In this document: positions 1 to 64,000 of the stretch, piece after piece | How positions within the stretch are numbered: the stretch's first letter is position 1 | Layout of the letters: the number at the start of each line of letters is the position of its first letter | Source of the DNA: Capsulimonadaceae bacterium | Lineage (GTDB): Bacteria > Armatimonadota > Armatimonadia > Armatimonadales > Capsulimonadaceae | Reading direction: 5' to 3' | NCBI GenBank assembly: GCA_965215505.1 | Contig: OZ244065.1 | Span: 320,001-384,000, forward strand | Length of the DNA: 64,000 nt | Translations under genes and position numbers: made by a program | The notes under the pieces: model-generated | Told to the model about the DNA's origin: nothing | Database searches by the model: none | The model's input: only the letters and a program-made list of their open reading frames with translations

Positions 1-278
1 GGCATGTATTGACCCGACAGCGACTGGATCAACGCGATATTTCCGAAGCGGCCCGCCCGGATGGCACGCGCCGAGGCGTTGGCCCGGTAGCCAAGCTCCT
101 GTGCGACCTCCAGGACGCGGCGTTGCGTCTCGGGCCGGATTCGCTGCTCCGCACCACGCCCGTTCAAGACATGCGTGACGGTCGCCCGCGACACACCCAT
201 ATGTGCCGCGATTGTGGCGATAGTCGGATGAGCGGTACGGGCGGAGGACATCAGACCCGTTTCTTGTTCTTGTTCCAT
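1..278 (-). CDS. LacI-family transcriptional regulator (N-terminal part; runs off the window start)
   Basis: Manual minus-strand translation from ATG 278 (or 251): ...PTIATIAAHMGVSRATVTHVLNGRG...ETQRRVLEVAQELGYRANASARAIR, a typical LacI HTH and hinge. Not in the ORF track. Confidence 0.9.
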   Translation of the reverse strand, partial: MEQEQETGLMSSARTAHPTIATIAAHMGVSRATVTHVLNGRGAEQRIRPETQRRVLEVAQELGYRANASARAIRAGRFGNIALIQSLSGQYM

Positions 279-322
279 GTCAGCTATTTCGCATTAGCGT
301 GTTGCTACTCCGTGTTAGCACG

Positions 323-351
323 AGTATAACACGGAACTGCTGGGTTGTCAA
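323..351 (-). promoter_or_regulatory. sigma70-type promoter of the LacI gene
   Basis: Minus strand TTGACA-17 nt-TATACT. Confidence 0.7.
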
Positions 352-411
352 CCCCGTGAAGGAACCGGAGTAGGGGAGGCGGAAAGTGAGAGGAAAAGTC
401 AGGATGGCATT

Positions 412-1947
412 CTAGGGAAGCGGCCGTGAACCCGGCCGCGCGAATCTGATGGTGACGACGGAGCGGGGCGTCAGCGTGACGACATTTCCGGTTGAAAGCG
501 CGCCCAGCTCATGCCAGTGTTCCCCCGTTTCGCCCTCGCTGGATCGGTAGACGGCGGTGGCGGCATCATGGTAAGCGTCGCCGTCGGGGGTCAGCGTGAT
601 CTGGTGAGGCTGGTTAGTCGGGTTGACAAGCACCGCCACGAGGTCGCCCTTGCGCGGGCCGATGTAGGCGGAGAACTTGATGCCGGGGTCGCTGCACTCG
701 GCGGCGACTCGGTGCCAGCCCTCGCCGACGAACTCGGAGAACGCCTTGACCGCGTAGAACCGCTCCCGACGCTCCACGCTGCCGTCATCGGGGTTGTAGT
801 AGACCAGAGCATAGCCGCCCGGCTGCTTGACGCTCCGGGCGGCGATCCAGACCAGATAAGCGCTGACGTCACCCTCGGTGAACGTGTCGCTGATGATCCC
901 CGCCACCGCTGTCAGCGAGTCGCCCTCCAGGAACTCGGTCTGGAACAGCGGCTTGTCCACGCCGCCCGTTCGGTACGCCGCGCGGACTTCGTTCAGGCCG
1001 GCCTCGAACCGGGCCGGGTCCGGGCCGCCCTCGCCGCCCGCCGCCCCCGCGCCGTAGAGGTGGAACGAGACGCCGAAGAGACGGGTCAGGTCCGACTTGC
1101 CCGCCGCGTCCTTCGGGTTGATGTAGGCGGGGACGTGGTTTGGGTCCGCCGCGCTCGTCTTGAGTGAGAACGTCTCCGGGCCGACGATTTTAGGGGCCGA
1201 CGCGCCCAGCGCGCCAGTCAGCCGGTCGGAGACCGATGCCAGAGCGCGGTCATAGCCGGCGATCCTGTCGCCTTTGGGGTTCGTCCCCTCGGTCGGGAGG
1301 AACAGGCATCCCTCGTAGGTCGCCGGGAATTCCAGCTCGTTCTGGAGCGCGATGTAGTCGGGGTAGACGCCGGTGAGCGTCTTAAAGGTTTTGAGGCTGT
1401 CCAGCCACCAGTCGGCGTAGGGGCCGTAGGCGAAGTTCCCCGCCGCGTCCTGCCTCAGCGTGGCGTTCGCCAGCCCCTTGTCCGTGCCGTCGGAGCGGCC
1501 CGAGGCGAGGCCGTTGCTTTTGAGGGCGGGGGGCGGCGACCAGGAGGTGAACATCAGCCGGACCGGGGCCTTGCCGCCGCGCGTCTTCGGGTCGCCGCCC
1601 CATTTGAGCGCGCCGCCCGCGAACTCGCGCGTGACCTGCCCGAACTTCGCCTGCTGGCCGGGGTAGCCGTTGTAATTGCGGAGCCGGTAGATGTCTATCT
1701 TGAGGTCCTGGAAGAGCGCCTTGTAGACGGCATCCCGTCTGGGGAAGTCTGCCAGGCTGTCGCCCGCGTAGGTCTGCGAGCCGCCGAAGCCGTAGATCGG
1801 CTGATGCACGTCCGCCACATGGATCGTGCCGACGGCTGGGGGCGTCGGTATGGCGGGCGTCTGCGCGGCGACGGTGGCCGCCAGACCGGCCGCCAGGGCG
1901 ATGATGCCCAGGCGGGCGGTCAGGCGCAGCGATGGCCGTACTCTCAT
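412..1947 (-). CDS. Secreted glycoside hydrolase, GH30-like
   Basis: Signal peptide MRVRPSLRL...AATVAAQ; QPIYGFGGS, SWSPP, IALQNE, LFQTEF motifs; C-terminal beta-sandwich. Start overlaps the upstream stop (ATGA). Confidence 0.8.
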   Translation of the reverse strand: MRVRPSLRLTARLGIIALAAGLAATVAAQTPAIPTPPAVGTIHVADVHQPIYGFGGSQTYAGDSLADFPRRDAVYKALFQDLKIDIYRLRNYNGYPGQQAKFGQVTREFAGGALKWGGDPKTRGGKAPVRLMFTSWSPPPALKSNGLASGRSDGTDKGLANATLRQDAAGNFAYGPYADWWLDSLKTFKTLTGVYPDYIALQNELEFPATYEGCLFLPTEGTNPKGDRIAGYDRALASVSDRLTGALGASAPKIVGPETFSLKTSAADPNHVPAYINPKDAAGKSDLTRLFGVSFHLYGAGAAGGEGGPDPARFEAGLNEVRAAYRTGGVDKPLFQTEFLEGDSLTAVAGIISDTFTEGDVSAYLVWIAARSVKQPGGYALVYYNPDDGSVERRERFYAVKAFSEFVGEGWHRVAAECSDPGIKFSAYIGPRKGDLVAVLVNPTNQPHQITLTPDGDAYHDAATAVYRSSEGETGEHWHELGALSTGNVVTLTPRSVVTIRFARPGSRPLP

Positions 1948-3329
1948 TGCGGCGCTCTCAGATAACGACCGGCGAACGTCAGGAACGTCGGCCAGTTCGG
2001 GCCGGTGGTGTGGCCGCCGCTGTGCTGGCGGAAGGCCAAATCCCCGCCGATCAGCGCGGTTTCCATCGGCGGGAACTCGGTGGCTTCCAGCGGCTTCCGG
2101 CCCAGCAGCTTGTACACCGGGCCTGCGTCCACGGTCGCGAGGAACATGCCTCGGTCGTCCAGCCAGGTCCCTTCCACCGTCTGCGAGCCGCAGCTGATAA
2201 AGACCGGGCGCGGGGCGCACAGCGCGATCAGCTCGTGCGAGTCCACCGGCAGGTCGCCCGGCGTCAGCGGCCCGTCATACTTCAGGAAGTTTCCGGCCAT
2301 CCAGTGGTACTCGCCGCTCGACGCGATGTTGCCTTCGGTTTCGCCGTAGTTGCGACGCCAGAGCTTGGCCCCGCCCTCGCCCGACGAGCCGACGAAGACG
2401 ACGGCGAAACGCGGCTCATAGGCCATGGCGACAAGGACCGCCTTGCCGTAGCGCGAGAGGCCCTCCAGGCCCACCTGCCCAGCGTCCACGGCCTTGTCGG
2501 TCGCGAAATAGTCTAAGGCGCGGCTCGCCCCCCAGGCCCAGGCGCGCAGCGCCCCCCAGTCGTCGGGCCTGCGCGGCTGGCCCTTGTTGCACAGGCCGAT
2601 GATGCCCTGGGTCAGACCGGCCCCGTTGTCCGCCTGGAAGGAGGTCGGGACCAGAACGGCGTAGCCCCAGCCTTTCGCCAAAACCTGCTGCTGCCAGGTC
2701 GGGCCGGGGGGAGGGCGGAAACCGGGGAAGCCGCCGCGCCCGCCCGGAAAGGGCGGAAAGCCGAACTCCATCATGACCGGCACCGGGCCGCGCGCGTTTG
2801 CCGGCGTGGTCAGGGTTAGCTGGATATTGACCGTGATGGCCGGGTCGGCCGAGTTGTCCACATGGCCGACAAGCTGCTTGGTGATGACCGGCACGTCGCC
2901 GTTCGTCTCCGGCGTCGTCTTGACCACCTCCCAGGTCACTTTGGGAGTGGCCTTGGGGACGCGGCCGTAGAGTTCGCGGTCGAAGTCTTCTACGATCTCC
3001 GGGCGGCGCTGCGTCCACCACGCCTTTGCGTTCGTGACCTTCCTGCCGTTCTTCAGCACCAGTGGGTCCGGCAGGTTGGTGTAGCGGGTCGCCTTAGACT
3101 CGTCGGTGTTTGCCGCGTCGGGTGCCTTCGGGTTAAACCCGCCCGCGCCGGGCCGCAGGGAGGTGATATGGAGCCGATTCATCATTTCCTGATGGTCCTG
3201 TTCCGCCGTCCTCGGCGCGGGCGGGGGCACGGGATCGGCGGAGCGTGCCGAGGGGGCGGCGGCCAGGGTCAGGAGCGCAAAGGCTGCGCCCAGGGCGGCG
3301 AGGCCCCTTGTGGATGATATTCCGAGCAT
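1944..3329 (-). CDS. Secreted CE15-like glucuronoyl/acetylxylan esterase
   Basis: WGALRAWAWGASRALDY, GLSRYGK nucleophile motif, LPVDSHELIALCAPRP, HSGGH; signal peptide. Confidence 0.85.
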   Translation of the reverse strand: MLGISSTRGLAALGAAFALLTLAAAPSARSADPVPPPAPRTAEQDHQEMMNRLHITSLRPGAGGFNPKAPDAANTDESKATRYTNLPDPLVLKNGRKVTNAKAWWTQRRPEIVEDFDRELYGRVPKATPKVTWEVVKTTPETNGDVPVITKQLVGHVDNSADPAITVNIQLTLTTPANARGPVPVMMEFGFPPFPGGRGGFPGFRPPPGPTWQQQVLAKGWGYAVLVPTSFQADNGAGLTQGIIGLCNKGQPRRPDDWGALRAWAWGASRALDYFATDKAVDAGQVGLEGLSRYGKAVLVAMAYEPRFAVVFVGSSGEGGAKLWRRNYGETEGNIASSGEYHWMAGNFLKYDGPLTPGDLPVDSHELIALCAPRPVFISCGSQTVEGTWLDDRGMFLATVDAGPVYKLLGRKPLEATEFPPMETALIGGDLAFRQHSGGHTTGPNWPTFLTFAGRYLRAPQ

Positions 3330-3345
3330 GAGTGGTTCCCCTTTC

Positions 3346-4227
3346 TCAGCGGACCCGGTGGGCGGACACGCCGCGCGAGCTTTCCAGGGCGTCGGCCCAG
3401 AGACGGTCCCAGGCGGCATGGTCGGTCAGCACCGATTCGGGGTGGGACCGGCTGCGGGCGACGAACTCCGGGTGGAAGGGCCGGCCCGTCGGCGTCCCGA
3501 CCGGCTGATAGCGCAGGTCCAGGCTCCAGCGGACGGCGTCGGTGAAGTTCGGGGTGGAACGGTGGGGCGTGTGGCGGTGCATGAACACGATGCCGCCTTT
3601 GCGGACCGGGACGGCGACCTGGGCCGTGTCCGGCAGCAGGTCGGGCCGGATGGTCGTCCCGCCCTCCGCCTGGTGTTCCCGGAAGCCCTGCGCCCAGACA
3701 TCGGGGATGACCTCCATGCAGCCGTTCTCGACGGTCGCGTCCACCAGGGCGAGCCAGCAGGTGACGATGTCCGCGCCGTCGGCCTCGGCCCACGTCACGC
3801 CGGCGTCCTGGTGCCAGGGGACATTGAAGAAGCCCGCCCCCTCCCCGGTCAGCGCGGCGGGCGGCTTGGCGCGGACGTGCTGGATGGGGCTGCACAGGAT
3901 CTCCGGCCCGATCAGGCTCTCGACGGCGTCCAGCAGGTTCGGGTTCCGCAGGAAGGCGAAAGTCGCCGGCCCGCGCATCTGCATGACGTCCATGCCGCTC
4001 GCGATCTCCGCCGACTGGGCGTACAGTCCGGCGAAGCGGTGCCCGAACGATTCGCCCGCGTGCAGGTCGCTGATCTTGCCCTCGGCTTGGAGCGCGCGCG
4101 CCCGCCGCTCGATCCACGCCTCGTATTCCTCAATGACGGGGGCGAGGTCGGCGTCGGTGACGACGCCCTCGGCGACCAGATAGCCGTCGGTCTGGAACGC
4201 CTGTACCTGCGTATCTGTCAGTTTCAT
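3346..4227 (-). CDS. Phytanoyl-CoA dioxygenase (PhyH) family 2OG-Fe(II) dioxygenase
   Basis: FQTDGYLV, PWHQD, CWLALVDATVENGCM, PHRSTPN...R motifs. Confidence 0.85.
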   Translation of the reverse strand: MKLTDTQVQAFQTDGYLVAEGVVTDADLAPVIEEYEAWIERRARALQAEGKISDLHAGESFGHRFAGLYAQSAEIASGMDVMQMRGPATFAFLRNPNLLDAVESLIGPEILCSPIQHVRAKPPAALTGEGAGFFNVPWHQDAGVTWAEADGADIVTCWLALVDATVENGCMEVIPDVWAQGFREHQAEGGTTIRPDLLPDTAQVAVPVRKGGIVFMHRHTPHRSTPNFTDAVRWSLDLRYQPVGTPTGRPFHPEFVARSRSHPESVLTDHAAWDRLWADALESSRGVSAHRVR

Positions 4228-4361
4228 GGGGCCTCCCTTGCAGAATCTTGCCACATCGGGTAAATTGCAATCGTCCCATTGTAGTTTATTCGGGACGCCC
4301 TGCCAATGGAGTTGCTGACCAGACCTTTACACTTTTTGTTCACCCCTATACTTGCTTACCC

Positions 4362-5141
4362 ATGAATGATCCTGCCATCACATTCCTCGCGACGACGCGC
4401 GAGCCGCACTGCGACATCCACATCGACAAGCATCTGGACGGCTACAGCACCATCCAGTACATGTCGGCGGGGGGAGTCGCGCTGGCCTACGACGACCAGG
4501 CTCATCTTTTGGAGGGCGCGTGGTTCTGGCCCGCCTATCCCGGCCCGCGCACGCGCTTCCAGGCCGCGCCGGGGCACGCGAGCTGGTTCCATCGGCATGT
4601 CGGGTTCCAGGGGCCTCTGCTTCACCAGTGGGCCGCCGCCGGCCTGTGGCTGGAGGGGCCGCAGCCGGCCCCGCTGGGCCGGGAGTGGCCGGAGTTCTTT
4701 GACGCCCTCATCGTCCAGGCCAAGCGCACGGACCGGTGGGGAAGACTGCGGGCCGCGAACCTTCTGGAACAGCTCCTGTTGGAACTGGCCGAGGCGCGGG
4801 CACAGCCGGCGCACGGCGAAGCCAGGTGGCTGGACCAGGCCCTGGACGCGCTGGCCCAGGAGAGGCACCTCCAGCCCGACTACGACGCGCTGGCCTCGGA
4901 TCTGGGGATGGGCCTGAGTACGCTGCGGCGGCGGTTCAAGGCCGCGACGGGGCTTGCGCTGCACCAGTACGCGCTCCAGTCCCGGATGGCGTCCGCGCGC
5001 GCCCTGCTCGGCGAGACAGACCTGCCAATCAAGGCCGTCGCCGAGCGCCTGGGGTACGACAACGTCTACTTCTTCTCCCGGCAGTTCCGCCAGCATCTGC
5101 ACGTCACGCCCGGCGCGTACCGCAAGAGCCGCCAGACGTGA
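4362..5141 (+). CDS. AraC-family transcriptional regulator, divergent from the PhyH gene
   Basis: C-terminal double HTH: LRRRFKAATG...IKAVAERLGYDNVYFFSRQFRQHLHVTPGAYRK. Confidence 0.9.
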   Translation: MNDPAITFLATTREPHCDIHIDKHLDGYSTIQYMSAGGVALAYDDQAHLLEGAWFWPAYPGPRTRFQAAPGHASWFHRHVGFQGPLLHQWAAAGLWLEGPQPAPLGREWPEFFDALIVQAKRTDRWGRLRAANLLEQLLLELAEARAQPAHGEARWLDQALDALAQERHLQPDYDALASDLGMGLSTLRRRFKAATGLALHQYALQSRMASARALLGETDLPIKAVAERLGYDNVYFFSRQFRQHLHVTPGAYRKSRQT

Positions 5142-5243
5142 CCGCAGGGTCAGTGGTATGAGGACTGCGTAAAATCAGTTCAAACCGACCGAGGGGCCGG
5201 TCTATTCGGATGGGCCGCCCGCGTCGGGACTTCGGATGTGTTT

Positions 5244-5268
5244 GTAGGGGCGCTGCTTGCTGCGCCCT
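5244..5268 (+). repeat. GTAG-type REP hairpin (family A)
   Basis: GTAGGGGCGCTGCTTGCTGCGCCCT; related copies at 26708, 27893, 32296 and 57031. Confidence 0.7.
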
Positions 5269-5581
5269 CTTCTCCTGATGCAGCCGATTCAGGCCGGGGG
5301 GCACGGATTTAGGCCGGGGGGCACAGTTGGGTAAGGCTTACGCGAGAGGTCTAATGTAGTCCGCCGCTGTCTTGGTCGGACATACTTATGTAAAGCACTA
5401 GAGTTACTTACTGACTGACTGATGTTACGCGCGCCCCGGATCTTTTCTGCTTCCCTCCGCGTCCGAAGGACGGTTTCCTGCCGGGGCTTTCCACAGCCCA
5501 AGTACGGCGCTCACTCGTCTTCCGGTCGTGGACCGGTTGGCGTCTTCGCCCCCCCCAGGCCTGCCCCTCAGGGCGGGGTTC

Positions 5582-8500
5582 TCAGTTGATCGTCACCTGA
5601 TAGCGGACGAACCCGTAGGAGTTGTAAGGGGAGCCTGCCGAAGTGGCGGCGGGCAGGGCGGTGGGGCTGACGACGACGTTCACGACGACCACGCCGCTGA
5701 CGTTCTGGGCCGCCGTGCAGATGCCGGACACGGCGACGCCGGGGACGTAGAACGTCCCCCGGTCGGCGTCGGCGGCGTTGCTGAGGTAGACGGTGGGGGC
5801 GGAGGGGTAGGCGGAGGGACTGGCGGCCAACGCCAGGCCGGAAGGTCCCGTCCCGCCGTCCGTCGGCGTCAGGCCGCTGTAGGAGGTGGGGGCGAAGGTG
5901 ACGTGGGCGGGCAGGACGTTTGAAACCACGACGCTGGTCACGCTCCCGGAGCCTACGGCGAGGAAGTAGATCGTGTACTCTACCGTATCACCGGGTCTGG
6001 CGGTCGTGGCGGTCGCGCCGCGCAGGTAGGCGGCGGACGGCGCGGGCCAGTAGGCGTTGGCATCGTTCCCGGTGCCGTCGGAGACGAACCCGGTGAGGGG
6101 GACGCCGTTGATGGCGGTGATGCGCTTGGTCAGCAGCAGGGCGGGCATGGCGGGCGTGACCGAGGCCTGATTGGAGTTGGCACTCGTCCCGCCGTTGTTG
6201 GTCGCCGTCACGATGTAGTAGTAGACGGTGCCGTTGGAGAGCGCCGCGCCGCCGGTCGGGTCCGTGAAGGAGGTGCCGGAAAGCCCCGTCCCGCCTGTCA
6301 CCGCCGTGTAGCCGCTGCCGCTGGTGGTGGACCGCAGCACCGTGTAGGTGATCGTGCCGCCGCCGGTCGCCGCCGTCCAGGAGAGCGTCGCCCGCGTATT
6401 GCCGGGCACGGCGGCCAGCGCTGTCGGGGCCGCCGGCGGGGCGTTCGGCATGGTGCTTACTTCGTCGGAATGGGCACTCTCGCCGCTCGCGGTGACGGCG
6501 GCGACTTTGTAGTAGTAAGTGGTGCCGTTGGTCAGGCCGGTGTCGGTGTAGCTGGCCGAGGCCAGCCCGGTCTGGTACGGGGTGCCACCCTCCGTCCCCG
6601 GTGTCGTCGCCCGGTACAGGTTGTAGGAGGCGGCGCTGGGGAAGGCCGACCAGGTGACGGTCGCGTTCGCATTGCCGGACGCGGCGGCGGCCCCGGTCGG
6701 GTAGGCGCTGATGGTGGCGATCTCGGCGGCGGTGAGGACGCGGTTATAGACGCGCGCATCGTCAATGCGGCCGTTCACCCAGGCGAACGGGGCGGCGCTA
6801 TACAGCCCGCGCCCGACCAGCGTATGGCCTCCCGCGCTCACGGGGGCTGAAAACGCCTGGGTGGCCTCTAATGTCCCGTTGACATAGAGTTTGAGCTGGC
6901 CGTTCACGGCATCATAGATGCCCAGCAGGTGATACCAGGTCCCGGCGACCGGCGTCGTCGCCGAAGTCGCGGCCCCGCCGACGAGCGCGTTGCTGTCCGC
7001 CGAAGCCAGGGCCAGGGTGAACTTGCCGACCGGCTGGTTGTAGTAGAGCGAGAGGATGCTGACATTGACCCCGCTCTCGCTGATGAATATCTGGTAGTTG
7101 GATGTGCTGTTCATCCTGACCCAGCAGGCGACACTGAAGCTGTTGGCGGTGGCGACGACCCCCTTCCCCATGTCCACCACGCCCGATGTCCCGTTGAAGC
7201 TGCCCGCATACCCGCTGCGGCCCGTCGCCCAGCCCGCGCCCGCGAACGCCCCCGTATTGGCGAAGCCCGACGAGTCGTTGGCCGTCGTGCCGGCGTCCTC
7301 GTCCATCTTCCACCAGCCCAGCAGGCCGCTCGCCCCGCCCGGCGTCGCCGCCACCTCGGCGGAGTTCGCGCTGACGGCGGCCCCGTTGACGGCTTGGACG
7401 ACGTAGAAGTAAGTGTTGTTGGCGGCGGTAGAATCGGTGTAGCTCGTGCCGGTGGGGGTCCCGACCTGGGTGTAGGGGCCGCCGGGCGTCGTCGCGCGGC
7501 TGACGACGTAGCTTGTCGCGCCGGCTGTCGCCGTCCACGCCAGGGCCACCTGGGCGTTCCCCGGCGTCGCCGTCACCCCGGTCGGCGCGGTGGGTATGGT
7601 GAGTGAGGCTTCATTGGAGAGTGCGCTCTCGCCCTGGGCGTTGACGGCGACGACTTTGTAGTAGTAGGCCGTGCCCGCCGTCAGGCCGGTGTCAGTATAG
7701 CTTGCCGAGGCCAAGCCCGTGCGGTACGGGGTGCTGCCTTCGGTGCCGGCGGATGTGCTGCGGTAGAGGTCGTAGGTGGTCGCGCCCGACACGGTCCCCC
7801 AGGTCAGGGACGCGCTGGTGGGCGAGGCTTCCGTGGCCGCCAGGCTCACCGGGGCCGCCGTCACCGACCCGCCCAGCACTTCCAGGCCGTCTATCACAGG
7901 GGCGTTGGGGTTGGTGCTGAAAAGGACCGTGATGTTGCCGCTGCCGTCGGCGGTGGCGTTGAAGTTGCGGACGACGGCCTTGTTGGAACCCCAGGCGGCG
8001 GCATAGATCTCGAAGCCGGTCAGAACCGTAGTCCCATTGATGGAGACGTTGAACAGGCGATGACCAGACGAGCCGTAGTACTTCTCCGCCATGTGCAGGC
8101 GCACGACGTAGGACCCGCCGGCGGTAAGCCCCGGCAGGGTGTAGGTCATCCCGCTGCCGGCCCCGTCCCGGTCAACCTGGTACACGGCCTGCGGCGCGGC
8201 GTTGGCGGCGGTCACGTTGATGGTGTTGCCGGAGGTGCTGACGCTCCCACCTGGGTTCGAGTAATAGGCGTCTGCCGCGAAGGGGGCGATGGCGGCGATG
8301 TAGGTGACCCGGCCCGCGTTGATCTGGTAGTAGGGTGAGGCCGTGTTGACGGGGTCTACGGCGACCTCAGCCGATTGGCTGCTGGTGCCGCCGGCGTTGA
8401 CGGCGGCGACAGTGTAGTAGTACGTCGTGCCGCGCGCCGCCGTGGTGTCGCTGTAGGAGGTGCCCGCGACGCCCGTAGCGAGACTGGTTTCAGCGCCGGA

Positions 8501-9721
8501 GGTCGCGCCCCGGTAGACGGTGTAGCTCGTGGCCCCGGACACCGTGCCCCAACTGATGACGGCGGGGGTGGCCGAACTCGTCGTCCCCGAGACGCCGGTC
8601 GGCGCGGACGGCACGGCGGCAAAGGCGGCCTCATTAGAGAGGGCGCTCTCGCCCTGGGCGTTGACGGCGACGACCTTGTAGTAGTAGGTGGCCCCCGCCG
8701 TCAGGCCGCTATCGGTGTAGGCGGCGGACGTCAGGCCGGTCTGGTACGGGGTGCTTCCTTCGGCCCCGGCGGCGGTGCCCCGGTACAGGTTATAAGTGGT
8801 CGCGCCCGACACCGTGCCCCAGGTGAGGGACGCGCTCGTGGCCGAGGCCTGTGCCGCCGCCAGGCTCGCCGGAGCGGCCGTCACCGACCCGCCCAGGATT
8901 TCCAGCGCGTTGATCTCGAGCTGGTCGGCGCTGCCGTTGCTGAAGTTGACCGCGATGTTGCCGCTGGCATCGGCGGTGGCGTTGAAGCTGCGGACGACGG
9001 CCTTGTGGGGGGCATTGGCCGCCACCCAGACGTCGAACTGGGTCAGCACTGAGGTGCCGTTGATGGCGACATTGAACTTGCGCTGGCCCGCCGCGGACCA
9101 GTAGTTCTCTGCCATCTGAAGGCGCACGACGTAGGAGCCGCCCGGCGTCAGGCCCGGCAGCGTGTAGGTGATCGGGCCGCCGGACGCGGAATTGCGCTCC
9201 GTCTTGTAGACCGTCACCGGCGCGGCATTGATTGCCGTCACATCGTCTGTGTTGCTGGTAAACCCTCCATTCCCGCCGGAAAAGTAGGCGTCTGCGGCGA
9301 AGGGGCTGACAGCGGGACCACCGGCATTAATCTGGTAGTAAGGGGAGGCCGTGTTGACCGGGTCCACGATGACCTCGGACGACTGGGCGCTCTCGCCGCC
9401 GGCGTTGACGGCGGTGATGGTGTAGTAGTACGTCGTGCCGCGCGCCGCCGTGGTGTCGCTGTAGGAGGTGCCCGCGACGCCCGTAGCGAGACTGGTTTCA
9501 GCGCCGGAGGTCGCGCCCCGGTAGACGGTGTAGGAGGTGGCCCCGGACACCGTGCCCCAACTGATGACGGCCGGAGTGGCCGAACTCGTCGTCCCCGAGA
9601 CGCCGGTCGGCGTTGACGGCCCGGCGGCGAAGGCGGGGGCGGCCCAGAGGCACCCGGCGAACAATGCCAGGAGCCGGAGGATAAACCGGGGGGTGAGTCG
9701 GGGGCCGCGGTGCGTCTTCAT
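5582..9721 (-). CDS. Large secreted adhesin-like protein: FN3 repeats, 2 malectin domains, LamG-like domain, C-terminal DUF11 domain
   Basis: Signal peptide ...APAFA; FN3 (W...YTVYR...YYYxVxAVN); malectin (YQINAGG...FAADAYF...VYKTER...LQMAE...RKFNV); LamG (GWWKMDE...WYHL...LYVNG...IDDARVYNRVL); ends LLLTKR...PGDTVEYTIYF...YGFVRYQVTIN. Confidence 0.85.
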   Translation of the reverse strand: MKTHRGPRLTPRFILRLLALFAGCLWAAPAFAAGPSTPTGVSGTTSSATPAVISWGTVSGATSYTVYRGATSGAETSLATGVAGTSYSDTTAARGTTYYYTITAVNAGGESAQSSEVIVDPVNTASPYYQINAGGPAVSPFAADAYFSGGNGGFTSNTDDVTAINAAPVTVYKTERNSASGGPITYTLPGLTPGGSYVVRLQMAENYWSAAGQRKFNVAINGTSVLTQFDVWVAANAPHKAVVRSFNATADASGNIAVNFSNGSADQLEINALEILGGSVTAAPASLAAAQASATSASLTWGTVSGATTYNLYRGTAAGAEGSTPYQTGLTSAAYTDSGLTAGATYYYKVVAVNAQGESALSNEAAFAAVPSAPTGVSGTTSSATPAVISWGTVSGATSYTVYRGATSGAETSLATGVAGTSYSDTTAARGTTYYYTVAAVNAGGTSSQSAEVAVDPVNTASPYYQINAGRVTYIAAIAPFAADAYYSNPGGSVSTSGNTINVTAANAAPQAVYQVDRDGAGSGMTYTLPGLTAGGSYVVRLHMAEKYYGSSGHRLFNVSINGTTVLTGFEIYAAAWGSNKAVVRNFNATADGSGNITVLFSTNPNAPVIDGLEVLGGSVTAAPVSLAATEASPTSASLTWGTVSGATTYDLYRSTSAGTEGSTPYRTGLASASYTDTGLTAGTAYYYKVVAVNAQGESALSNEASLTIPTAPTGVTATPGNAQVALAWTATAGATSYVVSRATTPGGPYTQVGTPTGTSYTDSTAANNTYFYVVQAVNGAAVSANSAEVAATPGGASGLLGWWKMDEDAGTTANDSSGFANTGAFAGAGWATGRSGYAGSFNGTSGVVDMGKGVVATANSFSVACWVRMNSTSNYQIFISESGVNVSILSLYYNQPVGKFTLALASADSNALVGGAATSATTPVAGTWYHLLGIYDAVNGQLKLYVNGTLEATQAFSAPVSAGGHTLVGRGLYSAAPFAWVNGRIDDARVYNRVLTAAEIATISAYPTGAAAASGNANATVTWSAFPSAASYNLYRATTPGTEGGTPYQTGLASASYTDTGLTNGTTYYYKVAAVTASGESAHSDEVSTMPNAPPAAPTALAAVPGNTRATLSWTAATGGGTITYTVLRSTTSGSGYTAVTGGTGLSGTSFTDPTGGAALSNGTVYYYIVTATNNGGTSANSNQASVTPAMPALLLTKRITAINGVPLTGFVSDGTGNDANAYWPAPSAAYLRGATATTARPGDTVEYTIYFLAVGSGSVTSVVVSNVLPAHVTFAPTSYSGLTPTDGGTGPSGLALAASPSAYPSAPTVYLSNAADADRGTFYVPGVAVSGICTAAQNVSGVVVVNVVVSPTALPAATSAGSPYNSYGFVRYQVTIN

Positions 9722-9735
9722 CGGGGAGCGCTCCG

Positions 9736-10248
9736 TCAGCGGATACGCACCTCACAGCGGGCCGAGACGGACCCCATCGGCGGCAGATCACCCAGGAACG
9801 TCCAGCGGAGCGTCGTGTACCGCGAGGCCGGGGCCGGCTCGTCGTCGGTGCTGCCGTCAGGGTGGGTCACCCGGACCGTCGGCTTCTCGGCGAAGGTCTT
9901 GCCGCCGTCGAGGCTTGCGGTCAGCCGGGCGTCGCCGGAGGCCGACGCCGACGACGCTTGGTATTCCATGCCGCGCGGGACCGGCTGGGTGAGGACGAAG
10001 CCCCTGATGGGCCGTGCGAGGTGGCTGCTCGCGGTCACGGTGTACCGGAGGGCGTCGCCGGGCAGGACGACGGCCTTGCCCGAGCCGAGCGGGAGCCATT
10101 TTGGCTGTCCGTCCTGACCGGGCGGGGCCTTCTTCTCGACGGTCAGCAGCACGGCGACCGGTGCCGGGCCGGCGGGGGCCGCCCAGGCCGCAGGCAGGCA
10201 GAGCGCGGCGGCGAGCAGCATCAGTATGGAGTTGAAGCGGGTTTTCAT
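9736..10248 (-). CDS. Small secreted single-DUF11-domain protein (paralog of 21493-22005)
   Basis: Signal peptide; VLPGDALRYTV...LTQPVPRGMEY...SLDGGKTF...YTTLRW...CEVRIR. Confidence 0.8.
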   Translation of the reverse strand: MKTRFNSILMLLAAALCLPAAWAAPAGPAPVAVLLTVEKKAPPGQDGQPKWLPLGSGKAVVLPGDALRYTVTASSHLARPIRGFVLTQPVPRGMEYQASSASASGDARLTASLDGGKTFAEKPTVRVTHPDGSTDDEPAPASRYTTLRWTFLGDLPPMGSVSARCEVRIR

Positions 10249-10303
10249 CGTGTTCCTTGTGTTCCTTCTTTTGTGTTCCTTCGCCGCTGACCCGTGGGCG
10301 CGG

Positions 10304-12697
10304 TCAGTTCAGCTTCCGACGGATCGTAAAGGTGCCGGAAGCGCCCGGCGCGATCGCGCCGGTGATGGTGTCCAGATACTTGGTGACATCCGTCGCCGCC
10401 GTCGTCCCGGTCTGGTCCGAGCAGCTCGTGGTCGCCGGGTTCCCGGAGAAGAACGTGACCACGCCGCCCGAGTCCACCGCCCGGCCCACGACATTGCTAG
10501 TGTCAATGATGCCGTTGCCGTCGTTGTCGAGCGCCCAGTTCGCGCCGCCGCCGATCCCGCTCCGCACCAGGACGACGTTGCTGGCGTTGAGCTGCTTGCA
10601 GTTCGTCCCGCCCGAGGACGAGATGTTCTGGTAGGTCACCTGATATTCCAGGAACCGGCCCGGCAGCAGGTTCGCCGGGGTCAATGTCTGCGTGTAGGCC
10701 TGGATGACGCTCGTGCCGTCGGTGCCCAGGATGCGCCCCAGCACGGCCAGCTTGAGGAAGCCCGTATACACCCGGTCCACGGTGTTCTCCGTGCCCTCGC
10801 CGCTATCATAGGTGCCGCTCCCGTTGCTGTCAATGAAGGCCTGGAGGACGACCGGGTAGCCCTTGCCGGTGTCGGTCGAGAGGGCGGTCGCGTTCGGGAG
10901 CTGCATGGAGGCGGTGATGTTGACCGTGCCGCCGGCGGCGATGTTCGTGGCCGAGATCGCCGTGCCGGACGTCTTGGTCCAGGCGGTGCCGTTGTAGGTG
11001 TAGAGCGGCGCATTGCCGCCGTAGGTCAGCGTGACGGTCGTCCCGCTCGGGAGGTCGGCCGCCTGGCCGCCGGGCAGGACGCTCGGGGGCAGGGGGACGA
11101 CGTAGATGGTGTTCGTGATCGTGGTCGAGCCGGTGTTCTTGATCGTGTTCGTGAAGGACACGGCGGCCGGGTTGATCGCATTCCCCGCCGTCAGCCCGGA
11201 CGGCACCGGGGACGAGAGGTTCGTGTAGTCGTCGTTGGCGTCGGTGGGGCCGACCGCCTGGGGTGAGCCGCTCGGCCCGATCGCGAGCGCGCCCGCCGGC
11301 TGGACCGTGTAGACGTTATCCTGCCCGCCCGCCCCTGAACCGGTGTTGTTGTTTGAAGCGTCCGTCCCGTCGCCTGCGGGGTTGGCGACGCCGCTCCGGG
11401 GCGTGTTGGACCCGTAGGAGCCGTCGTCGTTGAAGTTCGCCGGGTTGGCATCCCCGGACTCGTCGTAGCACAGCGCGCCGGTGACGTCGCCCGCCGAGTT
11501 GCCGAGGAGCTGCGCGAGGGCCGCGACCGTGGTCGGGGCGGTCAGGCTGACGCCGCTCGTGAGTACCGTGAAGGCGAACCCGGTCAGGCTGGTGCCCTTG
11601 GTGATGGGACCGGCGGCGACGAAACCGAGGCGCGTCGTGTTCGACAGCGGTGAGGGCGCTGTGGAAACCCAGGCCGCCGCGCTCGGCAGCGTGGTGGTGG
11701 CGCTGGTGGTATAAATCGCTGTCCAGCCGGAAGGGGCGGCGGGGGTGCCGGTAAGCACGGCCCCGGTGGGCACCGCGACCGAGATCAGGATGCGGCTGAC
11801 GGTGCTGCCGTCGAGGCTGATGCTGGTCGCGGTCAGGTCTGCGGGGACATACTCGGGCAGGGCGTTCGTCCACGCGCTCGAGTTGACGTTCAGGCCGAGG
11901 CTGTAGGCGAGGGTGTCATGCTGAGAGTCCACGCCCTGGGTCAGCGCCCCGTGCGTGAGCAGGACGGCGGCGAAGGCCTGCGGCTGCGAGCCGGCCGTCG
12001 TGGACTCGGTGGCGCTGGCCTCGCGGTTGCCGTTGACCGGCGATCCGGGGTCGGATGTATAGCACTTGCCCGCGCCGCCGGTCGGCGCGGTGGGGTAGGC
12101 CTGGTTCTGCGTTCCGGCGCTGTTGTCGTTCGGGCTGGTGTTACCGAGCAGCACGGCGATGGCGGCACCGGGGGCGGCGCTCGGAGTGACCGTGGCCGAG
12201 ACGCGCACCTGCACCGTGCCGCCCTCGGCGACGGTCGGCGTGGTAGCGCTGGCCCCCGAGACGGTGGTGTAGCTGGTGCCGCCGTTGGTGCTATACTGGA
12301 CGGAGGTCAGCGCGGCCGGGCCGGTGATGGCCACGGTGCCGGGGATGACGAACTGGTCGGTGTCGTTGCCGACGTTCGTGATCACATAGTCGTAGTACAG
12401 GACGTGGCCGGGCAGGATGTTGGCACCGCCCGTGTGGTCGGTGACGGCGGACCCCGTCAGCGTCATGCCCGCCACCTCGGCCACGGTCACGGTGACCGAG
12501 TTGGAAGGCGCGTTGACGGTCTGGCCGCTGTTGTTCGGGTCCACATAGCTCGCCGAAGCCGAGTCGGTGATGGGCGTGCCGGCCGCCGTCTGGGCGCGTG
12601 CGCCAGGCAGGGGCAGCAGCATCGCTGCCAGCAGCAGCGTGGGGAGGAGACCGCACAGCAGCCGTTCAGGGGGCCAAGTTTTTATCTTCGTGACCAC
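10304..12697 (-). CDS. Secreted DUF11-type protein, putative fibre subunit B (paralog of 22015-24396)
   Basis: Signal peptide ...GARA-QTAAGTPITDSASASY; colinear similarity to 22015-24396 over the whole length; start codon uncertain. Confidence 0.8.
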   Translation of the reverse strand: MVTKIKTWPPERLLCGLLPTLLLAAMLLPLPGARAQTAAGTPITDSASASYVDPNNSGQTVNAPSNSVTVTVAEVAGMTLTGSAVTDHTGGANILPGHVLYYDYVITNVGNDTDQFVIPGTVAITGPAALTSVQYSTNGGTSYTTVSGASATTPTVAEGGTVQVRVSATVTPSAAPGAAIAVLLGNTSPNDNSAGTQNQAYPTAPTGGAGKCYTSDPGSPVNGNREASATESTTAGSQPQAFAAVLLTHGALTQGVDSQHDTLAYSLGLNVNSSAWTNALPEYVPADLTATSISLDGSTVSRILISVAVPTGAVLTGTPAAPSGWTAIYTTSATTTLPSAAAWVSTAPSPLSNTTRLGFVAAGPITKGTSLTGFAFTVLTSGVSLTAPTTVAALAQLLGNSAGDVTGALCYDESGDANPANFNDDGSYGSNTPRSGVANPAGDGTDASNNNTGSGAGGQDNVYTVQPAGALAIGPSGSPQAVGPTDANDDYTNLSSPVPSGLTAGNAINPAAVSFTNTIKNTGSTTITNTIYVVPLPPSVLPGGQAADLPSGTTVTLTYGGNAPLYTYNGTAWTKTSGTAISATNIAAGGTVNITASMQLPNATALSTDTGKGYPVVLQAFIDSNGSGTYDSGEGTENTVDRVYTGFLKLAVLGRILGTDGTSVIQAYTQTLTPANLLPGRFLEYQVTYQNISSSGGTNCKQLNASNVVLVRSGIGGGANWALDNDGNGIIDTSNVVGRAVDSGGVVTFFSGNPATTSCSDQTGTTAATDVTKYLDTITGAIAPGASGTFTIRRKLN

Positions 12698-12797
12698 GAC
12701 CGGTCCGATCTACAGTGGAAGCCGTAACAGTTGCCTCCGCAGGCGAAAGAGAGGGCGGAAGATGATGCTCGTGTTTTTGCGGAGTGTCCAGCACTCA

Positions 12798-12824
12798 TTA
12801 TCGGGGAAAGCTGTTATAACTATA
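12798..12824 (-). promoter_or_regulatory. sigma28 (FliA/SigD-like) promoter upstream of DUF11 module B
   Basis: Minus strand TATAGTTA-N11-CCCGATAA versus consensus TAAAGTTT-N11-GCCGATAA. Confidence 0.55.
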
Positions 12825-12867
12825 GGGCAGAAGGGTACGGATTTCTGCGGGATGAAAGGAAACTGCC

Positions 12868-14001
12868 ATGACGGAAACACCACTGCGGGTCGCCATCGTC
12901 GGGACCGCAAAACGCTCGGACTACCTCTACGGGCCGCTCTTGAGAGCCATGACCGGCGTCGAGCTGGTCGCCGTCTGGGGCCGGAGTGAGGGTTCTGCCC
13001 AGAAGCTCGGCGCGAGTCTGGGGGTGCCCGCCTACACGGACCTTGCCCGGCTGATTGCCGAGACCGGGGCCGAGATCGGCGTCGTCTCGGTCTCCTATGG
13101 CGCGAACGGGTCGGTCGGGCTGCTGGCCGTCGAACACGGCCTGCACGTTTTATTGGAGACGCCCATCGCCCACGAGCTGGCCGAGGCCGACGCCATCATC
13201 GCCGCCGCCGGTCTGCGCGGCCTGAAGGTGGAGGTGGCCGAGCAGTTCCACCGCCGCCCCCTGGAGGCGATCAAGCTGAAGCTGATCGCGTCGGGCCTGT
13301 TCGGGCGCGTCCACACCTCGTTCAGCGACTTCGCCGGCCACGGCTATCACGGGGTCAGCGTCATGCGCTCCTACCTCGGCTTCGACGCCAAACCGGTGCA
13401 GGTGACGGGGGCGGTCCGCTCCTACCCGCTGGCCTCGCACCGGCCTTACCTGGGCACATCGGACCGGGCGCGGGACGAGACGCAGGAACACGCGACGGTG
13501 GAGTTTGAAGACGGGCGGCTGGGGCTGTTCCACTGGACGAGCGTCGGCTACGACTCGCCGCTGCGCTGGTGGCGCTCCTCGCGGTTCCTGGCGGAGCGCG
13601 GCATGGGGGTGACGACGGGGATGTACCCGGACGTCCAGGAGTATCTGACCCTGCTGACGCCGGACGGGCAGGCCGCCCAGCCGGTCATGCTGGAGCGCCG
13701 CCTGGAGCGGGTGGACGGCGGGGCGCTGACGGCGATGGTGGCGCACACGGGCGACGCCGCCCTGCCCACGGTCATTTGGGAGAACCCGTTCAAGCCTGCC
13801 GTCCAGGGCCACGGCCCGCAGTGGCACGACGACGAGATCGGGGTGGCGGGGTGTCTCCAGAGCCTGATAGACGCCGTGCGGAACGACGCCGCGCCGAGCT
13901 ACGGGCCGCAGCAGGCGCGTCTGGACCAGGAGATCGTGCTGGCCCTGCATCGGTCCTCGAATGAGGGGGGCCGCCCGGTGCGGCTGGCGTCTTCCTTCTG
14001 A
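12868..14001 (+). CDS. Gfo/Idh/MocA-family oxidoreductase
   Basis: LRVAIVG Rossmann start; HVLLETP (EKP variant). Confidence 0.8.
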   Translation: MTETPLRVAIVGTAKRSDYLYGPLLRAMTGVELVAVWGRSEGSAQKLGASLGVPAYTDLARLIAETGAEIGVVSVSYGANGSVGLLAVEHGLHVLLETPIAHELAEADAIIAAAGLRGLKVEVAEQFHRRPLEAIKLKLIASGLFGRVHTSFSDFAGHGYHGVSVMRSYLGFDAKPVQVTGAVRSYPLASHRPYLGTSDRARDETQEHATVEFEDGRLGLFHWTSVGYDSPLRWWRSSRFLAERGMGVTTGMYPDVQEYLTLLTPDGQAAQPVMLERRLERVDGGALTAMVAHTGDAALPTVIWENPFKPAVQGHGPQWHDDEIGVAGCLQSLIDAVRNDAAPSYGPQQARLDQEIVLALHRSSNEGGRPVRLASSF

Positions 14002-14012
14002 GACGGACAGGA

Positions 14013-14157
14013 GACGAGTGATTGAAATCACTCGCTGCCCTCGGATTTGTCCAGGGGACAAGGGAACGGGATGATGCCGAACGTCCCTCGTCCCCGTCCT
14101 GCCCTCTTCTGTCCCCTGGACAGGTCCGCGCGTAGCGAGTGATTTTAATCACTCGTC
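14013..14157. repeat. REPIN-like inverted pair (family B) between convergent genes
   Basis: GACGAGTGATTGAAATCACTCGCT...TGTCCAGGGGACA and its inverted copy; also at 39357 and 53470. Confidence 0.75.
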
Positions 14158-14193
14158 CTACCGGCGTGTGACATGAGCTACTTCACCCGGACA

Positions 14194-16437
14194 TCATTTC
14201 ACCCGGACGCGGAACCGGAGGAACCCGTAAGAGCCGGTCGGCGTGCCCGGCCCAGTGGCGCTGGGCAGGGTCGCCGGGGCGGGGGCGAGGGAGACGGCCA
14301 CGACGCCGCTCAGGTTGGGCTGGCCGCCGGGGTTCGCGGCGGCGGGGACCGCCGCGCCCGGCGCGTAGAACTGGCCTCGGTCGGCGTCGGCGACGTCGGA
14401 CAGGTAGTTGGTCGGGGCGGTCGGCAGGCTGGATGCGCTCAGGGCCAGGGCGATGCCCGAGTCCGCGCCGCCCGTGCCCCCGTCGGTCGGCGTCAGCCCG
14501 TCATAGGCCGTCGCTTCAAAGGCGGTGTCGGCGGGCAGGACGTCGGCCAGCAGGATGTTGGTGCCGGGGCCGCTGGTGTCCAGGAAGTAGATGGTGTATT
14601 CCAGCTCATCGCCGGGCTTGATGTTGGCGACGCTGCGGGTCCCGCGCAGGTAGGTGGCGGCCGGGGCGGGCCAGTAGGGGCTGTTGTCGTCGGCCGTGCC
14701 GGGGTCGTCGTCGAACCCGGTCGTGTTCGTCCCGTTGACGGCGGTGATGCGCTTGACCAGCAGGAGGACGGGCGGCCCCTGGACGTTGAGCGTGGACGAG
14801 GCGGCGGGGCTGGGGAAATAGGTCCACAGGTCCAGCCCCTTGGTGTCCCCGAACGAGCCGGTGTTGGGGACATTGGTGTTGCCGTTGTTCCCCGACTGCC
14901 CATAGGCGCGCTGGGCCGAGGAAAGATCGAAGCCGTTTATGGGGTCTGCGGCGATGACAGAGGGCGGGGCGATGCCGCCGAGCGGCTGCCCGACGTCGGC
15001 GGCGCTGCCGGAGCCGCCGACGCTGCTCTTGGTGACGTTGTAGCCGCCCAATGTCCGGTAGCCCCGGTCATCGTAGAATCCGACCGTGTAGGAGTGACCG
15101 CCCGCATTGGCGTGGTTGAGCAAAGAAATGTTCGGCCCGCCGGAGACGTTGTTCTCGGCGTCCAGCAGCGGGAAGTGGTACTCCCCGGCGTGGATCGTGG
15201 CCTGAACGCCGTAGCCGGTGCCGACGGGGAAGTTCGCCCCGCTGTTGTCCTTGCCGTCCCACGTCACGGTGTTCGACCCAGCCGCGCGCACCCCGCGCAG
15301 GCGGCGGTTCGCGGGCAGCGTCGGGTCGAAGTTCACGTTGTCGCGGCTGATCACGATGTCATAGACCGCGCTGAGGTTGCTGGTGAAGCTGAACGTGCCG
15401 CCCGTCCCGAGGCGGCTGTTGTTGCCGCCCGCCGTGCCGGAGAAGCCCAGGCCGCTGATGGTCGGGTCCTGGGGGATGGTCGCGATACCCGCCGCCATCA
15501 GGGTCTCGTTGGCGGCCGGGTGGAAGAAGAGCGGGTAGGTGGGCAGGGCCAGGTGACAGCCGCCCTCGATACTGGAGAGCTGGCCGTCCGCGCCCAGTAC
15601 GTCCTGGTAGAGCGGCGAGACGCCGTCACTGTCGTAGAAGCCGACCTGGTTGCCGTAGATGATGAAGCCGTTCGGGTCCAGCCCGTTCAAAGCCATCTGG
15701 TAGCGGTAGCCGTCGGTCGTCACGGCATAGAGGTCGCTGTAGAGGCAGCGCCCGTTGCCGCCGGTGAACAGGGCGAGGTAGTAGGCAAAAACGCGCCCGG
15801 TGATGTCGGTCGTGGAGGAGGCCGAGGCGCGCACGGCGACGTCCCAGGCGGCCACGCTGCTGCCCTGCGAGCTGTCGAAGTCGTTGGTGGAACCAAGGGT
15901 GATGTCGCCATAGGGGGCACCGGTGCCGGCCGTGTTCCCGCCCGCCGGGCCGTAGAAGACGACCTCGTAGATGCCGTCTTCGGGGGCGACGTAGGAGGCC
16001 GGCGCGTAGCCCGACGTGTTGCCGGTCCCGTCCTGACTCTTCGGCCCGGCAAGCTCCAAAGCGCGGCTGGTGATCTGACCCTTGCCGGCCTGCGAACTCG
16101 CCTGGAAGTCCGGCGATGCGGGCACGTTCTCGCTGCCGACCGCGCCGGTGACGCGGCCCGGCCGGTAGATCAGGATGTCGCCGCTGCCGACCCCGACGGC
16201 CGACGAGGCGACCAGGATGTATTCGCCGGTGTGGGCGTAGACGTGCAGCAGGGTCCGGCGCAGCAGCAGGCTCCCGTAGGTGTCCGTGCGCCATTCCAGG
16301 TTGGCGCGGGCTGCGCCGGGCCGCCCGTCATCGGAGGCGGGGTAGAGGTCGCGGCTGCCCGACGCCCCGGCCCGCAGGGGCAGCATGCAGGCCAGGAGAG
16401 CCAGCGCGAGCGCCCCCAAAGTTCTTCGCTGTGTCAT
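14194..16437 (-). CDS. Secreted protein with unknown N-terminal domains and C-terminal DUF11 domain (putative tip adhesin)
   Basis: Start MTQRRTLGALALALLA signal peptide; FlgD-like TVTWDGKDNSG; C-terminus LLLVKR...KPGDELEYTIYF...DVLP...YGFLRFRVRVK, similar to the end of 5582-9721. Confidence 0.8.
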   Translation of the reverse strand: MTQRRTLGALALALLACMLPLRAGASGSRDLYPASDDGRPGAARANLEWRTDTYGSLLLRRTLLHVYAHTGEYILVASSAVGVGSGDILIYRPGRVTGAVGSENVPASPDFQASSQAGKGQITSRALELAGPKSQDGTGNTSGYAPASYVAPEDGIYEVVFYGPAGGNTAGTGAPYGDITLGSTNDFDSSQGSSVAAWDVAVRASASSTTDITGRVFAYYLALFTGGNGRCLYSDLYAVTTDGYRYQMALNGLDPNGFIIYGNQVGFYDSDGVSPLYQDVLGADGQLSSIEGGCHLALPTYPLFFHPAANETLMAAGIATIPQDPTISGLGFSGTAGGNNSRLGTGGTFSFTSNLSAVYDIVISRDNVNFDPTLPANRRLRGVRAAGSNTVTWDGKDNSGANFPVGTGYGVQATIHAGEYHFPLLDAENNVSGGPNISLLNHANAGGHSYTVGFYDDRGYRTLGGYNVTKSSVGGSGSAADVGQPLGGIAPPSVIAADPINGFDLSSAQRAYGQSGNNGNTNVPNTGSFGDTKGLDLWTYFPSPAASSTLNVQGPPVLLLVKRITAVNGTNTTGFDDDPGTADDNSPYWPAPAATYLRGTRSVANIKPGDELEYTIYFLDTSGPGTNILLADVLPADTAFEATAYDGLTPTDGGTGGADSGIALALSASSLPTAPTNYLSDVADADRGQFYAPGAAVPAAANPGGQPNLSGVVAVSLAPAPATLPSATGPGTPTGSYGFLRFRVRVK

Positions 16438-16466
16438 CGTGTGTCCTCGAAGGGTCCCCGCCGTGG

Positions 16467-19400
16467 CTAATCGCCGGCCCGCCCCGGCGTGCTGGATGTC
16501 GTAACAGCAGACTGCGTCGGCCCGGCGGCGTTCCCCGTCGGGGCGGGGGTGAAGCCGGCCGGGACGGGGCGGCCCTTGTCCGCCAGTGCGCCGCGCTCCA
16601 GCCCGAAGCCGTTGAAGAGCTGGTTCACCTTGGCGGTGAAGCCCAGATAGATGCCGCCCGCCGAGCGCGCCCCGCTGAAGTCGCGGTCGCCGACGCGCCC
16701 GAAGCTGTACCCCAGGCTCAGGCGCAGGTCGGGCGTCGCGAAGTAGCCCGTCTCCACCACCAGGCCCCGGCTGCTGTAGCCCGCCGTCGTCTGGCCGATC
16801 CAGCGCAGGTCGCCCACGAGGTCCATGTCCGACCGGAAGCGGTAGGTCGCCCGCATCTGGGCCAGGTCGATCCGGCTGACGCCCACATAGTCGCCGGCCA
16901 GGAAGGAGACGCTGTCGCGCCGGGCCAGCTTGCCGTAGAACTCCCACTGCCATTCGGGGGCGTAGATGCCCTCGACCGCGAACACTCCGTCGCGCGAGCC
17001 CGCCCCGCTGCCGACCAGGATGGTGTCCGGGATCGTCGCCGGGTTGCGCCGGTAGTCGTAGCGGAGCAGCAGGTTGACGTTGTCGCGGGCTGGGTCGCGG
17101 TAGGCCAGGCCCATCCGCAGCGTCACCGAGCGGCCCAATGACTCCAGCAGCTGGTTCGCGGCGTCCGACTCCTGGTAAGCACCCAGGGCGGTCAGGGCCG
17201 GCCCGATCTTGCCGGCCAGCGCCCCGGTGATGACCGTGTTCTGTCCCCCGGACGAGTCGCGCGTCTCATAGCGCGCGCTGGCTTTGAAGTCGCGCGAGCG
17301 CGTATACTCCAGGCCCGCGCTCAGGCCGCCGCCGCTGCCGACGCCGAGGCCCGAGGCGCTCTGGCCGACGGCGTAGGGCTGCGCGAACCGGTCCCCCGCC
17401 CCGGTGCGCCCGAAGAACGCGCCGGTGACGTGTTCATAGCCCAGGCTGAGGCCCAGACCGGGGACCAGAATCCAGCGCCTGCCCAGGCCGAGCGACTGCT
17501 CCAGGGCGAAGCCGTTTGCGCCCCCGGTGAGCGCGAACCGCTCCGACATCTGCGTCCCGTCCCCGCCCTTGTGTTCGGCGACCGTCTCCAGGCTGGTGAC
17601 GGCGTGGCCTTTGTACTGGCCGCGCCCGTAGACCTGCTCGGTGAGTTTGACGTCCACGCCGGGCTTCGCCTTCCAGTCCGCGCCCACCGAGGTCCGGTCC
17701 GTGTAGACCGGGTCCGTGCCCGCCGACAGCGTGGTGTCGTTCTGGGCCAGCAGGGAGACGTTTTTGGTGACCGGCGCGGTCAGCCGCGTCTCCACCTGGT
17801 CCGAACTGCCCGAAAGGCCCGACCCGGCGATGCGGTCGGTGCGGCTCCGGCTGGTCAGGGCGACGGACACCTCGGCCCGGCGCACCCGCTGCTGCACCCC
17901 GACCGAGTAGGTCTGAAGGCTGTTGTCCACGGGCGTCCCGGCGGCGGGCGTCGTGCCGGGGTCCAGGACGCCGATCAGGGCGGGGTCGGGCTGGGGCGCG
18001 AGGCCCTTGTTGTCCTCGTGGTCGGCCTGCACCCGCAGGCGCGTCGTCGGCGAGAGCGCGGCCGAGACCTCGCCGCCGTACCGGGTCTGGCCCGGCACGA
18101 ACGAGGTGGTGGCGTCATTGGAAAAGCCGGTCCCGGTGGAGTGCAGGTAGGCCGAGACCGAAACGGCCCGCGCCGGGGAGGCCTCGGCGGACAGGCGGTA
18201 GGCGGTCCCGGCGACGTTCCCCAGGCCCGCCGCGCTGTCGCGGCTGTCAGAGCGCGCGATCTCGGCGATCAGCCGGCCACGCCCGCCGAGCAGCGGCAGG
18301 GAGGCGTCCGCCCCGTACAGGTCGAACCCCTGCAAGCCCTGGTTCTGGCGCAGGAAGGTGACGCCGAAGAGGCCGCCCGCCTGACGCCCCGCGCCGCCCG
18401 CCAGTCCGTACTGCATCCGGCCCCCGTAGACATTGGTGCCCGCCCCGCCGGTCTCGTACTGGTAGGTGGTGACGATCCTTCGGACCAGGGCCTGCCCGTC
18501 CGGGCCGACGTCGGTCCGCAGGACGGGCTGGTGGAAGAGCAGTGTCCCCCGGTCGTAGTCGATCTCATAGTCCACGCCGCGCTGGGGGGCGGCGCGCTCC
18601 AGGACGGTTCCGGGCCGGTTGATGTCTTCCAGCTCGAAGAAGACGCTCTCGCTGCCGTAGACCAGGGGCCGGTGGGACAGGAAGTACAGCCCGCTCGTCC
18701 CGTCGGGCGCGACGGTGTCGCGCTGGAAGCCCTGGACGTCGTCGCCGTAGAATCCGGTCGCCTGCAAGCCGCCCGCCTGGTAGTTCGCCTTCAGGGCGTG
18801 GAAGGTGCGCGTGATGGCCGTGAACTCCTGCGACCGGCCCGCGAACTCGGCCGTCCCGTAGTCGCCCCACAGGATGTAGGTCTGGTCGCGTTCCAGCCGC
18901 AGGGCCAAGTTGTCGCGGGACTGGGCCAGGGCGAAGGCGGTGGAGCTGTCGCCGTAGACGGCATAGGGCCGCTCCTGCGCCTGCGTCTGCGTGTCCCGGC
19001 CCAGGCTGCTCGGCCCCGCAGCCGTCTGGTTCAGAGCGTGTTCGCTGTCGTAAGCGCCGAGGAACAGATAGTCGCCAACCTTGCCGGTCGCGAAGACGGA
19101 CGTGCGCCCGTGGAGCTTGGAACCATCGCTGACGTCGGGGCTGATGAAGTCTTGCAGGGGCCGGTCGTAGTCGGAGCGGCGGCTGCCGAGACGGAAATCC
19201 ACCACGCCGGTCGCGAGGGAGGGGCGCAGGTGCGTGGCGAACTCGACGGACGCGAACGCCTCCAGGTCGCCGCTGGCGGCCCGGACGCGGACGGTCTGCG
19301 CCTGCACCCCGGCCCGCAGGGTGGCGCGGAATCGGCCCCCCACGGTCCGGACCTGGAAGCCGGGCTGGTCCGGGTCGGCGTCCTCGCCCACCCACTCGCC

Positions 19401-19910
19401 CGCCCCGGCCGTCAGCGTGACCAGGCCGTCGTGGTGGGAGGGCCGGCCCCGCGCGTCCAGCAAAGCCCCGGTGAAGGCCAGCGTGGAGCGGCCGTCGGCG
19501 GGGAGGCGGCTGCCCAGGGCGCGCAATGTGAGCTGCCGAGGCGCGGACTGCACCTCGACGGTGCGCTCGGCCCGCGCGCCGCCCGGCCCGGTTTCGGCGA
19601 GCAGGGTGTTCGTGCCTTCCTTCAGGACGACGCCGTACCAGGTCTGCGTGACTGTCTTGGCCGCGCCGTCGGTCTCGGTCCGGCCGATGAGGGTGGGGCT
19701 GATCAAGGTCCCGTTGACCCGCAGCGTGACGGCCGCCCCGGCCGGGAAGCGGAGGACGACGGCGACGGCGGGGCTGTCCAGCGCGCCGTCCCCGCCGGGG
19801 GAGAGGATTGCCAGCCCGGATGACTGGGGCACGGTCGTCTGCCCGCAAGCAGGTCGGGGAACTGCGACCACAGCCGCAGATGCCAGCATGAGTGCGATCA
19901 GGTGCTTCAT
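16467..19910 (-). CDS. Large outer-membrane beta-barrel protein with N-terminal Ig-like domains (putative export/assembly channel)
   Basis: Signal peptide; Ig-like LPADGRST segment; long run of alternating amphipathic beta strands ending LRLSLGYSFG...GIYLGFTAKV; ATGA-coupled to the upstream gene. Confidence 0.75.
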   Translation of the reverse strand: MKHLIALMLASAAVVAVPRPACGQTTVPQSSGLAILSPGGDGALDSPAVAVVLRFPAGAAVTLRVNGTLISPTLIGRTETDGAAKTVTQTWYGVVLKEGTNTLLAETGPGGARAERTVEVQSAPRQLTLRALGSRLPADGRSTLAFTGALLDARGRPSHHDGLVTLTAGAGEWVGEDADPDQPGFQVRTVGGRFRATLRAGVQAQTVRVRAASGDLEAFASVEFATHLRPSLATGVVDFRLGSRRSDYDRPLQDFISPDVSDGSKLHGRTSVFATGKVGDYLFLGAYDSEHALNQTAAGPSSLGRDTQTQAQERPYAVYGDSSTAFALAQSRDNLALRLERDQTYILWGDYGTAEFAGRSQEFTAITRTFHALKANYQAGGLQATGFYGDDVQGFQRDTVAPDGTSGLYFLSHRPLVYGSESVFFELEDINRPGTVLERAAPQRGVDYEIDYDRGTLLFHQPVLRTDVGPDGQALVRRIVTTYQYETGGAGTNVYGGRMQYGLAGGAGRQAGGLFGVTFLRQNQGLQGFDLYGADASLPLLGGRGRLIAEIARSDSRDSAAGLGNVAGTAYRLSAEASPARAVSVSAYLHSTGTGFSNDATTSFVPGQTRYGGEVSAALSPTTRLRVQADHEDNKGLAPQPDPALIGVLDPGTTPAAGTPVDNSLQTYSVGVQQRVRRAEVSVALTSRSRTDRIAGSGLSGSSDQVETRLTAPVTKNVSLLAQNDTTLSAGTDPVYTDRTSVGADWKAKPGVDVKLTEQVYGRGQYKGHAVTSLETVAEHKGGDGTQMSERFALTGGANGFALEQSLGLGRRWILVPGLGLSLGYEHVTGAFFGRTGAGDRFAQPYAVGQSASGLGVGSGGGLSAGLEYTRSRDFKASARYETRDSSGGQNTVITGALAGKIGPALTALGAYQESDAANQLLESLGRSVTLRMGLAYRDPARDNVNLLLRYDYRRNPATIPDTILVGSGAGSRDGVFAVEGIYAPEWQWEFYGKLARRDSVSFLAGDYVGVSRIDLAQMRATYRFRSDMDLVGDLRWIGQTTAGYSSRGLVVETGYFATPDLRLSLGYSFGRVGDRDFSGARSAGGIYLGFTAKVNQLFNGFGLERGALADKGRPVPAGFTPAPTGNAAGPTQSAVTTSSTPGRAGD

Positions 19911-21415
19911 CGCGCGCCTTCTTTCGGCATCGGCATGGACATCGGCGCGGGGGCGTCAGCGGGGACGACGCCGAAGTTCAGCCGGACCATGCCGCCCGGC
20001 TGGACGTTGACCAAGCGGGACTGGCTGTTGCGCTCTTTGAAGCGGCGGTTGCGGGCGATGACGTAGCCGGGAACGCTCTGCATGTCCAGGGCGGCGGTGT
20101 GGTAGCCGGCCGTGACCGAGGCCAGCGAGAACAGGCCGTTCGCGTCGGCGACGATGCGCGTCGAGTCGTCCAGGATGACGACGGCATTGGGGACGCCCGG
20201 CTCGCCGGCCTGCTGCTCGCCGTCGCGGCTGCGGTCCACCCAGACGCGCCCCAGGAGGGTGCCGGTGTCGGTCAATAATCCCTGGCGCACTTGCAGGGTG
20301 AAGACGGCGGGGCCGTCGGAGATCGGAGTAGTCATCGTGGTCCCATGGGAGACGGTCAAGACGTCGGCGGTGACGACGGCGGAGTTTTTGCCGTCGCCGC
20401 GCAGGGCGTCCGGCGTGAGCTGGACGGCGTAAGCCAGGGTGAGCGCCTGGCCCGGCGGGAGCAGGAAGCCGCCCGCGTCAAGCACGGTCGTCGGCCCGCT
20501 CCTTGATACTGCGATGGGGACGCTCTTGCCCGACGCCGACGCCCGCACCGAGTCGGGGCGCAGGTCGAAGCCGAGCGGCGGCGTGTCTAATACCTGGATG
20601 TGTTCCAGCGGCAGGGTCGTCGGGTTCTGGACGAGGATGCGGTAGATGACGGTGTCGCCCGGCTCCGCCGTGCTGCGGTCCCCGCTCTTGCTGATCTGAA
20701 GCTCGTGCGCCTGGCAGTCGCTCAGGGTCAGGTTCAGCCCGGCCAGCCCCGGCCCGGTCGGCGCGGCCATCAGCATGGCGTGAGGCCCGGTGAGCGCGCC
20801 GCCCATGCCGTTCACCGGCTCGCCGTCGAGCGAGGCGGCCGTGTAGGCGATGCTCGTGCCGTCCCGCGCCCCCAGGGTGATGCGGATGCGCCGCTGGCGG
20901 TAGGCCGAGCCGGGGGGCGGGGTGAGGACCAGGATGTAGACGCGGCCCGCGTCGAGCTGGCCCCGGCTCGGGTCCAGCATCAGGCTGAAGCGGCCCTTGT
21001 CCGTGTCGGACAGCGCGAACGGGTTGGCGTTAAGGGTGTTAGGCGGGACGCCCGCAGGCACCCCCGCCTCAACGGACAGGGCGGTCGCGGTCAGCGCGAC
21101 GGCCCCCTTGACCTCGGCCCCCGTCGGGTCGGCGGGGTCCGGCTGGTACAGGCCGATGGTGAAGCCCGAGTAGGAGGGCAGGGGGGCACCGTCGCAGCCC
21201 ATCACCGTGCCGCGCGGGTCCACGAGCAGGGAGCGGGTGGTCATCCCGCCCATCGCCATGCCCCCCTTGCCGTCGCTGTAGGAGAAGGAAGTCTGGTTGG
21301 AGATCTGGCCCCGGTCCTGCGCCCGCGCGGCGGGCACAAGGACTGCCGGCAGGAGCGATCCCGCCAGGAGCAGGCCGGCCGCCCGGCGCCCTGATTGTCG
21401 CGCGTAGTTTCGCAT
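19907..21415 (-). CDS. Secreted DUF11 + SdrD-B-like adaptor protein
   Basis: Signal peptide from MRNYARQ; GQISNQTSFSY; complete DUF11 LQISKSGDRSTAEPGDTVIY...DTPPLG...KNSAVV; GRVWVDRSRDGEQQAGEPGVP. Alternative in-frame starts up to 21490 within the tandem repeat. Confidence 0.8.
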   Translation of the reverse strand: MRNYARQSGRRAAGLLLAGSLLPAVLVPAARAQDRGQISNQTSFSYSDGKGGMAMGGMTTRSLLVDPRGTVMGCDGAPLPSYSGFTIGLYQPDPADPTGAEVKGAVALTATALSVEAGVPAGVPPNTLNANPFALSDTDKGRFSLMLDPSRGQLDAGRVYILVLTPPPGSAYRQRRIRITLGARDGTSIAYTAASLDGEPVNGMGGALTGPHAMLMAAPTGPGLAGLNLTLSDCQAHELQISKSGDRSTAEPGDTVIYRILVQNPTTLPLEHIQVLDTPPLGFDLRPDSVRASASGKSVPIAVSRSGPTTVLDAGGFLLPPGQALTLAYAVQLTPDALRGDGKNSAVVTADVLTVSHGTTMTTPISDGPAVFTLQVRQGLLTDTGTLLGRVWVDRSRDGEQQAGEPGVPNAVVILDDSTRIVADANGLFSLASVTAGYHTAALDMQSVPGYVIARNRRFKERNSQSRLVNVQPGGMVRLNFGVVPADAPAPMSMPMPKEGAR

Positions 21416-21497
21416 CGTCAGCCTTCGCATCGTCAGCCTTCGCATCGTCAGCCTTCGCATCGTCAGCCTTCGCATCGTCAGCCTTCGCATCGTCAGC
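21409..21497. repeat. Perfect 15-bp tandem repeat, about 6 copies
   Basis: CGCATCGTCAGCCTT at 21411, 21426, 21441, 21456, 21471, plus a partial copy at 21486. Confidence 0.95.
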
Positions 21498-22005
21498 GGA
21501 CCCGCACCTGGTAGGTCACGGCCAGGGTCGTCTTCGCCGCCAGGGCGGGGAAGCGCCAGCGCAGGGCGGCGTAGGACTCGGGCGGGGCGGGGACAGTCCG
21601 GGCCGCGCCGTCCGCGCCGAGGACGGTCCGGGTGGGCTGTTCGGAGAACCGGTGCCCGTCCAGGCTGTAGGTGACCTGGGCAGGCCCCGCCGCGTCCCCT
21701 TCCGCCGAGCGGGAGACGTAGACGGTGCCGGCCGGGACCGGCTCGGTGACGACCAGGCCGGTGACGGGGGCCGCGCCCGTGTTCTCCGCCTGCATCCGGT
21801 AGCGCAGGAGGTCGCCCGGCTCGACCGGTCCGGTGTTCGCGCCGGCCACCGAGAGGCGCAGCAGGACGGGCGCGCTTTTCGGGGCGGGCGCGGCCCTCGG
21901 GCCGGCCGGCGCGGGGGCGGCGTGGCCGACGGACCAGGCACCCAGGGCGGCCAGTGGGGCGACAAGGACGGCCAGAAGGCCGAGGCGTGTATGCTGCTTT
22001 ATCAT
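21493..22005 (-). CDS. Small secreted single-DUF11-domain protein
   Basis: Signal peptide; VEPGDLLRYRM...N.G...VTEPVPAGTVYV...YSLDG..FS..P...YAALRW...YQVRVR. Confidence 0.8.
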   Translation of the reverse strand: MIKQHTRLGLLAVLVAPLAALGAWSVGHAAPAPAGPRAAPAPKSAPVLLRLSVAGANTGPVEPGDLLRYRMQAENTGAAPVTGLVVTEPVPAGTVYVSRSAEGDAAGPAQVTYSLDGHRFSEQPTRTVLGADGAARTVPAPPESYAALRWRFPALAAKTTLAVTYQVRVR

Positions 22006-22014
22006 GGGAACCTA

Positions 22015-24396
22015 CTAGTTGATCCTGCGCCGGAAGGTGAAGGTGCGGGGCGTGCCTGGGGCGAGGCTGCCCGAGATGGTGTCCACATACTTGGTGACGT
22101 CCGTGGCCGCCGTCGTCCCCGACCGGTCCGTGCCGGGGGCGGGCGGGCCGCCGTTGTAGAAGGTGATGACGCCGCCGCCCGAGTCTACGGCGGAGCCGAG
22201 GACGTTGCTGGTGTCCAGGATGCCGTTGCCGTCCTGGTCCAGTGCCCAGTTGTTGCCGCCCGCCGTGCCGTCCTCGATGATGACGGCGCTGCCGGCGTTC
22301 AGGACCGTACTCCCCGTCCCGGCGGGCGCGGAGGAGACGTTGGTGTAGGTGATCTTGTAGTCAATATAGCGGCCCGGCTGGATGTTGGCCGAGGACGGCC
22401 CGGCGCTGTAGTCCTGGATGACCGTCGTGCCGTCGGCGGCCACGATGCGGGCGCTCTTGGTCACCTGGAGGAAGCCGGTATACAGCCGGTCTATGGTCAT
22501 GTTACTCGGCTCCCCTGGGTCCGGCACGCCGTTGCCGTTGGCGTCCACGTTCGCCAGGATGGGGACCGGGAAGCCTTTGCTGGTGTCCGTCGAGAGCGGC
22601 GTGTTGGCGGGGAGCTGGACCGTCGCCGTGTAGCTGAGGGTCGCACCCGCCGCCATGCTCGGGATAGAGATCGCCGTCCCGCTCGCCAAAGCCCAGTGCG
22701 CGCCGTCATAGCCGTAGACGGCGCTCGCCCCGCCGTAGGCCAGCGTGAGGTGCGTCCCGACGGGCAGGTCGGCGGCGGCCCCGCCGGGGATGGCGGCGGG
22801 CGGCTGCGGCAGGAGGAGCGTGTTGCCGCTGATCGGGGCCGCGCCGGGGTTTTGCAAAGTGTTGGTGAACGTGACGGCGGCGGGCGTGATCAGGGTGCCC
22901 GGCGGGGTTCCGGGGGGGACCGGGGTGGACAGATTCGAGAAGTCGTCGTTGCTGCCGTTCGGCCCGGTCGCGCCGGGCTGGCCGTTCGGCCCGTTCATCA
23001 CGACGCCCGCGGGCGAGACGGTGTAGACGTTGTCCTCGCCGCCCGGCCCGGTCCCGGTGTCGTTGTTGCCCGCGTCCGTCCCGTCCGTGCCGGGGGCGGC
23101 GACGCCGTTCGTCGGCGTGCTTCCGCCCCGGCTGCCGTCGTCGTTGAAGAGGCTCGGCGACTGGTCACCGGACTCGTCATACACAAGCGCGTTCGTGGCG
23201 TCGCCCGAGGTCTGCCCGAAGAGCTGGGCGATGTTGTTCACCGGGGTGGGGGCGGTCGCGCTGGCCCCGGTGGTCGTGACCGTGTAGGCGAAGCCGGTCA
23301 GCGTCGTCCCCCGGGTGACCGGGCCGGGGGCGATGAAGCCGACGCGGGTGACGGTGGTCAGGTCGGTCGGCGCGGCCGTCGTCCAGGCGGCGCTCTCGGC
23401 GACCGTGCTGGTCGGCGTGGTCGTATAAACGACGGTCCAGCCGGAGGGGGCGGTTGGCGTGCCGGTCAGGGTCGTCCCGGCCGGGATGGCGTTCGCGATC
23501 AGGACGCTGGGCGCGGACGCGCCGTTGACGGTCAGGGGGGCGGCGGCGAGGTCGGCGGCGGCCAGGGCGTGGGAGGCACCCGCGCCGGTCGGGACGCTGT
23601 TGTTGACGTTCAGGCCCAGGCCGTAGGTGAGGGTGTCGGCGGCGGGGACCGCGCCCTGGGCGAAGCCGGTCCGGGTCAGCAGCAGGACGGCCAACGCCTG
23701 CGGCTGCGTCCCGACGGTGCCGTTCTGGAAGGCGCTGGCCTCGCGCAGCCCGTTCTGGGCCGTGGTGGAATTCGTGTGGACGTCGGCGGCAGACGGGGTG
23801 GGGTCGGCGATGTTCTGGGTGTCGGTGTTGTTGTCGTTCGCGCCCGTGTCGCCGAGCAGCACCTTGATGACGTCGCCGGTCGCCGCCGAAGCCGCAACGG
23901 TGATGGGGACGCGCACCAGGACGGTTCCGTTCGCCGGGATGGCGGACGTGGCGACCCCGCCCGCCGGGATGTTGGTGAAGTGCGCGCCCCCGTCGGTACT
24001 ATACTGGAGCGCGCCCGCCGTGCCGGGGCCGGTGACGGTCGCCGCGCCGGGCAGGGTGATGGCGTTCGCGCCGTTGCCGATGTTGGTGACGGTGAAGTCG
24101 TAGTTCACCGTGTCGCCGGGCAGAATGTTGTTCGCGTGGCCGGGCGTCGTGTCGGTGACGGCCGCGCCGCCGGCCGAGAGGCCGGCGACCTCGGCGACCG
24201 TCACCGAGACGGTGTTGGAGGTCGCGTTGAGGGCCTGGCCCGCGTTGTTGGGGTCGTTGTAGGTGGCGGACGCGGTGTTGCTGATCGCCGTGCCCGCCGC
24301 CGTGCCCGCCGCCCGCGCCGGGCCGCCGTCCGTCAGGGTGCCTTCAAAGACCCCCCCGAACAGGACCGTCGCGAGGAGCAATCTGCGTGTCTGCAT
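22015..24396 (-). CDS. Secreted DUF11-type protein, putative major fibre subunit A
   Basis: Signal peptide ...PARA; AGTAAGTAISNTASATY; ILPGDTVNYDFTVTNIGN; C-terminal LQVTKS...QPGRYIDYKITYTN...LAPG...TFTFRRRIN; first gene of the operon. Confidence 0.8.
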   Translation of the reverse strand: MQTRRLLLATVLFGGVFEGTLTDGGPARAAGTAAGTAISNTASATYNDPNNAGQALNATSNTVSVTVAEVAGLSAGGAAVTDTTPGHANNILPGDTVNYDFTVTNIGNGANAITLPGAATVTGPGTAGALQYSTDGGAHFTNIPAGGVATSAIPANGTVLVRVPITVAASAATGDVIKVLLGDTGANDNNTDTQNIADPTPSAADVHTNSTTAQNGLREASAFQNGTVGTQPQALAVLLLTRTGFAQGAVPAADTLTYGLGLNVNNSVPTGAGASHALAAADLAAAPLTVNGASAPSVLIANAIPAGTTLTGTPTAPSGWTVVYTTTPTSTVAESAAWTTAAPTDLTTVTRVGFIAPGPVTRGTTLTGFAYTVTTTGASATAPTPVNNIAQLFGQTSGDATNALVYDESGDQSPSLFNDDGSRGGSTPTNGVAAPGTDGTDAGNNDTGTGPGGEDNVYTVSPAGVVMNGPNGQPGATGPNGSNDDFSNLSTPVPPGTPPGTLITPAAVTFTNTLQNPGAAPISGNTLLLPQPPAAIPGGAAADLPVGTHLTLAYGGASAVYGYDGAHWALASGTAISIPSMAAGATLSYTATVQLPANTPLSTDTSKGFPVPILANVDANGNGVPDPGEPSNMTIDRLYTGFLQVTKSARIVAADGTTVIQDYSAGPSSANIQPGRYIDYKITYTNVSSAPAGTGSTVLNAGSAVIIEDGTAGGNNWALDQDGNGILDTSNVLGSAVDSGGGVITFYNGGPPAPGTDRSGTTAATDVTKYVDTISGSLAPGTPRTFTFRRRIN

Positions 24397-24502
24397 GTCG
24401 TGCCTTCCGTTGCCGAATGGGAAAATGGCTGGGTGCTTGTGGCGTAGTCCGGGAGGATGACATCATGCCGCCCTGCTCCTGTCAAAACTACTGCTGGCAT
24501 AT

Positions 24503-24530
24503 TTATCGGGGCCGGGGGCAGGAAACTTTA
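24503..24530 (-). promoter_or_regulatory. sigma28 (FliA/SigD-like) promoter upstream of DUF11 module A
   Basis: Minus strand TAAAGTTT-N12-CCCGATAA. Confidence 0.65.
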
Positions 24531-24621
24531 GGGGGAAGCGGGAACTCCCATAGCTGTGCGGCCATCGCGCAGTGCCTGGCCCCGGAGCCTTGGGGGTGCA
24601 TCACATGAAAGGGGCGAAACC

Positions 24622-25755
24622 ATGAAAAGCACGACCGGGCCGCTGGCCGCAAGCGTAGAACCATTCGTGGATGACCAGGTGATCGCAGGCGCGGTGCTGC
24701 TGGTGGGGGATAAAGACGGGGCCTCAGAGATCGAGACGCTGGGCTATGCGGACATCGCCGCGCAAAAGCCGATGCAGCGTGACACGCTGTTTTGGATCGC
24801 CTCCAACAGCAAGCAGATGACGGCGGCGGCCTTGATGCTGCTGGCGGACGAGGGGGAGATTGCGCTCGGCGACCCCGTTTCGCAGCACCTGCCGGAGTTC
24901 CAAGGGCAGATGTTCGTCGCCGAGGCGGATGACGAACACAAACTGCTCCGCAGGCCGACCCGCCCGCTTACGGTGCGCGACCTCCTCGCCCACACCGGCG
25001 GCGTCCTGCCCTGGTTCCACGACGGCCGGCTGAACGCCGGCTCGCTGCGCGAGCGGAGTTTGGCTTGCGCGCTGACGCCGCTGCGCTTTGAGCCGGGAAC
25101 GCGGTGGGAGTACGGCAACGGCGGCTTCGAGGTGGCCGGGCGGCTCATCGAGGTCCTGAGCGGCCTGCCTTACGATGCATTCCTACAGGCCCGCCTGTTC
25201 GACCCGCTGGGCATGGCCGACACGACCTTCTGGCCCTCCGACGAACAGCTCGGGCGGCTGGCGACGCCCCACGCGCCCGGCCCGGACGGGACGGGCCTGG
25301 CGGCGGCTGCCCTGCCGTTCACCTACCCCCTGTCCGGACTCTCCGGGTCGCCAAGCCCCGGCGGGGGCCTGTTCTCCACGGCCGGCGACTGCTACCGGTT
25401 CTGCCGCATGGTCGCCGGGGGCGGCGTGTTCGAGGGGAACCGCCTCTTGACCGAAGGCTCGGTCCGCGCGATGACGACGACTCAGACCGGCGACCTGCCC
25501 GGCCCGCCGGGCGGCGCGGGCGGCTACGGCCTGGGCTGGAACACCGCAAGCCGGGACCACGGCGGGCCGTGGCCGGAGGGGATCGGCCCGTTCCATCACG
25601 GGGGCGCGCACGGCACCAGCCAATGGGTTGACCCGCAGCGAGACCAGATCCGCGTCTTCCTGATCGCCCAGGCGGGCTGGGCACCGGGCGCGGACAGCGG
25701 CCGCCCCGTGCAGGCGTTCTGGGAGGCGTGCGACCGGACCGGGAAGCCGCTTTAA
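24622..25755 (+). CDS. Serine hydrolase, beta-lactamase (class C/esterase) family
   Basis: FWIASNSK (SxxK), LLAHTGG, FEPGTRWEYGN, LFDPLGM, GGGLFST, HGGAHGT. Confidence 0.85.
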   Translation: MKSTTGPLAASVEPFVDDQVIAGAVLLVGDKDGASEIETLGYADIAAQKPMQRDTLFWIASNSKQMTAAALMLLADEGEIALGDPVSQHLPEFQGQMFVAEADDEHKLLRRPTRPLTVRDLLAHTGGVLPWFHDGRLNAGSLRERSLACALTPLRFEPGTRWEYGNGGFEVAGRLIEVLSGLPYDAFLQARLFDPLGMADTTFWPSDEQLGRLATPHAPGPDGTGLAAAALPFTYPLSGLSGSPSPGGGLFSTAGDCYRFCRMVAGGGVFEGNRLLTEGSVRAMTTTQTGDLPGPPGGAGGYGLGWNTASRDHGGPWPEGIGPFHHGGAHGTSQWVDPQRDQIRVFLIAQAGWAPGADSGRPVQAFWEACDRTGKPL

Positions 25756-25848
25756 CCGAGTGGCAGGCCCGTTTACCTCGCGCGTGGGTGAAGGAATAAG
25801 AGCCAGTCGGGGGCGAAGATCGCCCCCGGCTGGAAGGAATCAGCACCC

Positions 25849-26649
25849 ATGAGCGATACAACGACAAAGCCGCTCGCCGTCGTGACCGGCGGCTCCAACG
25901 GCATCGGCTACGAACTCGCCAAGCAGTTCGCCCAGAACGGATTTGACCTCATCATCGCCGCCGAGCCGGACGGCTTGGCCCAGGCCGCCCAGAGCCTCCA
26001 GGGCCTGGGTGCGTCGGTCACGCCGGTAGCCACAGACCTCGCCGACCACGAGGGCGTCCACGTCCTTTACGACAAGATCAAGGCATCGGGCCGCCCCGTG
26101 GACGCCATCGCCATCAATGCGGGCGTGGGGGTCGGCGGCGACTTCCGCGAAACCGATCTGGCAGAGGAGATCAACATGATCAACCTCAACTGCATCTCGA
26201 CGGTCCACCTCGCCAAGCACATGGCCCAGGACATGACCGCGCGGGGCAGCGGGCGCATCCTGTTCACGGCCTCCGTCGCGAGCCTGATGCCCGCGCCGTT
26301 TGAAGCGGTCTACGGGGCGACCAAGGCGTTCGTTTTCTCATTTTCCGAGGCCCTGCGGAACGAGCTGAAGGATACGGGCGTCACGGTGACGGCGCTCCTG
26401 CCCGGCCCGACGGAGACGAACTTCTTCCACCGCGCGGACATGGACGACACGATGGTGGGCGGTGCCAAGAAGGACGACCCTGCGGACGTTGCAAAGGACG
26501 GTTTCGAGGCGCTGATGGCGGGCAAAGACAAGGTCATCGCGGGCAGCCTCAAGACCAAGGTGCAGGGCGTCATCAGCGAGCTGATCCCGCCGACCGCCTC
26601 AGCGGAGATGCACCGCAAGATGTCGGAGCCGGGTTCGGGGGAGAAATAG
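25849..26649 (+). CDS. Short-chain dehydrogenase/reductase
   Basis: TGGSNGIG, NAG, YGATK. Confidence 0.9.
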   Translation: MSDTTTKPLAVVTGGSNGIGYELAKQFAQNGFDLIIAAEPDGLAQAAQSLQGLGASVTPVATDLADHEGVHVLYDKIKASGRPVDAIAINAGVGVGGDFRETDLAEEINMINLNCISTVHLAKHMAQDMTARGSGRILFTASVASLMPAPFEAVYGATKAFVFSFSEALRNELKDTGVTVTALLPGPTETNFFHRADMDDTMVGGAKKDDPADVAKDGFEALMAGKDKVIAGSLKTKVQGVISELIPPTASAEMHRKMSEPGSGEK

Positions 26650-26707
26650 GCGCGCGTAGCCGGTGTGTCCCGGCCCCTCGGGGCTTCGGATGGCATCCCC
26701 TGGCCGC

Positions 26708-26732
26708 GTAGGGGCGCGATTCATCGCGCCCT
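26708..26732 (+). repeat. GTAG-type REP hairpin (family A)
   Basis: GTAGGGGCGCGATTCATCGCGCCCT, between convergent genes. Confidence 0.7.
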
Positions 26733-26771
26733 TTTCTCCCGTCCGCGCCCTCTTCTCCTGCCCGTGGCACG

Positions 26772-27695
26772 TCACCGCCCGGCGTCTGGCGGCGCACGGT
26801 CCGCCGCCGACTCGGGCCGGGCCGCCCCACGCCTGGCCGCCGCCAGGGCCGCCTTGAACCGCGCCACGCCGCTCAGATTGACGGCCTGCTGCCCCGTGCT
26901 GATCGCCGCGCCCCCGTCTCCCGTTGCCCCGGCCCCGCCGGTTGCCCCGGCCACCGCCCGCAGCACCGTCCCGAAAACCGTTCCCGTGACGCTCACCCCC
27001 CGCCTCGCGCCCCGGTCCGAGAAGGTGGGCCTTCCGGTAGTCCTCTCCGGGGTCCGGTCCGGGGAAGCCGAAGGCAGAACGGGCCTCGCGCGCGTCTGAG
27101 TTATTTCCTGCGTCTTCTCTGAGATGATCTCTGAAGTAGTTTGCGCGATCCCCGCAAACTGGCTTGCAGGAAACGCGCGAACAAGTGTTCGCGTTCCGCG
27201 CACTCCTGCTTGCGATAATGAAGTGCCCAGAGCCGCCGCGACCGCCGCCGCCTGCGCCTGAAGGTGCGCCCACAGCAGGCGCAGCACGGCGGCCATGTCC
27301 AGCCGGAAGTGGAGGGTGGCCGGAATGCCGCACAGCTTCTCCTCCAGCACGCCCTGCGCGCAAAGCCGCCGCCGGGCCGTCGCGGTCTCGGCGCGTGACA
27401 GGCCGGTCTCCTCGGTGATCTCGCGCTGCGCCTTCCAGAACCAGCCACTGGTGCGCGCCTGGACGGTAGGTGTGCCGGTCCAAAACCAGAACTGGGACAG
27501 GAGGACGCCGCAGGCCGCGCCGCCGAACAGCCGGGTAAAACAGGGGCGGAGGGCGACGACGCGGCCCGACCCGAGCAGGGCGTCGAGGGCGCGCAAAGCC
27601 TCCGGCGGCAGGGCCTCGGGCGTAGGCGTGGGGGCATCCGCCGGGGAGGCGGGGCGAGACTCGGGGGGCTGAGACGCGGGAGCGGACTGGAACAC
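26772..27695 (-). CDS. Hypothetical protein with phage replication-initiator-like winged-HTH N-terminal domain
   Basis: GVLLSQFWFW...GWFWKAQREITEETGLSRAETATARRRL...GVLEEKLCGIPATLHFRLD; low-complexity C-terminus. Confidence 0.6.
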   Translation of the reverse strand: MFQSAPASQPPESRPASPADAPTPTPEALPPEALRALDALLGSGRVVALRPCFTRLFGGAACGVLLSQFWFWTGTPTVQARTSGWFWKAQREITEETGLSRAETATARRRLCAQGVLEEKLCGIPATLHFRLDMAAVLRLLWAHLQAQAAAVAAALGTSLSQAGVRGTRTLVRAFPASQFAGIAQTTSEIISEKTQEITQTRARPVLPSASPDRTPERTTGRPTFSDRGARRGVSVTGTVFGTVLRAVAGATGGAGATGDGGAAISTGQQAVNLSGVARFKAALAAARRGAARPESAADRAPPDAGR

Positions 27696-27892
27696 GGTGC
27701 GGACCCTCCTTGAAGCGCAGGCATGAAGCGCAGGCGAGTCCAGTATGGCAGGTTTGCGGGGTGTTTGTCTACTATCTGTCTACTATTCAGAAAATAAAAG
27801 GCAAATCAGGCAGCCACAGGGCTGGTCGCGGGAGTACCGGGTCGCCGTGCGGCCTAAGCGGCGGGGTCAGGGGCGGCATGGCGGGAACCAGG

Positions 27893-27978
27893 AGGGCGCG
27901 GCAAGCAGCGCCCCTACGGGCGTTCCCCAACCGCGCAGCGGTTTTCATTCCAGAGTAGCCCGGCCATTCATGGCCGGG
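27893..27978. repeat. Adjacent REP hairpins, family A (27893-27917) and family C (27931-27978)
   Basis: AGGGCGCGGCAAGCAGCGCCCCTAC followed by ...CATTCCAGAGTAGCCCGGCCATTCATGGCCGG; same order at 32296-32397. Confidence 0.7.
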
Positions 27979-28017
27979 AACGTGCGCGCCGGGCCTGATC
28001 TGCCGCGCCGGGAGCCG

Positions 28018-28830
28018 TCACCCGAAGAACTGCCGCAGGGACTCGGCGATGTGCCGCAGGCCGAGTTCGGGGGCGGCGGGGTAGCCGCTGACCTCCGCCG
28101 TGACGAAGCCGCCGTAGCCGATGCCGTCCAGGGCGGCCCGCACGGCGGCCCAGGGCACGTCCCCTTGCAGGGGGTTGGCGAAGCCCTGGATGCTGCCGAT
28201 CTCGGCCTTGAAGTCCTTCACATGCACCTTCTTGATGCGCGGCCCTAAGATCTCGATCCAGTGCTGCGGGTATCCGTAGGACAGGATGTTGCCCGCGTCA
28301 AAGTAGACGCCGACCCACGGGCTGTTCACCTCGTCCACGAACCGCGCCATTTCGAGTGGCGACAGCAGGAACTTGTTCCAGACGTTCTCCACGCCGATGA
28401 AGACGCCGGAGGCTTCGGCCTCGGGGGCAAGCTCCCGGAGCGCGGCTTGGGAACGCTCGTAGGCGACATCATACCGGATGTCGGCACTGACGATGCCCGG
28501 CACGCACAGGACGGTGTCCACGTCCAGCCACCGGGCGGCTTGGAGCGCGGCGCGCACCACCTCAATGCCCCGGCGGCGCACGTCGGGATCGTTCGCCGTC
28601 AGCGGGTACTTCCAGCCCAGGCCGCTGGACAGGCTGGACAGCGTGATGCCGGCTGCGTGGGCGCTGTCGGCGAGGCCGCGCACGGCGGCTTCGGTGCTGG
28701 TCAGGGCCAGCTCGCCCGTCTCGGCGATGTTGACCTCGATGCTGTCGAACCCAGCCGTTTTCGCGGCCTTGAAGCACTCGGCCAGGCTCCACTCGGGCGG
28801 CATGGTCCAGCGGTTGATGCCGATCTTCAT
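28018..28830 (-). CDS. Sugar phosphate isomerase/epimerase (xylose-isomerase-like TIM barrel)
   Basis: GFDSIE, GVENVWNKFLLSPLE, YFDAGN, VHVKDF, GDVPW, VTAE. Confidence 0.85.
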   Translation of the reverse strand: MKIGINRWTMPPEWSLAECFKAAKTAGFDSIEVNIAETGELALTSTEAAVRGLADSAHAAGITLSSLSSGLGWKYPLTANDPDVRRRGIEVVRAALQAARWLDVDTVLCVPGIVSADIRYDVAYERSQAALRELAPEAEASGVFIGVENVWNKFLLSPLEMARFVDEVNSPWVGVYFDAGNILSYGYPQHWIEILGPRIKKVHVKDFKAEIGSIQGFANPLQGDVPWAAVRAALDGIGYGGFVTAEVSGYPAAPELGLRHIAESLRQFFG

Positions 28831-28850
28831 GTAATTGTTCGCCTCAGTAT

Positions 28851-29010
28851 CCCACGGGGCTGAAAACCCCGTGCTTTGATAGAGCAAATCCCCGCTTTTC
28901 ACTCCGCTACGGAGCGCAGCGACTAGGAGGCGCGGGCATCAGAATGTCCTGAATCTTCGCCCTTACCCTCGGGGGCTTGCACTTCTAAAGCCCAGGGGTT
29001 CAGCCCTGGG
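28851..29010. repeat. Degenerate inverted pair of REP-like hairpins
   Basis: CACGGGGCTGAAAACCCCGTGCTTT and inverted AAAGCCCAGGGGTTCAGCCCTGGG. Confidence 0.5.
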
Positions 29011-29017
29011 TTGTGTC

Positions 29018-30010
29018 TCAGTTCTCCACCGCGACCGGCTGCCCCGTCTCGGCGGACCGGTAGGCGGCCAGGGCGACGGTGAGGGCGCGCAGGCCGTCCT
29101 CGCCGGTCGCGAGGTCCGGCGCGTCCTCGCCCGAACACCCTCGCAGGAAGTCGGCCACCAGCCCGGCGTCCATGCCGCTGCCCCAATGTGACCAGCCGAC
29201 GCGGCCCGCCGTGTCGTCATAGTGGATCAAGTTCTGGGCGAACATGTCCATGTCCAGGACGCCGCCCGTGCCGACCACCTGCATCGTCACGTCCCCCCAG
29301 GTCGGGAACGTCTTGGGGCGCGACCAGCTCGTGTCCAGCGTCGCGAACACGCCGTTGCCATACTTGATGCTCAGGAAGCCGGTGTCGTCCCACTCCTGAT
29401 GGTAGAAGCCGCTGCCGATCTCCGCCTGCACCTCGGTGGCCTCCCGCCCCAGCAGGACGCGGTTCAAGTCGGCCACATGGACGGTATGGTCAATCACCGC
29501 CCCCCCGCCCGAGAGCGACCGGTCGGTGAACCAGCCGCCCGGCATGGAACCCCGGTTGGTGCCTCGTATCGCCAGCACCTCGCCGATGGCCCCGGCCTGC
29601 ACACGCGCCCGGAGCCTCTGGAATGCGGGCGCGTAGCGGCAGGGGAAGGCGGTCGCCAGGCGTACCCCGCTTCCCGTGCAGAGCGTGACCATCGCCCGCG
29701 CGTCTTCCAAGGTGGTCGCCAGCGGCTTCTCGCACAAGATGGCTTTGACATTGGCGGCGACGGCCTTCTCGACAAGCGGCCGGTGGTGGACGTTCTCGCT
29801 AGTAATAATCACGCCGTCTAAGCCCTGGCCGAGCAGGGCGGCGTCGGTGTCAAAGTAGGCGGTCCCGAACTGCGTCGCCATCTTGACGCCGCGCGCCGGG
29901 TCCGGGTCGGCGATGCCGACGAATTCCGCGCCGGGGTGGGCGGCGAGCGCCGCCGCGTAGGAAGCGGCGTGCATGTGTGCGAATGAGAAAATGCCGATCT
30001 TGACTGTCAT
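29018..30010 (-). CDS. Gfo/Idh/MocA-family oxidoreductase
   Basis: ILCEKP, GGGAVIDHTVH. Confidence 0.9.
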   Translation of the reverse strand: MTVKIGIFSFAHMHAASYAAALAAHPGAEFVGIADPDPARGVKMATQFGTAYFDTDAALLGQGLDGVIITSENVHHRPLVEKAVAANVKAILCEKPLATTLEDARAMVTLCTGSGVRLATAFPCRYAPAFQRLRARVQAGAIGEVLAIRGTNRGSMPGGWFTDRSLSGGGAVIDHTVHVADLNRVLLGREATEVQAEIGSGFYHQEWDDTGFLSIKYGNGVFATLDTSWSRPKTFPTWGDVTMQVVGTGGVLDMDMFAQNLIHYDDTAGRVGWSHWGSGMDAGLVADFLRGCSGEDAPDLATGEDGLRALTVALAAYRSAETGQPVAVEN

Positions 30011-31017
30011 GCCAGTGTCACCGCCTTTCCCGTCTCGATGGACTCCAGCGCGGCCAGGGCGATCCGGGCCGCCTCGCGGGCGTCATAGACCGTCACCGGT
30101 GCCGGGACGCCGCCGTCGAGTGCCTGAATAAACGCGCTCAGTTCCAGAAAGTAGGGATTGTCGCCCGCCGTGAGCGGGCTTTCCGGCACGGCCACTCCGC
30201 CCCCGCCGCCGACTGCCGCGAGCGGCGAGAAGGTCAGCGGCGCGCTCCGGGCGCTGTCATGCTCGATCAGGCCCGCGTCGCCCGCCACTTCCAGGGTCGT
30301 GCGGAAGCCGCCGGGATGCGCCCACGAGCCGGAGACATGAGACACGGCACCCGACTGATGCCGCAGCGTGACGAGCGCGTAATCGCGCTTCCCGGCGTGT
30401 TCGGGCTTGCCGTATAATCCCTGGGCGAAGACGCGCGTGACCGGGCCGAAGGTCCAACGCAGCCAGTCGAAGTCGTGGACGATCATGTCCAGGACGACCC
30501 CGCCGCTCTGGGCCGAGTCGCCGTACCATGTCTTCCCCCCGCCCGGCATCCCGGCCAGGCGGGCGGTGCGGATCGCGGCGGGCTTGCCGACGCCGCCCGT
30601 GTCTACAATCCGCTTCGCGGCGGCATACTCGGGAAAGAAGCGCAGGACGTGGCCCGCCATCAGCGGGACGTTCGCCCGCTCGACGGCCGCGACGATGGCG
30701 TCACAGTCCGCCAGAGTCCGCGCCAAGGGCTTCTCCACGAAGACCGCCTTGCCCGCCGCCGCCGCCCGTTCCACATACTCCCGGTGCAGCGGAGTCGGGA
30801 CGCAGACGTCCACGATGTCCGGACTAGTCTGCCGCAGCAGGGCGTCAAACTCTTCTCTTCCAAACGCGGGGCAGGCGGCGGCCTCGGCCACCTTCGCGGC
30901 CTCCTCCCGGCTCTCGGCCAGGACGCCGACGACCTTCACGTCCGGTACGGCCTTCCACTGCCGCCCGTGTTCCCCGCCCATCGTCCCCGCCCCGATCAGT
31001 GCGATCCGATACGTCAT
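30007..31017 (-). CDS. Gfo/Idh/MocA-family oxidoreductase
   Basis: IGAGTMG, VFVEKP, SGGVVLDMIVHDFD. Confidence 0.9.
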   Translation of the reverse strand: MTYRIALIGAGTMGGEHGRQWKAVPDVKVVGVLAESREEAAKVAEAAACPAFGREEFDALLRQTSPDIVDVCVPTPLHREYVERAAAAGKAVFVEKPLARTLADCDAIVAAVERANVPLMAGHVLRFFPEYAAAKRIVDTGGVGKPAAIRTARLAGMPGGGKTWYGDSAQSGGVVLDMIVHDFDWLRWTFGPVTRVFAQGLYGKPEHAGKRDYALVTLRHQSGAVSHVSGSWAHPGGFRTTLEVAGDAGLIEHDSARSAPLTFSPLAAVGGGGGVAVPESPLTAGDNPYFLELSAFIQALDGGVPAPVTVYDAREAARIALAALESIETGKAVTLA

Positions 31018-31048
31018 GCTGTTTGATCCTCACATTAGCGTCGGTGGA

Positions 31049-31077
31049 ATTATAGGGGAGTTCAGGGCACTTGTCAA
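31049..31077 (-). promoter_or_regulatory. Perfect-consensus sigma70 promoter for the Gfo-Gfo-isomerase genes
   Basis: Minus strand TTGACA-17 nt-TATAAT. Confidence 0.8.
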
Positions 31078-31095
31078 CCGGGCTGCACGGCTAGG

Positions 31096-32133
31096 TCAGA
31101 GCAGGGCCGAGGCGACGACGTTGAGCCAGAGCCGGCGGAGGCGCAGGAAGCGGCTGCCGTCCTCGCCCCGGTTGACGACGCGGTTGGTGAGCAGCACCAG
31201 GGACGTGTCAACCGTCGGATCAATCAGCAAGGCCGTTCCGGTGAAGCCGGAGTGCCCGAAGGACTGGTCGGAGAAGAGGTCGCCCTGCGGCAGATAGTCG
31301 TTGCCGGGGCAGAACCAGCCGTAGGACTGCGCCCCGACCGAGGCGGGGATCTGGCTGGCCGCCATGCGCCGGGCCGAGGCGCGGGAAAGCAGCGGCCCGC
31401 CGCCGGTCCGGATCGCCTCGGCGTAGGCCAGGACGTCTTCCGCCGTCCCGAACAGCCCGGCGTGGCCCGCCACCCCGCCCATGTCCCGCGCCCGAGGGTC
31501 ATGCACGCGGCCCGGCGGCTCCGGCCCCGTCGGGGCGATGGAGCCGCGCTCACCTATCTGCGGCAGGAAGCCCAAAGTCTTCCGGCCGAGCGGGCCGGCG
31601 ACCCCGGCCTGGAAAAACGCCTCCAATGGCTGCCCAGCGATGCGGGCGATGATCTCCCCGAGCAGGATGTAGCCGGTATCCGAGTAGGTGTAGCCCGCCC
31701 CGGCGGGCCGCAGGGCGGGCGTCGTCAGGACGGCCTGGACCATGTCGCGCCGCGTAGGGTTCGTGCCCTCAGCAGGCCAGCGCGGGATGGGCGGCAGGCC
31801 CGAGGTGTGCGTCAGCAGGTGGCGAAGCTCCACGCCGCTCAGGTGGGGCAGGGGGCCGAACTCCGCTTCAAAGAACGGGTGGACCGGCTGCCGCAGGTGC
31901 AGTCGTCCCGCCTCGGCGAGCTGCAAGAGGCAGGTCGCGGTCGCCGTCGGCTTGGTGAGGGACGCCAGATCGAACCGCGTGTCGTCCGCCGCCGCCCCGA
32001 AGGCTTTCAGTGCGACCGGAACGCCCCCGCGCGCCAGCGCATACACGGCATGGGTGTAGAGGGCGTCCGCGGCGCCCGAGGCGAGGACGGCATCGGCGCG
32101 GGCGAGTCGTTCGGGCGAGACGGTGGGAGTCAT
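31096..32133 (-). CDS. Serine hydrolase, beta-lactamase family
   Basis: FDLASLTK, LLTHTSGL, YSD, GRVHDPRA..MGGVAGHAGLF, FGHSGFTGT, LLTNR. Confidence 0.85.
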   Translation of the reverse strand: MTPTVSPERLARADAVLASGAADALYTHAVYALARGGVPVALKAFGAAADDTRFDLASLTKPTATATCLLQLAEAGRLHLRQPVHPFFEAEFGPLPHLSGVELRHLLTHTSGLPPIPRWPAEGTNPTRRDMVQAVLTTPALRPAGAGYTYSDTGYILLGEIIARIAGQPLEAFFQAGVAGPLGRKTLGFLPQIGERGSIAPTGPEPPGRVHDPRARDMGGVAGHAGLFGTAEDVLAYAEAIRTGGGPLLSRASARRMAASQIPASVGAQSYGWFCPGNDYLPQGDLFSDQSFGHSGFTGTALLIDPTVDTSLVLLTNRVVNRGEDGSRFLRLRRLWLNVVASALL

Positions 32134-32203
32134 GGCCTGATGTTCGGGAAAGCCGTCGGTTTCTCCTGCCGCTGTGTATGGGAAGCCCCGGCCATGGAAG
32201 CCC

Positions 32204-32397
32204 CCGGCCATGAATGGCCGGGCTACTCGTGAATGAAAGTCGCTCCGCGACTGCGGACAGGGCGGAACAGAAGAAGAGGGCGCGGCGGGGACAAGAGGGC
32301 GCGGCAAGCAGCGCCCCTATGGCCCGCACACGTCCGGCCTTGATCTTTAACCGCGGAGCGGTTTCCATTCCAGAGTAGCCCGGCCATTCATGGCCGG
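32204..32397. repeat. REPIN-like inverted pair (family C) enclosing a family A REP
   Basis: CCGGCCATGAATGGCCGGGCTAC...GTAGCCCGGCCATTCATGGCCGG with family A copy at 32296-32320. Confidence 0.7.
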
Positions 32398-32512
32398 TTC
32401 TGTCTTTGCGGGCGCTCAAAGAGGCACAGGTCATCGGCCTGCGGGGGCGGTGGGTGGAAGTGCTGGACGGCGTGGAGCTGCGGCGCATCGCCAGGGCCGA
32501 TTGACAGGCCGG

Positions 32513-32728
32513 TCAGTAGCCGCGCCGCGCCGCCCAGACCATCGCGGCCAGGCAGAGGACGCCCAGGCCGGACAGCAGGAGCGGGGACCGGACGAGCGAG
32601 GACAGGACGACCAGCGCCAGCCCGGCGATGAGCGCGGGGGCGGCGGACTGCTTCTTGCCGTAGACGAGGCAGCCCGCCCCGACGGTCCCCCAGACCATGG
32701 AGGCCAGCAGGAAGTTGATGTCGAACAT
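32513..32728 (-). CDS. Small hydrophobic membrane protein (71 aa)
   Basis: WGTVGAGCLVYGKKQ followed by hydrophobic helices. Confidence 0.65.
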   Translation of the reverse strand: MFDINFLLASMVWGTVGAGCLVYGKKQSAAPALIAGLALVVLSSLVRSPLLLSGLGVLCLAAMVWAARRGY

Positions 32729-32768
32729 GCCGCCATTGTCGGCGGGCGGCGGACGCTTTTGGAGGGCT

Positions 32769-33632
32769 TCAGCGGGACGGGACCAGGCGATGGCGGACCA
32801 GAGCCGCCGCCTTCTCCAATCCCGTCGTGCGGGCGCGGTGGCGGAAGACGTCGTAGCCGTTCTCCTCGATCTTGTCCAGGATGCGGCTGTAGAGGGTGCG
32901 GGCCAGGACGACGGGGAGGCGTCCCTCAGACGGGATGTATTTCATGCCCGTGTCGGCGGACTCGTAGAAGGAGCGGGCGCGGGCGATCTCGAAGCGCATC
33001 AGGGCGATGAACTCGTCATTGACGCAGCCCGCCGCCAGCATGGCCGGGGAGTAGCCGAAGCGTTCCATGTCTTCGAGCGGGAGGTAGATGCGCCCGCGCG
33101 TCGCCCAGTCCTCGCCGATGTCGCGCCAGAAGTTCGTGAGTTGCATGGCAAGCCCCAGGTCATGGGCGGGTCCCAACGCGGCCGGGTCACGCGCGCCGAT
33201 GACGTGGCACATCATCAGGCCGACGACCGAGGCGCTGCCGTAGGTGTAGGTGAGCAGGTCGTCGAAGGTCTGGTAGCGGCTGCGCGTCAGGTCCATCTTC
33301 ATGGCGTCTAAAAAGGCCATCGGGTACTCGGGCGGCATGGAGTGGCGGCGGGCCATGTCCGCGAAAGCGTGCAGGACGGGCAGGTCCGACCCGCCCGTCT
33401 TCAGGGCGTCCAGGGTCGCCTCCCGGTAGTTCTCCAATGAGGCGGCGGGGTCGGAGCCGGGCGGCGGGTTGTCCACGATCTCGTCGGGGTAGCGGACGAA
33501 CCCATAAAGCGCATGGACGCTGCGGCGGACGGCGGGCGGGAAGAACAAGGTGCTGAAGTAGTAGGTCTTCCCGTGGTGGGCGTTCAGCCGTTTCGCGTGG
33601 GCGTAGGCCACATCGAGTTCAGAGAGGGCCAT
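32769..33632 (-). CDS. crtB: Phytoene synthase
   Basis: KTYY, LYGFVRYPDEIVD, ASVVGLM, LGLAMQLTNFWRDIGED..RGRIYLP. Confidence 0.93.
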   Translation of the reverse strand: MALSELDVAYAHAKRLNAHHGKTYYFSTLFFPPAVRRSVHALYGFVRYPDEIVDNPPPGSDPAASLENYREATLDALKTGGSDLPVLHAFADMARRHSMPPEYPMAFLDAMKMDLTRSRYQTFDDLLTYTYGSASVVGLMMCHVIGARDPAALGPAHDLGLAMQLTNFWRDIGEDWATRGRIYLPLEDMERFGYSPAMLAAGCVNDEFIALMRFEIARARSFYESADTGMKYIPSEGRLPVVLARTLYSRILDKIEENGYDVFRHRARTTGLEKAAALVRHRLVPSR

Positions 33633-33644
33633 GAGAAAAGCTTT

Positions 33645-35156
33645 CTAATCGAGATCGGCCAGGATGCGTTCGGTGACCAGTTTGGCCCCCAGGCAGACCA
33701 GGGGGACGCCGGTTCCGGGGACGGTGCTGGCCCCGACGAAGTACAGCCCGTCCACGTTGGGTGCCTTGTTCGACGGGCGGAACCATCCCACCTGCAAAAT
33801 GCCGTGGGATAGCCCGAAAGCGGCTCCGTATTTGAGGTTGTACTGGTCGCGCCACTCGTGCGGCGTGACCACCTGCTCCACGACGACGTGCTTGCGGAGG
33901 TCGGTCAGGCCGCGCGCCTCCATCCTGTCATAGACCTTGGCCTTGAAGCGGGCGACCTGGTCGTCGTCCCAGCGCATCTGGTCGGTCAGGTGGGGGATGG
34001 GGACTAGGACGAACAGGTTGTCCCCACCGGGCGGCGCGACGGTCGGGTCGGTCCGGCCCGGCGCGTTGACATAGAACGAAGGGTCGCGCGGCGGGACCTT
34101 GGCGTCGAAGATCTCCTCGAAGTTTCGCTTGTAGTCCGACGACAGGAAGAAGTTGTGGTGCTTCAAGTCCGGGTAGACCCGGTCCGTGCCCAGATAGAGC
34201 ATGAAGGCGGACGACGTAAACGGCGTCTTCTTCCAGTTCGCCTCGGCGAACTTCGCGGGCCGCTCACTCAGGAGGTCGGTGTAGGTGTAGGGCAGGTCCA
34301 CGTTGGAAATGACCAGGTCGGCGGTCACCACGTCGCCGTCCACGCAGACGCCGCGCGCGCGGCCGTCCTTGACCATGATCTGCGTGACGTTCCGGCCCGT
34401 CTCGATCTCGACGCCCAGCTTCTTCGCCACGGCCGCCATCGCCAGCGGCAGCGCATAGATGCCGCCCTCCGGGTAGTACAATCCGTCCTCGGCAAGCTCC
34501 GTGTAGGGCAGCAGCGTGTAGACGGCAGGCGCTTCAAACGGCGAGATGCCCAGATACATGGACTGCATGGAGAAGGCCTGGCGCAGAGCGTCGCTCTGGA
34601 AGAACTGCGAGACGTGCGTGTAGAGCTTGTCCAGGGCGTTGAGCTGGCCGAGCAGTTTGAGGTTGGGGGCGCTGAAGAAGTCGGTCGCCTTGTTGAAGTT
34701 CTTTTCGACGAACTTCTCGCGCCCGATGCGGTACTTCTTCCCGGCGTCTTCGAGGAAGCGGTAGTACCCGGACGTGACGCCCGGCTCGATGCGCTCCAGT
34801 TCGGCGACCATCTTGGGCAGGTCGCTGGACATCTCCATGCTTTTGCCGTCGCCGAAGTGGACCGCGTAGTTCGGCTCCATCTTGATGAGCCGGACCCAGG
34901 AGTCGAAGTCCTCGCCGCAGGCCGCGAACAGGTCGCGGTAGACGTCGGTCATGAGGAGCAGGGAAGGGCCGGTGTCGAACCGGAAGCCCTCCACCTCGCG
35001 GATGTTCGCCCGCCCGCCGACGGTGTCGTTCTTCTCCAAGACCGTGACTTGAAAGCTGCCCGTCGCTTGCAGCCGCATGGCCGTCGCCATGCCCCCGATG
35101 CCTGCGCCGATGATGAGGACGCGTTTGGTGCGCTGTCCCGATTCGTGTGTGACCAT
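33645..35156 (-). CDS. crtI: Phytoene desaturase family protein
   Basis: IGAGIGG, GGRA, FRFDTGPS, YPEGG, LYFVGASTVPGTGVP; adjacent to crtB. Confidence 0.9.
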   Translation of the reverse strand: MVTHESGQRTKRVLIIGAGIGGMATAMRLQATGSFQVTVLEKNDTVGGRANIREVEGFRFDTGPSLLLMTDVYRDLFAACGEDFDSWVRLIKMEPNYAVHFGDGKSMEMSSDLPKMVAELERIEPGVTSGYYRFLEDAGKKYRIGREKFVEKNFNKATDFFSAPNLKLLGQLNALDKLYTHVSQFFQSDALRQAFSMQSMYLGISPFEAPAVYTLLPYTELAEDGLYYPEGGIYALPLAMAAVAKKLGVEIETGRNVTQIMVKDGRARGVCVDGDVVTADLVISNVDLPYTYTDLLSERPAKFAEANWKKTPFTSSAFMLYLGTDRVYPDLKHHNFFLSSDYKRNFEEIFDAKVPPRDPSFYVNAPGRTDPTVAPPGGDNLFVLVPIPHLTDQMRWDDDQVARFKAKVYDRMEARGLTDLRKHVVVEQVVTPHEWRDQYNLKYGAAFGLSHGILQVGWFRPSNKAPNVDGLYFVGASTVPGTGVPLVCLGAKLVTERILADLD

Positions 35157-35217
35157 GAGTGTTCCGTTCTAAACGTGTCCATTATACCCAGATCGCGCAC
35201 ACTCGCCTGTCGGCCTG

Positions 35218-36381
35218 CTATCGTTCCGGCAAGAGCGGGATCGTGAAGCGAAACGTACTGCCCCGGCCGGGCGCGCTCTCGACCTCGATCCGGCCGCCGT
35301 GCGCCTCGACGGCGAGTTTACAGAACGTCAGGCCGAGGCCCGTACTCATGGTGCGCCCTCCCTGGCGTGAGGCCACCTGGCCGAACTTCTCGAAGATGCG
35401 CCCGAAGGCTTCGGCGGGGATGCCCTCGCCCGTATCGCGCACGGAGAACAGCAGCGCCTCCCGCCCCGCGCCGTGGTACGCGGCGACCGTCACCGTGACC
35501 GTCACCGTCCCGCCCGAGGGGGTGAACTTGAGGGCGTTGCCCAAAAGATTGACGAGGACACGGCGCAGCTTGTTTTCGTCGCCCGGCAGCGGGGGCAGGT
35601 CGTCGGCGACCTGCTGGACGAGCCTCAGCTTCTGGCTTTCGGCAAGTGAGGCGACCTGGCTCACGGCGGAGGCCACGAGGTCGGCCGGGGACAGCGCGGC
35701 GTAATCCAGCGGCATGGAGCCGGACTCCAGCTTCTCCACATCCAGCAGGTCGTTGATCATGCCCAGAAGCACCTGCCCGCCGACGACCGCGATGTCCATC
35801 ATCTCCCGCTGGTCTTCGTTCAAGTCGCCGATCATGCCCAGCGTCTGCATCCCGGCGATCACCGACGTCAGCGGCGTGCGGAGGTCGTGGATGATCATGT
35901 GGGTCAGGTCGTCGCGCAGCTTTTCGAGTTCCTGGAGCCGGCGGTAGCTCTCCTGTAGCTCCGAGGTGAAGTGGAGTTCCAGGTCGCGGACGCGCCGCCG
36001 TTCCGTGACGTCCTCCAGGGCCAGCACCAGCAGTTCCGTGTGATTGCCGGCGCGCAGCCGGCGGGCGTTGAGCAGCATCGAGCGCCGCCCGATGGAGGGG
36101 AAGTCGTGTTCCAGCTCGTAGCCGTTGAAGACCGAGCTTTGGGGGATGATGTCTTCGAGGAGTGTCCGCAGGGCGGGGATGTCCCACTGGCCGTTACCCA
36201 GCTCGTAGATGAGGCGGCCTTCGGTTTCCTCCGGGGAGACGTGGAAGGCCTGATAGAAGGCGCGGTTGGCGCTGCGGACGCGCAGCGCGGCGTCGAGGAT
36301 CAGGAGCGGCTCGCGCACCGTGTCCACGATGTTCTGGGCGAAGTTCTGGATGTCCTCAACCAATGGCTTTCGTTGTCTCAT
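35218..36381 (-). CDS. Cytoplasmic PAS-domain sensor histidine kinase
   Basis: PAS (VDTVREPLLILD...SANRAFY); HDLRTPL; NLLGNALKF; DTGEGI; GLGL. Confidence 0.9.
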   Translation of the reverse strand: MRQRKPLVEDIQNFAQNIVDTVREPLLILDAALRVRSANRAFYQAFHVSPEETEGRLIYELGNGQWDIPALRTLLEDIIPQSSVFNGYELEHDFPSIGRRSMLLNARRLRAGNHTELLVLALEDVTERRRVRDLELHFTSELQESYRRLQELEKLRDDLTHMIIHDLRTPLTSVIAGMQTLGMIGDLNEDQREMMDIAVVGGQVLLGMINDLLDVEKLESGSMPLDYAALSPADLVASAVSQVASLAESQKLRLVQQVADDLPPLPGDENKLRRVLVNLLGNALKFTPSGGTVTVTVTVAAYHGAGREALLFSVRDTGEGIPAEAFGRIFEKFGQVASRQGGRTMSTGLGLTFCKLAVEAHGGRIEVESAPGRGSTFRFTIPLLPER

Positions 36382-36531
36382 GGACCTCCACACTCATGGC
36401 AGCCTGCCGCGTCTCACACACGACTTTATGGCTACTCCCGTGTTTTTACATTCCCCTCGTTGTACTCTGGTAAACTAGATGACGTCGGACGGGCGGCAGA
36501 GCAGAACGTGAGAATAGGAGAAAGATCAAGC

Positions 36532-36876
36532 ATGAGCGGCACGAACGGGGGAAACCCCTGGATCGAGATGGTAGAGGGCGTCCGGCGGCGCACGACGGTC
36601 AGTGGGCCGGCCATGTCCCAGATGGTCGTGACCCTGGAAGCGGGGCGGCACCTGCCGGAGCATCACCACGCGCAGGAGCAGATCGTGCATGTGGTCCGGG
36701 GGCGGCTCCGCGTCAACGTCGGCGGCGTGCCGCAGGAGGTCGGGGCGGGGGAGTCTTTGTACCTGGCCGCCGACGTGCCGCATTCGGTGGACGTGCTGGC
36801 GGAGGCCCTGGTGGTGGACACATTCAGCCCGCCGCGCGCCGACCTGCTGGCACAGGACGCGGCGGCACGGGGGTAA
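36532..36876 (+). CDS. Cupin domain protein
   Basis: PEHHHAQEQ...PHSV...DTFSPPRAD (C-terminal part of track ORF 35971-36876). Confidence 0.85.
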   Translation: MSGTNGGNPWIEMVEGVRRRTTVSGPAMSQMVVTLEAGRHLPEHHHAQEQIVHVVRGRLRVNVGGVPQEVGAGESLYLAADVPHSVDVLAEALVVDTFSPPRADLLAQDAAARG

Positions 36877-36905
36877 CAAGACAGGCGGAAAAGGAGGGCG
36901 GGGCA

Positions 36906-36931
36906 GAGGGCGGGGCTTCGGCCCCGCCCTC
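36906..36931. terminator. GC-rich hairpin between convergent genes (possible terminator)
   Basis: GAGGGCGGGGC-TTCG-GCCCCGCCCTC; no clear U-tract. Confidence 0.45.
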
Positions 36932-36940
36932 CTCGCTTGG

Positions 36941-38263
36941 CTAGGCGGCGAGCCGGCGGATGACGGTGTGGTAATCGTACTCGGCCTGGAAGAGCGCGCG
37001 GTCGCCCCAGCCGTAGCCGACGCGCAGGGCGTCGCCGACGCGGTAGAGGGAGATGGGGAAGGCGACGCGCTTGGTATCAAACAGCTCCCCCGCCCCCTGG
37101 TAGCAGCGCGGGACGTCGTCGGGCGTCAGGGCGCGCAGGCAGGACTTGACGCGCGGGGCGTCGTTCTCGTCGAAGTCCAGCCAGACAACCCAGCCCTCGT
37201 ACTGCTCCTCGATGTCCGGGTAGGCCGGGTCGTGCGTCTCGGGATGGTCGGGGTTGTTGCGCTCCAGGACGACGTGGATCAGCCCGATGTGGCCGCCGAT
37301 CTCGGGGGCGGGGAGGAAGTTGCTGCCCAGGCCGACCCGGTTCACCCGCGACCAGACCTCCGGGCCGATGGCGTTCGGCAGGCAGTCCACGAAGCCGCAC
37401 AGGCCGTAGCCGCCCAGACCGGCGGGGTCGCGGCTCTCGAAGTACGGCAGCAGCTTCGTCTCGCTCATCGAGCGCGCCCCGATCAGCACCTTGTCCCCGA
37501 GCGGGGAAGGCAGACGCACCGAGTTCTTGTAGGACTCGACGTGCAGCTCGTCTATGGCGTTGCCGACGATCCCCTTCACCCAGACGTTCTCGCCAAGCTC
37601 GGTCAGGAACAGGTCGTCCGGTGTGCCGGACTTGCCCGGCACGAACTCGATGCCGCCGAACAGGTGCTGGAGTTCGAGCTGCGCGGGCCGCTCCTCCGGG
37701 TCGAGGTAGCCGCCGTAGACGCCGACGTCGTGGATGAACAGGCCGTCCGGCAGGACGACCTTGCCCCGGTAGCCCTGGCCGGTCACGAAGAAGCCGGGCC
37801 GGCCGTCGGGCAGCGTGACGGGGGACTGGCGGACGTCCTCCATGATGACGCCCTCCGGGTTGGCGTCGTACCACAGGCTGCCGGCGCGCGGCGGACATTG
37901 CGGGGGGGATGTGCGCGGGCCGCGGATGCGCGTGAAGGGGAACCGCCGGGCCATGTCGTAGACGTTGTGCATGCCGTGCATGGCGTCTTCCGGCAGGTAG
38001 AACAGGATGTTGGTCGAGTACAGCTCGCGCGTGAACGGGTCCTTGATGCGCGACAGGCGAACCGTCACCCCGAAGGTGGCGCGGCCCGTCTCGGCGTCGG
38101 CCCAGGACTGGATGGGGCCGTTGAAGGCCGCCTCCCAGGCTTTGCCCGGCTTGCGCGCCTCGACGCCGAACTCGTGGACGGTGTGCGGGAGGACCTGGAG
38201 GTCCACCAGGGACGGCTTCGATGCATACAGGTGGGGCGAATCCAAAACGGCGCAATCGTTCAT
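36941..38263 (-). CDS. Hypothetical protein, possible divergent five-bladed beta-propeller glycosidase (GH130-like)
   Basis: AAFNG, MEDVR, KNSV, VAFPISL...VGYGWGD resemble GH130-like AFNP/EDPR/KN/VFP..YGxxD. Confidence 0.5.
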   Translation of the reverse strand: MNDCAVLDSPHLYASKPSLVDLQVLPHTVHEFGVEARKPGKAWEAAFNGPIQSWADAETGRATFGVTVRLSRIKDPFTRELYSTNILFYLPEDAMHGMHNVYDMARRFPFTRIRGPRTSPPQCPPRAGSLWYDANPEGVIMEDVRQSPVTLPDGRPGFFVTGQGYRGKVVLPDGLFIHDVGVYGGYLDPEERPAQLELQHLFGGIEFVPGKSGTPDDLFLTELGENVWVKGIVGNAIDELHVESYKNSVRLPSPLGDKVLIGARSMSETKLLPYFESRDPAGLGGYGLCGFVDCLPNAIGPEVWSRVNRVGLGSNFLPAPEIGGHIGLIHVVLERNNPDHPETHDPAYPDIEEQYEGWVVWLDFDENDAPRVKSCLRALTPDDVPRCYQGAGELFDTKRVAFPISLYRVGDALRVGYGWGDRALFQAEYDYHTVIRRLAA

Positions 38264-38336
38264 GCGGCGAACCTTCTCCCTGCGAAACGCAGGCTCTATT
38301 TCTTGCTTGGTGATGTTATCGGTTTTTCTCCGACAA

Positions 38337-39266
38337 TTAGGAGGGTGGGAAGTCCCATTGTACCACCTGTGCCGCTAGCGTCTGTAACGGGGCGAACAAG
38401 TCAGGGTGAATCAGGGCGGCCAGCATCTCCAGGCTGTCCACGAGGCGCGGGCCGGGCCGGCTGAAGTAGTCGGAGCCGTTGACGACAAAGACCCGCCTGC
38501 CCCGCACGGCGGGCAGGCCCGCGTAGCCGGGGAGCGCCTCCAAAGCGGGCATGTCCTGGGCTGACCGCTTCACGCCGAAGCCGCACTGCGCGATGACGAG
38601 GACCTGGGGGGCGAAGTCCACGATGGACTCCCAAGACACCTGCGTGGACGGTCGGTGCATCCGCCCGATGCCGTCCACGCCGCCCGCGATCTCTACGAGT
38701 TCGGGGTCCCAGTGGCCGCCGCAGAACAGCGGATCGATCCATTCCAGCAGGACGGTCCGGGGCCGCGTTCCCGCCCGGCTTGCCCGCGCGCGGACGGCCT
38801 CGATCCGCCCGCGTAGGCCCGCCAGCAGGCGGTCGGCCTCCGCCTCATGGCCCGTGGCAAGGCCGACCAGGCGGATCGTGTCCAGCACGTCGGCCAGCGA
38901 GTTCGGCTCCAGGTTGAGTACGCGCGGGCCGGGCGGGGGCAGGGAGCGGACGGCGTTCAGCACGCTGTCGTAGGAGACGGCGCAGACGTCGCAGAGCTGC
39001 TGCGTGAGGATGAGGTCAGGCTGTATCCCGGCCAGCAGGTCCCGATCAATCGTGTAGAGCGAGTGGGACTGGTCGAGCTGCCCGCGCACCGCCTCGTCTA
39101 TCGCGCCGCTGCTCAGGCCGTGCGGCAGGACACTGCGCGTGATGACCGGCTTCCGGCCCGCCTCGGGCGGGTAGTCGCACTCGTGCGTGACGGCGGCGAG
39201 GTGGTCGCCCAGCCCGAGCGCGTAAACGATCTCGGTCGCGCTCGGCAGCAGTGATACGATCTTCAT
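38337..39266 (-). CDS. Cobalamin/iron ABC transporter substrate-binding protein (BtuF-like, no signal peptide)
   Basis: MKIVSLLPSATEIVYALG, VTHECDYP, TQQLCDVCAV, FSRPGPRL. Confidence 0.85.
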   Translation of the reverse strand: MKIVSLLPSATEIVYALGLGDHLAAVTHECDYPPEAGRKPVITRSVLPHGLSSGAIDEAVRGQLDQSHSLYTIDRDLLAGIQPDLILTQQLCDVCAVSYDSVLNAVRSLPPPGPRVLNLEPNSLADVLDTIRLVGLATGHEAEADRLLAGLRGRIEAVRARASRAGTRPRTVLLEWIDPLFCGGHWDPELVEIAGGVDGIGRMHRPSTQVSWESIVDFAPQVLVIAQCGFGVKRSAQDMPALEALPGYAGLPAVRGRRVFVVNGSDYFSRPGPRLVDSLEMLAALIHPDLFAPLQTLAAQVVQWDFPPS

Positions 39267-39356
39267 GTGTCCCTCTTGTTACCGCCCGCCTCATGGCTCA
39301 AACGCGGGAGGCTCTTGTGTGACAAGAAAAGCGAAAGGCAGAACGGGATAGGAGAA

Positions 39357-39405
39357 GACGAGTGAATGAATTCACTCGCTCCCGTAAGACCTGTCCAGGG
39401 GACAG
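39357..39405. repeat. Single family B REP unit
   Basis: GACGAGTGAATGAATTCACTCGCT...CCTGTCCAGGGGACAG. Confidence 0.7.
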
Positions 39406-39431
39406 AAGAAAGACGAGAGGGGGGGTTACTG

Positions 39432-40484
39432 TCAGGCACCTTCCCCTTTGTCCGAGACGCCCGCCTCCTCGAACGTCGCCACGTCGCGCAGGACGGCGGC
39501 GGCGAGGCGGACCAGGGGCAGGGCGAAGGCCGCGCCGCTGGCCTCGCCAAGCCGCAGGCCGAGGTCGAGCAGGGGCGTCAGGCCCAGGGCGTCCAGCAGG
39601 ACCGCATGGCCCGGCTCCGGCGAGCGGTGGGCGGCGATGAAGTAGGGGCGGACGGCGGGGTCGAGCCGGTCGGCGGCCAGCGCGGCGGCCGTCGTGATGA
39701 ACCCGTCGAGCAGGATGGGGACGCGCTTGGAGGCCGCCGCCAGCATGGTGCCGGCAAGGGCCGCGATCTCCAGCCCGCCCAGCGCGGCCAGTATCTCCAG
39801 AGGGTCGGTCAGGTGCCCATGCCGGGCCAGCCCGAGGCCGACGGCTTCCCGTTTTCGCGCCAGCCCCGACTCGTCCACGCCGGTGCCGCGCCCGATGACC
39901 TCGGAAGGGGGGCAGCCCAGCAGAGCGGACGCCAGGGCCGCCGCCGTGGTCGTGTTGCCGATGCCCATCTCGCCGACGAGGGCGATGCCGACCTGTCCGG
40001 CCTCCTCAAACTGCCGACGCCCCACGCCCAATGCCGCGCGGGCCTCCTCAGCGGTCATCGCCGGCCCCTGCGTCCAGTCCGCCGTGCCGGGCCGGACCTT
40101 GGCGTGACGGACGGGCACGTCGGGCGCGAAGTCCCCGGCCACCCCGACATCGGCGACGTACAATCCAGCACCCATCTGGCCCGCCAACGTGTTGATGACC
40201 GCCCCGCCGCGCGCGAAGTTCAGCACCATTTGGGCCGTGACCTCAGACGGGTAGGCGCTGACGCCGCGCGCCGCCACGCCGTGGTCGGCGGCGTAGACGA
40301 AGATGGCGGCGGGGTCAACGTCCGGGATGGTCCTATCCTGGATGCCCGCGAGCTGCACGGTCAGTTCTTCCAGCCGGCCCAGGCTGCCGGTGGGCTTGGT
40401 CAGGCGGTCCTGTCGGGCGCGGGCGGCCAGGGCGGCGTCCTGATCGAAGGGGGGGATCGGGTCGAAGTCGGGCTGTGTCGGCAT
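39432..40484 (-). CDS. cobT: Nicotinate-nucleotide--dimethylbenzimidazole phosphoribosyltransferase
   Basis: LTKPTGSLGRLE, AADHGV, GEMGIGNTT, GGLEIA, LDGFI, LRLGEASGA. Confidence 0.95.
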   Translation of the reverse strand: MPTQPDFDPIPPFDQDAALAARARQDRLTKPTGSLGRLEELTVQLAGIQDRTIPDVDPAAIFVYAADHGVAARGVSAYPSEVTAQMVLNFARGGAVINTLAGQMGAGLYVADVGVAGDFAPDVPVRHAKVRPGTADWTQGPAMTAEEARAALGVGRRQFEEAGQVGIALVGEMGIGNTTTAAALASALLGCPPSEVIGRGTGVDESGLARKREAVGLGLARHGHLTDPLEILAALGGLEIAALAGTMLAAASKRVPILLDGFITTAAALAADRLDPAVRPYFIAAHRSPEPGHAVLLDALGLTPLLDLGLRLGEASGAAFALPLVRLAAAVLRDVATFEEAGVSDKGEGA

Positions 40485-40493
40485 GATAGTCTC

Positions 40494-41270
40494 CTAAGAG
40501 TGGGGCAATGTGGCGATCAAAAGCGTCAATGTCTCGACCAGTTGGTTCGTCGCGCCCAGGCAGTCGCCGGTCACTCCGCCGAAGCGGCGGCGGTAAAACA
40601 AACCCGTCAGCAGCAGGACGGCAAGCGCGCCGCCCAGCAGCCACAGGCCGCGCCAGACGCCAATCAGGGCAACCAGGCAGGCTGCCATCAAGGCGGTCGC
40701 CAGGACCAGCCCGCGCCGGTCGATCAGGGCGGCCAGGCCAGCGCCCAGGCCCTTCGCCCCCCGTGCGTCCGGCAGCCAGAGGGCGAGCGGCAGGGACGAC
40801 CAGCGGGCCAGGACGTGGGCGGCGAGCAGGACGGGCCAGAACGAGTGCGGGGCAAGGGCGGAGAGCGCGGCGGCTTTGAGCGTCAGCACCGCCCACAGGG
40901 CGACCGCGCCGAAGGTCCCGATGCGGCTGTCCCGCATGACTTCCAGCGCCTTCTCGCGCAAGTGCGGGCCGAGCGCGTCACTCGTGTCGGCCAGACCGTC
41001 CTCGTGGAACGCGCCCGTTGTCATCGCCGTGGCGGCGACGGTCAGGGCTGCCCCGGCAAGTGGCGGCAGGGACAACGCCGCGGACCCCAGCCAGGCCAGC
41101 GCGCCGATGCCGCCGACCACCAGGCCGACGACCGGGAAGAAGACCAGCGCCCGCCGCCGCCCGTCGGCGGGCGGGTCGTAGGCGTCGTCAGGGACGAACA
41201 GGATGGGGATGCGCGTCAAAAACTGGACTGCGATCAATGGCCCCCAGAGCCAGCCCGACCAGGCTTTCAT
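40494..41270 (-). CDS. cobS: Adenosylcobinamide-GDP ribazoletransferase
   Basis: QFLTRIP, TGAFHEDGLADTSD, MRDSRIGTFG, GGVTGDCLGA. Confidence 0.95.
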   Translation of the reverse strand: MKAWSGWLWGPLIAVQFLTRIPILFVPDDAYDPPADGRRRALVFFPVVGLVVGGIGALAWLGSAALSLPPLAGAALTVAATAMTTGAFHEDGLADTSDALGPHLREKALEVMRDSRIGTFGAVALWAVLTLKAAALSALAPHSFWPVLLAAHVLARWSSLPLALWLPDARGAKGLGAGLAALIDRRGLVLATALMAACLVALIGVWRGLWLLGGALAVLLLTGLFYRRRFGGVTGDCLGATNQLVETLTLLIATLPHS

Positions 41271-41839
41271 GCCGCCCCCGTCTGGGAGGGCTTGACGCGC
41301 AGGGGGATGCCCGCGACAAGCAGGACGACCTCGTCGGCTGCCGCCGCCGCTGCCTGGTTCGCCCGGCCCGCCACGTCCCGCCAGACGCGCCCCAGGGCCG
41401 TTCCGGGGACCATGCCCATGCCGACCTCATTAGACACGAGCAGTACGCGGGCCGGGGCCTCCTGCGCCGCCCGCAGCAGGTCGGCGACGGCGGTTTCGAC
41501 CCCGGCCTCATCCCAGACGTCCGCGTCGCAGTGGGCGGCGTCGCCCGCACGGAGCAGGTGGTTGGTCACGAAGAAGGTCAGGCAGTCAATCAGGATGACC
41601 GGTGCCTCCGACTCCCGGCGCAGGAAATCCGCCACGTCCAGAGGCTCCTCCACCGTCCGCCAGTGGGCGGGCCGGTCGGACTGATGCTTTGAAATGCGGG
41701 CGGCCATCTCGTCGTCGCCCGCCTGCGCGGTCGCGACGAACAGGACGGGACGGCCGCCGGCTTCCCGCTCGGCCATTTCCTGCGCGTGGCGGCTCTTGCC
41801 GGAGCGCGCCCCGCCTAAGATCAACGTCAATCGGCTCAT
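41267..41839 (-). CDS. cobU: Adenosylcobinamide kinase/guanylyltransferase
   Basis: LGGARSGKS, DDEMAARI..H, LIDCLT, VSNEVGMG, VAGIP. Confidence 0.95.
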   Translation of the reverse strand: MSRLTLILGGARSGKSRHAQEMAEREAGGRPVLFVATAQAGDDEMAARISKHQSDRPAHWRTVEEPLDVADFLRRESEAPVILIDCLTFFVTNHLLRAGDAAHCDADVWDEAGVETAVADLLRAAQEAPARVLLVSNEVGMGMVPGTALGRVWRDVAGRANQAAAAAADEVVLLVAGIPLRVKPSQTGAA

Positions 41840-42699
41840 CTTGCAAATCCTTCCGGGTGCAGCGCCCGCGCGACGGCCAGCAGGCCCAGCCCCAGACGCG
41901 GGCCGGGGCGGTCGGTCAGGTCGCCGGTCAGGGCGAAGACGTGACGCCGCCGGACGGCCCGAAACGATGCCGCGCCGGGGATGTCCAGCGCCTTGTGGTC
42001 CATGCCCGTGAGGATGACGTCGGGCTGGTCCCTCAGCAGCCGCTCCGGCGAGTAGGACGGGTAGCTTACGCCTGCGCGTTCGGCGACGTTGACGCCGCCG
42101 GCCAGCCGGATCAAGTCGCCGATGAAACTGCCGCCCCCCGCCGTCATCAGCGGCTTGTCCCAGACCACGACGAAGACACGCGGATGTGTCCGACCGCGCA
42201 CGGCCCGCGCGACGGCGGCCCGCGCCGCCCGCATCCGTGCCAGGGTGTCCGCCGTCGCTTGTGGCGTCCCGGCCAGCGCACCCAGGGCGGCGACATCCGC
42301 CTCGACCTGAGCGTAAGTCGCCGCCGAGGTGACGTAGACCGGCGCGCGCCACCGCGCCGCCAGCGCGTCCGCCCGCGCGGCTGGCAAGGTCTGGTCCGCC
42401 AGGATGACGAGGTCGGGCCGCAGGGCGAGTATCTTCTCCGCATTGGGCGTCACCGGCCCGCCGACGTGCGGGAGGGTCCGCGCGGCGGGCGGGAAGTCGC
42501 AGTAGACGGTGTCGCCCGCGATCCTGCTTCCGGCCCCGACCGCGTACAGTATCTCGGTCACGCTGGGTGCCAGCGAGACGATGCGCCGAGGCGGGAGCGG
42601 CAGGGAGACCAGCCGCCCAAGGTCATCCGTGACCGTCTGCGACGCGCCCGCCGGGAGTGGAAGGAGCGCGAGGCAAGCCAGAAAGAGGCAGGACCGCAT
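41836..42699 (-). CDS. Secreted cobalamin-binding periplasmic protein (BtuF-like)
   Basis: Signal peptide; TDDLGR...RIVSLAPSVTEILYAVG...YCDFP...RPGPRL. Confidence 0.85.
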   Translation of the reverse strand: MRSCLFLACLALLPLPAGASQTVTDDLGRLVSLPLPPRRIVSLAPSVTEILYAVGAGSRIAGDTVYCDFPPAARTLPHVGGPVTPNAEKILALRPDLVILADQTLPAARADALAARWRAPVYVTSAATYAQVEADVAALGALAGTPQATADTLARMRAARAAVARAVRGRTHPRVFVVVWDKPLMTAGGGSFIGDLIRLAGGVNVAERAGVSYPSYSPERLLRDQPDVILTGMDHKALDIPGAASFRAVRRRHVFALTGDLTDRPGPRLGLGLLAVARALHPEGFAR

Positions 42700-43541
42700 C
42701 AGGGCGTCCCCCTGCCGTTGAACAGCTCGTCCGTCGTCAGGTCGCCGTCCTCGTCAATGTCGCCCAGACCGAGCGGCGTGAACTGGCTGGCGTTGTAGCC
42801 GTTCATGTAGCCGAACGCCCCGGAGCGGTAGGTCGGGCGGATCGCCTTGACATGGCCGTCCAGCCAGAGGACGTTGCCCGTGCCGTTGTGCAGGCCGTGG
42901 AAGTTCGGAAAGCCGTCGCTCGGCGCATCCAGATACGGGTCGGCTTTGAAGGCGTTCTTCGCCGGGTCGAGCTGCCCGGCGTCGGCCATCTGCACCGTCC
43001 GACTGGGCGCTTGGATGGTCGCGAGCGAAACGGAGCGCGGCTCATAGTTGCCGCCCCCGATGTCCCTGTAGGGCGAGAGGTAGTCGGCGTTGTACCCGTA
43101 CCCGGTCAGGCCGAGGGCGGTGCTGACATTGGCGTCGAGTGACGGGCAGACCTGGATCTGCGAACTCCTCATGTACGGCTGGACCAGCCCCAGGCCCGCG
43201 CCCATGTGGTAGCCAGTGCCGTCCTGAGTCCCCCACCAGGTGACATAAGTGCCGGGAGCCGATCCATCCACGTTGTACGGGACGACGAGTTCGTCGGCGT
43301 CCTGCGAATACATCATGCCGGCCAGGCCGATCTGTTTGAGGTTGGAGGCACACGACGCCCGGCGGGCGTTCTCGCGCACTTTGGAGAAGACGGGGAACAG
43401 GATCGCCGCGAGAATCGCGATGATCGCGATGACGACGAGCAGTTCGATCAGGGTGAACGCTTGGGGAAGCGCCCGGCGGGGGGCCGGGGTGGAGACGAGG
43501 CGACGCCGTGTGAGGGACGCGCCGGGGACGTGGCGAGACAT
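42699..43541 (-). CDS. Type IV prepilin-like DUF1559 protein with H-X9-DG motif
   Basis: [25 protein letters not shown]...[31 protein letters not shown]. Confidence 0.9.
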
Positions 43542-43605
43542 GGGTGTTTCTTTCCGCCTGTCGCGCGCAGGCAGGAACAGCCGGAAGACTCCTGTCTTCC
43601 GGGCA

Positions 43606-43776
43606 CCTTCGGCTGGCATTCTGGCTGAGCGGCCCGCGTCCCGAGGGACGGAGCCGCATCACAGTTGCGGGACAGCGCCGGAATAGCCTTGGCACTGAAA
43701 CGAGTCAACGCTTCAGCGAGCAAGGCGCACCGGACTTCCCCATTTAAGCGCCGCGTTGACCGCGACGCACCGAGGG
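43606..43776 (-). ncRNA. Cobalamin riboswitch
   Basis: Minus strand GGTGC...TAAATGGGGAAGTCCGGTG...ATTCCGGCGCTGTCCCGCAACTGTGA...AGCCAGAATGCC (B12 box), upstream of cob genes. Confidence 0.9.
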
Positions 43777-43804
43777 TTGGGGCACGATGTAGTTTTGAAG
43801 TGTG

Positions 43805-43834
43805 AGTATAGCAGGGTGGGGCGGGGGAAGTCAA
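43805..43834 (-). promoter_or_regulatory. sigma70 promoter of the riboswitch/cob operon
   Basis: TTGACT-18 nt-TATACT with extended TG. Confidence 0.7.
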
Positions 43835-44076
43835 GGGGAACCCACCCCGGCGCGAGCGCCGACCCGCCCGAAACGGGAGGGTGGGGTGAGAAGGTTGTTG
43901 GGGGGGTAGCGGGATGAGTGGGGGGCTAGGGGGTTAAGGGGTGTTCCGAAGGGAGGTGGCTGCCCGCGCCCCTTAACAGGACAGCCGCCCACTCATCCCG
44001 CCAAACCTCCCGATCACCCTCCCAGTCCACCTTCCCGTTTCGGGCGGGTCGGCGCTCGCGTCGGGGTGGGTTCCCC
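43835..44076. mobile_element. MITE/REPIN-like element with ~50-bp terminal inverted repeats
   Basis: GGGGAACCCACCCCGGCGCGAGCGCCGACCCGCCCGAAACGGGAGGGTGG is inverted at 44027-44076 with 2 mismatches; inner inverted repeat 43909-43927/43983-44001. Confidence 0.65.
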
Positions 44077-45315
44077 CGCCGCCTCGCCCGCCGCCTCGCC
44101 CGCCGCCCACCCGGTACTCCAGGCCGCCTGCAAGTTGTAGCCGCCGACCGGCCCGGCGATGTCCAGCACCTCGCCGCACAGATACAAGCCTTCCACCCGG
44201 CGTGACCGCATCGTGCCCGCCTCCACCTCGTCCAGCGCGACGCCGCCCGCGACCACCTCGCCGCGCTCCAAAGGGACGTGGCGGACCGTGCCGAGCGGCC
44301 AGGCTTTCAGGGTGGAAACCAGCTTGTTCAGCGCCTTCGCGGTCAGGTACGCCCCGCGCGTCTCGGCGGGCACGTCGGCGGCGGCCAGCAGCGGCTCCAA
44401 GAGCCGTGCGGGGACGAACGGGGCGGCCAGGGCACCGACCGTCTTGCGCGGGTTGTCTTTTGCCTGCCGCCGCAGCTCGGCTTGAAGCTCCTCCCAGGTC
44501 AGGCCCGGCGCGAGGTCCGCCTCCACCGCGCTGACCGCCTCCCGCTCGGCCACCTCGCGCGAGACGCCCAGGGCGGTCGGGCCGGAGACGCCCTTGTGGG
44601 TGAACAGCAGGTCGCCCTGCCAGCGCATGAACTCCTTGCCGCCCCCGCCTGCCCGCGCCCGCAGCACGGTGTCGCGCAGGGCCACGCCCGACCACTGCGG
44701 GGCGGCGTCGGCGAGGTACAGGGGAGCCAGTGCGGCCCGCAGCGGCACGACCGTGTGCCCGAGCGACGTCAGCCACGGCCAGCCGTCCCCGGTCGTCCCG
44801 GTGGCGGGGTACGACGAGCCGCCGGTAGACACGATGACGCGCGAGGCCGGCAGCGTCTCCGCCCCGACCTGCACCGCCCGCATCCGGCCCCCTTGGGCCA
44901 CCAGCCCGGTGACGGACGCCCCGTAGCGGATGCTTACACCCGCCTCCTCGACGTGGCGCGTCAGCAATGCGACGACATCCTTGGCGTTTGCCGGCTCGAC
45001 CGGGAAGATGCGCCCGTCGGGCCGCACATAAGTCTCCATGCCCCGGTCGTGCAGGATACGCAGGAAGTCCTGGTTGGTGAACTTGTAAAACGAGGGCTTC
45101 AGGAACCGCGCCTCATTGGGCCGGAACTTCGCCCGCACGTCCTCCATCGGCCCGTCGTGGGTGAGGTTGCACTTGCCGCCGCCGGAGATGAGTATCTTCA
45201 TCCCCAGCCGGTCGTTCTTCTCCAGCAGCGTGACGCGCGCCCCGCACTCGGCGGCCCGCCGGGCGGCCAGCATCCCTGCCGCGCCGCCGCCGATGACAAT
45301 TACTTCCTTTGTCAT
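44014..45315 (-). CDS. HI0933/BaiN-family flavoprotein
   Basis: GGGAAG, KILISGGGKCNLT, TGGSSYPATGTTGDG, LLFTHKGVSGP, GEVLDIAGPVGGYNLQAAWSTG. Confidence 0.92.
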   Translation of the reverse strand: MTKEVIVIGGGAAGMLAARRAAECGARVTLLEKNDRLGMKILISGGGKCNLTHDGPMEDVRAKFRPNEARFLKPSFYKFTNQDFLRILHDRGMETYVRPDGRIFPVEPANAKDVVALLTRHVEEAGVSIRYGASVTGLVAQGGRMRAVQVGAETLPASRVIVSTGGSSYPATGTTGDGWPWLTSLGHTVVPLRAALAPLYLADAAPQWSGVALRDTVLRARAGGGGKEFMRWQGDLLFTHKGVSGPTALGVSREVAEREAVSAVEADLAPGLTWEELQAELRRQAKDNPRKTVGALAAPFVPARLLEPLLAAADVPAETRGAYLTAKALNKLVSTLKAWPLGTVRHVPLERGEVVAGGVALDEVEAGTMRSRRVEGLYLCGEVLDIAGPVGGYNLQAAWSTGWAAGEAAGEAAGEPTPTRAPTRPKREGGLGG

Positions 45316-46133
45316 GGCTTCCATTTCTCGTGCGCGTACTTGTCCAGATGAATGTTCACGCCATGGAACTCTCTATCACGGTCCCCCCCAACCCCGACCT
45401 GGAAGCCGTTCACCGGCAGCGTTAGCTGGACTAGCGAGGGGTCAACATCGTTGAAATCCGACTCCCATGTCCCAACCGTCACACCGTATTTTTGGAGCGC
45501 TTGGGGTGATATGTGGGGTACCCAGCCGCGGACGTAAACCTGACCGTCATGCTTGATGAGGGTCCAACTTTCGGGGGCCCCAGGGGCGTCGGACGAGTAT
45601 GGCTGAAAGCTGCGATTATCCTCATCATAAAAGCATTGCACTGGCTGATTGTCGCCGACCTCTGAGAGCATGACAAGTTTGTTGGAAGCAGTATTGACCA
45701 GCAGGTTCGGGTCCAAGGAGATGGGCTTGGGAATGTTGTTTGGTGCGGGTGCGGCGGTGCTGACGGTTACTGGCTTGGCCGCTTGATGACCCCGCATCTG
45801 TGACAGGCTGTTTTTGCCCAGCCCAAGCCCCAGCAGGATACCTCCCAGGCCAAGCGCCAGCACAAGACGCCCGGCGAGCGGGGGCCGCCGCCGATTGGCC
45901 CTTGTTGGCTCCTGCCGGATTGCCTGCACCTCCGCCAGCACCTCTTCCGGCGTGGTATCCACACCAAGCTGCTGGACGGCCTCACCAATGAAGATCGTAC
46001 CATCTACATTCCGCAACCCGGCGTCTTTCCGCGCCTCGATCCGCGAAAGGGCCAAGGCGAGTTCTTCCGGCGTCACGCGCGCCTGCGCGGCAGGTTGCGT
46101 TTGTGTCTCTGGGTTTTCCTCGTGTTTCAGCAT
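45312..46133 (-). CDS. Unknown single-pass membrane protein, tandem paralog 7
   Basis: MLKHE...RVTPEELA...GTIFIGEAVQQLG; TM helix; WTLIKHDGQVYVRGW; HLDKYAHEKW. Confidence 0.75.
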   Translation of the reverse strand: MLKHEENPETQTQPAAQARVTPEELALALSRIEARKDAGLRNVDGTIFIGEAVQQLGVDTTPEEVLAEVQAIRQEPTRANRRRPPLAGRLVLALGLGGILLGLGLGKNSLSQMRGHQAAKPVTVSTAAPAPNNIPKPISLDPNLLVNTASNKLVMLSEVGDNQPVQCFYDEDNRSFQPYSSDAPGAPESWTLIKHDGQVYVRGWVPHISPQALQKYGVTVGTWESDFNDVDPSLVQLTLPVNGFQVGVGGDRDREFHGVNIHLDKYAHEKWKP

Positions 46134-46165
46134 GATCAGACTTCTTGCATTAGCCCCAGCGCGTG

Positions 46166-46318
46166 TCCCCGGATTGAAATCCGGGTCTTTGAGAGAGCGA
46201 TTGTCCACCTTCGTGGACACAGGATCAACCACCGGGCCATTTTCCCCCACTAGGCCACATCTTCTGTCCGCGAAGGCGGACATTCGCAAGGCTAAAGCCC
46301 TGGAATTCATTCCAGGGC
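46166..46318. repeat. Degenerate inverted pair of REP-like hairpins inside the paralog array
   Basis: CCCGGATTGAAATCCGGGTCTTT and AAAGCCCTGGAATTCATTCCAGGGC. Confidence 0.5.
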
Positions 46319-46348
46319 TTCATTATACCTGATGTCTATATGGCGGCG

Positions 46349-47152
46349 TCACGGCCGCCACTTCTCGTTGGCGTGCTGGTCCAGGTGAACACCTACGGCG
46401 TGGAACCAGACCCCGTTCTTGGGCACTGCCGCCAGATCCTGGAGGGGCAACGTGACCGGAATCACCCAGTTTGGCCGGCTCCGGGCGCTCACATCCATGC
46501 CGTCCGTCTCCGGTTGGCTTTGCACCCTCACTGCGAAGCCGTTCTTTTGCGTTACGCCCGGCGTTGTGCGATAGGTCCAGCCACGGACGTACACCTGACC
46601 GTCGTGTTTGATGAGCGTCCAGGGGTTCTGCGTTGCGCTGTTCGGCGTCCATTGGGTGAACACCACCCGCCCATCCACACCCGACATGTCGCAGTGTACG
46701 GGCTGGCCGTCTTTCACTGCCGAGAGGTTGACCAACTTCCCGGAAGCGGTGCTGACGAGTAGATTGGGATCGAGCAGAACCGGCAGGACGTAGGAGCCGG
46801 CGCTCGCCTGCGCCGCCGCCTGACGCCGCATTTGCCATAGGTCGTTCCCGCCCAGGGCAGCGCCCAGGAGGATGCCGGTCAGGCCGAGCGACAGCGCGAG
46901 ACGCCTGCCGAGGGGCATCCGCCTCTTCCGGGGCACGGCCTGCCGACGGCCCGCCTGGACTTCGGCGAGGACTTCCTCCGGCGTCGCCTCCAGCCCGAGC
47001 TGCTGCACGGCCTCGCCGATGGGAATGGTGCCGTCCGCCCGACGCTGGTCGGTGTCCTGCCGGGCCTCGATCCGCGCGATGGCCGCCGCCAATTCCTCCG
47101 GCGTCACGCGGACGCGGGCGGCCGGCTCTTCGACTTGCTCCTGTTTCAGCAT
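46349..47152 (-). CDS. Unknown single-pass membrane protein, tandem paralog 6
   Basis: RVTPEELA; WTLIKHDGQVYVRGW; HLDQHANEKW. Confidence 0.75.
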   Translation of the reverse strand: MLKQEQVEEPAARVRVTPEELAAAIARIEARQDTDQRRADGTIPIGEAVQQLGLEATPEEVLAEVQAGRRQAVPRKRRMPLGRRLALSLGLTGILLGAALGGNDLWQMRRQAAAQASAGSYVLPVLLDPNLLVSTASGKLVNLSAVKDGQPVHCDMSGVDGRVVFTQWTPNSATQNPWTLIKHDGQVYVRGWTYRTTPGVTQKNGFAVRVQSQPETDGMDVSARSRPNWVIPVTLPLQDLAAVPKNGVWFHAVGVHLDQHANEKWRP

Positions 47153-47176
47153 GGTCCTGTCCCTGTCTATTGCTTC

Positions 47177-48001
47177 TTACGGCTGCCACTTCTCGTAGGC
47201 GTGTTTGTCCAGATGTAGGTGGGCGAAGTAGAACACGGCGGGCGTGTCCGCCGGCCAGTGCCGGTAGGCGACCCCGTCCGCGAACGTGGTGGGCGTCAGC
47301 CGGAACGTGACGGGCGTGGGATGACTGCCCAGCCCCGGCACCGTCGGGGTGCTGTAAACGGGGATGCGTTCGGCCTGCTTCGCGGCGGCACTGGAAAACG
47401 ACGTGGGAGTCCAGCCGCGCAGGTAAAGCTCCCCGTGATACTTCACGGCCGGCCACGTCATGGTGGAAGCCTCCTGCGGGACCCGCTGCGGCTCGAAGCG
47501 GTACTGCCGACTCATGGCGGCGTAGTTGGCGGCCTCGGCGGAGCAAAAGACGGTGCGGCCTTCGGGCGTCTCGGCCAGCGTGCGGATGACCGGCGACGGG
47601 CCGGACCGGTCCTGCACGAGCAGCTTTGCCCCCAGAGAGGCGTTCGTCTCCCCGAAGAACTGGCTGTTCACGCCGTCCAGGTCAGCTGGCGCTTGGAGCC
47701 AGAACCCGCCCAGCGCGAGCAGCACCCCGCCCACGGCCAGCGCGCCGGCGGCGTGGCCGCGCCGCCCGGTCAGATGCCAGGCCGTGCGCCGTTTGGTCCG
47801 CCTGCGCGCCGCCCGGACCTCCGCCAGCAGGTCGGCCTCCGCGATGTCCAGGCCCATCTCGTTCAATAGGGGCCCGAGGGGCTGCGCGCCCTCCGCCTCG
47901 GCCTGCCGCCGCCTCTCGATGGCGGCCACGGCAACCGCGAGTTCTTCCGGCGTCACGCGGGCGGGCGCAGCCTGTTCTTCGGGTTTGTTGTGTCTCAGCA
48001 T
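47177..48001 (-). CDS. Unknown single-pass membrane protein, tandem paralog 5
   Basis: Start MLRHNKPE; RVTPEELA; WPAVKYHGELYLRGW; HLDKHAYEKW. Confidence 0.75.
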   Translation of the reverse strand: MLRHNKPEEQAAPARVTPEELAVAVAAIERRRQAEAEGAQPLGPLLNEMGLDIAEADLLAEVRAARRRTKRRTAWHLTGRRGHAAGALAVGGVLLALGGFWLQAPADLDGVNSQFFGETNASLGAKLLVQDRSGPSPVIRTLAETPEGRTVFCSAEAANYAAMSRQYRFEPQRVPQEASTMTWPAVKYHGELYLRGWTPTSFSSAAAKQAERIPVYSTPTVPGLGSHPTPVTFRLTPTTFADGVAYRHWPADTPAVFYFAHLHLDKHAYEKWQP

Positions 48002-48054
48002 GATCGTGTCGTGTTCCTGCCGGCACCGCCGGTATGCCACTCGCCGGCGGCTTG

Positions 48055-48843
48055 CTAGTCGAAACGGTCCTCGAAAGCGTCCCACAGGTGGCCGTCGGTC
48101 TGAACGCCGGAGATCAAAAGTACGGCGCACTTCGGGCCTTCAAGCGACTCGTCACGATGGAACTCCCCGACAGGCAGCGTCACTCTCGATGTTTCAGTCA
48201 AGTCTCCCTGAAAAACAAAACCCGAGGTGGTTGCGCCAAAGTGTTCCTCGGTGTTGGCGATCGCGAAGGGCTTGCTCATCATTTCCGTCTTCGTCGCCTT
48301 GATCGTGTAGGCCTGGACATACGTCTTGCCGCCGTGCTTGATCAGGCCCCAGCGGATTCCCTGGCTAGTCGGATAAACGTGTACCTGTGAGGCGGGTTCC
48401 CCGTCAATGATCTGGTTTAGACCTTCGGTATCCACATAGAACTGCTGCCCGTTGTGTATGCCATCCAGCATGGCCGCCGGACGCAGAATGGCGGCCCTGC
48501 TCGCCTCCCTATGGATGTGAGGGCGCAAGACAAGGCCGCCCATGAGGGCAAGGAGGCCCATCCCCACGCCTGACAGCAGCGCCCGACCCCGGCGGCGCAG
48601 CGTCCAACTTTTCCCCGCCGCTGACTGTGCTGACCGGGCCGCCTCTACCTCGGCCCAAACGGCCTCGGGAGTGGCCGCCAGCCCAAGCTCGCTGACGGCC
48701 TCACCGATGCTGACGGTGCCGCCCGCATCGCCTTCCTGCTTCGCTTCCAGGCAGGCGATGGCGCTTGCCAGTTCTGCCGGAGTCACGCGCCTCTGCGCGG
48801 CAGATTGCATCGGCCCTTCCGGATCTTCGTCGTGTCTCAGCAT
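48055..48843 (-). CDS. Unknown single-pass membrane protein, tandem paralog 4
   Basis: MLRHD; RVTPAELA; WGLIKHGGKTYVQAY. Confidence 0.75.
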   Translation of the reverse strand: MLRHDEDPEGPMQSAAQRRVTPAELASAIACLEAKQEGDAGGTVSIGEAVSELGLAATPEAVWAEVEAARSAQSAAGKSWTLRRRGRALLSGVGMGLLALMGGLVLRPHIHREASRAAILRPAAMLDGIHNGQQFYVDTEGLNQIIDGEPASQVHVYPTSQGIRWGLIKHGGKTYVQAYTIKATKTEMMSKPFAIANTEEHFGATTSGFVFQGDLTETSRVTLPVGEFHRDESLEGPKCAVLLISGVQTDGHLWDAFEDRFD

Positions 48844-48847
48844 GGTG

Positions 48848-49699
48848 TCAGTGCCAGGGGGTGAGCGTGGTCAGCGGGTCGGGCTGGAAGTCGGGGAGGG
48901 TGACTTCCGAGAAGTCCTCGTTGCCACCCGACTTCTGCAAAGGCGTCTTGTCCACGCGCACGGTGACATTCGTGGTAGTCTCACCCGCCAGCTCGCCCGA
49001 GTTGTCGTCGTTGTAGACATTGAGGGCCTTGCCCCGGAGCGGCTGAAGCGAATCGGTGCTGGCGATGTAGCCGCGCAGATAGACGTGCGGGCCGACCTTC
49101 ACCATCGCCCAGCGGTTGCCGGTCGCGTTCTCGCTGACGGTGATCTGCGCCGCCGGCTTGCCCTCGGAGACCTGGACCAGCGCCGCATCGTCGGCGTAGA
49201 CCTCCCTGCCGTCGGGAATCTGGGCCAGGGGACGAAGGATGGGGGCGGGCGTCGCATGACGCCAGAAATGGGGGATGACGCCGGCCTGGACCAGCACCCA
49301 GCCGATCAGTACGGGCGTGAACAGTCCCCACCACCCCGAGCGGTTTTTGGAACGCGGGGCGGACGACCGCTGCCGCGCCGCCTCCTCCCGGCGCGCGGCC
49401 TTTCTCGCCGCCCGTGCCTGCTGGCGGGCCTGTTCCTGCCGCTCCTGCTCCTGCTGGACGGCGCTCGCCCTGGCCCGCTGCGCCTGCACCTCGGCCCAGA
49501 TCTCGTCCGAGGTCGAGTCCAGGTGCAGTTCGGACACGGCCTGGTCTACCGGGATGGTGCCCGCGAGGCGGCTGGCCTCCGCCTGTTTGCGCGCCTCGAT
49601 GGCCGCCAGAGCCTCGGAGAGTTCTTCGGGCGTGACGCGGGCCTGCGCGGCGGGCAGGGTGGGGGTTTCCGGGGTTTCTTCTGTCTGTTGTCGGAGCAT
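48848..49699 (-). CDS. Unknown single-pass membrane protein, tandem paralog 3
   Basis: MLRQQ; RVTPEELS; WAMVKVGPHVYLRGY. Confidence 0.75.
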   Translation of the reverse strand: MLRQQTEETPETPTLPAAQARVTPEELSEALAAIEARKQAEASRLAGTIPVDQAVSELHLDSTSDEIWAEVQAQRARASAVQQEQERQEQARQQARAARKAARREEAARQRSSAPRSKNRSGWWGLFTPVLIGWVLVQAGVIPHFWRHATPAPILRPLAQIPDGREVYADDAALVQVSEGKPAAQITVSENATGNRWAMVKVGPHVYLRGYIASTDSLQPLRGKALNVYNDDNSGELAGETTTNVTVRVDKTPLQKSGGNEDFSEVTLPDFQPDPLTTLTPWH

Positions 49700-49701
49700 G
49701 G

Positions 49702-51063
49702 TTACCACTTCTCCCAAGCGTGGTCATCGGGCTTCACATCCGATAGGACGGTCTGTTGTAGGAAATCCATGCCGCCGGGCTTCCCGAAAGAGTCGAAATC
49801 CGGCAGTCTTTCGTAGAAGCGCCCGGCCTGCCCATACTGGACGTTTTTCAGGCGCAATGAGATGGGCCTGGCGGCCCCGACCAAGCTCAGTTCCGGCGGC
49901 GCGGGTGAGTTGTACAGGTGCAAAAACGGGCCGGTCAAATCTTTTGGGCTGAGATCACCCGCGACCCAGCCGCGCAGGTACAGCTCGCCACGGTGCTTGA
50001 CGGCGAACCAGCATCTCAGGTAGGCCGGGTGGACGAGGTCAGGCCGTAAGGGTGACACATCCACAGCGTCGAGCGGAGCGCCCGTCAGCACCCCGGAAAG
50101 CTCTTCGTACCCGAGGACGAACATCTTCTCGTCCGGATACGAAGCGATAGACGTTCCACCGGCGGACTTAAACAGCAGTGGGTTCGGCCTGCCGGACAGC
50201 CAATTTCTCTTCATGACCTGCTGGGTCATCCGTGCAGGGACCACAGGCCCCTTCGTGGACATGACGTACCCCGCACGTTCCCAGGCGTGCTGATCGAGAT
50301 GGACATCCGAAACAGTGACCTTCTCGTCCATCTCTCGGAAGAAATTGGGCATATAGCTGGCTGCCTCAAGCGTGCTAAACCGCTCGTAGAAACTGTGATA
50401 CTTCAACGTGTCCAGTCGCAGAGTGACTTCGGCCGGGCGGTTTCCGTTCTCTGGAACCTGCTCATAGTCATCAATGTCCATGGTGCGTCCCGGCAAGGCG
50501 CTCCTCGTAGGCGGGGCTGGTATCCAGCCCCGCAGGTAGACGTGGCCGTCATACTTAACCAGACGCCAACCATCCATCGCGGGGGCGATGCCCTCAAGGT
50601 TCTGCATCCTTACGGTGATCTTCGACGGGTCCACGCCGTAAAGGATTTTCCGCACTTCCTCCCCTGACAGTTCGAAGGGGGAGTTGTCAGGAAAATCGGA
50701 GACGCTGTAAGTGGAGGCCGCCGCTGGATTGGACAGGCCGGTCGTCCTCGGCGGAAGGGCCTGGTGATGACGGAGGAACGTGATGAGGCTGATTGCTGAC
50801 ACGGCAAGCAGGACGCCGACAAGCTGCCAGTGTGGCCGGTGCCGGCTTGAATGAGGTGCGGGCGCTGCCCGGTCGAGAGGCAGGGAAGGATTAACCAGGA
50901 CATAAGCGGCCGTTTCCGACGGTGCAGCCTCGGAGTTCAGCACTAGGGCGGCTTGCGCCTCGTGGACTTGGGTGGTCACGAGGGCGCGCGTCGGCTCCTC
51001 GGGTGTGACCGGGTGCTGGGGGGCGGCTTCTGGTTCCGACAGATGCTCCTCGTGAAGATGCAT
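49702..51063 (-). CDS. Unknown membrane protein, tandem paralog 2, with duplicated C-terminal domain
   Basis: PVTPEE; WRLVKYDGHVYLRGW...HLDQHAWE then WFAVKHRGELYLRGW...PDDHAWEKW. Confidence 0.75.
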   Translation of the reverse strand: MHLHEEHLSEPEAAPQHPVTPEEPTRALVTTQVHEAQAALVLNSEAAPSETAAYVLVNPSLPLDRAAPAPHSSRHRPHWQLVGVLLAVSAISLITFLRHHQALPPRTTGLSNPAAASTYSVSDFPDNSPFELSGEEVRKILYGVDPSKITVRMQNLEGIAPAMDGWRLVKYDGHVYLRGWIPAPPTRSALPGRTMDIDDYEQVPENGNRPAEVTLRLDTLKYHSFYERFSTLEAASYMPNFFREMDEKVTVSDVHLDQHAWERAGYVMSTKGPVVPARMTQQVMKRNWLSGRPNPLLFKSAGGTSIASYPDEKMFVLGYEELSGVLTGAPLDAVDVSPLRPDLVHPAYLRCWFAVKHRGELYLRGWVAGDLSPKDLTGPFLHLYNSPAPPELSLVGAARPISLRLKNVQYGQAGRFYERLPDFDSFGKPGGMDFLQQTVLSDVKPDDHAWEKW

Positions 51064-51129
51064 ACCGACATTATAGCAAGGCTGGAAACGGGAAGCAAGG
51101 GGAGCGGTGAAATAACCAGCCGGAGCCGA

Positions 51130-51936
51130 TCACCACTTCTCTTTGAGGTGCCCGTCGGGGACGATGTGGTCGGCGTTGATCAGGGTGTCATTCGACAAAC
51201 TTGGCGGTAGCCGGAAGCCGCTGAGGGGCAGCGTGACGGGGACGGGGTGCAGGCCGGTCGGGACGAAGCTCACGGAGGGATGGACGGTCACGATGGTTGA
51301 CCGCAGAGCGGCGTCGGACATGTCGCCGATCCAGCCGCGCAGGTAGACCCGCCCGTGGTGTTTGATGAGGTTCCAGTGGGCGACGCCAGGAGCAAAATCG
51401 GTCATCTTCACACCTTCGTCCACGGCAGCCAGATCGCAGAGGACAGGCTGACCATCCGGCACCTCCGAGAGAAGCACCATCTTGCCGTCACGCACACGGA
51501 CCAGGAGGTTATTGGGGAGGGCGAGGGGCGCGGCCTGCGGCGCGGCGGGGGCCGTGATGACGGCGACGGCGGGCTTGGCTGGTTCGTCCATGCGGAGGGA
51601 GGCCAGCAGCGCGCCGCCGGACAGCACGAGGCTGAGGGCGACGGCGATGCTAATCCTGAGCCTGTTGGAGAGTGCCTGGCGAGTCCCAGCCTTGCCCTCC
51701 TGCGGGAGCGCCCGACCTGCCTCGATCTCGCGCAGGAGTTCGTCGGGCGTGACGTTCAGGCCGAGTTCCTGCACGGCATCGCCGAGCGGGATGGTGCCGT
51801 CCAGGCCGCCCTGACGCGCTTCCAGGCGGGCCAGGGCGGCGGCAAGCTCCTGGGGGGTGACGCGGACCTGGGCGGCGGGGGTGGTCCTTGCCTCGGGGGT
51901 GGTGCTTGTCTCCGGGGCGTCGTCGTGTCGCAGCAT
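51130..51936 (-). CDS. Unknown single-pass membrane protein, tandem paralog 1
   Basis: MLRHDD; RVTPQELA; WNLIKHHGRVYLRGW; DGHLKEKW. Confidence 0.75.
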   Translation of the reverse strand: MLRHDDAPETSTTPEARTTPAAQVRVTPQELAAALARLEARQGGLDGTIPLGDAVQELGLNVTPDELLREIEAGRALPQEGKAGTRQALSNRLRISIAVALSLVLSGGALLASLRMDEPAKPAVAVITAPAAPQAAPLALPNNLLVRVRDGKMVLLSEVPDGQPVLCDLAAVDEGVKMTDFAPGVAHWNLIKHHGRVYLRGWIGDMSDAALRSTIVTVHPSVSFVPTGLHPVPVTLPLSGFRLPPSLSNDTLINADHIVPDGHLKEKW

Positions 51937-51957
51937 GGCAGGAACCCTCGGTCGCGG

Positions 51958-53307
51958 TCAGGCGCTTTCCGGCACCGGCTCCGGCTCGTGGCGGGTGAAC
52001 AGCAGGCGGCGGATGCGGCGGCCCGTCACCTCGGCGACCGAGACGTCGAAGCCGTCCAGCCGGGCGGAGGCCCCGTGGCGCGGCGGCAGGCGCAGGGCGT
52101 GGAGGGCGTAGCCGCCGATGGTGTCGTAGTCGTCGGGGTTACTGATCGGCATGCCGAGTGTTTCCGAAACCTCGTCAAGCGCGACCGTCCCGGCCACCGA
52201 GTAGGACCGGCCGGTCTCGTCGAGCGGCACGAGGGGCGGGGGCTGGTCGTGTTCGTCCTGGATCTCGCCGATCAGCTCCTCGATGATGTCTTCCAGAGTC
52301 ACCAGACCCGCCGTGCCGCCGTACTCGTCCACGACGACGGCCTGGTGGGTGTGGCTCTTCTGAAGCTCTTTGAGGAGTTCATCAATCGGCTTGGTTTCGG
52401 GGATGCCGATGATGTCGCGCTTGATAGCGCGGATGTCGGCGTCGGTTTTATTGGCGATTGCCAGCAGGTCCTTGATGTGGATCATGCCGATGACGTGGTC
52501 CCGGTCGCCCTCGCAGAGCGGGTAGCGGGTGAAGCCGCTTTCCACCGAAACCTCGACGTTCCGGGCCAAGCTCCAGGTGGTGGAGAGGTAGACCATGTCC
52601 ACGCGCGGCACCATGATCTCCTTCGCCTGGGTGTGGGCGAAGTCGAAGACGTTCTCCGCGATCTCGATCTCGGACGGCCGCAGCTCGCCCTGCTGGTGGG
52701 AGTGGGCCATGATGGCGAGAATCTCGTCCTCCGAGTGCGCCTGCTCGTGGCCGTCGCCGGGCTGGATGTGCAGGGGCCGGGCGATGGCTTTGGCCGCGCT
52801 TTCCAGGATGAGGATGAGGGGGTAGCCGAGCAGGAGGAACAGGCGCATGGGCCGGGAGACGGCCAGGGCGGTCCGCTCGGTGTGGGCGATGACCCACCAC
52901 TTGGGCAGCAATTCGCCGAAGATGATGTGGAAGAAGGTGATCAGCACGAAGCCGAGGCCGATGGCGATGACGTGGGCCGAGGCGGAGCCGTGCGCGATGC
53001 CCAGGGTGTCGAACAGGCCGCGCAGGAGGCGGGCGACGGCCGGCTCGCCGACCGCGCCCAGGGCGAGCGAGGCCAGGGTGACGCCGAGCTGCGTGGCCGA
53101 AAGGTAGGTGTCCAGCCGCGTCAGGAGGTCCTGCACGGCGCGCGCGGGCACGTTCCCCTCGCCGACAAGCTCGGCGATGCGCGTCTGGCGGATGCGGATC
53201 ATCGCGAACTCGGCGGCGACGAAGAAGGCGTTGAGCGCGACCAGCAGCAGGGTCAAGCCGAGCATGAGGTAGGCCTGGGACTGATTTGATTGTATGTGGG
53301 GGTCCAT
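51958..53307 (-). CDS. Hemolysin-family CNNM/CBS/CorC-domain protein (TlyC-like)
   Basis: [59 protein letters not shown]. Confidence 0.92.
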
Positions 53308-53469
53308 AGGGTCGCCCGCATCCGCGCTGCGGGCCGCGCTCCCGCCGTACTCTTCAGGAGAGGCTGGCGGAAAGAAATCTTCCTTTCGATATCGCGGTCA
53401 TTGTACCCGGAATCGCAATGGGTTAGGAACAGAAATTCGGAACGAATGTCGTGTGGCGGCTTGCATTCA

Positions 53470-53691
53470 GACGAGTGATTGAAATCACTCGCTGCGCGCC
53501 GGACCTGTCCAGGGGACAAGGGCGTAATTCTAAGAGGCGGCGTGATTGACACCGCCTGCCGCAGCGTGTTATCTTCAGCGTGTTATCTTCTGTCCCCTGG
53601 ACAGGTCCGGCGCGCAGCGAGTGAATTCATTCACTCGTCCATATGCTCGGCTTGTCCATATGCTCGGCTTGTCCATATGCTCGGCTCGTCC
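53470..53691. repeat. Family B REPIN (53470-53639) followed by a 17-bp tandem repeat x3 (53637-53691)
   Basis: Inverted GACGAGTGA...CACTCGCTGCGCGCCGGACCTGTCCAGGGGACA pair; GTCCATATGCTCGGCTT x3; internal CAGCGTGTTATCTT x2. Confidence 0.8.
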
Positions 53692-53747
53692 GTAGGCCCG
53701 GCATGATGGCCCTCGGTCCGAATGCCGCAGCCTCCGCATCCCATCAA

Positions 53748-54749
53748 TCACGAACGGATTTTTAGCGCCTTCCGCACGATCCGTAGGGTCTCGTCGGCCG
53801 CCTCCCTGGCCTGGTCCGCGCCCGCCCGCAGGACGCCGTTTACATAGATAGGATCGGCTTCGAGGGCGGCGCGGCGAGCGCGGAGCGGGGCGAGGTCGGC
53901 GTTGATGATCTCGGCCAGTTCCTTCTTGGACTGCCCGCAGCCACGCAATCCGGCCCGGCACTCGCCCCACTGCGTCTGATAGTTCTCGGGGTCGTAGACG
54001 CGCCGGAGCTTGCAGGCGACGCAGCCCTCGGGAACTCCGGCGTCTGTGATGTGTATTTTGGTGGGCGTCGTGAAGGCCGAGTTGAGTTTCTTGGCCGTCT
54101 GCTTGGGCGTGTCCGCGAGGTAGACGGCGTTGTCATACGACTTGCTCATCTTGCGCCCGTCCATGCCCGGAAGCTCGCCGTTGAACTCGTTGATGACCGG
54201 GTCGGGTTCGGGGAACACGTCCGCGCCGACGATGCGGTTGAAGCGGCGGGCGATCTCGCGCGAGATCTCGATGTGCGCGGCCTGGTCCTTGCCGACCGGC
54301 ACGGCGTGGGCGCGGTAGAGGACGATGTCGGCGGTCTGGAGGACGGGGTAGCCGAGCAGTCCGTAGCTGACCTGGGTGTCGTTGTCTTTAACCAGGTCGC
54401 GCTTCACCTTGTAGGTGGGGATGCGCTCCAGCCAGCCGACCGGCGTCACCATGGACAGCAGCAGGTGAAGCTCGGCGTGTTCGGGGACGTCAGACTGCCG
54501 GAAGATGGCGCACTTGTCCGGGTCCAGGCCGCCCGCAAGGTAGTCCATTGCCGTCTGCCGCGAGGCCGCCGCGAGGTCATAGTCGCCGTCGGCCACGGTC
54601 GTCAGGGCGTGCCAGTCGGCGATCATGCAGAACATCTCGAAGTCATCCTGCCGCTGCACCCAGGGCCGCAAGGCCCCCTCCAGATTGCCCAGGTGTAGGC
54701 GACCGCCGCCGGTCGGCTGCATCCCCGAAAGTAGCCGTGGTTTTGTCAT
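53748..54749 (-). CDS. trpS: Tryptophan--tRNA ligase
   Basis: SGMQPTG..LHLGN, ADWHALT, GYPVLQTADI, VPVGKDQ, KMSKS. Confidence 0.95.
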   Translation of the reverse strand: MTKPRLLSGMQPTGGGRLHLGNLEGALRPWVQRQDDFEMFCMIADWHALTTVADGDYDLAAASRQTAMDYLAGGLDPDKCAIFRQSDVPEHAELHLLLSMVTPVGWLERIPTYKVKRDLVKDNDTQVSYGLLGYPVLQTADIVLYRAHAVPVGKDQAAHIEISREIARRFNRIVGADVFPEPDPVINEFNGELPGMDGRKMSKSYDNAVYLADTPKQTAKKLNSAFTTPTKIHITDAGVPEGCVACKLRRVYDPENYQTQWGECRAGLRGCGQSKKELAEIINADLAPLRARRAALEADPIYVNGVLRAGADQAREAADETLRIVRKALKIRS

Positions 54750-55381
54750 GCGTTCCCCGTGAGAAGGCCGTAAAAGAAGGTGATGGGCGGCCCGATGATG
54801 AGAAAGGCGGTGCCCGTGAAGGCCAGCGCGAAGAAGAGCAGCAGGCCAAAGGTCGCCATGAACTTGTCGTAGGCCATGGCCTGCGGCAGCGGCAGCAGCG
54901 CGGACAGCACCTTGGAGCCGTCCAGCGGCGGGATCGGGATCAGGTTGAAGAAGGTCAGGGCGAGGTTGATCCAGATGGCCGTCGTGAGAATGTGGCCGGC
55001 CGAGGTGTCCTGGGCGAACCAGTGCCGCCAGTCGTTCAGGCGCACGATGGCCGTGAAGAACAGGGCCTGCAAGACGTTGGAAAGCGGCCCGGCGGCGGCG
55101 ATCAGCAGGGGGTCCCAGCGGGGGCGGCGCAGGTTGCCGGGGTTGTACTGGACGGGCTTGCCCCAGCCGATGCCGAAGCCGGTGTAGGTCGAGATCGCCA
55201 TCATCAGGGTCCCCATCGGGTCCAGGTGGTCGGCGGGGTTGACCGAGATGCGGCCCTGGGCGCGCGGCGTGTTGTCGCCCAGCCGGTCGGCGGCGAGGGC
55301 GTGGGCGAACTCGTGGATGGTGACCGCGATGACCAGCACCACCATGGTCTGGAGCCAGTGGATGACGACCAGTTGGTCCAT
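54746..55381 (-). CDS. Site-2 protease family (M50) membrane metalloprotease
   Basis: HEFAH, AGPLSN, FNLIPIPPLDG. Confidence 0.92.
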   Translation of the reverse strand: MDQLVVIHWLQTMVVLVIAVTIHEFAHALAADRLGDNTPRAQGRISVNPADHLDPMGTLMMAISTYTGFGIGWGKPVQYNPGNLRRPRWDPLLIAAAGPLSNVLQALFFTAIVRLNDWRHWFAQDTSAGHILTTAIWINLALTFFNLIPIPPLDGSKVLSALLPLPQAMAYDKFMATFGLLLFFALAFTGTAFLIIGPPITFFYGLLTGNA

Positions 55382-55386
55382 GGGGG

Positions 55387-56712
55387 CTAGACCAGCCGCT
55401 CGGGGATGAGGTCCAGGCTCACCACGTCGTCGAGTGTCTCGCGGCGCGAAACCAGGTCCGCCCGGCCGTCCCGGACGAACACGCCCGCAGGCCGCGGGAA
55501 GCGGTTGTAGTTGGACGCCATGACGGCGTTGTAAGCGCCCGTAGACTGTACGGCCAGGATGTCGCCGGTTTCAAGCGGCTGCGTCCGCGCCTCCTGGATG
55601 AGAATGTCGGTCTCGCAGTGCTTGCCGGCGACGCGCACCGCCTGCGTCTTCGGCTCGCCCGCCCGGCCCGCCGCCTGCACCTCGTAGACCGCATCGTAGA
55701 GCTGCGGGCGCGGGTTGTCGGACAGGCCGCCGTCAATGGTGACGTAGGTGCGCTCGCCCGGCGCTTCGGGGATGGCGACCTTCTTGATGACGCCCACGGT
55801 GTACAGGGTGACGCCCGCCTCGCCGACGAGGCAGCGGCCCGGCTCTTGCAGCAGGGTGGGGGCGGGGACGCCGTACTTCTCCAGGGCCGCGTTCAGGGCC
55901 GTGACGACCGTGTCGGCAAACTCTTCGTAGGTGGGCGGCTTCTGGTCCTCGGTGTAGCGGATGCCCAGGCCGCCGCCGATGTCCAGGTCTTCGGGCATCC
56001 AGCCGGTCGTGTCGGCGACTTTGCGGAGGAAGCCGACCATGATGTCAATCGCCTGCTCGTGCGTGTGGGCGTCCAAAAGCTGCGAGCCGATGTGGCAGTG
56101 CAGGCCGGTGATCTTGAGAGGCGGGGCCGCGCCCAGCGCCTCCGTGACCGCCTCCAGCGCTGCGCCGCTGGCGAGGCTCAGACCGAACTTGGTGTCTTCC
56201 TGGCCGGTGCGGATGCGCCGGTGCGTGTGCGGGTCGATGCCGGGCGTCACGCGCAGGAGGACCGCCTGGGTCTTGCCCTTCTGCTTTGCCAACATGGCGA
56301 GGTGCCGCAGCTCGGGCAGGTTGTCCACGACGACCCGCCCGACGCCGTAGTCCAGCGCCATTTCGAGTTCGTTTTGGCTTTTATTGTTGCCGTGCAGCAG
56401 GACACGCTCCATCGGGAACCCGGCCTTGACGGCGGTGTAAAGCTCGCCCGCCGAGGCGACATCCAGGCTGTAGCCTTCCTGCTCCATGACTTTGCAGACC
56501 GCCATGTTCAGGTAGGCCTTGGAAGCGAACGAGATGTCGTTCTTGGGGTAACGCGCTTCAAAGGCGGCCTTGTACCGGCGGCAGTTGCCGCGAATCTGGC
56601 CCTCGTCCATGACGTAGAGCGGCGTCCCGAACTCGCAGGCCAGTTCGACGCAGTCGCACCCACCGACCTCCAAATGCCCCTGCGCGTTGACGCGCTGGCT
56701 GCCAAGCAGCAT
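55387..56712 (-). CDS. lysA: Diaminopimelate decarboxylase
   Basis: FGTPLYV, FASKA, HGNNKS, HCHIGSQ, DIGGG, EPGR, GKHCETD, GAY..MASNYN. Confidence 0.95.
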   Translation of the reverse strand: MLLGSQRVNAQGHLEVGGCDCVELACEFGTPLYVMDEGQIRGNCRRYKAAFEARYPKNDISFASKAYLNMAVCKVMEQEGYSLDVASAGELYTAVKAGFPMERVLLHGNNKSQNELEMALDYGVGRVVVDNLPELRHLAMLAKQKGKTQAVLLRVTPGIDPHTHRRIRTGQEDTKFGLSLASGAALEAVTEALGAAPPLKITGLHCHIGSQLLDAHTHEQAIDIMVGFLRKVADTTGWMPEDLDIGGGLGIRYTEDQKPPTYEEFADTVVTALNAALEKYGVPAPTLLQEPGRCLVGEAGVTLYTVGVIKKVAIPEAPGERTYVTIDGGLSDNPRPQLYDAVYEVQAAGRAGEPKTQAVRVAGKHCETDILIQEARTQPLETGDILAVQSTGAYNAVMASNYNRFPRPAGVFVRDGRADLVSRRETLDDVVSLDLIPERLV

Positions 56713-56786
56713 GGTCCCGTTTCTCCCCGCTATCGCCGTCACGAAAAAGACCCTCGTCACCGGAATGCGGGCGGGGTTTGGGGGAG

Positions 56787-56816
56787 ATTCTAGCATAAAT
56801 GAGGGGAGGAAGTCAA
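56787..56816 (-). promoter_or_regulatory. sigma70 promoter of lysA-S2P-trpS
   Basis: TTGACT-18 nt-TAGAAT with extended TG. Confidence 0.55.
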
Positions 56817-56949
56817 GAAAATGCCTTCTTCCCGCTCAGAGGGGTGTATTGGTGAGGGGAGTGCCGGAAGATCATGAGAGCATCGCGGCGGCAGTGGAGC
56901 AGCGCATATGGGCCAGGCGTGGTACAATCAAGCCGTGTGATGACGTAGG

Positions 56950-57128
56950 GCCGCCACGGGTTGAAACCCGAGGCTGAGAAGTTCCCACCGTCGAAGCGAC
57001 GTAAGACACGGACAGGAGGGCAAGGACACGAGGGCGGGGGGACCCCGCCCCTACGCAGCAACATCTTCCCTCCTTGCGTCCCCCGGACGCTGGGCACTTC
57101 TCAGCCTCGGGTTTCCACCCGTGGCGGC
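56950..57128. repeat. REPIN-like inverted pair enclosing a family A REP (57031-57054)
   Basis: GCCGCCACGGGTTGAAACCCGAGGCTGAGAAGT ... ACTTCTCAGCCTCGGGTTTCCACCCGTGGCGGC. Confidence 0.75.
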
Positions 57129-57264
57129 TGTGGACGGGACATGAGCGTGTCGTTCTCACCGCGTCAACCGCACGCCCGATGCCGTCCGACGAGCATCAAG
57201 TCCGGCATTTTTGACAGTGTGTGCCTGGCCGCATCCCGCCGATGATGACGCAAGGAGGAACCCG

Positions 57265-57489
57265 ATGTCAATCACGGACACGATCAGCAAGGCCGCGGCG
57301 ACCGACCCGGTCGTCGGTGTGGCGGTGGCGCGGCAGAGCGAGAACAGCGCCATCCTGGCGGGCCTGCAAACCGGAGACACGGCGACCTCGGCCCTGCTCG
57401 GGGCGCTCAACGGTCAGGCGCTCGAAGCGAACCAGATGCTCGCGAGCCTGACGCCGAATGTCGGCCAGAATGTCAACACCAGCGCCTAA
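57265..57489 (+). CDS. Small protein with YjfB-like C-terminus
   Basis: AAGGAGG ribosome-binding site; ends PNVGQNVNTSA. Confidence 0.65.
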   Translation: MSITDTISKAAATDPVVGVAVARQSENSAILAGLQTGDTATSALLGALNGQALEANQMLASLTPNVGQNVNTSA

Positions 57490-57510
57490 AACTCCCAGAG
57501 AACATTGCCA

Positions 57511-57852
57511 ATGTCCAGCGTAAAACCAACCCCACCCGTCGCCGCGCCTGCGCCGGCGAACAGCTACCCGAAGCACTCCTCCGCCCCAGCCGCCCCGCCG
57601 AAGCAGCCCCCGGCACCCACCTACAGGCAGCAGGCACACGCGGCGGCCACGCCTCCTGCGGCGGAACGACGCCATGCCGCCCCCGCCACGGCGACCACCG
57701 CGCTCTCCTCGGAGGCACTTTCCAGCACGGACGTTTCCTATGTCGAGTCGCTCATGGGGGCCATCCCCGCGCAGAAGATGGAAGAGCTTCTGCTGAAAAC
57801 CGGCGTCCCCATCCCCGCTAACCTGGGGCCGAACATAGACACGGCGGCCTGA
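57511..57852 (+). CDS. Small Pro/Ala-rich protein with YjfB-like C-terminus
   Basis: Ends PANLGPNIDTAA. Confidence 0.55.
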   Translation: MSSVKPTPPVAAPAPANSYPKHSSAPAAPPKQPPAPTYRQQAHAAATPPAAERRHAAPATATTALSSEALSSTDVSYVESLMGAIPAQKMEELLLKTGVPIPANLGPNIDTAA

Positions 57853-57903
57853 GAGTCGCGCCGGAGGCGTCACATCCGGGGCGTCTTCGGCTATAATCAC
57901 CTC

Positions 57904-58977
57904 ATGGACACTTCTGCCGCGATGATGGAGGCCGGGCCGCCTCCCGCCGACGCCCCCCTGACCGATCAACCCATAACGGATCAACTCGTGCCTGCCCTGG
58001 AGGCCGCGCTGGCGGCGCGGGCCGACCGCTTCGACGCCCGGCACGAGGCCGCCTTCCGGCTCTTCAGCGGCTGGACGGAGGGCTGCCCGTCCCTCGTCGC
58101 CGACCTGTACGGCCAGACCCTAGTGCTGCACAACTACGCCGAGCCGCCCGACGCCGCGGAGGAGCAGGTCGAGCGGGCGGCCCGGTTCTACCGGACGCGC
58201 CTCCCCTGGCTGAGTGCCGTCCTGGTGAAGATGCGCTACGGCAGCACGGAGGACGCCAAGAAGGGCGCGCTGCTGTGGGGGACTTCGCTGACCCGGCGCG
58301 TGCGGGAGAACTGGGTGTGGTACGCCGTGGACCTGCGGCTCAACCAGGACGCCTCCTTCTACCTGGACACGCGCAACCTGCGCGAATGGGCGAAGGCGAA
58401 CCTGGGGGGGAAGACGGTGCTGAACACCTTCGCGTACACGGGCAGCCTGGGCGTGGCGGCACTCGCGGGCGGGGCATCCCGCGTGGTGCATCTGGACCTG
58501 AAGCGGGCCTTCCTGAACGTCGCCAAAGATTCCTATTTACAGAACGGGTTCCCGATCAGCACGGCGGACTTCCTGGCGGGCGACTTCTGGCCGCAGATCA
58601 GCCACCTGAAACGGGAAGGCGCGCGCTTCGACTGCGTCGTCGTTGACCCGCCGCTATTTTCGCGCACGCGGCATGGGACGGTGGATCTAGTGGAGGCGGG
58701 CCAGCGCGTCATCAACAAGGTGCGCCCGCTGATCGCCGACGGCGGCTATCTAGTCACCATCAACAACGCCCTGTTCGTCAGCGGGGCGCAGTACATGGGG
58801 ATGCTGGAAGGGCTGTGCGCCGACGGCTACCTCTCCATTGAGGCCCTGCTCCCCGTCCCACAGGACTTCATCGGCTACGCGGGCGCGGACACTGCCGCCC
58901 TGCCCGCCGACCCCGCTCCGTTCAACCACCCCACCAAGATCGCCGTCCTCCGCGTCCGGCGCAAGGACGCCGCGTGA
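57904..58977 (+). CDS. Class I SAM-dependent methyltransferase (RlmI/RlmK-like)
   Basis: FYLDTRNLR, VLNTFAYTGS, FDCVVVDPP. Confidence 0.85.
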   Translation: MDTSAAMMEAGPPPADAPLTDQPITDQLVPALEAALAARADRFDARHEAAFRLFSGWTEGCPSLVADLYGQTLVLHNYAEPPDAAEEQVERAARFYRTRLPWLSAVLVKMRYGSTEDAKKGALLWGTSLTRRVRENWVWYAVDLRLNQDASFYLDTRNLREWAKANLGGKTVLNTFAYTGSLGVAALAGGASRVVHLDLKRAFLNVAKDSYLQNGFPISTADFLAGDFWPQISHLKREGARFDCVVVDPPLFSRTRHGTVDLVEAGQRVINKVRPLIADGGYLVTINNALFVSGAQYMGMLEGLCADGYLSIEALLPVPQDFIGYAGADTAALPADPAPFNHPTKIAVLRVRRKDAA

Positions 58978-58983
58978 GCCGGT

Positions 58984-59637
58984 CTACGGGTCGGGGGAGG
59001 CGCTATCCACCTTCTTCCGCCGGTCGTCGCGGCTCTGCATGACGACGTAGGAGACGGGTCCGAGCCAGTAGAGTACGAGGCTGATGGTCGGGCTGACCCA
59101 GGAAAGAAGAACCGCCGCCAGGTAAATGGCGGCCGCTCCGAGAGTGCGAGTGGTACCCGCGCGCACAAACCGGGGGTCGAGGGGCGCGTCGGTCAGCCGG
59201 CCGCTCCGCGTGGCATAAGTCCAAAGGAGCTGGAGCGAGAGGCTGGTCAGCACCAGGCTCAGGCCGTAGACGGCGACCGCCGTCCGGTCATGGCGGAACT
59301 GCCCCAGAAGCCCTGCCGTGAAGGGGATGAAGGCGACGCACATCAGGAACAGGTTGTTGATCCACAGCAGTGTCCGGTCGGCGCGCTTCAGCGGGTGCAG
59401 CATCAGGTGGTGGGCGACCCAGTAGACGCCGATGATGACGAAGGAAAGGGCGTAGGAAAACAGCTCGGGCCAGAGGTGCAGCAGGCGGCCCGGAAGCTGT
59501 CCGGCCGTCGTCGTCGCGGGGTCGGGGACCCGGATGTCCAGCACCAGCAGCGTGACGGCGATGGCGAACACGCCGTCACTGAAGGCCGAAATCCGCTCCT
59601 TGCCAAGCCCCCCTGTCTCCTCGTCGTCCTGGCTCAT
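58984..59637 (-). CDS. TMEM175 (DUF1211) family potassium channel-like protein
   Basis: RISAFSDGVFAIAVTLLVLDI; SF...YWVAHH; N..FL...FIPF. Confidence 0.9.
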   Translation of the reverse strand: MSQDDEETGGLGKERISAFSDGVFAIAVTLLVLDIRVPDPATTTAGQLPGRLLHLWPELFSYALSFVIIGVYWVAHHLMLHPLKRADRTLLWINNLFLMCVAFIPFTAGLLGQFRHDRTAVAVYGLSLVLTSLSLQLLWTYATRSGRLTDAPLDPRFVRAGTTRTLGAAAIYLAAVLLSWVSPTISLVLYWLGPVSYVVMQSRDDRRKKVDSASPDP

Positions 59638-59653
59638 GCCTGCCGTTTCCCTC

Positions 59654-60613
59654 TCAGGGGACAAGGACGATCTTGCCGCGCGCCCCGGACGCCATGACGG
59701 CCTGGTGGGCATGGGGGGCGTCGGCCAGGGGGATCTCCTGCGAGATGACCGGAGACAGTGTGCCGTTCGCCAGCCCCGCGCCGACGGCGGCGTGGAGGCG
59801 GGCCGTCTCGCCCTCGGTGGCGTTCGCGAGGCTCATGCCCAGGACGGCGGCGTTCTTGACCATCGTCAGGCGCGGGTCTATCTCCACCGGTCCCCGGCTG
59901 CCGATGACCACGACGCGGCCATTCTGCGCCAGCGCGCCCAGGTCTTTGGCGAGGTTGACGTTCGCCAGCATCTCCAGCACGATGTCCACGCCCTTCCCGC
60001 CGGTCAGCGCCTTGACCTCGTCCAGATAGCCTTCTTTGGTGTGGTCCAAAACGTGCTGCGCTCCCTGCTCGGCGACCAGCCGCCGGCCCGCCTCGCTCCC
60101 CGCCGTGCCGAAAACGGTCAGCCCGCCCGCCCGCGCGATCTGGACGGCGGCCAGCCCGACGCCGCCGCTCGCGCCGTGGACCAGCAGATTCTCACCGGGC
60201 AGCGCCTTCGCGCGGTCATACAGGCCGTAATAAGCGGTGTAGTAGGGGACATGGACGGCGGCACCCTGGGCGAAGGACAGCCGGGGCGGCAGGGGCCGCA
60301 CCTGGGCCGCCGTGCAGAGCGCCTTCTCGGCATAGGCCCCGGTGATGGTGCCGGCCAGATAGACGCGGTCGCCCGGTTTGACGGCGGTGACGCCTGCGCC
60401 GACCGACTCGACCGTTCCCGCCGCGTCCGAGCCGGGCGTGTAGGGGAGGGGACGCTTGCCGTAGTTCCCCGACCGGATGTAGGTGTCCACGGGGTTGACG
60501 CCGACCGCCTCCACCGTCACCAGGACCTGGCCGGGACCCGGCTCCGGGTCGGCGATCTCTTCCACCCGCAGGGCCTCCGGCCCGCCGAACTCGTGGACTC
60601 GAATGGCTTTCAT
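59654..60613 (-). CDS. NADPH:quinone reductase (zeta-crystallin family)
   Basis: GGPEAL, GVNPVD, PYTPGSD, HGASGGVG, GKIVL. Confidence 0.9.
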   Translation of the reverse strand: MKAIRVHEFGGPEALRVEEIADPEPGPGQVLVTVEAVGVNPVDTYIRSGNYGKRPLPYTPGSDAAGTVESVGAGVTAVKPGDRVYLAGTITGAYAEKALCTAAQVRPLPPRLSFAQGAAVHVPYYTAYYGLYDRAKALPGENLLVHGASGGVGLAAVQIARAGGLTVFGTAGSEAGRRLVAEQGAQHVLDHTKEGYLDEVKALTGGKGVDIVLEMLANVNLAKDLGALAQNGRVVVIGSRGPVEIDPRLTMVKNAAVLGMSLANATEGETARLHAAVGAGLANGTLSPVISQEIPLADAPHAHQAVMASGARGKIVLVP

Positions 60614-60706
60614 CTCTCCGAAACCTCCCTCGCACATGACGTGGCTGCACTCGGTGCAACGCCTCTGATGTACCCAAAAGCGTACCCGTTGGCATCGGGG
60701 GCGGCG

Positions 60707-62038
60707 TCAGAACTTTGTCGTCGGGAAGGAGGGGAGATAGCCCTCGTTGGCGGCGAACATTTCCTCGGTCATCTGCCGGATCTCGGCCAGGGAGAGGACG
60801 GCGGAGGTGAGCGGGTCATAGCAGATGGCGTGGAAGATCGCGCGGGCGTCGCCCGTCAGGCATCCTTCCACCGCCATCTCCTCGCTGCTGACGGTCGTGT
60901 TGACGAGCGCGGCGCACTGAGGGGGCAGCCGACCGGCGTGGATGGCCGCTAGTCCCCGCTTGCTCGCGACGACGGGGACCTCGACGCAGCAGTCCGGGGG
61001 GAGGTTGTCGATCAGGCCGTGATTGGCGACGTTACCGTTGAACTCGAACAGGGTGCCGTCGCCGATCAGGCCGTTCAGGATGGGAGCGGCGTACTCATTG
61101 CCGCGCTTGAGGTCGATCGGCTCCTCGCGGGCGAGCCAGTCCCGCGTCTCCTGCTGCCAGGAGGCTTCCCGGCGCTCGGACCCCTTGACGGCGTAGGCGT
61201 ATTCGCCGGGGTTCCAGCCGGTGCCGGGCAGGCAGTACTTCTCGATCAGGTCCGGGCGCTTGCGGAACCAGGCGTTGTACTCGGAGGCGTGGCCGCTGGA
61301 CTCGGTGACGTAGTAGTCCAGGTTCAGGAACATCTCGTTGCGGACGATCTCCTCGTTGTAGATGTCCGGCTTGGCGACGGCCTCGCGCAGCAGGGGGTAG
61401 GCGTCCCGGCCGTTCCACTCATAGGTGAGGTAGAAGGCCTGATGGTTGATCCCCGCGCACAGGTAAGTGACCTCGTTCATGGGTGCCCCGATCCAGCGGG
61501 CCAGCATGGCGGCCGTCCCCTGGACGCTGTGGCACAGGCCGACGGCGGGGACGCGCGACTCGCGCTGGATGGCCCGGCAGAGCAGCACCATCGGGTTGGT
61601 GTAGTTGAGCAAATAGGCGTCCGGGCAGAGCCGCTCCATGTCCCGGCAGATGTCCAGGATGGCGGGGATGGTGCGGAGCGCCCGGAAGATGCCGGACGGG
61701 CCGCGCGTGTCCCCGATGTTGATGTCCACGCCGTACTTCTTGGGGATTTCGACGTCGTTGCGCCAGACGGAGAGCGGGGACGTCATGATGGTGCAGAGGA
61801 CGGCGTCCGCGCCGTCGAGCGCCGCCTGCCGGTCCAGGTGCGCCTCGACCTTGGCGGGGTAGCTGCCCTGGGCGACGATCTTGCAGACGGCGGCGCGGGC
61901 GAATTCTAGCCGCTCGGGGTCCACGTCCATCAGGCAGATCGTGCCGTCGGCCAGCGCGGGGAAGGTCAGCAGGTCGCGCACGAGTCCGCGCGTGAATCCG
62001 AAGCTGCCCGCCCCGATAAAGGTAATCTTCTTTCCCAT
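60707..62038 (-). CDS. melA: Family 4 glycoside hydrolase, probable alpha-galactosidase
   Basis: [50 protein letters not shown]. Confidence 0.85.
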
Positions 62039-62054
62039 GCAACGGCCCTCGTGA

Positions 62055-62948
62055 TTATTTGGTGCCCTTGGCCGGGACGGCCGGGTCAAGGATGTTGTTG
62101 TCGCCCATCCAGTCCGCCAGCCGCTGCGGCCAGTTCTTGATCGTCGTCAGCTTCGACCGGGTGCCCATGTTGAAGGCGTGCGCGCCTTTGGTGAAGACGT
62201 GGACCTCGATGGGAAGCCGGGCGGCCCGGTACAGGCGGAAGATGTCAACGACCGCGTTCGTGTGGTCGTCGTCGTTGGCGACGAGCAGGAAGGCCGGCGG
62301 CGCGTCGGGCCGCAGCGCCGACGGGATGCCCGCGCCGCCCGGATAGACCTCCGCGATGAAGTCGGGCCGCGCGCTGACCCGGTCTGTCGGGTCCGGGGCG
62401 GCCGCGTCACCGGCGGTCTCGCCGAAGGCGGTCATGGAGACGACCTCGCCGCCCGCCGAGAAGCCGACCATGCCGATCCGGTTCGGGTCCACCCCCCACT
62501 CCGCCGCCCGGCTGCGGACCAGGCGCATGGCGCGCAGGCCGTCCTGGTGCGGGTGGGTCATGTTGTAGACGGACCCCGGCTCGCGCGGCAGGCGGTACTT
62601 GAGGGCGAAGGCCGCTACGCCGATGCTGTTGAAGTACTGCGCCGCCGCGATCCCTTCGGGCACGAACCCGAGTTCGCTGAAGCCGCCGCCGGGACACAGG
62701 ATCACGGCCGCTCCGGTGGCCTTCGCCCTCGGGGGGAGGAAGACCGTGAGCGACGGGTTGTTGACGTTTTTCACCCAGTAACTCGCAGCCAGCTCGGGGA
62801 TGTCCTTCCGCCCCTCGAAGCCGGGAGCGCCATTGGCCCACAGATGGATCACCGTACCGGCACTCGCCGGCGGCGTCTGCTGCGCCCTTACAGGCATGAC
62901 GGTTGTTAGAAAGGCCAGACCGATCACGGCCAGGAATAAAACTCGCAT
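62055..62948 (-). CDS. Secreted alpha/beta hydrolase (xylan esterase-like)
   Basis: Signal peptide; CPGGGF, YRLP, GFSAGG, GAHAF. Confidence 0.85.
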
Positions 62949-62966
62949 CGTGTCACCTCGCCGAGA

Positions 62967-64000
62967 TCAGATTCGGAGCCGGTCTGTAGAATCCCCGAAC
63001 CGTTCCAGGTGCTTCAGGCCCATCCGGTCGGACAGGCTCAGGAACAGGTTGCAGGCCGGGGTGGAGCTGTACTTGGTGTAGCCCGCCGGGGCCAGGGTGC
63101 CGCCGCCGCCCCCCGCCAGCACGATGGGCAGGTTGGTGTGCGTGTGCTGATTGCCGTCGGAGTTCCCGCTGCCGTAGACGATCATCGAGTTGTGCAGCAG
63201 CGAATTGCCGTCCGGGTCTTTGATGCCGTCCATTTTGGTCAGGAACTTGGCGAACTGGTGCGCGTACCAGAAGTCTATTTTCGCCACTTTCGCGATGCGG
63301 TCGGGGTCGCCCTGGTGGTGCGACAGGTCGTGGTGGCCCTCGGGAATCCCGATCTGGCTGAAGGAGCGGTTGTCGCCGTCGTGCGCCAGGCAGAAGGAGG
63401 CGACGCGGGTGGAGTCGGTCTGGAAGGCCATGACCATCAGGTCGAACATGATGTCCACATACTCGGCCTGATCGGACGGGACGCCCTCGGGAGTCTCGGC
63501 GGCCGGGTCCGGGGCGGTCCCGTGCATCTCCGCCGTCTGGATGCGCGCCTCGATCTCACGCACCCCGGTCAGGTATTGATCGAGTTTCCCCTTGTCATTG
63601 ACCGACAGCCGCCTCTGCATGCGGCGCGCGTCGTCCAGCACGAAGTCGAGTACGGAGGTCTGGGCGAGCAGGTGCCGCCGGCTGATCTTCGCGCGCTCCC
63701 CCGGCAGTCCCGTCCCGAAAAGGCGCTCGAAGGCCAGGCGCGGGTTGGCTTCCGCCGTGACGGGCGTGGACGGCGAACTCCACGAGATGTCGTATTGGTA
63801 CGCGCAGGCGTAGTCCGCATCGCAGGCCGAGGCTTTGCGCGTGTCGTCGCAGGTCAGCTCGAGCGACGGGAACCGCGTCAGGTGGCCCACCTGGCGGGCC
63901 ATCAGTTGGTCGATGGAGACGCCGAGGTGGATGTCGGTGGCGCTCTTGTTCGGCCTGGCCCCGGAAAGGAAGACGCAGTTGGCGCGGGCGTGGTCGCCGC
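62967..64000 (-). CDS. DUF1552 domain-containing protein (5' part lies outside the window)
   Basis: Frame open to the window edge (GDHARA...SIDQLMA); SLEL, ISW, NPRLAFERLFG, AFQTDSTRV, HHDLSHH, DGNQH. Confidence 0.85.
   Translation of the reverse strand, partial: GDHARANCVFLSGARPNKSATDIHLGVSIDQLMARQVGHLTRFPSLELTCDDTRKASACDADYACAYQYDISWSSPSTPVTAEANPRLAFERLFGTGLPGERAKISRRHLLAQTSVLDFVLDDARRMQRRLSVNDKGKLDQYLTGVREIEARIQTAEMHGTAPDPAAETPEGVPSDQAEYVDIMFDLMVMAFQTDSTRVASFCLAHDGDNRSFSQIGIPEGHHDLSHHQGDPDRIAKVAKIDFWYAHQFAKFLTKMDGIKDPDGNSLLHNSMIVYGSGNSDGNQHTHTNLPIVLAGGGGGTLAPAGYTKYSSTPACNLFLSLSDRMGLKHLERFGDSTDRLRI

Follow-up and report, generated by a model that had tools for sequence, protein, structure and literature searches.

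Among pili, covalent assembly is regarded as a speciality of Gram-positive bacteria that depends on sortase, and the donor-strand pili of diderms are described as non-covalent, as far as the available text of PMC13721041 goes. The same source outlines the chaperone-usher pili (type 1 and P), in which an acceptor-only tip adhesin, a donor-type terminator and an outer-membrane barrel at the base recall the locus described here, and the sortase pili of Gram-positive bacteria, which it resembles as a covalent tip-shaft-base fiber with Cna-type isopeptide domains (PMC13721041, in part). In C. perfringens BsaA (TasA family), an N-E-K triad is split between donor strand and recipient, as confirmed by mutants. 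The Asn lies on the N-terminal donor strand, the Lys and the catalytic Glu lie on the recipient, and the intermolecular isopeptide bond arises spontaneously once the strand is inserted (from the accessible part of bioRxiv 10.1101/2024.11.04.621531). The thread filaments of Sulfolobus likewise join donor-strand complementation to proposed covalent inter-subunit isopeptide links without sortase, but differ from the present locus in being archaeal, in bonding the N-terminal amine to an Asn two subunits away, in using another fold and in having no outer-membrane component (PMC9715654, as excerpted).

The domain family concerned here is DUF11 (CLIPPER), a CnaA-like isopeptide domain with a first-strand Lys, a catalytic Asp and an Asn near its end. 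DUF7925 is another predicted isopeptide domain, and compact seven-strand DUF11 relatives as well as DUF11 domains without isopeptide residues have been noted (available sections of PMC12617251). The CLIPPER fibrillar adhesins share family and Lys/acid/Asn triad with the locus (PMC12617251), and no split domains are described for them in the available text of that source. In these adhesins a single domain of a single chain holds the triad, whereas here the terminal domain would be split between chains and the bond would be intermolecular.

Here we describe eight ORFs in a window of 64,000 nucleotides (the whole stretch of DNA analyzed) from a Capsulimonadaceae bacterium. An ORF check of the window found all eight on the minus strand and at the positions given by the initial annotation, which had described eight co-oriented secreted genes. 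The features, named by their proposed roles, are as follows.

22015..24396, minus strand: shaft 1, 793 aa; signal peptide, donor hairpin, Ig-like D1, DUF7925, D3 and C-terminal acceptor domain
24187..24303, minus strand: putative donor hairpin of shaft 1, residues 32-70; Asn40 codon at 24277-24279
22018..22506, minus strand: putative acceptor domain of shaft 1, residues ~631-793; Lys647 codon at 22456-22458, Glu708 codon at 22273-22275
21493..22005, minus strand: small protein 1, 170 aa; a single acceptor-type DUF11 domain without Lys at the Lys position
19907..21415, minus strand: base, 502 aa from the 21415 start; the ORF continues to 21490
21221..21319, minus strand: putative donor hairpin of the base, residues 33-65; Asn40 within ISNQTSFSY
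16467..19910, minus strand: outer-membrane barrel protein, 1147 aa; two N-terminal Ig-like domains and ~36-40 predicted beta-strands
14194..16437, minus strand: tip 1, 747 aa; C-terminal acceptor domain (14197-14772) with Lys and Asp
10304..12697, minus strand: shaft 2, 797 aa; 52% identity to shaft 1
9736..10248, minus strand: small protein 2, 170 aa; Gln at the acid position
5582..9721, minus strand: tip 2, 1379 aa; FN3, malectin and LamG-like modules, C-terminal acceptor domain at 5585-6145

Within shaft 1, DUF7925 occupies residues 236-415 (Pfam, E 4.9e-54), and TFTFRRRIN is the final strand of the acceptor domain. The base is composed of the donor hairpin, a middle domain, a complete DUF11 domain and an SdrD_B-like domain, and its stop overlaps the barrel start by 4 nt. 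The N-terminal ~550 aa of tip 1 have no known family in a protein atlas search (best score 0.86), and small protein 1 has no match among PDB sequences (phmmer). The six C-terminal endings (TFRRRIN, TYQVRVR, RFRVRVK, TIRRKLN, CEVRIR and RYQVTIN) and the three segments after the signal peptide (GTAISNTASATY, GTPITDSASASY and GQISNQTSFSY) on which the initial annotation had built its reading are all present in the translations. Carbohydrate-active genes adjoin tip 2.

DUF11/TIGR01451 is matched in the small proteins, the base and the tips, and DUF7925 in both shafts (Pfam/NCBIfam); at the C-terminal domains, the DUF11/TIGR01451 match always covers only the first half of the model. For finer placement, a DUF11 repeat HMM built from 76 tandem repeats of long proteins was used (126 nodes; Lys at node 7, Asp at node 41, Asn at node 96). 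With this HMM, the C-terminal domains of the shaft and small proteins end at about node 85, and the N-termini of the shaft and base correspond to nodes ~87-125. Small protein 1 aligns to nodes 9-67 through residues 56-115 (i-E 5.8e-13) and to nodes 62-85 through residues 147-170, reaching its last residue (i-E 0.081). Residues 775-792 of shaft 1 align to nodes 67-84 (i-E 1.3, weak by itself) and its residues 32-70 to nodes 87-120 (i-E 0.002). The N-terminus of the base gives a weak single-sequence match (i-E 5.1), and its internal domain (residues 238-359) is complete, spanning nodes 2-111 (2.7e-16).

Profile-profile comparison (hhalign) with a 138-column DUF11 repeat profile as reference places the shaft N-terminus at columns 89-134 (E 6.5e-5) and the base N-terminus at columns 92-134 (E 0.013), and the shaft C-domain at columns 6-89 (E 5.8e-4) and the small protein at columns 2-89 (E 1.8e-13), the latter two stopping at the C-terminus. 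The tips of the window have an alternative alignment as a complete domain (E 1.1e-8), with an internal LS(N/D)xADAD segment standing where the Asn strand would be; the shaft has an invariant internal Asn731 homologous to this segment. The C-domains of tip, shaft and small protein align with one another end to end, with their C-termini in register (E 2.4e-4, 4.3e-6 and 2.5e-3). When the complete DUF11 domain of the base itself serves as reference, the shaft C-domain covers columns 6-94 of 143 (E 6.8e-4), the shaft N-terminus is placed differently (E 0.082) and the base N-terminus matches weakly (E 0.36). On this profile evidence, the terminal DUF11 domain is split into acceptor and donor pieces. 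The C-terminal acceptor and N-terminal donor pieces proposed by the initial annotation are thus borne out by both methods, and its donor segment exists, but as a two-strand hairpin and not as the single strand that it had envisaged.

The donor motif is found in all 107 shaft homologs, and the terminal motif is the exact end of 95 of them. The protein encoded downstream of the barrel has its last residue at node 84/85 of a canonical DUF11 domain in 15 of 20 distant variant loci (i-E 1e-10 to 1e-18), and the internal DUF11 domains of these proteins extend to nodes 114-123. Since the two motifs are kept across the shaft homologs and the same ends recur in the variant loci, the split pattern is not due to chance. 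Among the base homologs inspected, the donor motif was matched by regular expression in 32 of 46, the misses being partly fragments.

The gene set is conserved together with the barrel. The order shaft-small-base-barrel-tip occurs in three of four loci of the same genus (the fourth begins at the barrel), and all five genes stand in this order on plasmids of the cyanobacteria Kovacikia and Synechococcus NIES-970. Another genome of the phylum, G310, has the order shaft-small-base-barrel, and a tip gene was not found at that locus. Base and barrel form a single ORF in 18 of the 20 distant variant loci and on a plasmid of Acinetobacter haemolyticus; because of these fusions, the base can be taken as the barrel-proximal adaptor, as first suggested from the window. 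At E <= 0.001, relatives number 879 for the shaft, 1302 for the barrel and 3838 for the base, many of them from Nostocales and further cyanobacteria, whose barrel carries the annotation 'TonB-dependent receptor'. From this genus to the cyanobacteria, and likewise in a variant that has diverged deeply, the five roles accompany the barrel, and the assignment of donor and acceptor to the shaft, acceptor only to tip and small protein, and donor only to the base holds as read from their terminal segments.

The isopeptide triad is split in the same way, with Lys and acid in the acceptor domain and Asn in the donor hairpin. At the level of sequence this is the BsaA-type arrangement of N on the donor and K and E on the recipient, with Asn40, Lys647 and Glu708 kept and lost together. 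Asn40 is N in 103 of the 107 shaft homologs and Lys647 is K in 103; the four shafts without Asn40 (D, D, D, S) are the same four that lack Lys647 (V, V, N, Q), leaving zero discordant rows, and Arg replaces Glu708 in three of them. This co-loss represents about two independent events. A point against this chemistry is that 99 of 107 shafts have Glu as the acid, whereas Asp is used in CnaA-like domains (PMC12617251, in the text available). Acceptor-only tips of the window type have Lys in 7/7 and Asp in 6/7, with no Asn strand of their own; among variant tips (n=15), 13 have Lys and Asp, one has Gln and Asn (both lost) and one is unaligned at the Lys node. Asn40 is invariant in base homologs (18/18).

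Among the locus domains tested, a full triad within one domain was found only in the internal DUF11 domain of the base, where K243, D277 and N344 show no or almost no variation across 18 homologs. The shaft, tip and small proteins lack it in their C-terminal domains, which end at about node 85 of 126, before Asn node 96, the alternative alignment of the window tips aside. In the small proteins the acid position is Gln in 16 of 18, and the Lys position is non-Lys in all 17 aligned. Module 2 (5582-12697) forms a paralogous set in which the locking chemistry is lost and which has no base or barrel of its own. Its replacements are coherent: in shaft 2 the donor Asn is Asp, the acceptor Lys is Val and the acid is Arg, tip 2 keeps Lys with Asn at the acid position, and small protein 2 has Gln. 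Mutual information between hairpin and the rest of the shaft was uninformative (Neff 56), because the hairpin is too conserved. Since the isopeptide Asn lies on the missing strand, the joint between subunits is probably covalent, through a Lys-Asn isopeptide bond. The earlier proposal of donor-strand complementation had overlooked this Asn; its split and its pattern of roles stand as a sequence-level description.

We consider it fairly probable that the region encodes a surface fiber, or at least a tip-shaft-base chain, built from the split DUF11/CLIPPER domain. The acceptor domains of tip, shaft and small protein would provide the isopeptide Lys and the catalytic acid but not the last two strands, and the N-termini of shaft and base, directly after the signal peptide, would carry these two strands as a hairpin bearing the isopeptide Asn. 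Following Sec export, the hairpin of one subunit would insert in trans and complete the acceptor domain of the subunit ahead, and the Lys-Asn bond would form spontaneously after insertion, locking the joint ('exchange and lock'). We infer an assembly order of tip, then shaft or shafts (presumably a polymer of some length), then base. The base would link the chain to the large outer-membrane barrel, which is probably also the exit of the chain. The small proteins would be non-locking acceptors (no acid, often no Lys) that probably bind donor hairpins reversibly, as cap or holder.

The co-loss of Asn40, Lys647 and Glu708 sits in one polypeptide, so it fits cis closure as well as homopolymerization. 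The hairpin of a shaft might complete the C-terminal domain of the same chain, so that the CLIPPER domain would be circularly permuted and its Lys-Asn bond intramolecular; the shaft would then be a closed monomeric adhesin, and trans joints would run only from base to tip or from base to small protein. In the AF2 model of the shaft monomer (pLDDT 87.8), the hairpin has a pLDDT of 73-84, a fair value such as docking might give, and a low-confidence linker at residues 414-425 could permit a U-turn. Yet the pTM is only 0.55, unlike that of a confidently closed ring, and a linker of ~6 residues takes the hairpin straight into D1, resembling consecutive repeats of a rod-like DUF11 array. Moreover, a trans partner is required in any case by tips, which have Lys and acid but no donor, and by bases, which have a donor but no open acceptor, and a closed shaft would be unlinked from the conserved set of tip, base and barrel. 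We regard cis closure as unlikely. Foldseek matches of the shaft model are generic multi-Ig proteins (PrgB, integrins and antigen I/II). A complex prediction of shaft residues 600-793 with base residues 33-230 gave ipSAE values of 0.00 and 0.01, which, obtained without controls, count neither way.

Another reading dispenses with complementation. The truncated C-domains would be stable shorter Ig-like folds, and hairpin and C-terminal strand would serve the barrel as signals for export or recognition, in the manner of two-partner secretion, with monomeric adhesins released or displayed singly. The compact DUF11 relatives and the DUF11 domains without isopeptide residues mentioned above (PMC12617251, in part) are consistent with this, as is the conservation of the small proteins and module 2 despite their absent locking residues. 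Against it, the N-termini correspond to just the stretch of the repeat that the C-termini are missing (nodes 87-125 versus 1-85), internal domains of the same proteins are complete, domains lacking an Asn strand retain Lys and acid, and the donor Asn is kept and lost with the Lys. These points make it improbable that the pieces never combine.

Major subunit genes often stand first in their operon. A fixed 1:1:1 complex, with one tip, shaft and base covalently joined as a stalked adhesin on each barrel and no shaft-shaft polymer, would satisfy the two live donors and two live acceptors of the core module with a shaft already modeled as a ~760-residue multi-domain rod, but is very unlikely, given that no sequence feature bars a shaft donor from a shaft acceptor, that shaft-shaft joints are the simplest explanation of the Asn/Lys co-loss within shafts, and that the shaft gene is first in the operon.

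In the split-domain fiber that we favor, the barrel may provide the export route. Its structure model is mediocre (pLDDT 67.9), with large outer-membrane barrels as the only neighbors (Foldseek, TM about 0.2), and in a profile search against the PDB its Ig-like part alone was matched, to a beta-galactosidase. NCBI names many of its cyanobacterial homologs TonB-dependent receptor, but neither the plug nor the receptor barrel family was found in it (Pfam), and the Foldseek similarity is generic (TM 0.13-0.16). An autotransporter was also rejected, as the protein has no autotransporter family (Pfam) and ~36-40 predicted strands versus 12-16; the base-barrel fusions merely resemble the passenger-then-barrel order of that class. 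The genome encodes Omp85/BamA. The outer-membrane usher family PF00577 has no match genome-wide (the E. coli control was positive) and none in the barrel protein (Pfam), which rejects an usher. A sortase-built pilus was rejected likewise, with no sortase match in the whole genome and no LPXTG motif at the C-termini of the locus proteins (these end in ...RRRIN, ...RVRVK and similar). Neither a PapD-like periplasmic chaperone nor another chaperone for open acceptor domains was found among the 8 locus proteins and 10 flanking ORFs (Pfam). The initial annotation had seen no PapC/PapD or sortase genes at the locus, and these searches agree.

The missing last strand and the N-terminal extension of a neighbor would follow a chaperone-usher-like logic in another domain family, with two strands missing. 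The locus departs from chaperone-usher pili in its donor, here a two-strand hairpin, in its joint, here probably covalent, in its barrel (~36-40 predicted strands versus 24 in the usher) and in its subunits, which are multi-domain proteins of 750-1400 aa. The bond would be autocatalytic, unlike that of sortase pili, and the anchor would be an outer-membrane barrel, not peptidoglycan. FimA/Mfa-type lipoprotein pilins of the type V (Bacteroidota) class have no family match in any locus protein (Pfam). BsaA has an unrelated fold, the locus proteins matching DUF11/DUF7925 and no TasA-related Pfam family; it has a Gram-positive host without outer membrane or barrel, single-domain subunits and no tip/shaft/base division of labor. 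TasA-related or signal-peptidase families (SipW-type) were not found in the locus proteins and their neighbors (Pfam). SpyTag/SpyCatcher is an engineered split CnaB2 domain with a Lys-Asp pair. In it, a peptide with one isopeptide residue completes a truncated domain with the other two and binds covalently (PMC6539128, in the portion available). That system is man-made and of the CnaB type, whereas the locus would be a natural CnaA-type Lys-Asn version used in assembly.

Literature searches found no published description of split-DUF11 fiber assembly. As possible precedents, a signal-peptide paper on Synechococcus PCC 11901, the Anabaena TrcR paper and Litorilinea GhlA (a single chain of 6,596 aa with 49 DUF11 domains) proved unrelated to the split domain. 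The borrowing of split domains combined with a self-made covalent joint appears to be an assembly route undescribed for bacteria with an outer membrane. The most extended form of this proposal is evenly poised: a new diderm pilus class, naturally SpyTag/SpyCatcher-like, with donation of a split CLIPPER hairpin, an autocatalytic Lys-Asn lock and a dedicated ~40-strand barrel for export and anchoring. Such a class would work without chaperone, usher, sortase or ATPase, would be widespread among cyanobacteria and a minimum of two further phyla, at times carried on plasmids, and its catalytically dead small acceptors would regulate assembly.

The locus may also be a source of natural orthogonal peptide-domain ligation pairs and of non-locking variants. 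If true, the system would unite the covalent and donor-strand principles in diderms without any known machinery. It would account for a number of conserved surface proteins now called 'hypothetical' and offer a testable model of adhesion, given the malectin, FN3 and LamG-like modules that tip 2 carries.

The eight co-oriented minus-strand ORFs of the initial annotation are present at the coordinates claimed, and their translations, which have Sec-type N-termini, contain all six C-terminal endings and all three segments after the signal peptide that it quoted. Its division into two modules is borne out by the gene layout:

14194-24396, minus strand: module 1, in the order shaft 1 (22015-24396), small 1 (21493-22005), base (19907-21415), barrel (16467-19910), tip 1 (14194-16437)
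5582-12697, minus strand: module 2, in the order shaft 2 (10304-12697), small 2 (9736-10248), tip 2 (5582-9721)

The modules are separated by an opposite-strand GFO/IDH/MocA oxidoreductase gene. Gene ends in module 1 touch or overlap, with 4 nt common to the base stop and barrel start. A perfect 15-nt tandem repeat at the small 1/base junction (21409-21497, 5.9 copies, 100% matches) encodes MRRLT five times on the coding strand and has an in-frame ATG in every copy, so that several base gene starts are possible; copy-number slippage would preserve the reading frame. The longest ORF for tip 1 (14194-16953) overlaps the barrel gene by extending a further 516 nt upstream, and a start at 16437 fits the signal peptide and all orthologues.

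Pfam/NCBIfam searches found DUF7925 in shaft 1 (E 4.9e-54) and shaft 2 (E 3.9e-46). Tips, base and small proteins match DUF11/TIGR01451 in part; the base has in addition a SdrD_B-like domain, and tip 2 has FN3, malectin and LamG-like modules. The barrel protein matched no family except for a weak Ig-like hit. Direct repeats inside the tip 2 gene (5582-9721; 250-300 nt copies about 1 kb apart, 76-91% identity) represent a duplicated FN3 and malectin unit, with near-identical peptide stretches in the translation. The malectin and LamG modules fit the carbohydrate-related neighbourhood (1-5141, 12868-14001 and 29018-31017), which encodes a glucuronyl-esterase-like protein, an AraC regulator and several GFO/IDH/MocA oxidoreductases.

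The donor (the N-terminal DUF11 segment after the signal peptide) and the acceptor (the C-terminal DUF11 domain without its last two strands) were mapped on a 126-node repeat model made from the sequences of 76 DUF11 repeats arranged in tandem in long proteins. In shaft 1, residues 32-70 correspond to nodes 87-120, while the last residues of shaft 1 and the small proteins fall at nodes 84-85; the internal DUF11 of the base is a complete domain (nodes 2-111). Profile-profile alignment, in agreement with this mapping, places the shaft and base N-termini at columns 89-134 (E 6.5e-5) and 92-134 (E 0.013) of 138, and the shaft C-domain and small proteins at columns 6-89 (E 5.8e-4) and 2-89 (E 1.8e-13). 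Donor and acceptor are therefore exactly complementary parts of one repeat. The sequences thus support the claimed split into N- and C-terminal parts, but the donor comprises two strands forming a hairpin rather than a single strand. The C-domains of tip, shaft and small proteins align end to end with C-termini in register, the tip Lys falling on shaft Lys647. One profile alignment permits a complete domain in the window tips via an internal LS(N/D)xADAD segment. The internal Asn731 of the shaft is invariant.

A 2025 survey (PMC12617251) renamed DUF11 as CLIPPER, a CnaA-like domain with an intramolecular isopeptide bond involving a first-strand Lys, a catalytic Asp and a late Asn, which correspond to nodes 7, 41 and 96 of the repeat model. 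In this locus the predicted triad is divided, with Lys and acid in the acceptor domain and Asn in the donor hairpin. Among 107 shaft homologues, Asn40 and Lys647 are each conserved in 103, and the same four rows (P0007, which is shaft 2, P0167, P0170 and P0154; about two independent events) lack both, without a single discordant row; in three of the four, Glu708 is replaced by Arg. The chemistry is lost in all three module 2 proteins (D/V/R in shaft 2, acid to Asn in tip 2, Gln in small 2). Donor-less tips keep Lys (7/7) and Asp (6/7), and the base donor Asn40 is invariant (18/18). In the small proteins, Gln takes the place of the acid in 16/18 and the Lys position holds another residue in all 17 aligned; they are predicted to be unable to lock. 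The same survey predicted an intramolecular isopeptide bond in DUF7925; shaft 1 (residues ~236-246) and its close relatives have Leu (LLLTRT) where cyanobacterial homologues have Lys (ILKTRT), and if this is the predicted isopeptide Lys, the bond would have been lost in this genus.

The genome has one barrel copy, and its only DUF7925 genes are shafts 1 and 2. Of 23 further genomes of the genus, 6 gave a barrel match; of 17 searched that belong to different genera of this order, none did. The five genes recur in identical order at three of the four same-genus loci fetched; the fourth begins at the barrel. Named relatives are mostly cyanobacteria (~50-55% identity for barrel and shaft, the barrel often annotated 'TonB-dependent receptor'), with the identical order on Kovacikia minuta plasmid pA and Synechococcus sp. 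NIES-970 plasmid1 (NIES970_28270 to 28230). A phylum-wide sample gave matches in 30/301 genomes, four of them full-length (G000, G005, G013 and G310, the last ordered shaft-small-base-barrel).

From the 26 other matching genomes we fetched 20 variant loci, omitting G187, G272, G181, G285, G127 and G266 (all short contigs). In 18/20, base and barrel form a single ORF of 1,626-2,159 aa. A regular expression found the donor motif in 13/18 fusions; four of the five misses were inspected, three having Asn in an altered motif and one Ala, and in the fifth (L062) the motif lies on an upstream ORF split off from the fusion. A small-protein gene is present in 14/20 loci, and an upstream ~880-aa protein with donor motif in 13/20, 11 of these 13 being also flagged for a truncated C-terminal DUF11; inspection by eye showed Lys in 15/15. 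In 15/20 loci a protein without donor is encoded downstream, and its canonical DUF11 stops at node 84/85 with the last residue (i-E 1e-10 to 1e-18); 13 of the 15 have Lys and Asp, one has lost both and one is unaligned at the Lys node. As a control, DUF11 domains in the interior of the same proteins extend to nodes 114-123.

The same fused variant occurs on Acinetobacter haemolyticus plasmid p4 (CP085288.1, 5704-19211). There, a small-protein gene lies with one for a base-barrel fusion of 2,008 aa, and the locus also contains an OmpA-family gene and codes for a tip-like protein of 978 aa; several short DUF11/NEW3 ORFs annotated at the expected shaft position may be a broken shaft gene. Plasmid carriage in two cyanobacteria and an Acinetobacter, the sparse distribution within the genus and a G+C of 0.72 across module 1 (16001-24000; 0.65-0.70 in most of the window) suggest horizontal spread of module 1.

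The shaft hairpin might instead, less probably, complete its own C-terminal domain. The co-loss of Asn40 and Lys647 within one protein is also compatible with such closure in cis. The main argument for insertion in trans is that donor-less live acceptors and donors without open acceptors are kept together over deep divergence. The AF2 model of the shaft has pLDDT 87.8 and pTM 0.55 (hairpin pLDDT 73-84).

The most economical reading of these sequences is an 'exchange and lock' chain joined in trans. The acceptor-only tip would take the hairpin of a shaft, whose acceptor would take that of another shaft or of the base, with a Lys-Asn isopeptide bond closing each joint. The base would terminate and anchor the chain; in the variant form it is literally part of the barrel. 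Small proteins might, as a guess, bind donor hairpins reversibly or act as chain caps.

For the barrel, the AF2 model (61-row alignment; pLDDT 67.9, pTM 0.43) has two Ig-like domains at the N-terminus and, within residues 232-1094, about 36-40 predicted strands. Foldseek returned only large outer-membrane barrels (SlpA, MtrB, TonB-dependent transporters, SprA, FimD, LptD) at TM about 0.2, and no PDB sequence relative of the barrel part was found. Conservation in the family peaks in an insert of ~75 residues (residues ~395-470, window ~18500-18730) with many invariant residues (FQRD..PDGTSG.YFLS...RPG...DY.IDYDRGT..F), modelled as short strands rather than long barrel strands, which could be a plug or docking module. 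The genome encodes Omp85/BamA, and the genome search matched neither usher nor sortase.

The proposed polarity, tip first and terminator last, is that of chaperone-usher pili. The proposed chemistry resembles that of C. perfringens BsaA, whose mutagenesis-confirmed N-E-K triad is shared out over donor strand and recipient (bioRxiv 10.1101/2024.11.04.621531). Sulfolobus threads also have donor strands and isopeptide links, combined differently (PMC9715654). According to a 2026 review (PMC13721041), the joints of chaperone-usher pili are non-covalent, and covalent pili belong to monoderm bacteria. In the literature searched on DUF11, DUF7925, isopeptide and donor-strand pili, we found neither a split DUF11 domain nor a covalent donor-strand fibre of a diderm bacterium. 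The observation proves to be real and conserved and is of greater interest than the initial annotation stated, and its interpretation as a donor-strand fibre is plausible and partly supported.

Follow-up and report, generated by a model that had tools for sequence, protein, structure and literature searches.

In Escherichia coli and Salmonella, vitamin B12 uptake involves a riboswitch in the btuB leader, BtuB-TonB-ExbBD, BtuF and BtuCD, and cobU, cobS and cobT are often found in the same regulon as btuB. In Bacteroides, the surface lipoproteins BtuG and BtuH capture B12 and act together with BtuB. Pilin-built fibres are known from DNA uptake by type IV pili or competence pseudopili (PilA4 of Thermus thermophilus, ComP of Neisseria, ComGC), in which a fibre passing through a secretin takes a large ligand into the periplasm; our literature search found no record of vitamin uptake by such a fibre. 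A riboswitch ahead of a pilin gene is known from Clostridioides difficile, where a c-di-GMP riboswitch precedes the type IV pilin gene pilA1. In Planctomycetes, pili-like fibres that emerge from outer-membrane craters are reported to bind dextran, and uptake via these fibres was proposed (Boedeker et al. 2017, PMC5394234).

The locus described here lies in a 64,000-nucleotide stretch of a Capsulimonadaceae genome (Armatimonadota; contig OZ244065.1), hereafter the window. It resembles the btuB system of E. coli and Salmonella in that an adenosylcobalamin riboswitch stands ahead of the putative first envelope step and a BtuF-type protein comes next, but the first gene encodes a pilin-class protein instead of a 22-strand TonB-dependent barrel and btuCD is unlinked. 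As with BtuG and BtuH, an additional B12-regulated envelope protein would help in capturing the vitamin outside the inner membrane, although those lipoproteins belong to another fold class and work with BtuB, not in its place. PilA4 and ComP are the best structural matches of the pilin; their ligand, however, is DNA and those pilins have 110-160 residues, whereas the window protein has 280, a larger globular part and an H-X9-DG motif. The type II pseudopilins GspG, EpsG and PulG share its prepilin N-terminus and fold, but the window pilin falls far below the GspG cut-off, has no gsp operon around it and follows a vitamin riboswitch. In C. difficile, too, a riboswitch directly governs a pilin gene, but it senses a second messenger, and the pilus is used for aggregation and motility rather than to take up the molecule that is sensed. 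The dextran fibres offer a parallel in binding a nutrient, in a phylum with many DUF1559 genes; they were assigned no gene, their ligand is a polysaccharide and no riboswitch is involved (PMC5394234).

We regard as about evenly balanced the reading that the operon is a corrinoid acquisition and salvage unit, switched off by adenosylcobalamin, whose first protein is of the pilin class and forms a fibre that brings corrinoid into the periplasm.

Leader, operon and predicted pilin

The first-pass annotation had read a promoter, a B12 riboswitch, a prepilin, a BtuF-like gene, cobU, cobS, cobT and a second BtuF-like gene with overlapping or near-abutting junctions, and all were found where it had placed them, on the minus strand (Table 1). 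The pilin stop and the BtuF-like start share TGATG (1-base overlap), the BtuF-like/cobU and cobU/cobS junctions are ATGA overlaps, cobS and cobT are 9 bases apart, and 165 bases separate cobT from the second BtuF-like gene. Its statement that the operon lacks btuB and btuCD also held, as neither a TonB-dependent receptor plug or barrel nor a FecCD permease was detected among the six operon proteins.

Table 1. Features of the riboswitch-led operon, in window coordinates
Feature	Position	Strand	Basis
Sigma-70-like promoter, TTGACT-18-TATACT, TG ahead of -10	43805..43834	-	motif scan of 36300-44100
Cobalamin riboswitch aptamer RF00174	43594..43789	-	46 bits (gathering cut-off 31.5), E 2.3e-08, full model 1-189 covered
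Expression-platform hairpin 1, CCGGAAGAC / GTCTTCCGG, loop AGGA, pyrimidine/U-rich tail	43574..43602	-	terminator-like
Hairpin 2, nearly invariant, CCTGCCTG...CAGGCGG, running into Shine-Dalgarno-like GGAAAGA	43549..43575	-	leader alignment
DUF1559 / H-X9-DG prepilin-type protein, 280 aa, riboswitch-led clade member	42699..43541	-	profile matches, tree
Secreted BtuF-like substrate-binding protein (Peripla_BP_2), 287 aa	41836..42699	-	PF01497 103.7 bits (cut-off 27.5)
cobU (adenosylcobinamide kinase / guanylyltransferase)	41267..41839	-	NF004469 193.9 bits (cut-off 161)
cobS (adenosylcobinamide-GDP ribazoletransferase)	40494..41270	-	TIGR00317 118.6 bits (cut-off 110)
cobT (nicotinate-nucleotide:dimethylbenzimidazole phosphoribosyltransferase)	39432..40484	-	TIGR03160 426.1 bits (cut-off 319.3)
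BtuF-like protein without signal peptide, probably cytoplasmic	38337..39266	-	PF01497 70.9 bits
440-aa protein of no known family, probable operon tail	36941..38263	-	orthologues in relatives

The promoter is the only sigma-70-like site in the scanned interval (mean of 0.5 in shuffled sequence), and the aptamer is the only RF00174 match found in the whole genome of 6,177,771 bases; its score is low compared with the roughly 100 bits seen in other families of the phylum. The leader folds with a z of -4.29. In 16 aligned leaders the 7-pair helix of hairpin 1 is maintained despite changes on both sides, and 9 of the 15 predicted leader pairs have both sides changed in at least one leader. Relatives have TTTCC or TTTTTT as the tail of hairpin 1, against a weaker CTGTTCC in the window. 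Hairpin 2 has columns identical in 15-16 of the 16 leaders, its pairing being neither supported nor opposed, and the Shine-Dalgarno-like GGAAAGA lies 8 bases upstream of the pilin ATG. The linkage of riboswitch and pilin gene is established, and the covarying terminator-like hairpin is consistent with control of that gene itself.

The pilin start was set at 43541 because of this Shine-Dalgarno-like site and the alignment with relatives; a longer frame from 43619 was rejected, as it would start inside the aptamer. The prepilin cleavage/methylation motif and the hydrophobic helix are present (residues 27-49; PF07963, 30.4 bits, cut-off 21.2; TIGR02532, 31 bits, cut-off 16.3), with F29 and E33 invariant across 41 sequences. 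PF07596 (DUF1559, SBP_bac_10) matched with 44.2 bits (cut-off 23.3), over profile positions 2-33 of 268 only, and the H-X9-DG motif near the C-terminus with 22.3 bits (TIGR04294, cut-off 19, residues 214-234); H218, D228, G229 and H230 are invariant in the alignment. An assignment to the GspG major pseudopilins was rejected (TIGR01710, 30.1 bits against a cut-off of 88.85, N-terminal residues 28-82 alone).

The predicted model (pLDDT 83.9) has a helix at residues 31-81 followed by strands, i.e., the long N-terminal helix on a beta-sheet globular domain expected of the pilin class. Among the 17 best VIA-align rows, 16 are pilins or pseudopilins (Z 3.1-5.7), e.g., PilA4 (6xxd, Z 5.7, 124 residues aligned), ComP (5hz7, Z 4.6), EpsG (4lw9, Z 4.5) and PulG (5wda, Z 3.5), while Foldseek returned zero matches at E <= 0.001. 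Neither program detected a corrinoid-binding fold or pocket (Z scores were low). The pilin fold counts as established at the level of the model, which identifies the window protein as predicted pilin-class and reveals nothing beyond that fold.

The gene next to the pilin encodes an N-terminal signal-like segment. It scores below the cut-off of the BtuF equivalog NF002894 (95.1 bits against 234) and above that of Peripla_BP_2, and is therefore termed BtuF-like, its ligand being inferred from context. CobU, CobS and CobT all exceed their NCBIfam equivalog cut-offs. In the second BtuF-like protein the PF01497 domain begins at the very N-terminus, and this signal-less gene is conserved in other riboswitch-led operons within the genus. 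The 440-aa protein has orthologues (69-75% identical) after the signal-less BtuF-like gene in four relatives; a family search found no family for it, leads only.

The overlap of the pilin stop with the BtuF-like start, the frequent pilin-BtuF order, the Pfam name SBP_bac_10 and an operon without assembly genes could also point to a membrane-anchored periplasmic helper that forms no fibre, tethered by its N-terminal helix and either binding corrinoid or docking to BtuF and the permease. We consider this quite unlikely, since the pilin fold and a prepilin cleavage motif that is conserved indicate processing and assembly, and such a helper would not substitute for an outer-membrane receptor.

Recurrence of the pairing and the pilin clade

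The pairing also occurs outside this genome, and its recurrence is established. Within the same order, all 28 usable loci have a prepilin ORF that begins 9-223 bases past the aptamer (30 were fetched and two with too little downstream DNA left out), and elsewhere in the phylum the riboswitch leads a pilin at 72 of 144 loci in 108 genomes, a count that excludes 53 lower-scoring riboswitch matches. In a Planctomycetota sample a pilin follows the riboswitch at 4 of the best 30 loci, and three further genomes have such pilins at 3 of 7 riboswitch loci (two of them in one Victivallales genome). One further planctomycetotal pilin was seen between two tandem riboswitches. Among 20 full-length relatives from named genomes, four stand downstream of a B12-class riboswitch (those of Planctomycetales, Planctomycetota, Verrucomicrobiales and Lentisphaeria), as do 10 of the 16 closest metagenome loci (RF00174). 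One metagenome contig, locus L358, repeats the entire operon of riboswitch, pilin, BtuF, CobU, CobS and CobT (63%, 75%, 75%, 78% and 70% identity of the five proteins to the window). A literature search for the riboswitch-pilin pairing found nothing in print.

The first-pass annotation had placed the pilin in the position usually held by btuB, and this was borne out by the phylum, in some genomes of which the btuB-type layout of a riboswitch-led receptor is present. Per genome (n=108), the riboswitch-led genes include a pilin only in 63, a TonB receptor only in 20, both in 3 and neither in 22; as these genomes are related, such near-exclusivity cannot be taken as a statistical test. In one genome of the family to which the window belongs, riboswitches lead receptor and ExbB loci, and no pilin is riboswitch-led. 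Riboswitch-led pilins occupy the position that a riboswitch-led TonB-dependent receptor holds in other genomes of the phylum, and few such receptors co-occur with them.

The gene after a riboswitch-led pilin is BtuF-type at 15 of 38 loci tested, CobT at three, an ABC ATPase at one and BtuR at one. Of the 26 next genes that could be assigned to a family, these account for 20; the other six are not B12 genes. In many relatives the next genes encode secreted PEP-CTERM proteins that belong to no known family. They might be read as the cargo of a type II pseudopilin that acts as a piston and pushes B12-capturing proteins to the surface (perhaps the BtuF-like protein in the window), with no import of corrinoid. 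EpsG and PulG among the fold matches would agree with this, as would the six secretin matches (five strong, one weak) and many GspE-type ATPases of the genome (seven full-length ones of the GspE/PilB type, plus shorter PilT-like ones). However, no homologue of the PEP-CTERM partners was found in this genome, the 15 BtuF-type partners are ordinary periplasmic proteins that need no export, and the scarcity of riboswitch-led TonB receptors beside the pilin is left unexplained, which makes export an unlikely role.

In a quick, unrooted tree (43 versus 53 rows), all 43 riboswitch-led pilins, including that of the window, fell together, and a branch with SH-aLRT 98 separated them from 52 other DUF1559 copies of the genome and one non-riboswitch neighbour; none of 500 label shuffles equalled this separation. 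The clade is counted as established: judged from these sequences, riboswitch-led pilins make up a dedicated DUF1559 branch that spans phyla. The window pilin forms a lone long branch outside the group of its own genus. The clade-typical F216, R217, F185 and A222 are replaced by G216, L217, M185 and G222 (F and R stand at 216/217 in 93-95% of the clade), and P88, G118, G147 and Y150 are retained, the majority of conserved residues being common to the whole family. By its residues and placement, the window copy is a divergent member of the clade.

Approximately 57 DUF1559 copies were found in this genome, just one of which has its single B12 riboswitch; other copies have very mixed neighbourhoods. 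RF00174 riboswitches of the phylum were also seen ahead of ribonucleotide reductase genes of classes I and III. Both the mixed neighbourhoods and this control of genes that do not handle B12 would agree with a pilin that has no part in transport and is B12-regulated for another purpose, for instance to remodel the surface or to adhere to B12 producers when B12 runs short, and that merely has its leader in common with the salvage genes. We find this very improbable, as riboswitch-led pilins form one dedicated clade spanning phyla, their known neighbours are chiefly B12 transport or salvage genes (20 of 26), and pilin and riboswitch-led receptor are seldom found in the same genome.

Probable corrinoid need and a possible uptake route

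The absence of btuB and btuCD stands for the operon and not for all their relatives in the genome (6.18 Mb), since the search of the genome that the first-pass annotation had proposed returned two TonB-receptor-like genes (3.45 Mb and 4.64 Mb, G000:C1) and one FecCD permease, all outside the operon. One of the receptor-like genes adjoins ExbB/ExbD, and neither is under riboswitch control; these two unregulated proteins, with ExbBD, could instead carry B12 across the outer membrane. The permease lies away from the operon and is accompanied by a binding protein of its own; the nine neighbouring ORFs scanned yielded no ABC ATPase.

Assembly machinery is present in the genome (the secretin and GspE/PilB-type ATPase matches above), which also shows a B12 need. 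MetH is present with all five domains and CbiC was not found, therefore the genome probably depends on imported corrinoid; a MetE-like frame of 366 codons is also present, and B12 may therefore be non-essential.

Under the corrinoid-fibre reading, low B12 would lead the riboswitch to permit transcription and, probably, translation, and one of the many type II secretion or type IV pilus machines of the cell would cleave and assemble the prepilin. The resulting short or retractile fibre would traverse a secretin, and the pilin, alone or with partner proteins, would move corrinoid from the surface to the periplasm, which in other bacteria is the job of BtuB-TonB. Next, the co-translated BtuF-like protein would hand the corrinoid to the single FecCD-type permease, and CobU, CobS and CobT would complete the lower ligand. 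Fibre assembly, corrinoid contact and import by the pilin are steps that we infer, and the earlier proposal that the pilin-like protein captures or imports corrinoids is, as a whole, partly supported.

The pilin probably participates in an undescribed way of B12 acquisition. More tentatively, and with some doubt on our part, the DUF1559 pseudopilin clade may build or tip a retractile corrinoid fibre that works via a secretin, independently of TonB and in place of BtuB, with the other copies as interchangeable heads. If this is true, a pilus-driven vitamin route would replace BtuB in much of the Armatimonadota and parts of the PVC phyla, and, by extension, each of the dozens of DUF1559 copies in a genome would be an exchangeable head with its own substrate on one nutrient-uptake machine.

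The riboswitch-led operon and its leader

The operon layout and coordinates proposed in the first-pass annotation proved exact: the promoter, the cobalamin riboswitch and all genes it listed were found again at the same places on the minus strand. The riboswitch match starts 15 bases downstream of the promoter and is the only RF00174 match found in the complete 6,177,771-base genome. The first four gene junctions, from the prepilin gene through cobT, read TGATG, ATGA, ATGA and a 9-base gap, and a gap of 165 bases separates cobT from the gene for a second, signal-less BtuF-like protein.

Features of the riboswitch-led operon, and secreted partner proteins in fetched loci (L numbers) of relatives
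Feature	Position	Strand	Remark
Sigma-70-like promoter, TTGACT-18-TATACT	43834-43805	-	sole such site in 36300-44100
Cobalamin riboswitch, RF00174	43789-43594	-	full-length match, 46 bits against a cut-off of 31.5
First leader hairpin, CCGGAAGAC-AGGA-GTCTTCCGG, then pyrimidine-rich tail	43602-43581	-	last 9 bases of the riboswitch match and the next 13
Second leader hairpin, almost invariant, running into GGAAAGA	43575-43554	-	GGAAAGA 8 bases 5' of the ATG at 43541
Prepilin-type protein, 280 aa	43541-42699	-	N_methyl, DUF1559 N-terminus, H-X9-DG
BtuF-like binding protein, signal-like N-terminus	42699-41836	-	Peripla_BP_2
cobU	41839-41267	-	NCBIfam equivalog
cobS	41270-40494	-	NCBIfam equivalog
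cobT	40484-39432	-	NCBIfam equivalog
BtuF-like protein without signal peptide	39266-38337	-	Peripla_BP_2
440-aa protein without family	38263-36941	-	directly 3' of the signal-less BtuF-like gene
First set of secreted partners	L184:1063-1983, L185:1102-2124, L194:5572-7173, L199:4953-7205
Second set of secreted partners	L190:1182-1754, L198:6432-6989, L192:2060-2710

In 16 aligned leaders of the window's genus, the helix of the first hairpin is maintained by two-sided changes, and its tail reads TTTCC or TTTTTT; of 15 predicted pairs, 9 carry such a change in at least one leader. Because of this covariation and the tail, the hairpin looks like a B12-dependent terminator, a prediction from the aligned sequences. 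The columns of the second hairpin never vary and are therefore neutral on pairing. The riboswitches of the window's order (43594-43789 and those of L082-L110) score 24-52 bits, while the rest of the phylum reaches about 100 bits; the window's aptamer has a loop insertion of roughly 40 bases and a peripheral region of 17 bases against 56 in the model, and the aptamer of this order may be a lineage-specific variant.

In the signal-less BtuF-like protein (38337-39266) the Peripla_BP_2 domain begins at the protein start, and the protein is probably cytoplasmic. Its orthologues are conserved in riboswitch-led stretches, in at least two genomes of the same genus and in one from the order's second family (L184, L185, L192). 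The 440-aa protein matched no Pfam or NCBIfam family in a profile search; its orthologues (69-76% identity) directly follow the orthologous BtuF-like gene in two same-genus relatives and lie inside the same riboswitch-led stretch in two further relatives, and the gene is probably the tail of the riboswitch-led unit. A paralogue is encoded elsewhere in the window's own genome (G000:C1:157616-158872, plus strand). The AlphaFold model of the 440-aa protein (pLDDT 60.5) was too poor for a structure search; its Atlas look-alikes are DUF1861 / GH130-like beta-propellers (0.94-0.95), which serve as leads only. The protein may be a corrinoid-handling enzyme of a new kind.

Recurrence of the riboswitch-pilin pair

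That a B12 riboswitch precedes a DUF1559 pilin gene in the place usually held by btuB had been proposed from the window itself, and the pairing was now counted across genomes. In the window's order (40 relatives from two families plus the window's own genome), RF00174 matched in 38 of the 41 genomes. Thirty loci were fetched, two of which were too short; every one of the 28 usable loci has a prepilin ORF, about 250-300 aa long, whose start lies 9-223 bases past the aptamer (27 called by sequence pattern, one, L098 with FTLIEF, by eye). For the rest of the phylum, sampled with 150 further genomes, a match was present in 147/151, and classification covered 144 loci, drawn from 108 genomes that lie outside the window's order, 53 lower-scoring matches being left out. 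The riboswitch leads a pilin in 72 of these 144 loci (17 among the first 30), a TonB-dependent receptor in 23 (Plug and/or barrel domains confirmed), BtuF, ABC or FecCD genes in 15, and other genes in 33, including ribonucleotide reductases, CobU/CobT, CbiB and dockerin proteins; one locus resisted classification.

The pair also occurs beyond the phylum. Of the 30 best Planctomycetota loci, 4 are pilin-led, and a fifth pilin sits between two riboswitches; three further genomes gave 3 pilin-led loci out of 7, two of the three in one Victivallales genome. A B12-class riboswitch, in one case of the AdoCbl-II type, lies upstream in four of 20 loci of named genomes with full-length similarity to the pilin; the taxon labels of the four are Planctomycetales, Planctomycetota, Verrucomicrobiales and Lentisphaeria. 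RF00174 lies upstream on the same strand in 10 of the 16 closest metagenome loci, immediately upstream in 7, and two of the six negatives have almost no upstream DNA. Locus L358 holds the whole operon in the same order (identities: pilin 63%, BtuF 75%, CobU 75%, CobS 78%, CobT 70%). Recurring across orders, phyla and metagenomes, the association is thus not peculiar to this genome. This recurrence is the chief argument against a chance pairing.

Counted per genome, the riboswitch leads only a pilin in 63 of the 108 genomes (58 of the 95 in which every listed match was classified), only a TonB receptor in 20 (16 of 95), both in 3 (1 of 95) and neither in 22 (20 of 95). The pilin stands where other genomes have a riboswitch-led receptor, as had been suggested, in a pattern among related genomes. 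Were pilin and receptor independent, the marginal frequencies would predict about 14 genomes with both, against the 3 observed, a contrast inflated by relatedness, since the receptor type is concentrated in few families; the near-exclusivity is a pattern and not a statistical test. Genome G089, which belongs to the same family as the window, has one riboswitch locus leading a TonB receptor and one leading ExbB/ExbD (L227, L254) and no riboswitch-led pilin among its two riboswitch matches, which looks like a natural exchange of the pilin and receptor systems within one family.

Other riboswitch-led genes were seen as well. In several Armatimonadota genomes a secreted protein is encoded by the first or second gene past the riboswitch (L120, L317, L136, L143, L144): a dockerin-type module and weak matches to beta-propellers (DUF5074, YNCE) were found in that of L120, a dockerin and CarboxypepD_reg in that of L317, and the N-termini of the other three resemble that of L120 by eye only (a scan of L144 gave no family). 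These secreted proteins may be a further kind of B12-regulated surface protein. In other Armatimonadota families (L275, L278-L280, L239, L282) the riboswitch precedes genes of class I (Ribonuc_red_lgC) or class III (NRDD) ribonucleotide reductases; repression of B12-independent isozymes by B12 riboswitches is a known pattern for these enzymes.

A dedicated clade, and a divergent member with exchanged partners

A quick, unrooted maximum-likelihood tree was built from 96 proteins: 43 riboswitch-led pilins including the window's, 52 other copies, all from the window's own genome, and one non-riboswitch neighbour from a relative (three paralogues without the N-terminal pattern and several riboswitch-led pilins missed by the start-codon filter are absent). 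A single branch (SH-aLRT 98) separates the riboswitch-led pilins from all the other proteins, and none of 500 shuffles was equally clustered. Within this clade the window's pilin is a lone long branch (0.83) outside the group of its own genus; it shares 39-44% identity with its congeners and lacks two clade-typical residues (G and L in place of the F and R found in 93-95%).

In the window's genus, the pilin gene is followed by genes for secreted PEP-CTERM proteins without known family and then by the signal-less BtuF-like and 440-aa genes. Here the secreted BtuF-like gene and cobUST occupy the place of the PEP-CTERM genes, for which tblastn found no homologue anywhere in the genome. The divergence of the window's pilin agrees with this different make-up, and by sequence it is a divergent clade member whose partners have been exchanged.

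The commonest order in the phylum is pilin then BtuF. Among 38 next genes of at least 150 aa, from 55 pilin loci, 15 encode Peripla_BP_2 (BtuF-type) proteins, 12 proteins without family, 3 CobT, 2 a second DUF1559 protein, 2 a GDSL esterase, and one each an ABC ATPase, BtuR, a CoA transferase and an amidohydrolase. In many relatives the genes after the riboswitch-led pilin encode secreted proteins of two families, several with a C-terminal PEP-CTERM sorting signal; sometimes these genes stand directly after the riboswitch (L126, L154, L160). Both families lack a Pfam domain and are absent from the window's genome, and for the PEP-CTERM partners Pfam and NCBIfam show the sorting signal only. 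A small family of 118-137 aa, starting MxEVTxFxGxLxxGD, occurs immediately after the pilin in one genome (L200:6732-7088, for which a scan found no family) and immediately after the riboswitch in another (first ORF of L140).

Genome background and putative role of the pilin

The genome encodes a B12-dependent methionine synthase with all five domains, a second frame with a B12-binding domain, and a short MetE-like frame of 366 codons. CbiC gave zero matches in the genome (completeness 96%), so that, judged from gene content, the cell is unlikely to make the corrin ring and likely to import corrinoids. The first-pass annotation had noted the absence of btuB and btuCD from the operon; this held for the operon, and a search of the genome added one FecCD permease (at 2.68 Mb, its own binding protein alongside, without riboswitch) and two TonB-receptor-like proteins with CarboxypepD_reg heads, one of which adjoins ExbB and two ExbD genes. 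Elsewhere in the genome, a UvrD-type helicase of 1071 aa (L113:51-3266; G000:C1:3448050-3451265, minus strand) contains an intein (Intein_splicing and Hint_2, residues 317-575).

DUF1559 is among the largest families of unknown function in Planctomycetota, Verrucomicrobiota and Armatimonadota. About 57 copies are present in this genome, one of which has its sole B12 riboswitch. Forty of the others were fetched and 33 surveyed, 7 having no pilin frame under the ORF filter; their neighbourhoods were mixed (LacI regulators, glycoside hydrolases, FG-GAP/ASPIC, TPR, MFS, BT1, NicO, amino-acid permease), with no B12 genes and no general rule among them. Four non-riboswitch copies (L325, L327, L333, L339) lie near genes for small-molecule transport or cofactors: a BT1 folate/biopterin-type transporter, PTPS with GTP cyclohydrolase I, two NicO nickel/cobalt transporters and an amino-acid permease. 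A pairing of pilin and TPP riboswitch in this genome was rejected, no pilin following the single TPP riboswitch, which leads a frame that we take to be ThiC.

Planctopirus limnophila has 68 DUF1559 copies, two of them essential, and the function is called unknown there (PMC10632474); the nearest published idea is fibre-bound dextran in Planctomycetes (PMC5394234). Full-text literature, subscription journals and supplements aside, yielded nothing linking DUF1559, prepilins or pseudopilins to cobalamin or its riboswitch, no ligand or role for DUF1559, and nothing on Armatimonadetes together with the cobalamin riboswitch.

The AlphaFold model of the pilin (41-row alignment; pLDDT 83.9, pTM 0.78) has a helix at 31-81 followed by a globular, mostly beta part. 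Foldseek against the PDB gave no match at E <= 0.001; in a wide VIA-align search the top matches were pilins, minor pilins and pseudopilins (Z: PilA4 5.7, ComP 4.6, EpsG 4.5, PilV 4.5, PulG 3.5), with no corrinoid-binding fold among the matches listed. By these matches the modelled protein is of the pilin class with an enlarged head. The invariant cysteines C64 and C132 and the H-X9-DG-H residues are family-wide and not specific to the clade.

The genome has six secretin matches (five strong, one weak) and seven full-length GspE/PilB-type ATPases, plus shorter PilT-like ones. For the riboswitch-led clade, the best-supported reading is a putative role in the envelope part of corrinoid acquisition, where it would act before BtuF and do the work of BtuB. 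The pilin is most likely a fibre subunit, which would be assembled by one of the numerous type IV pilus or type II secretion machines of the cell. Rival readings are that it acts as an export piston for B12 binders, that it stays unassembled as a membrane-tethered helper, or that B12 regulates it for a surface function outside transport; the data agree with import and with export alike.

The identity of a riboswitch names its ligand, and so the B12-controlled clade offers a concrete and cheap test for DUF1559, namely binding or import of B12. If B12 is bound or imported, this would explain how, in these bacteria, a vitamin of 1.3 kDa passes the outer membrane without a B12-regulated BtuB, and small nutrients would join DNA among the substrates for which type IV pilus machinery is known to be used.
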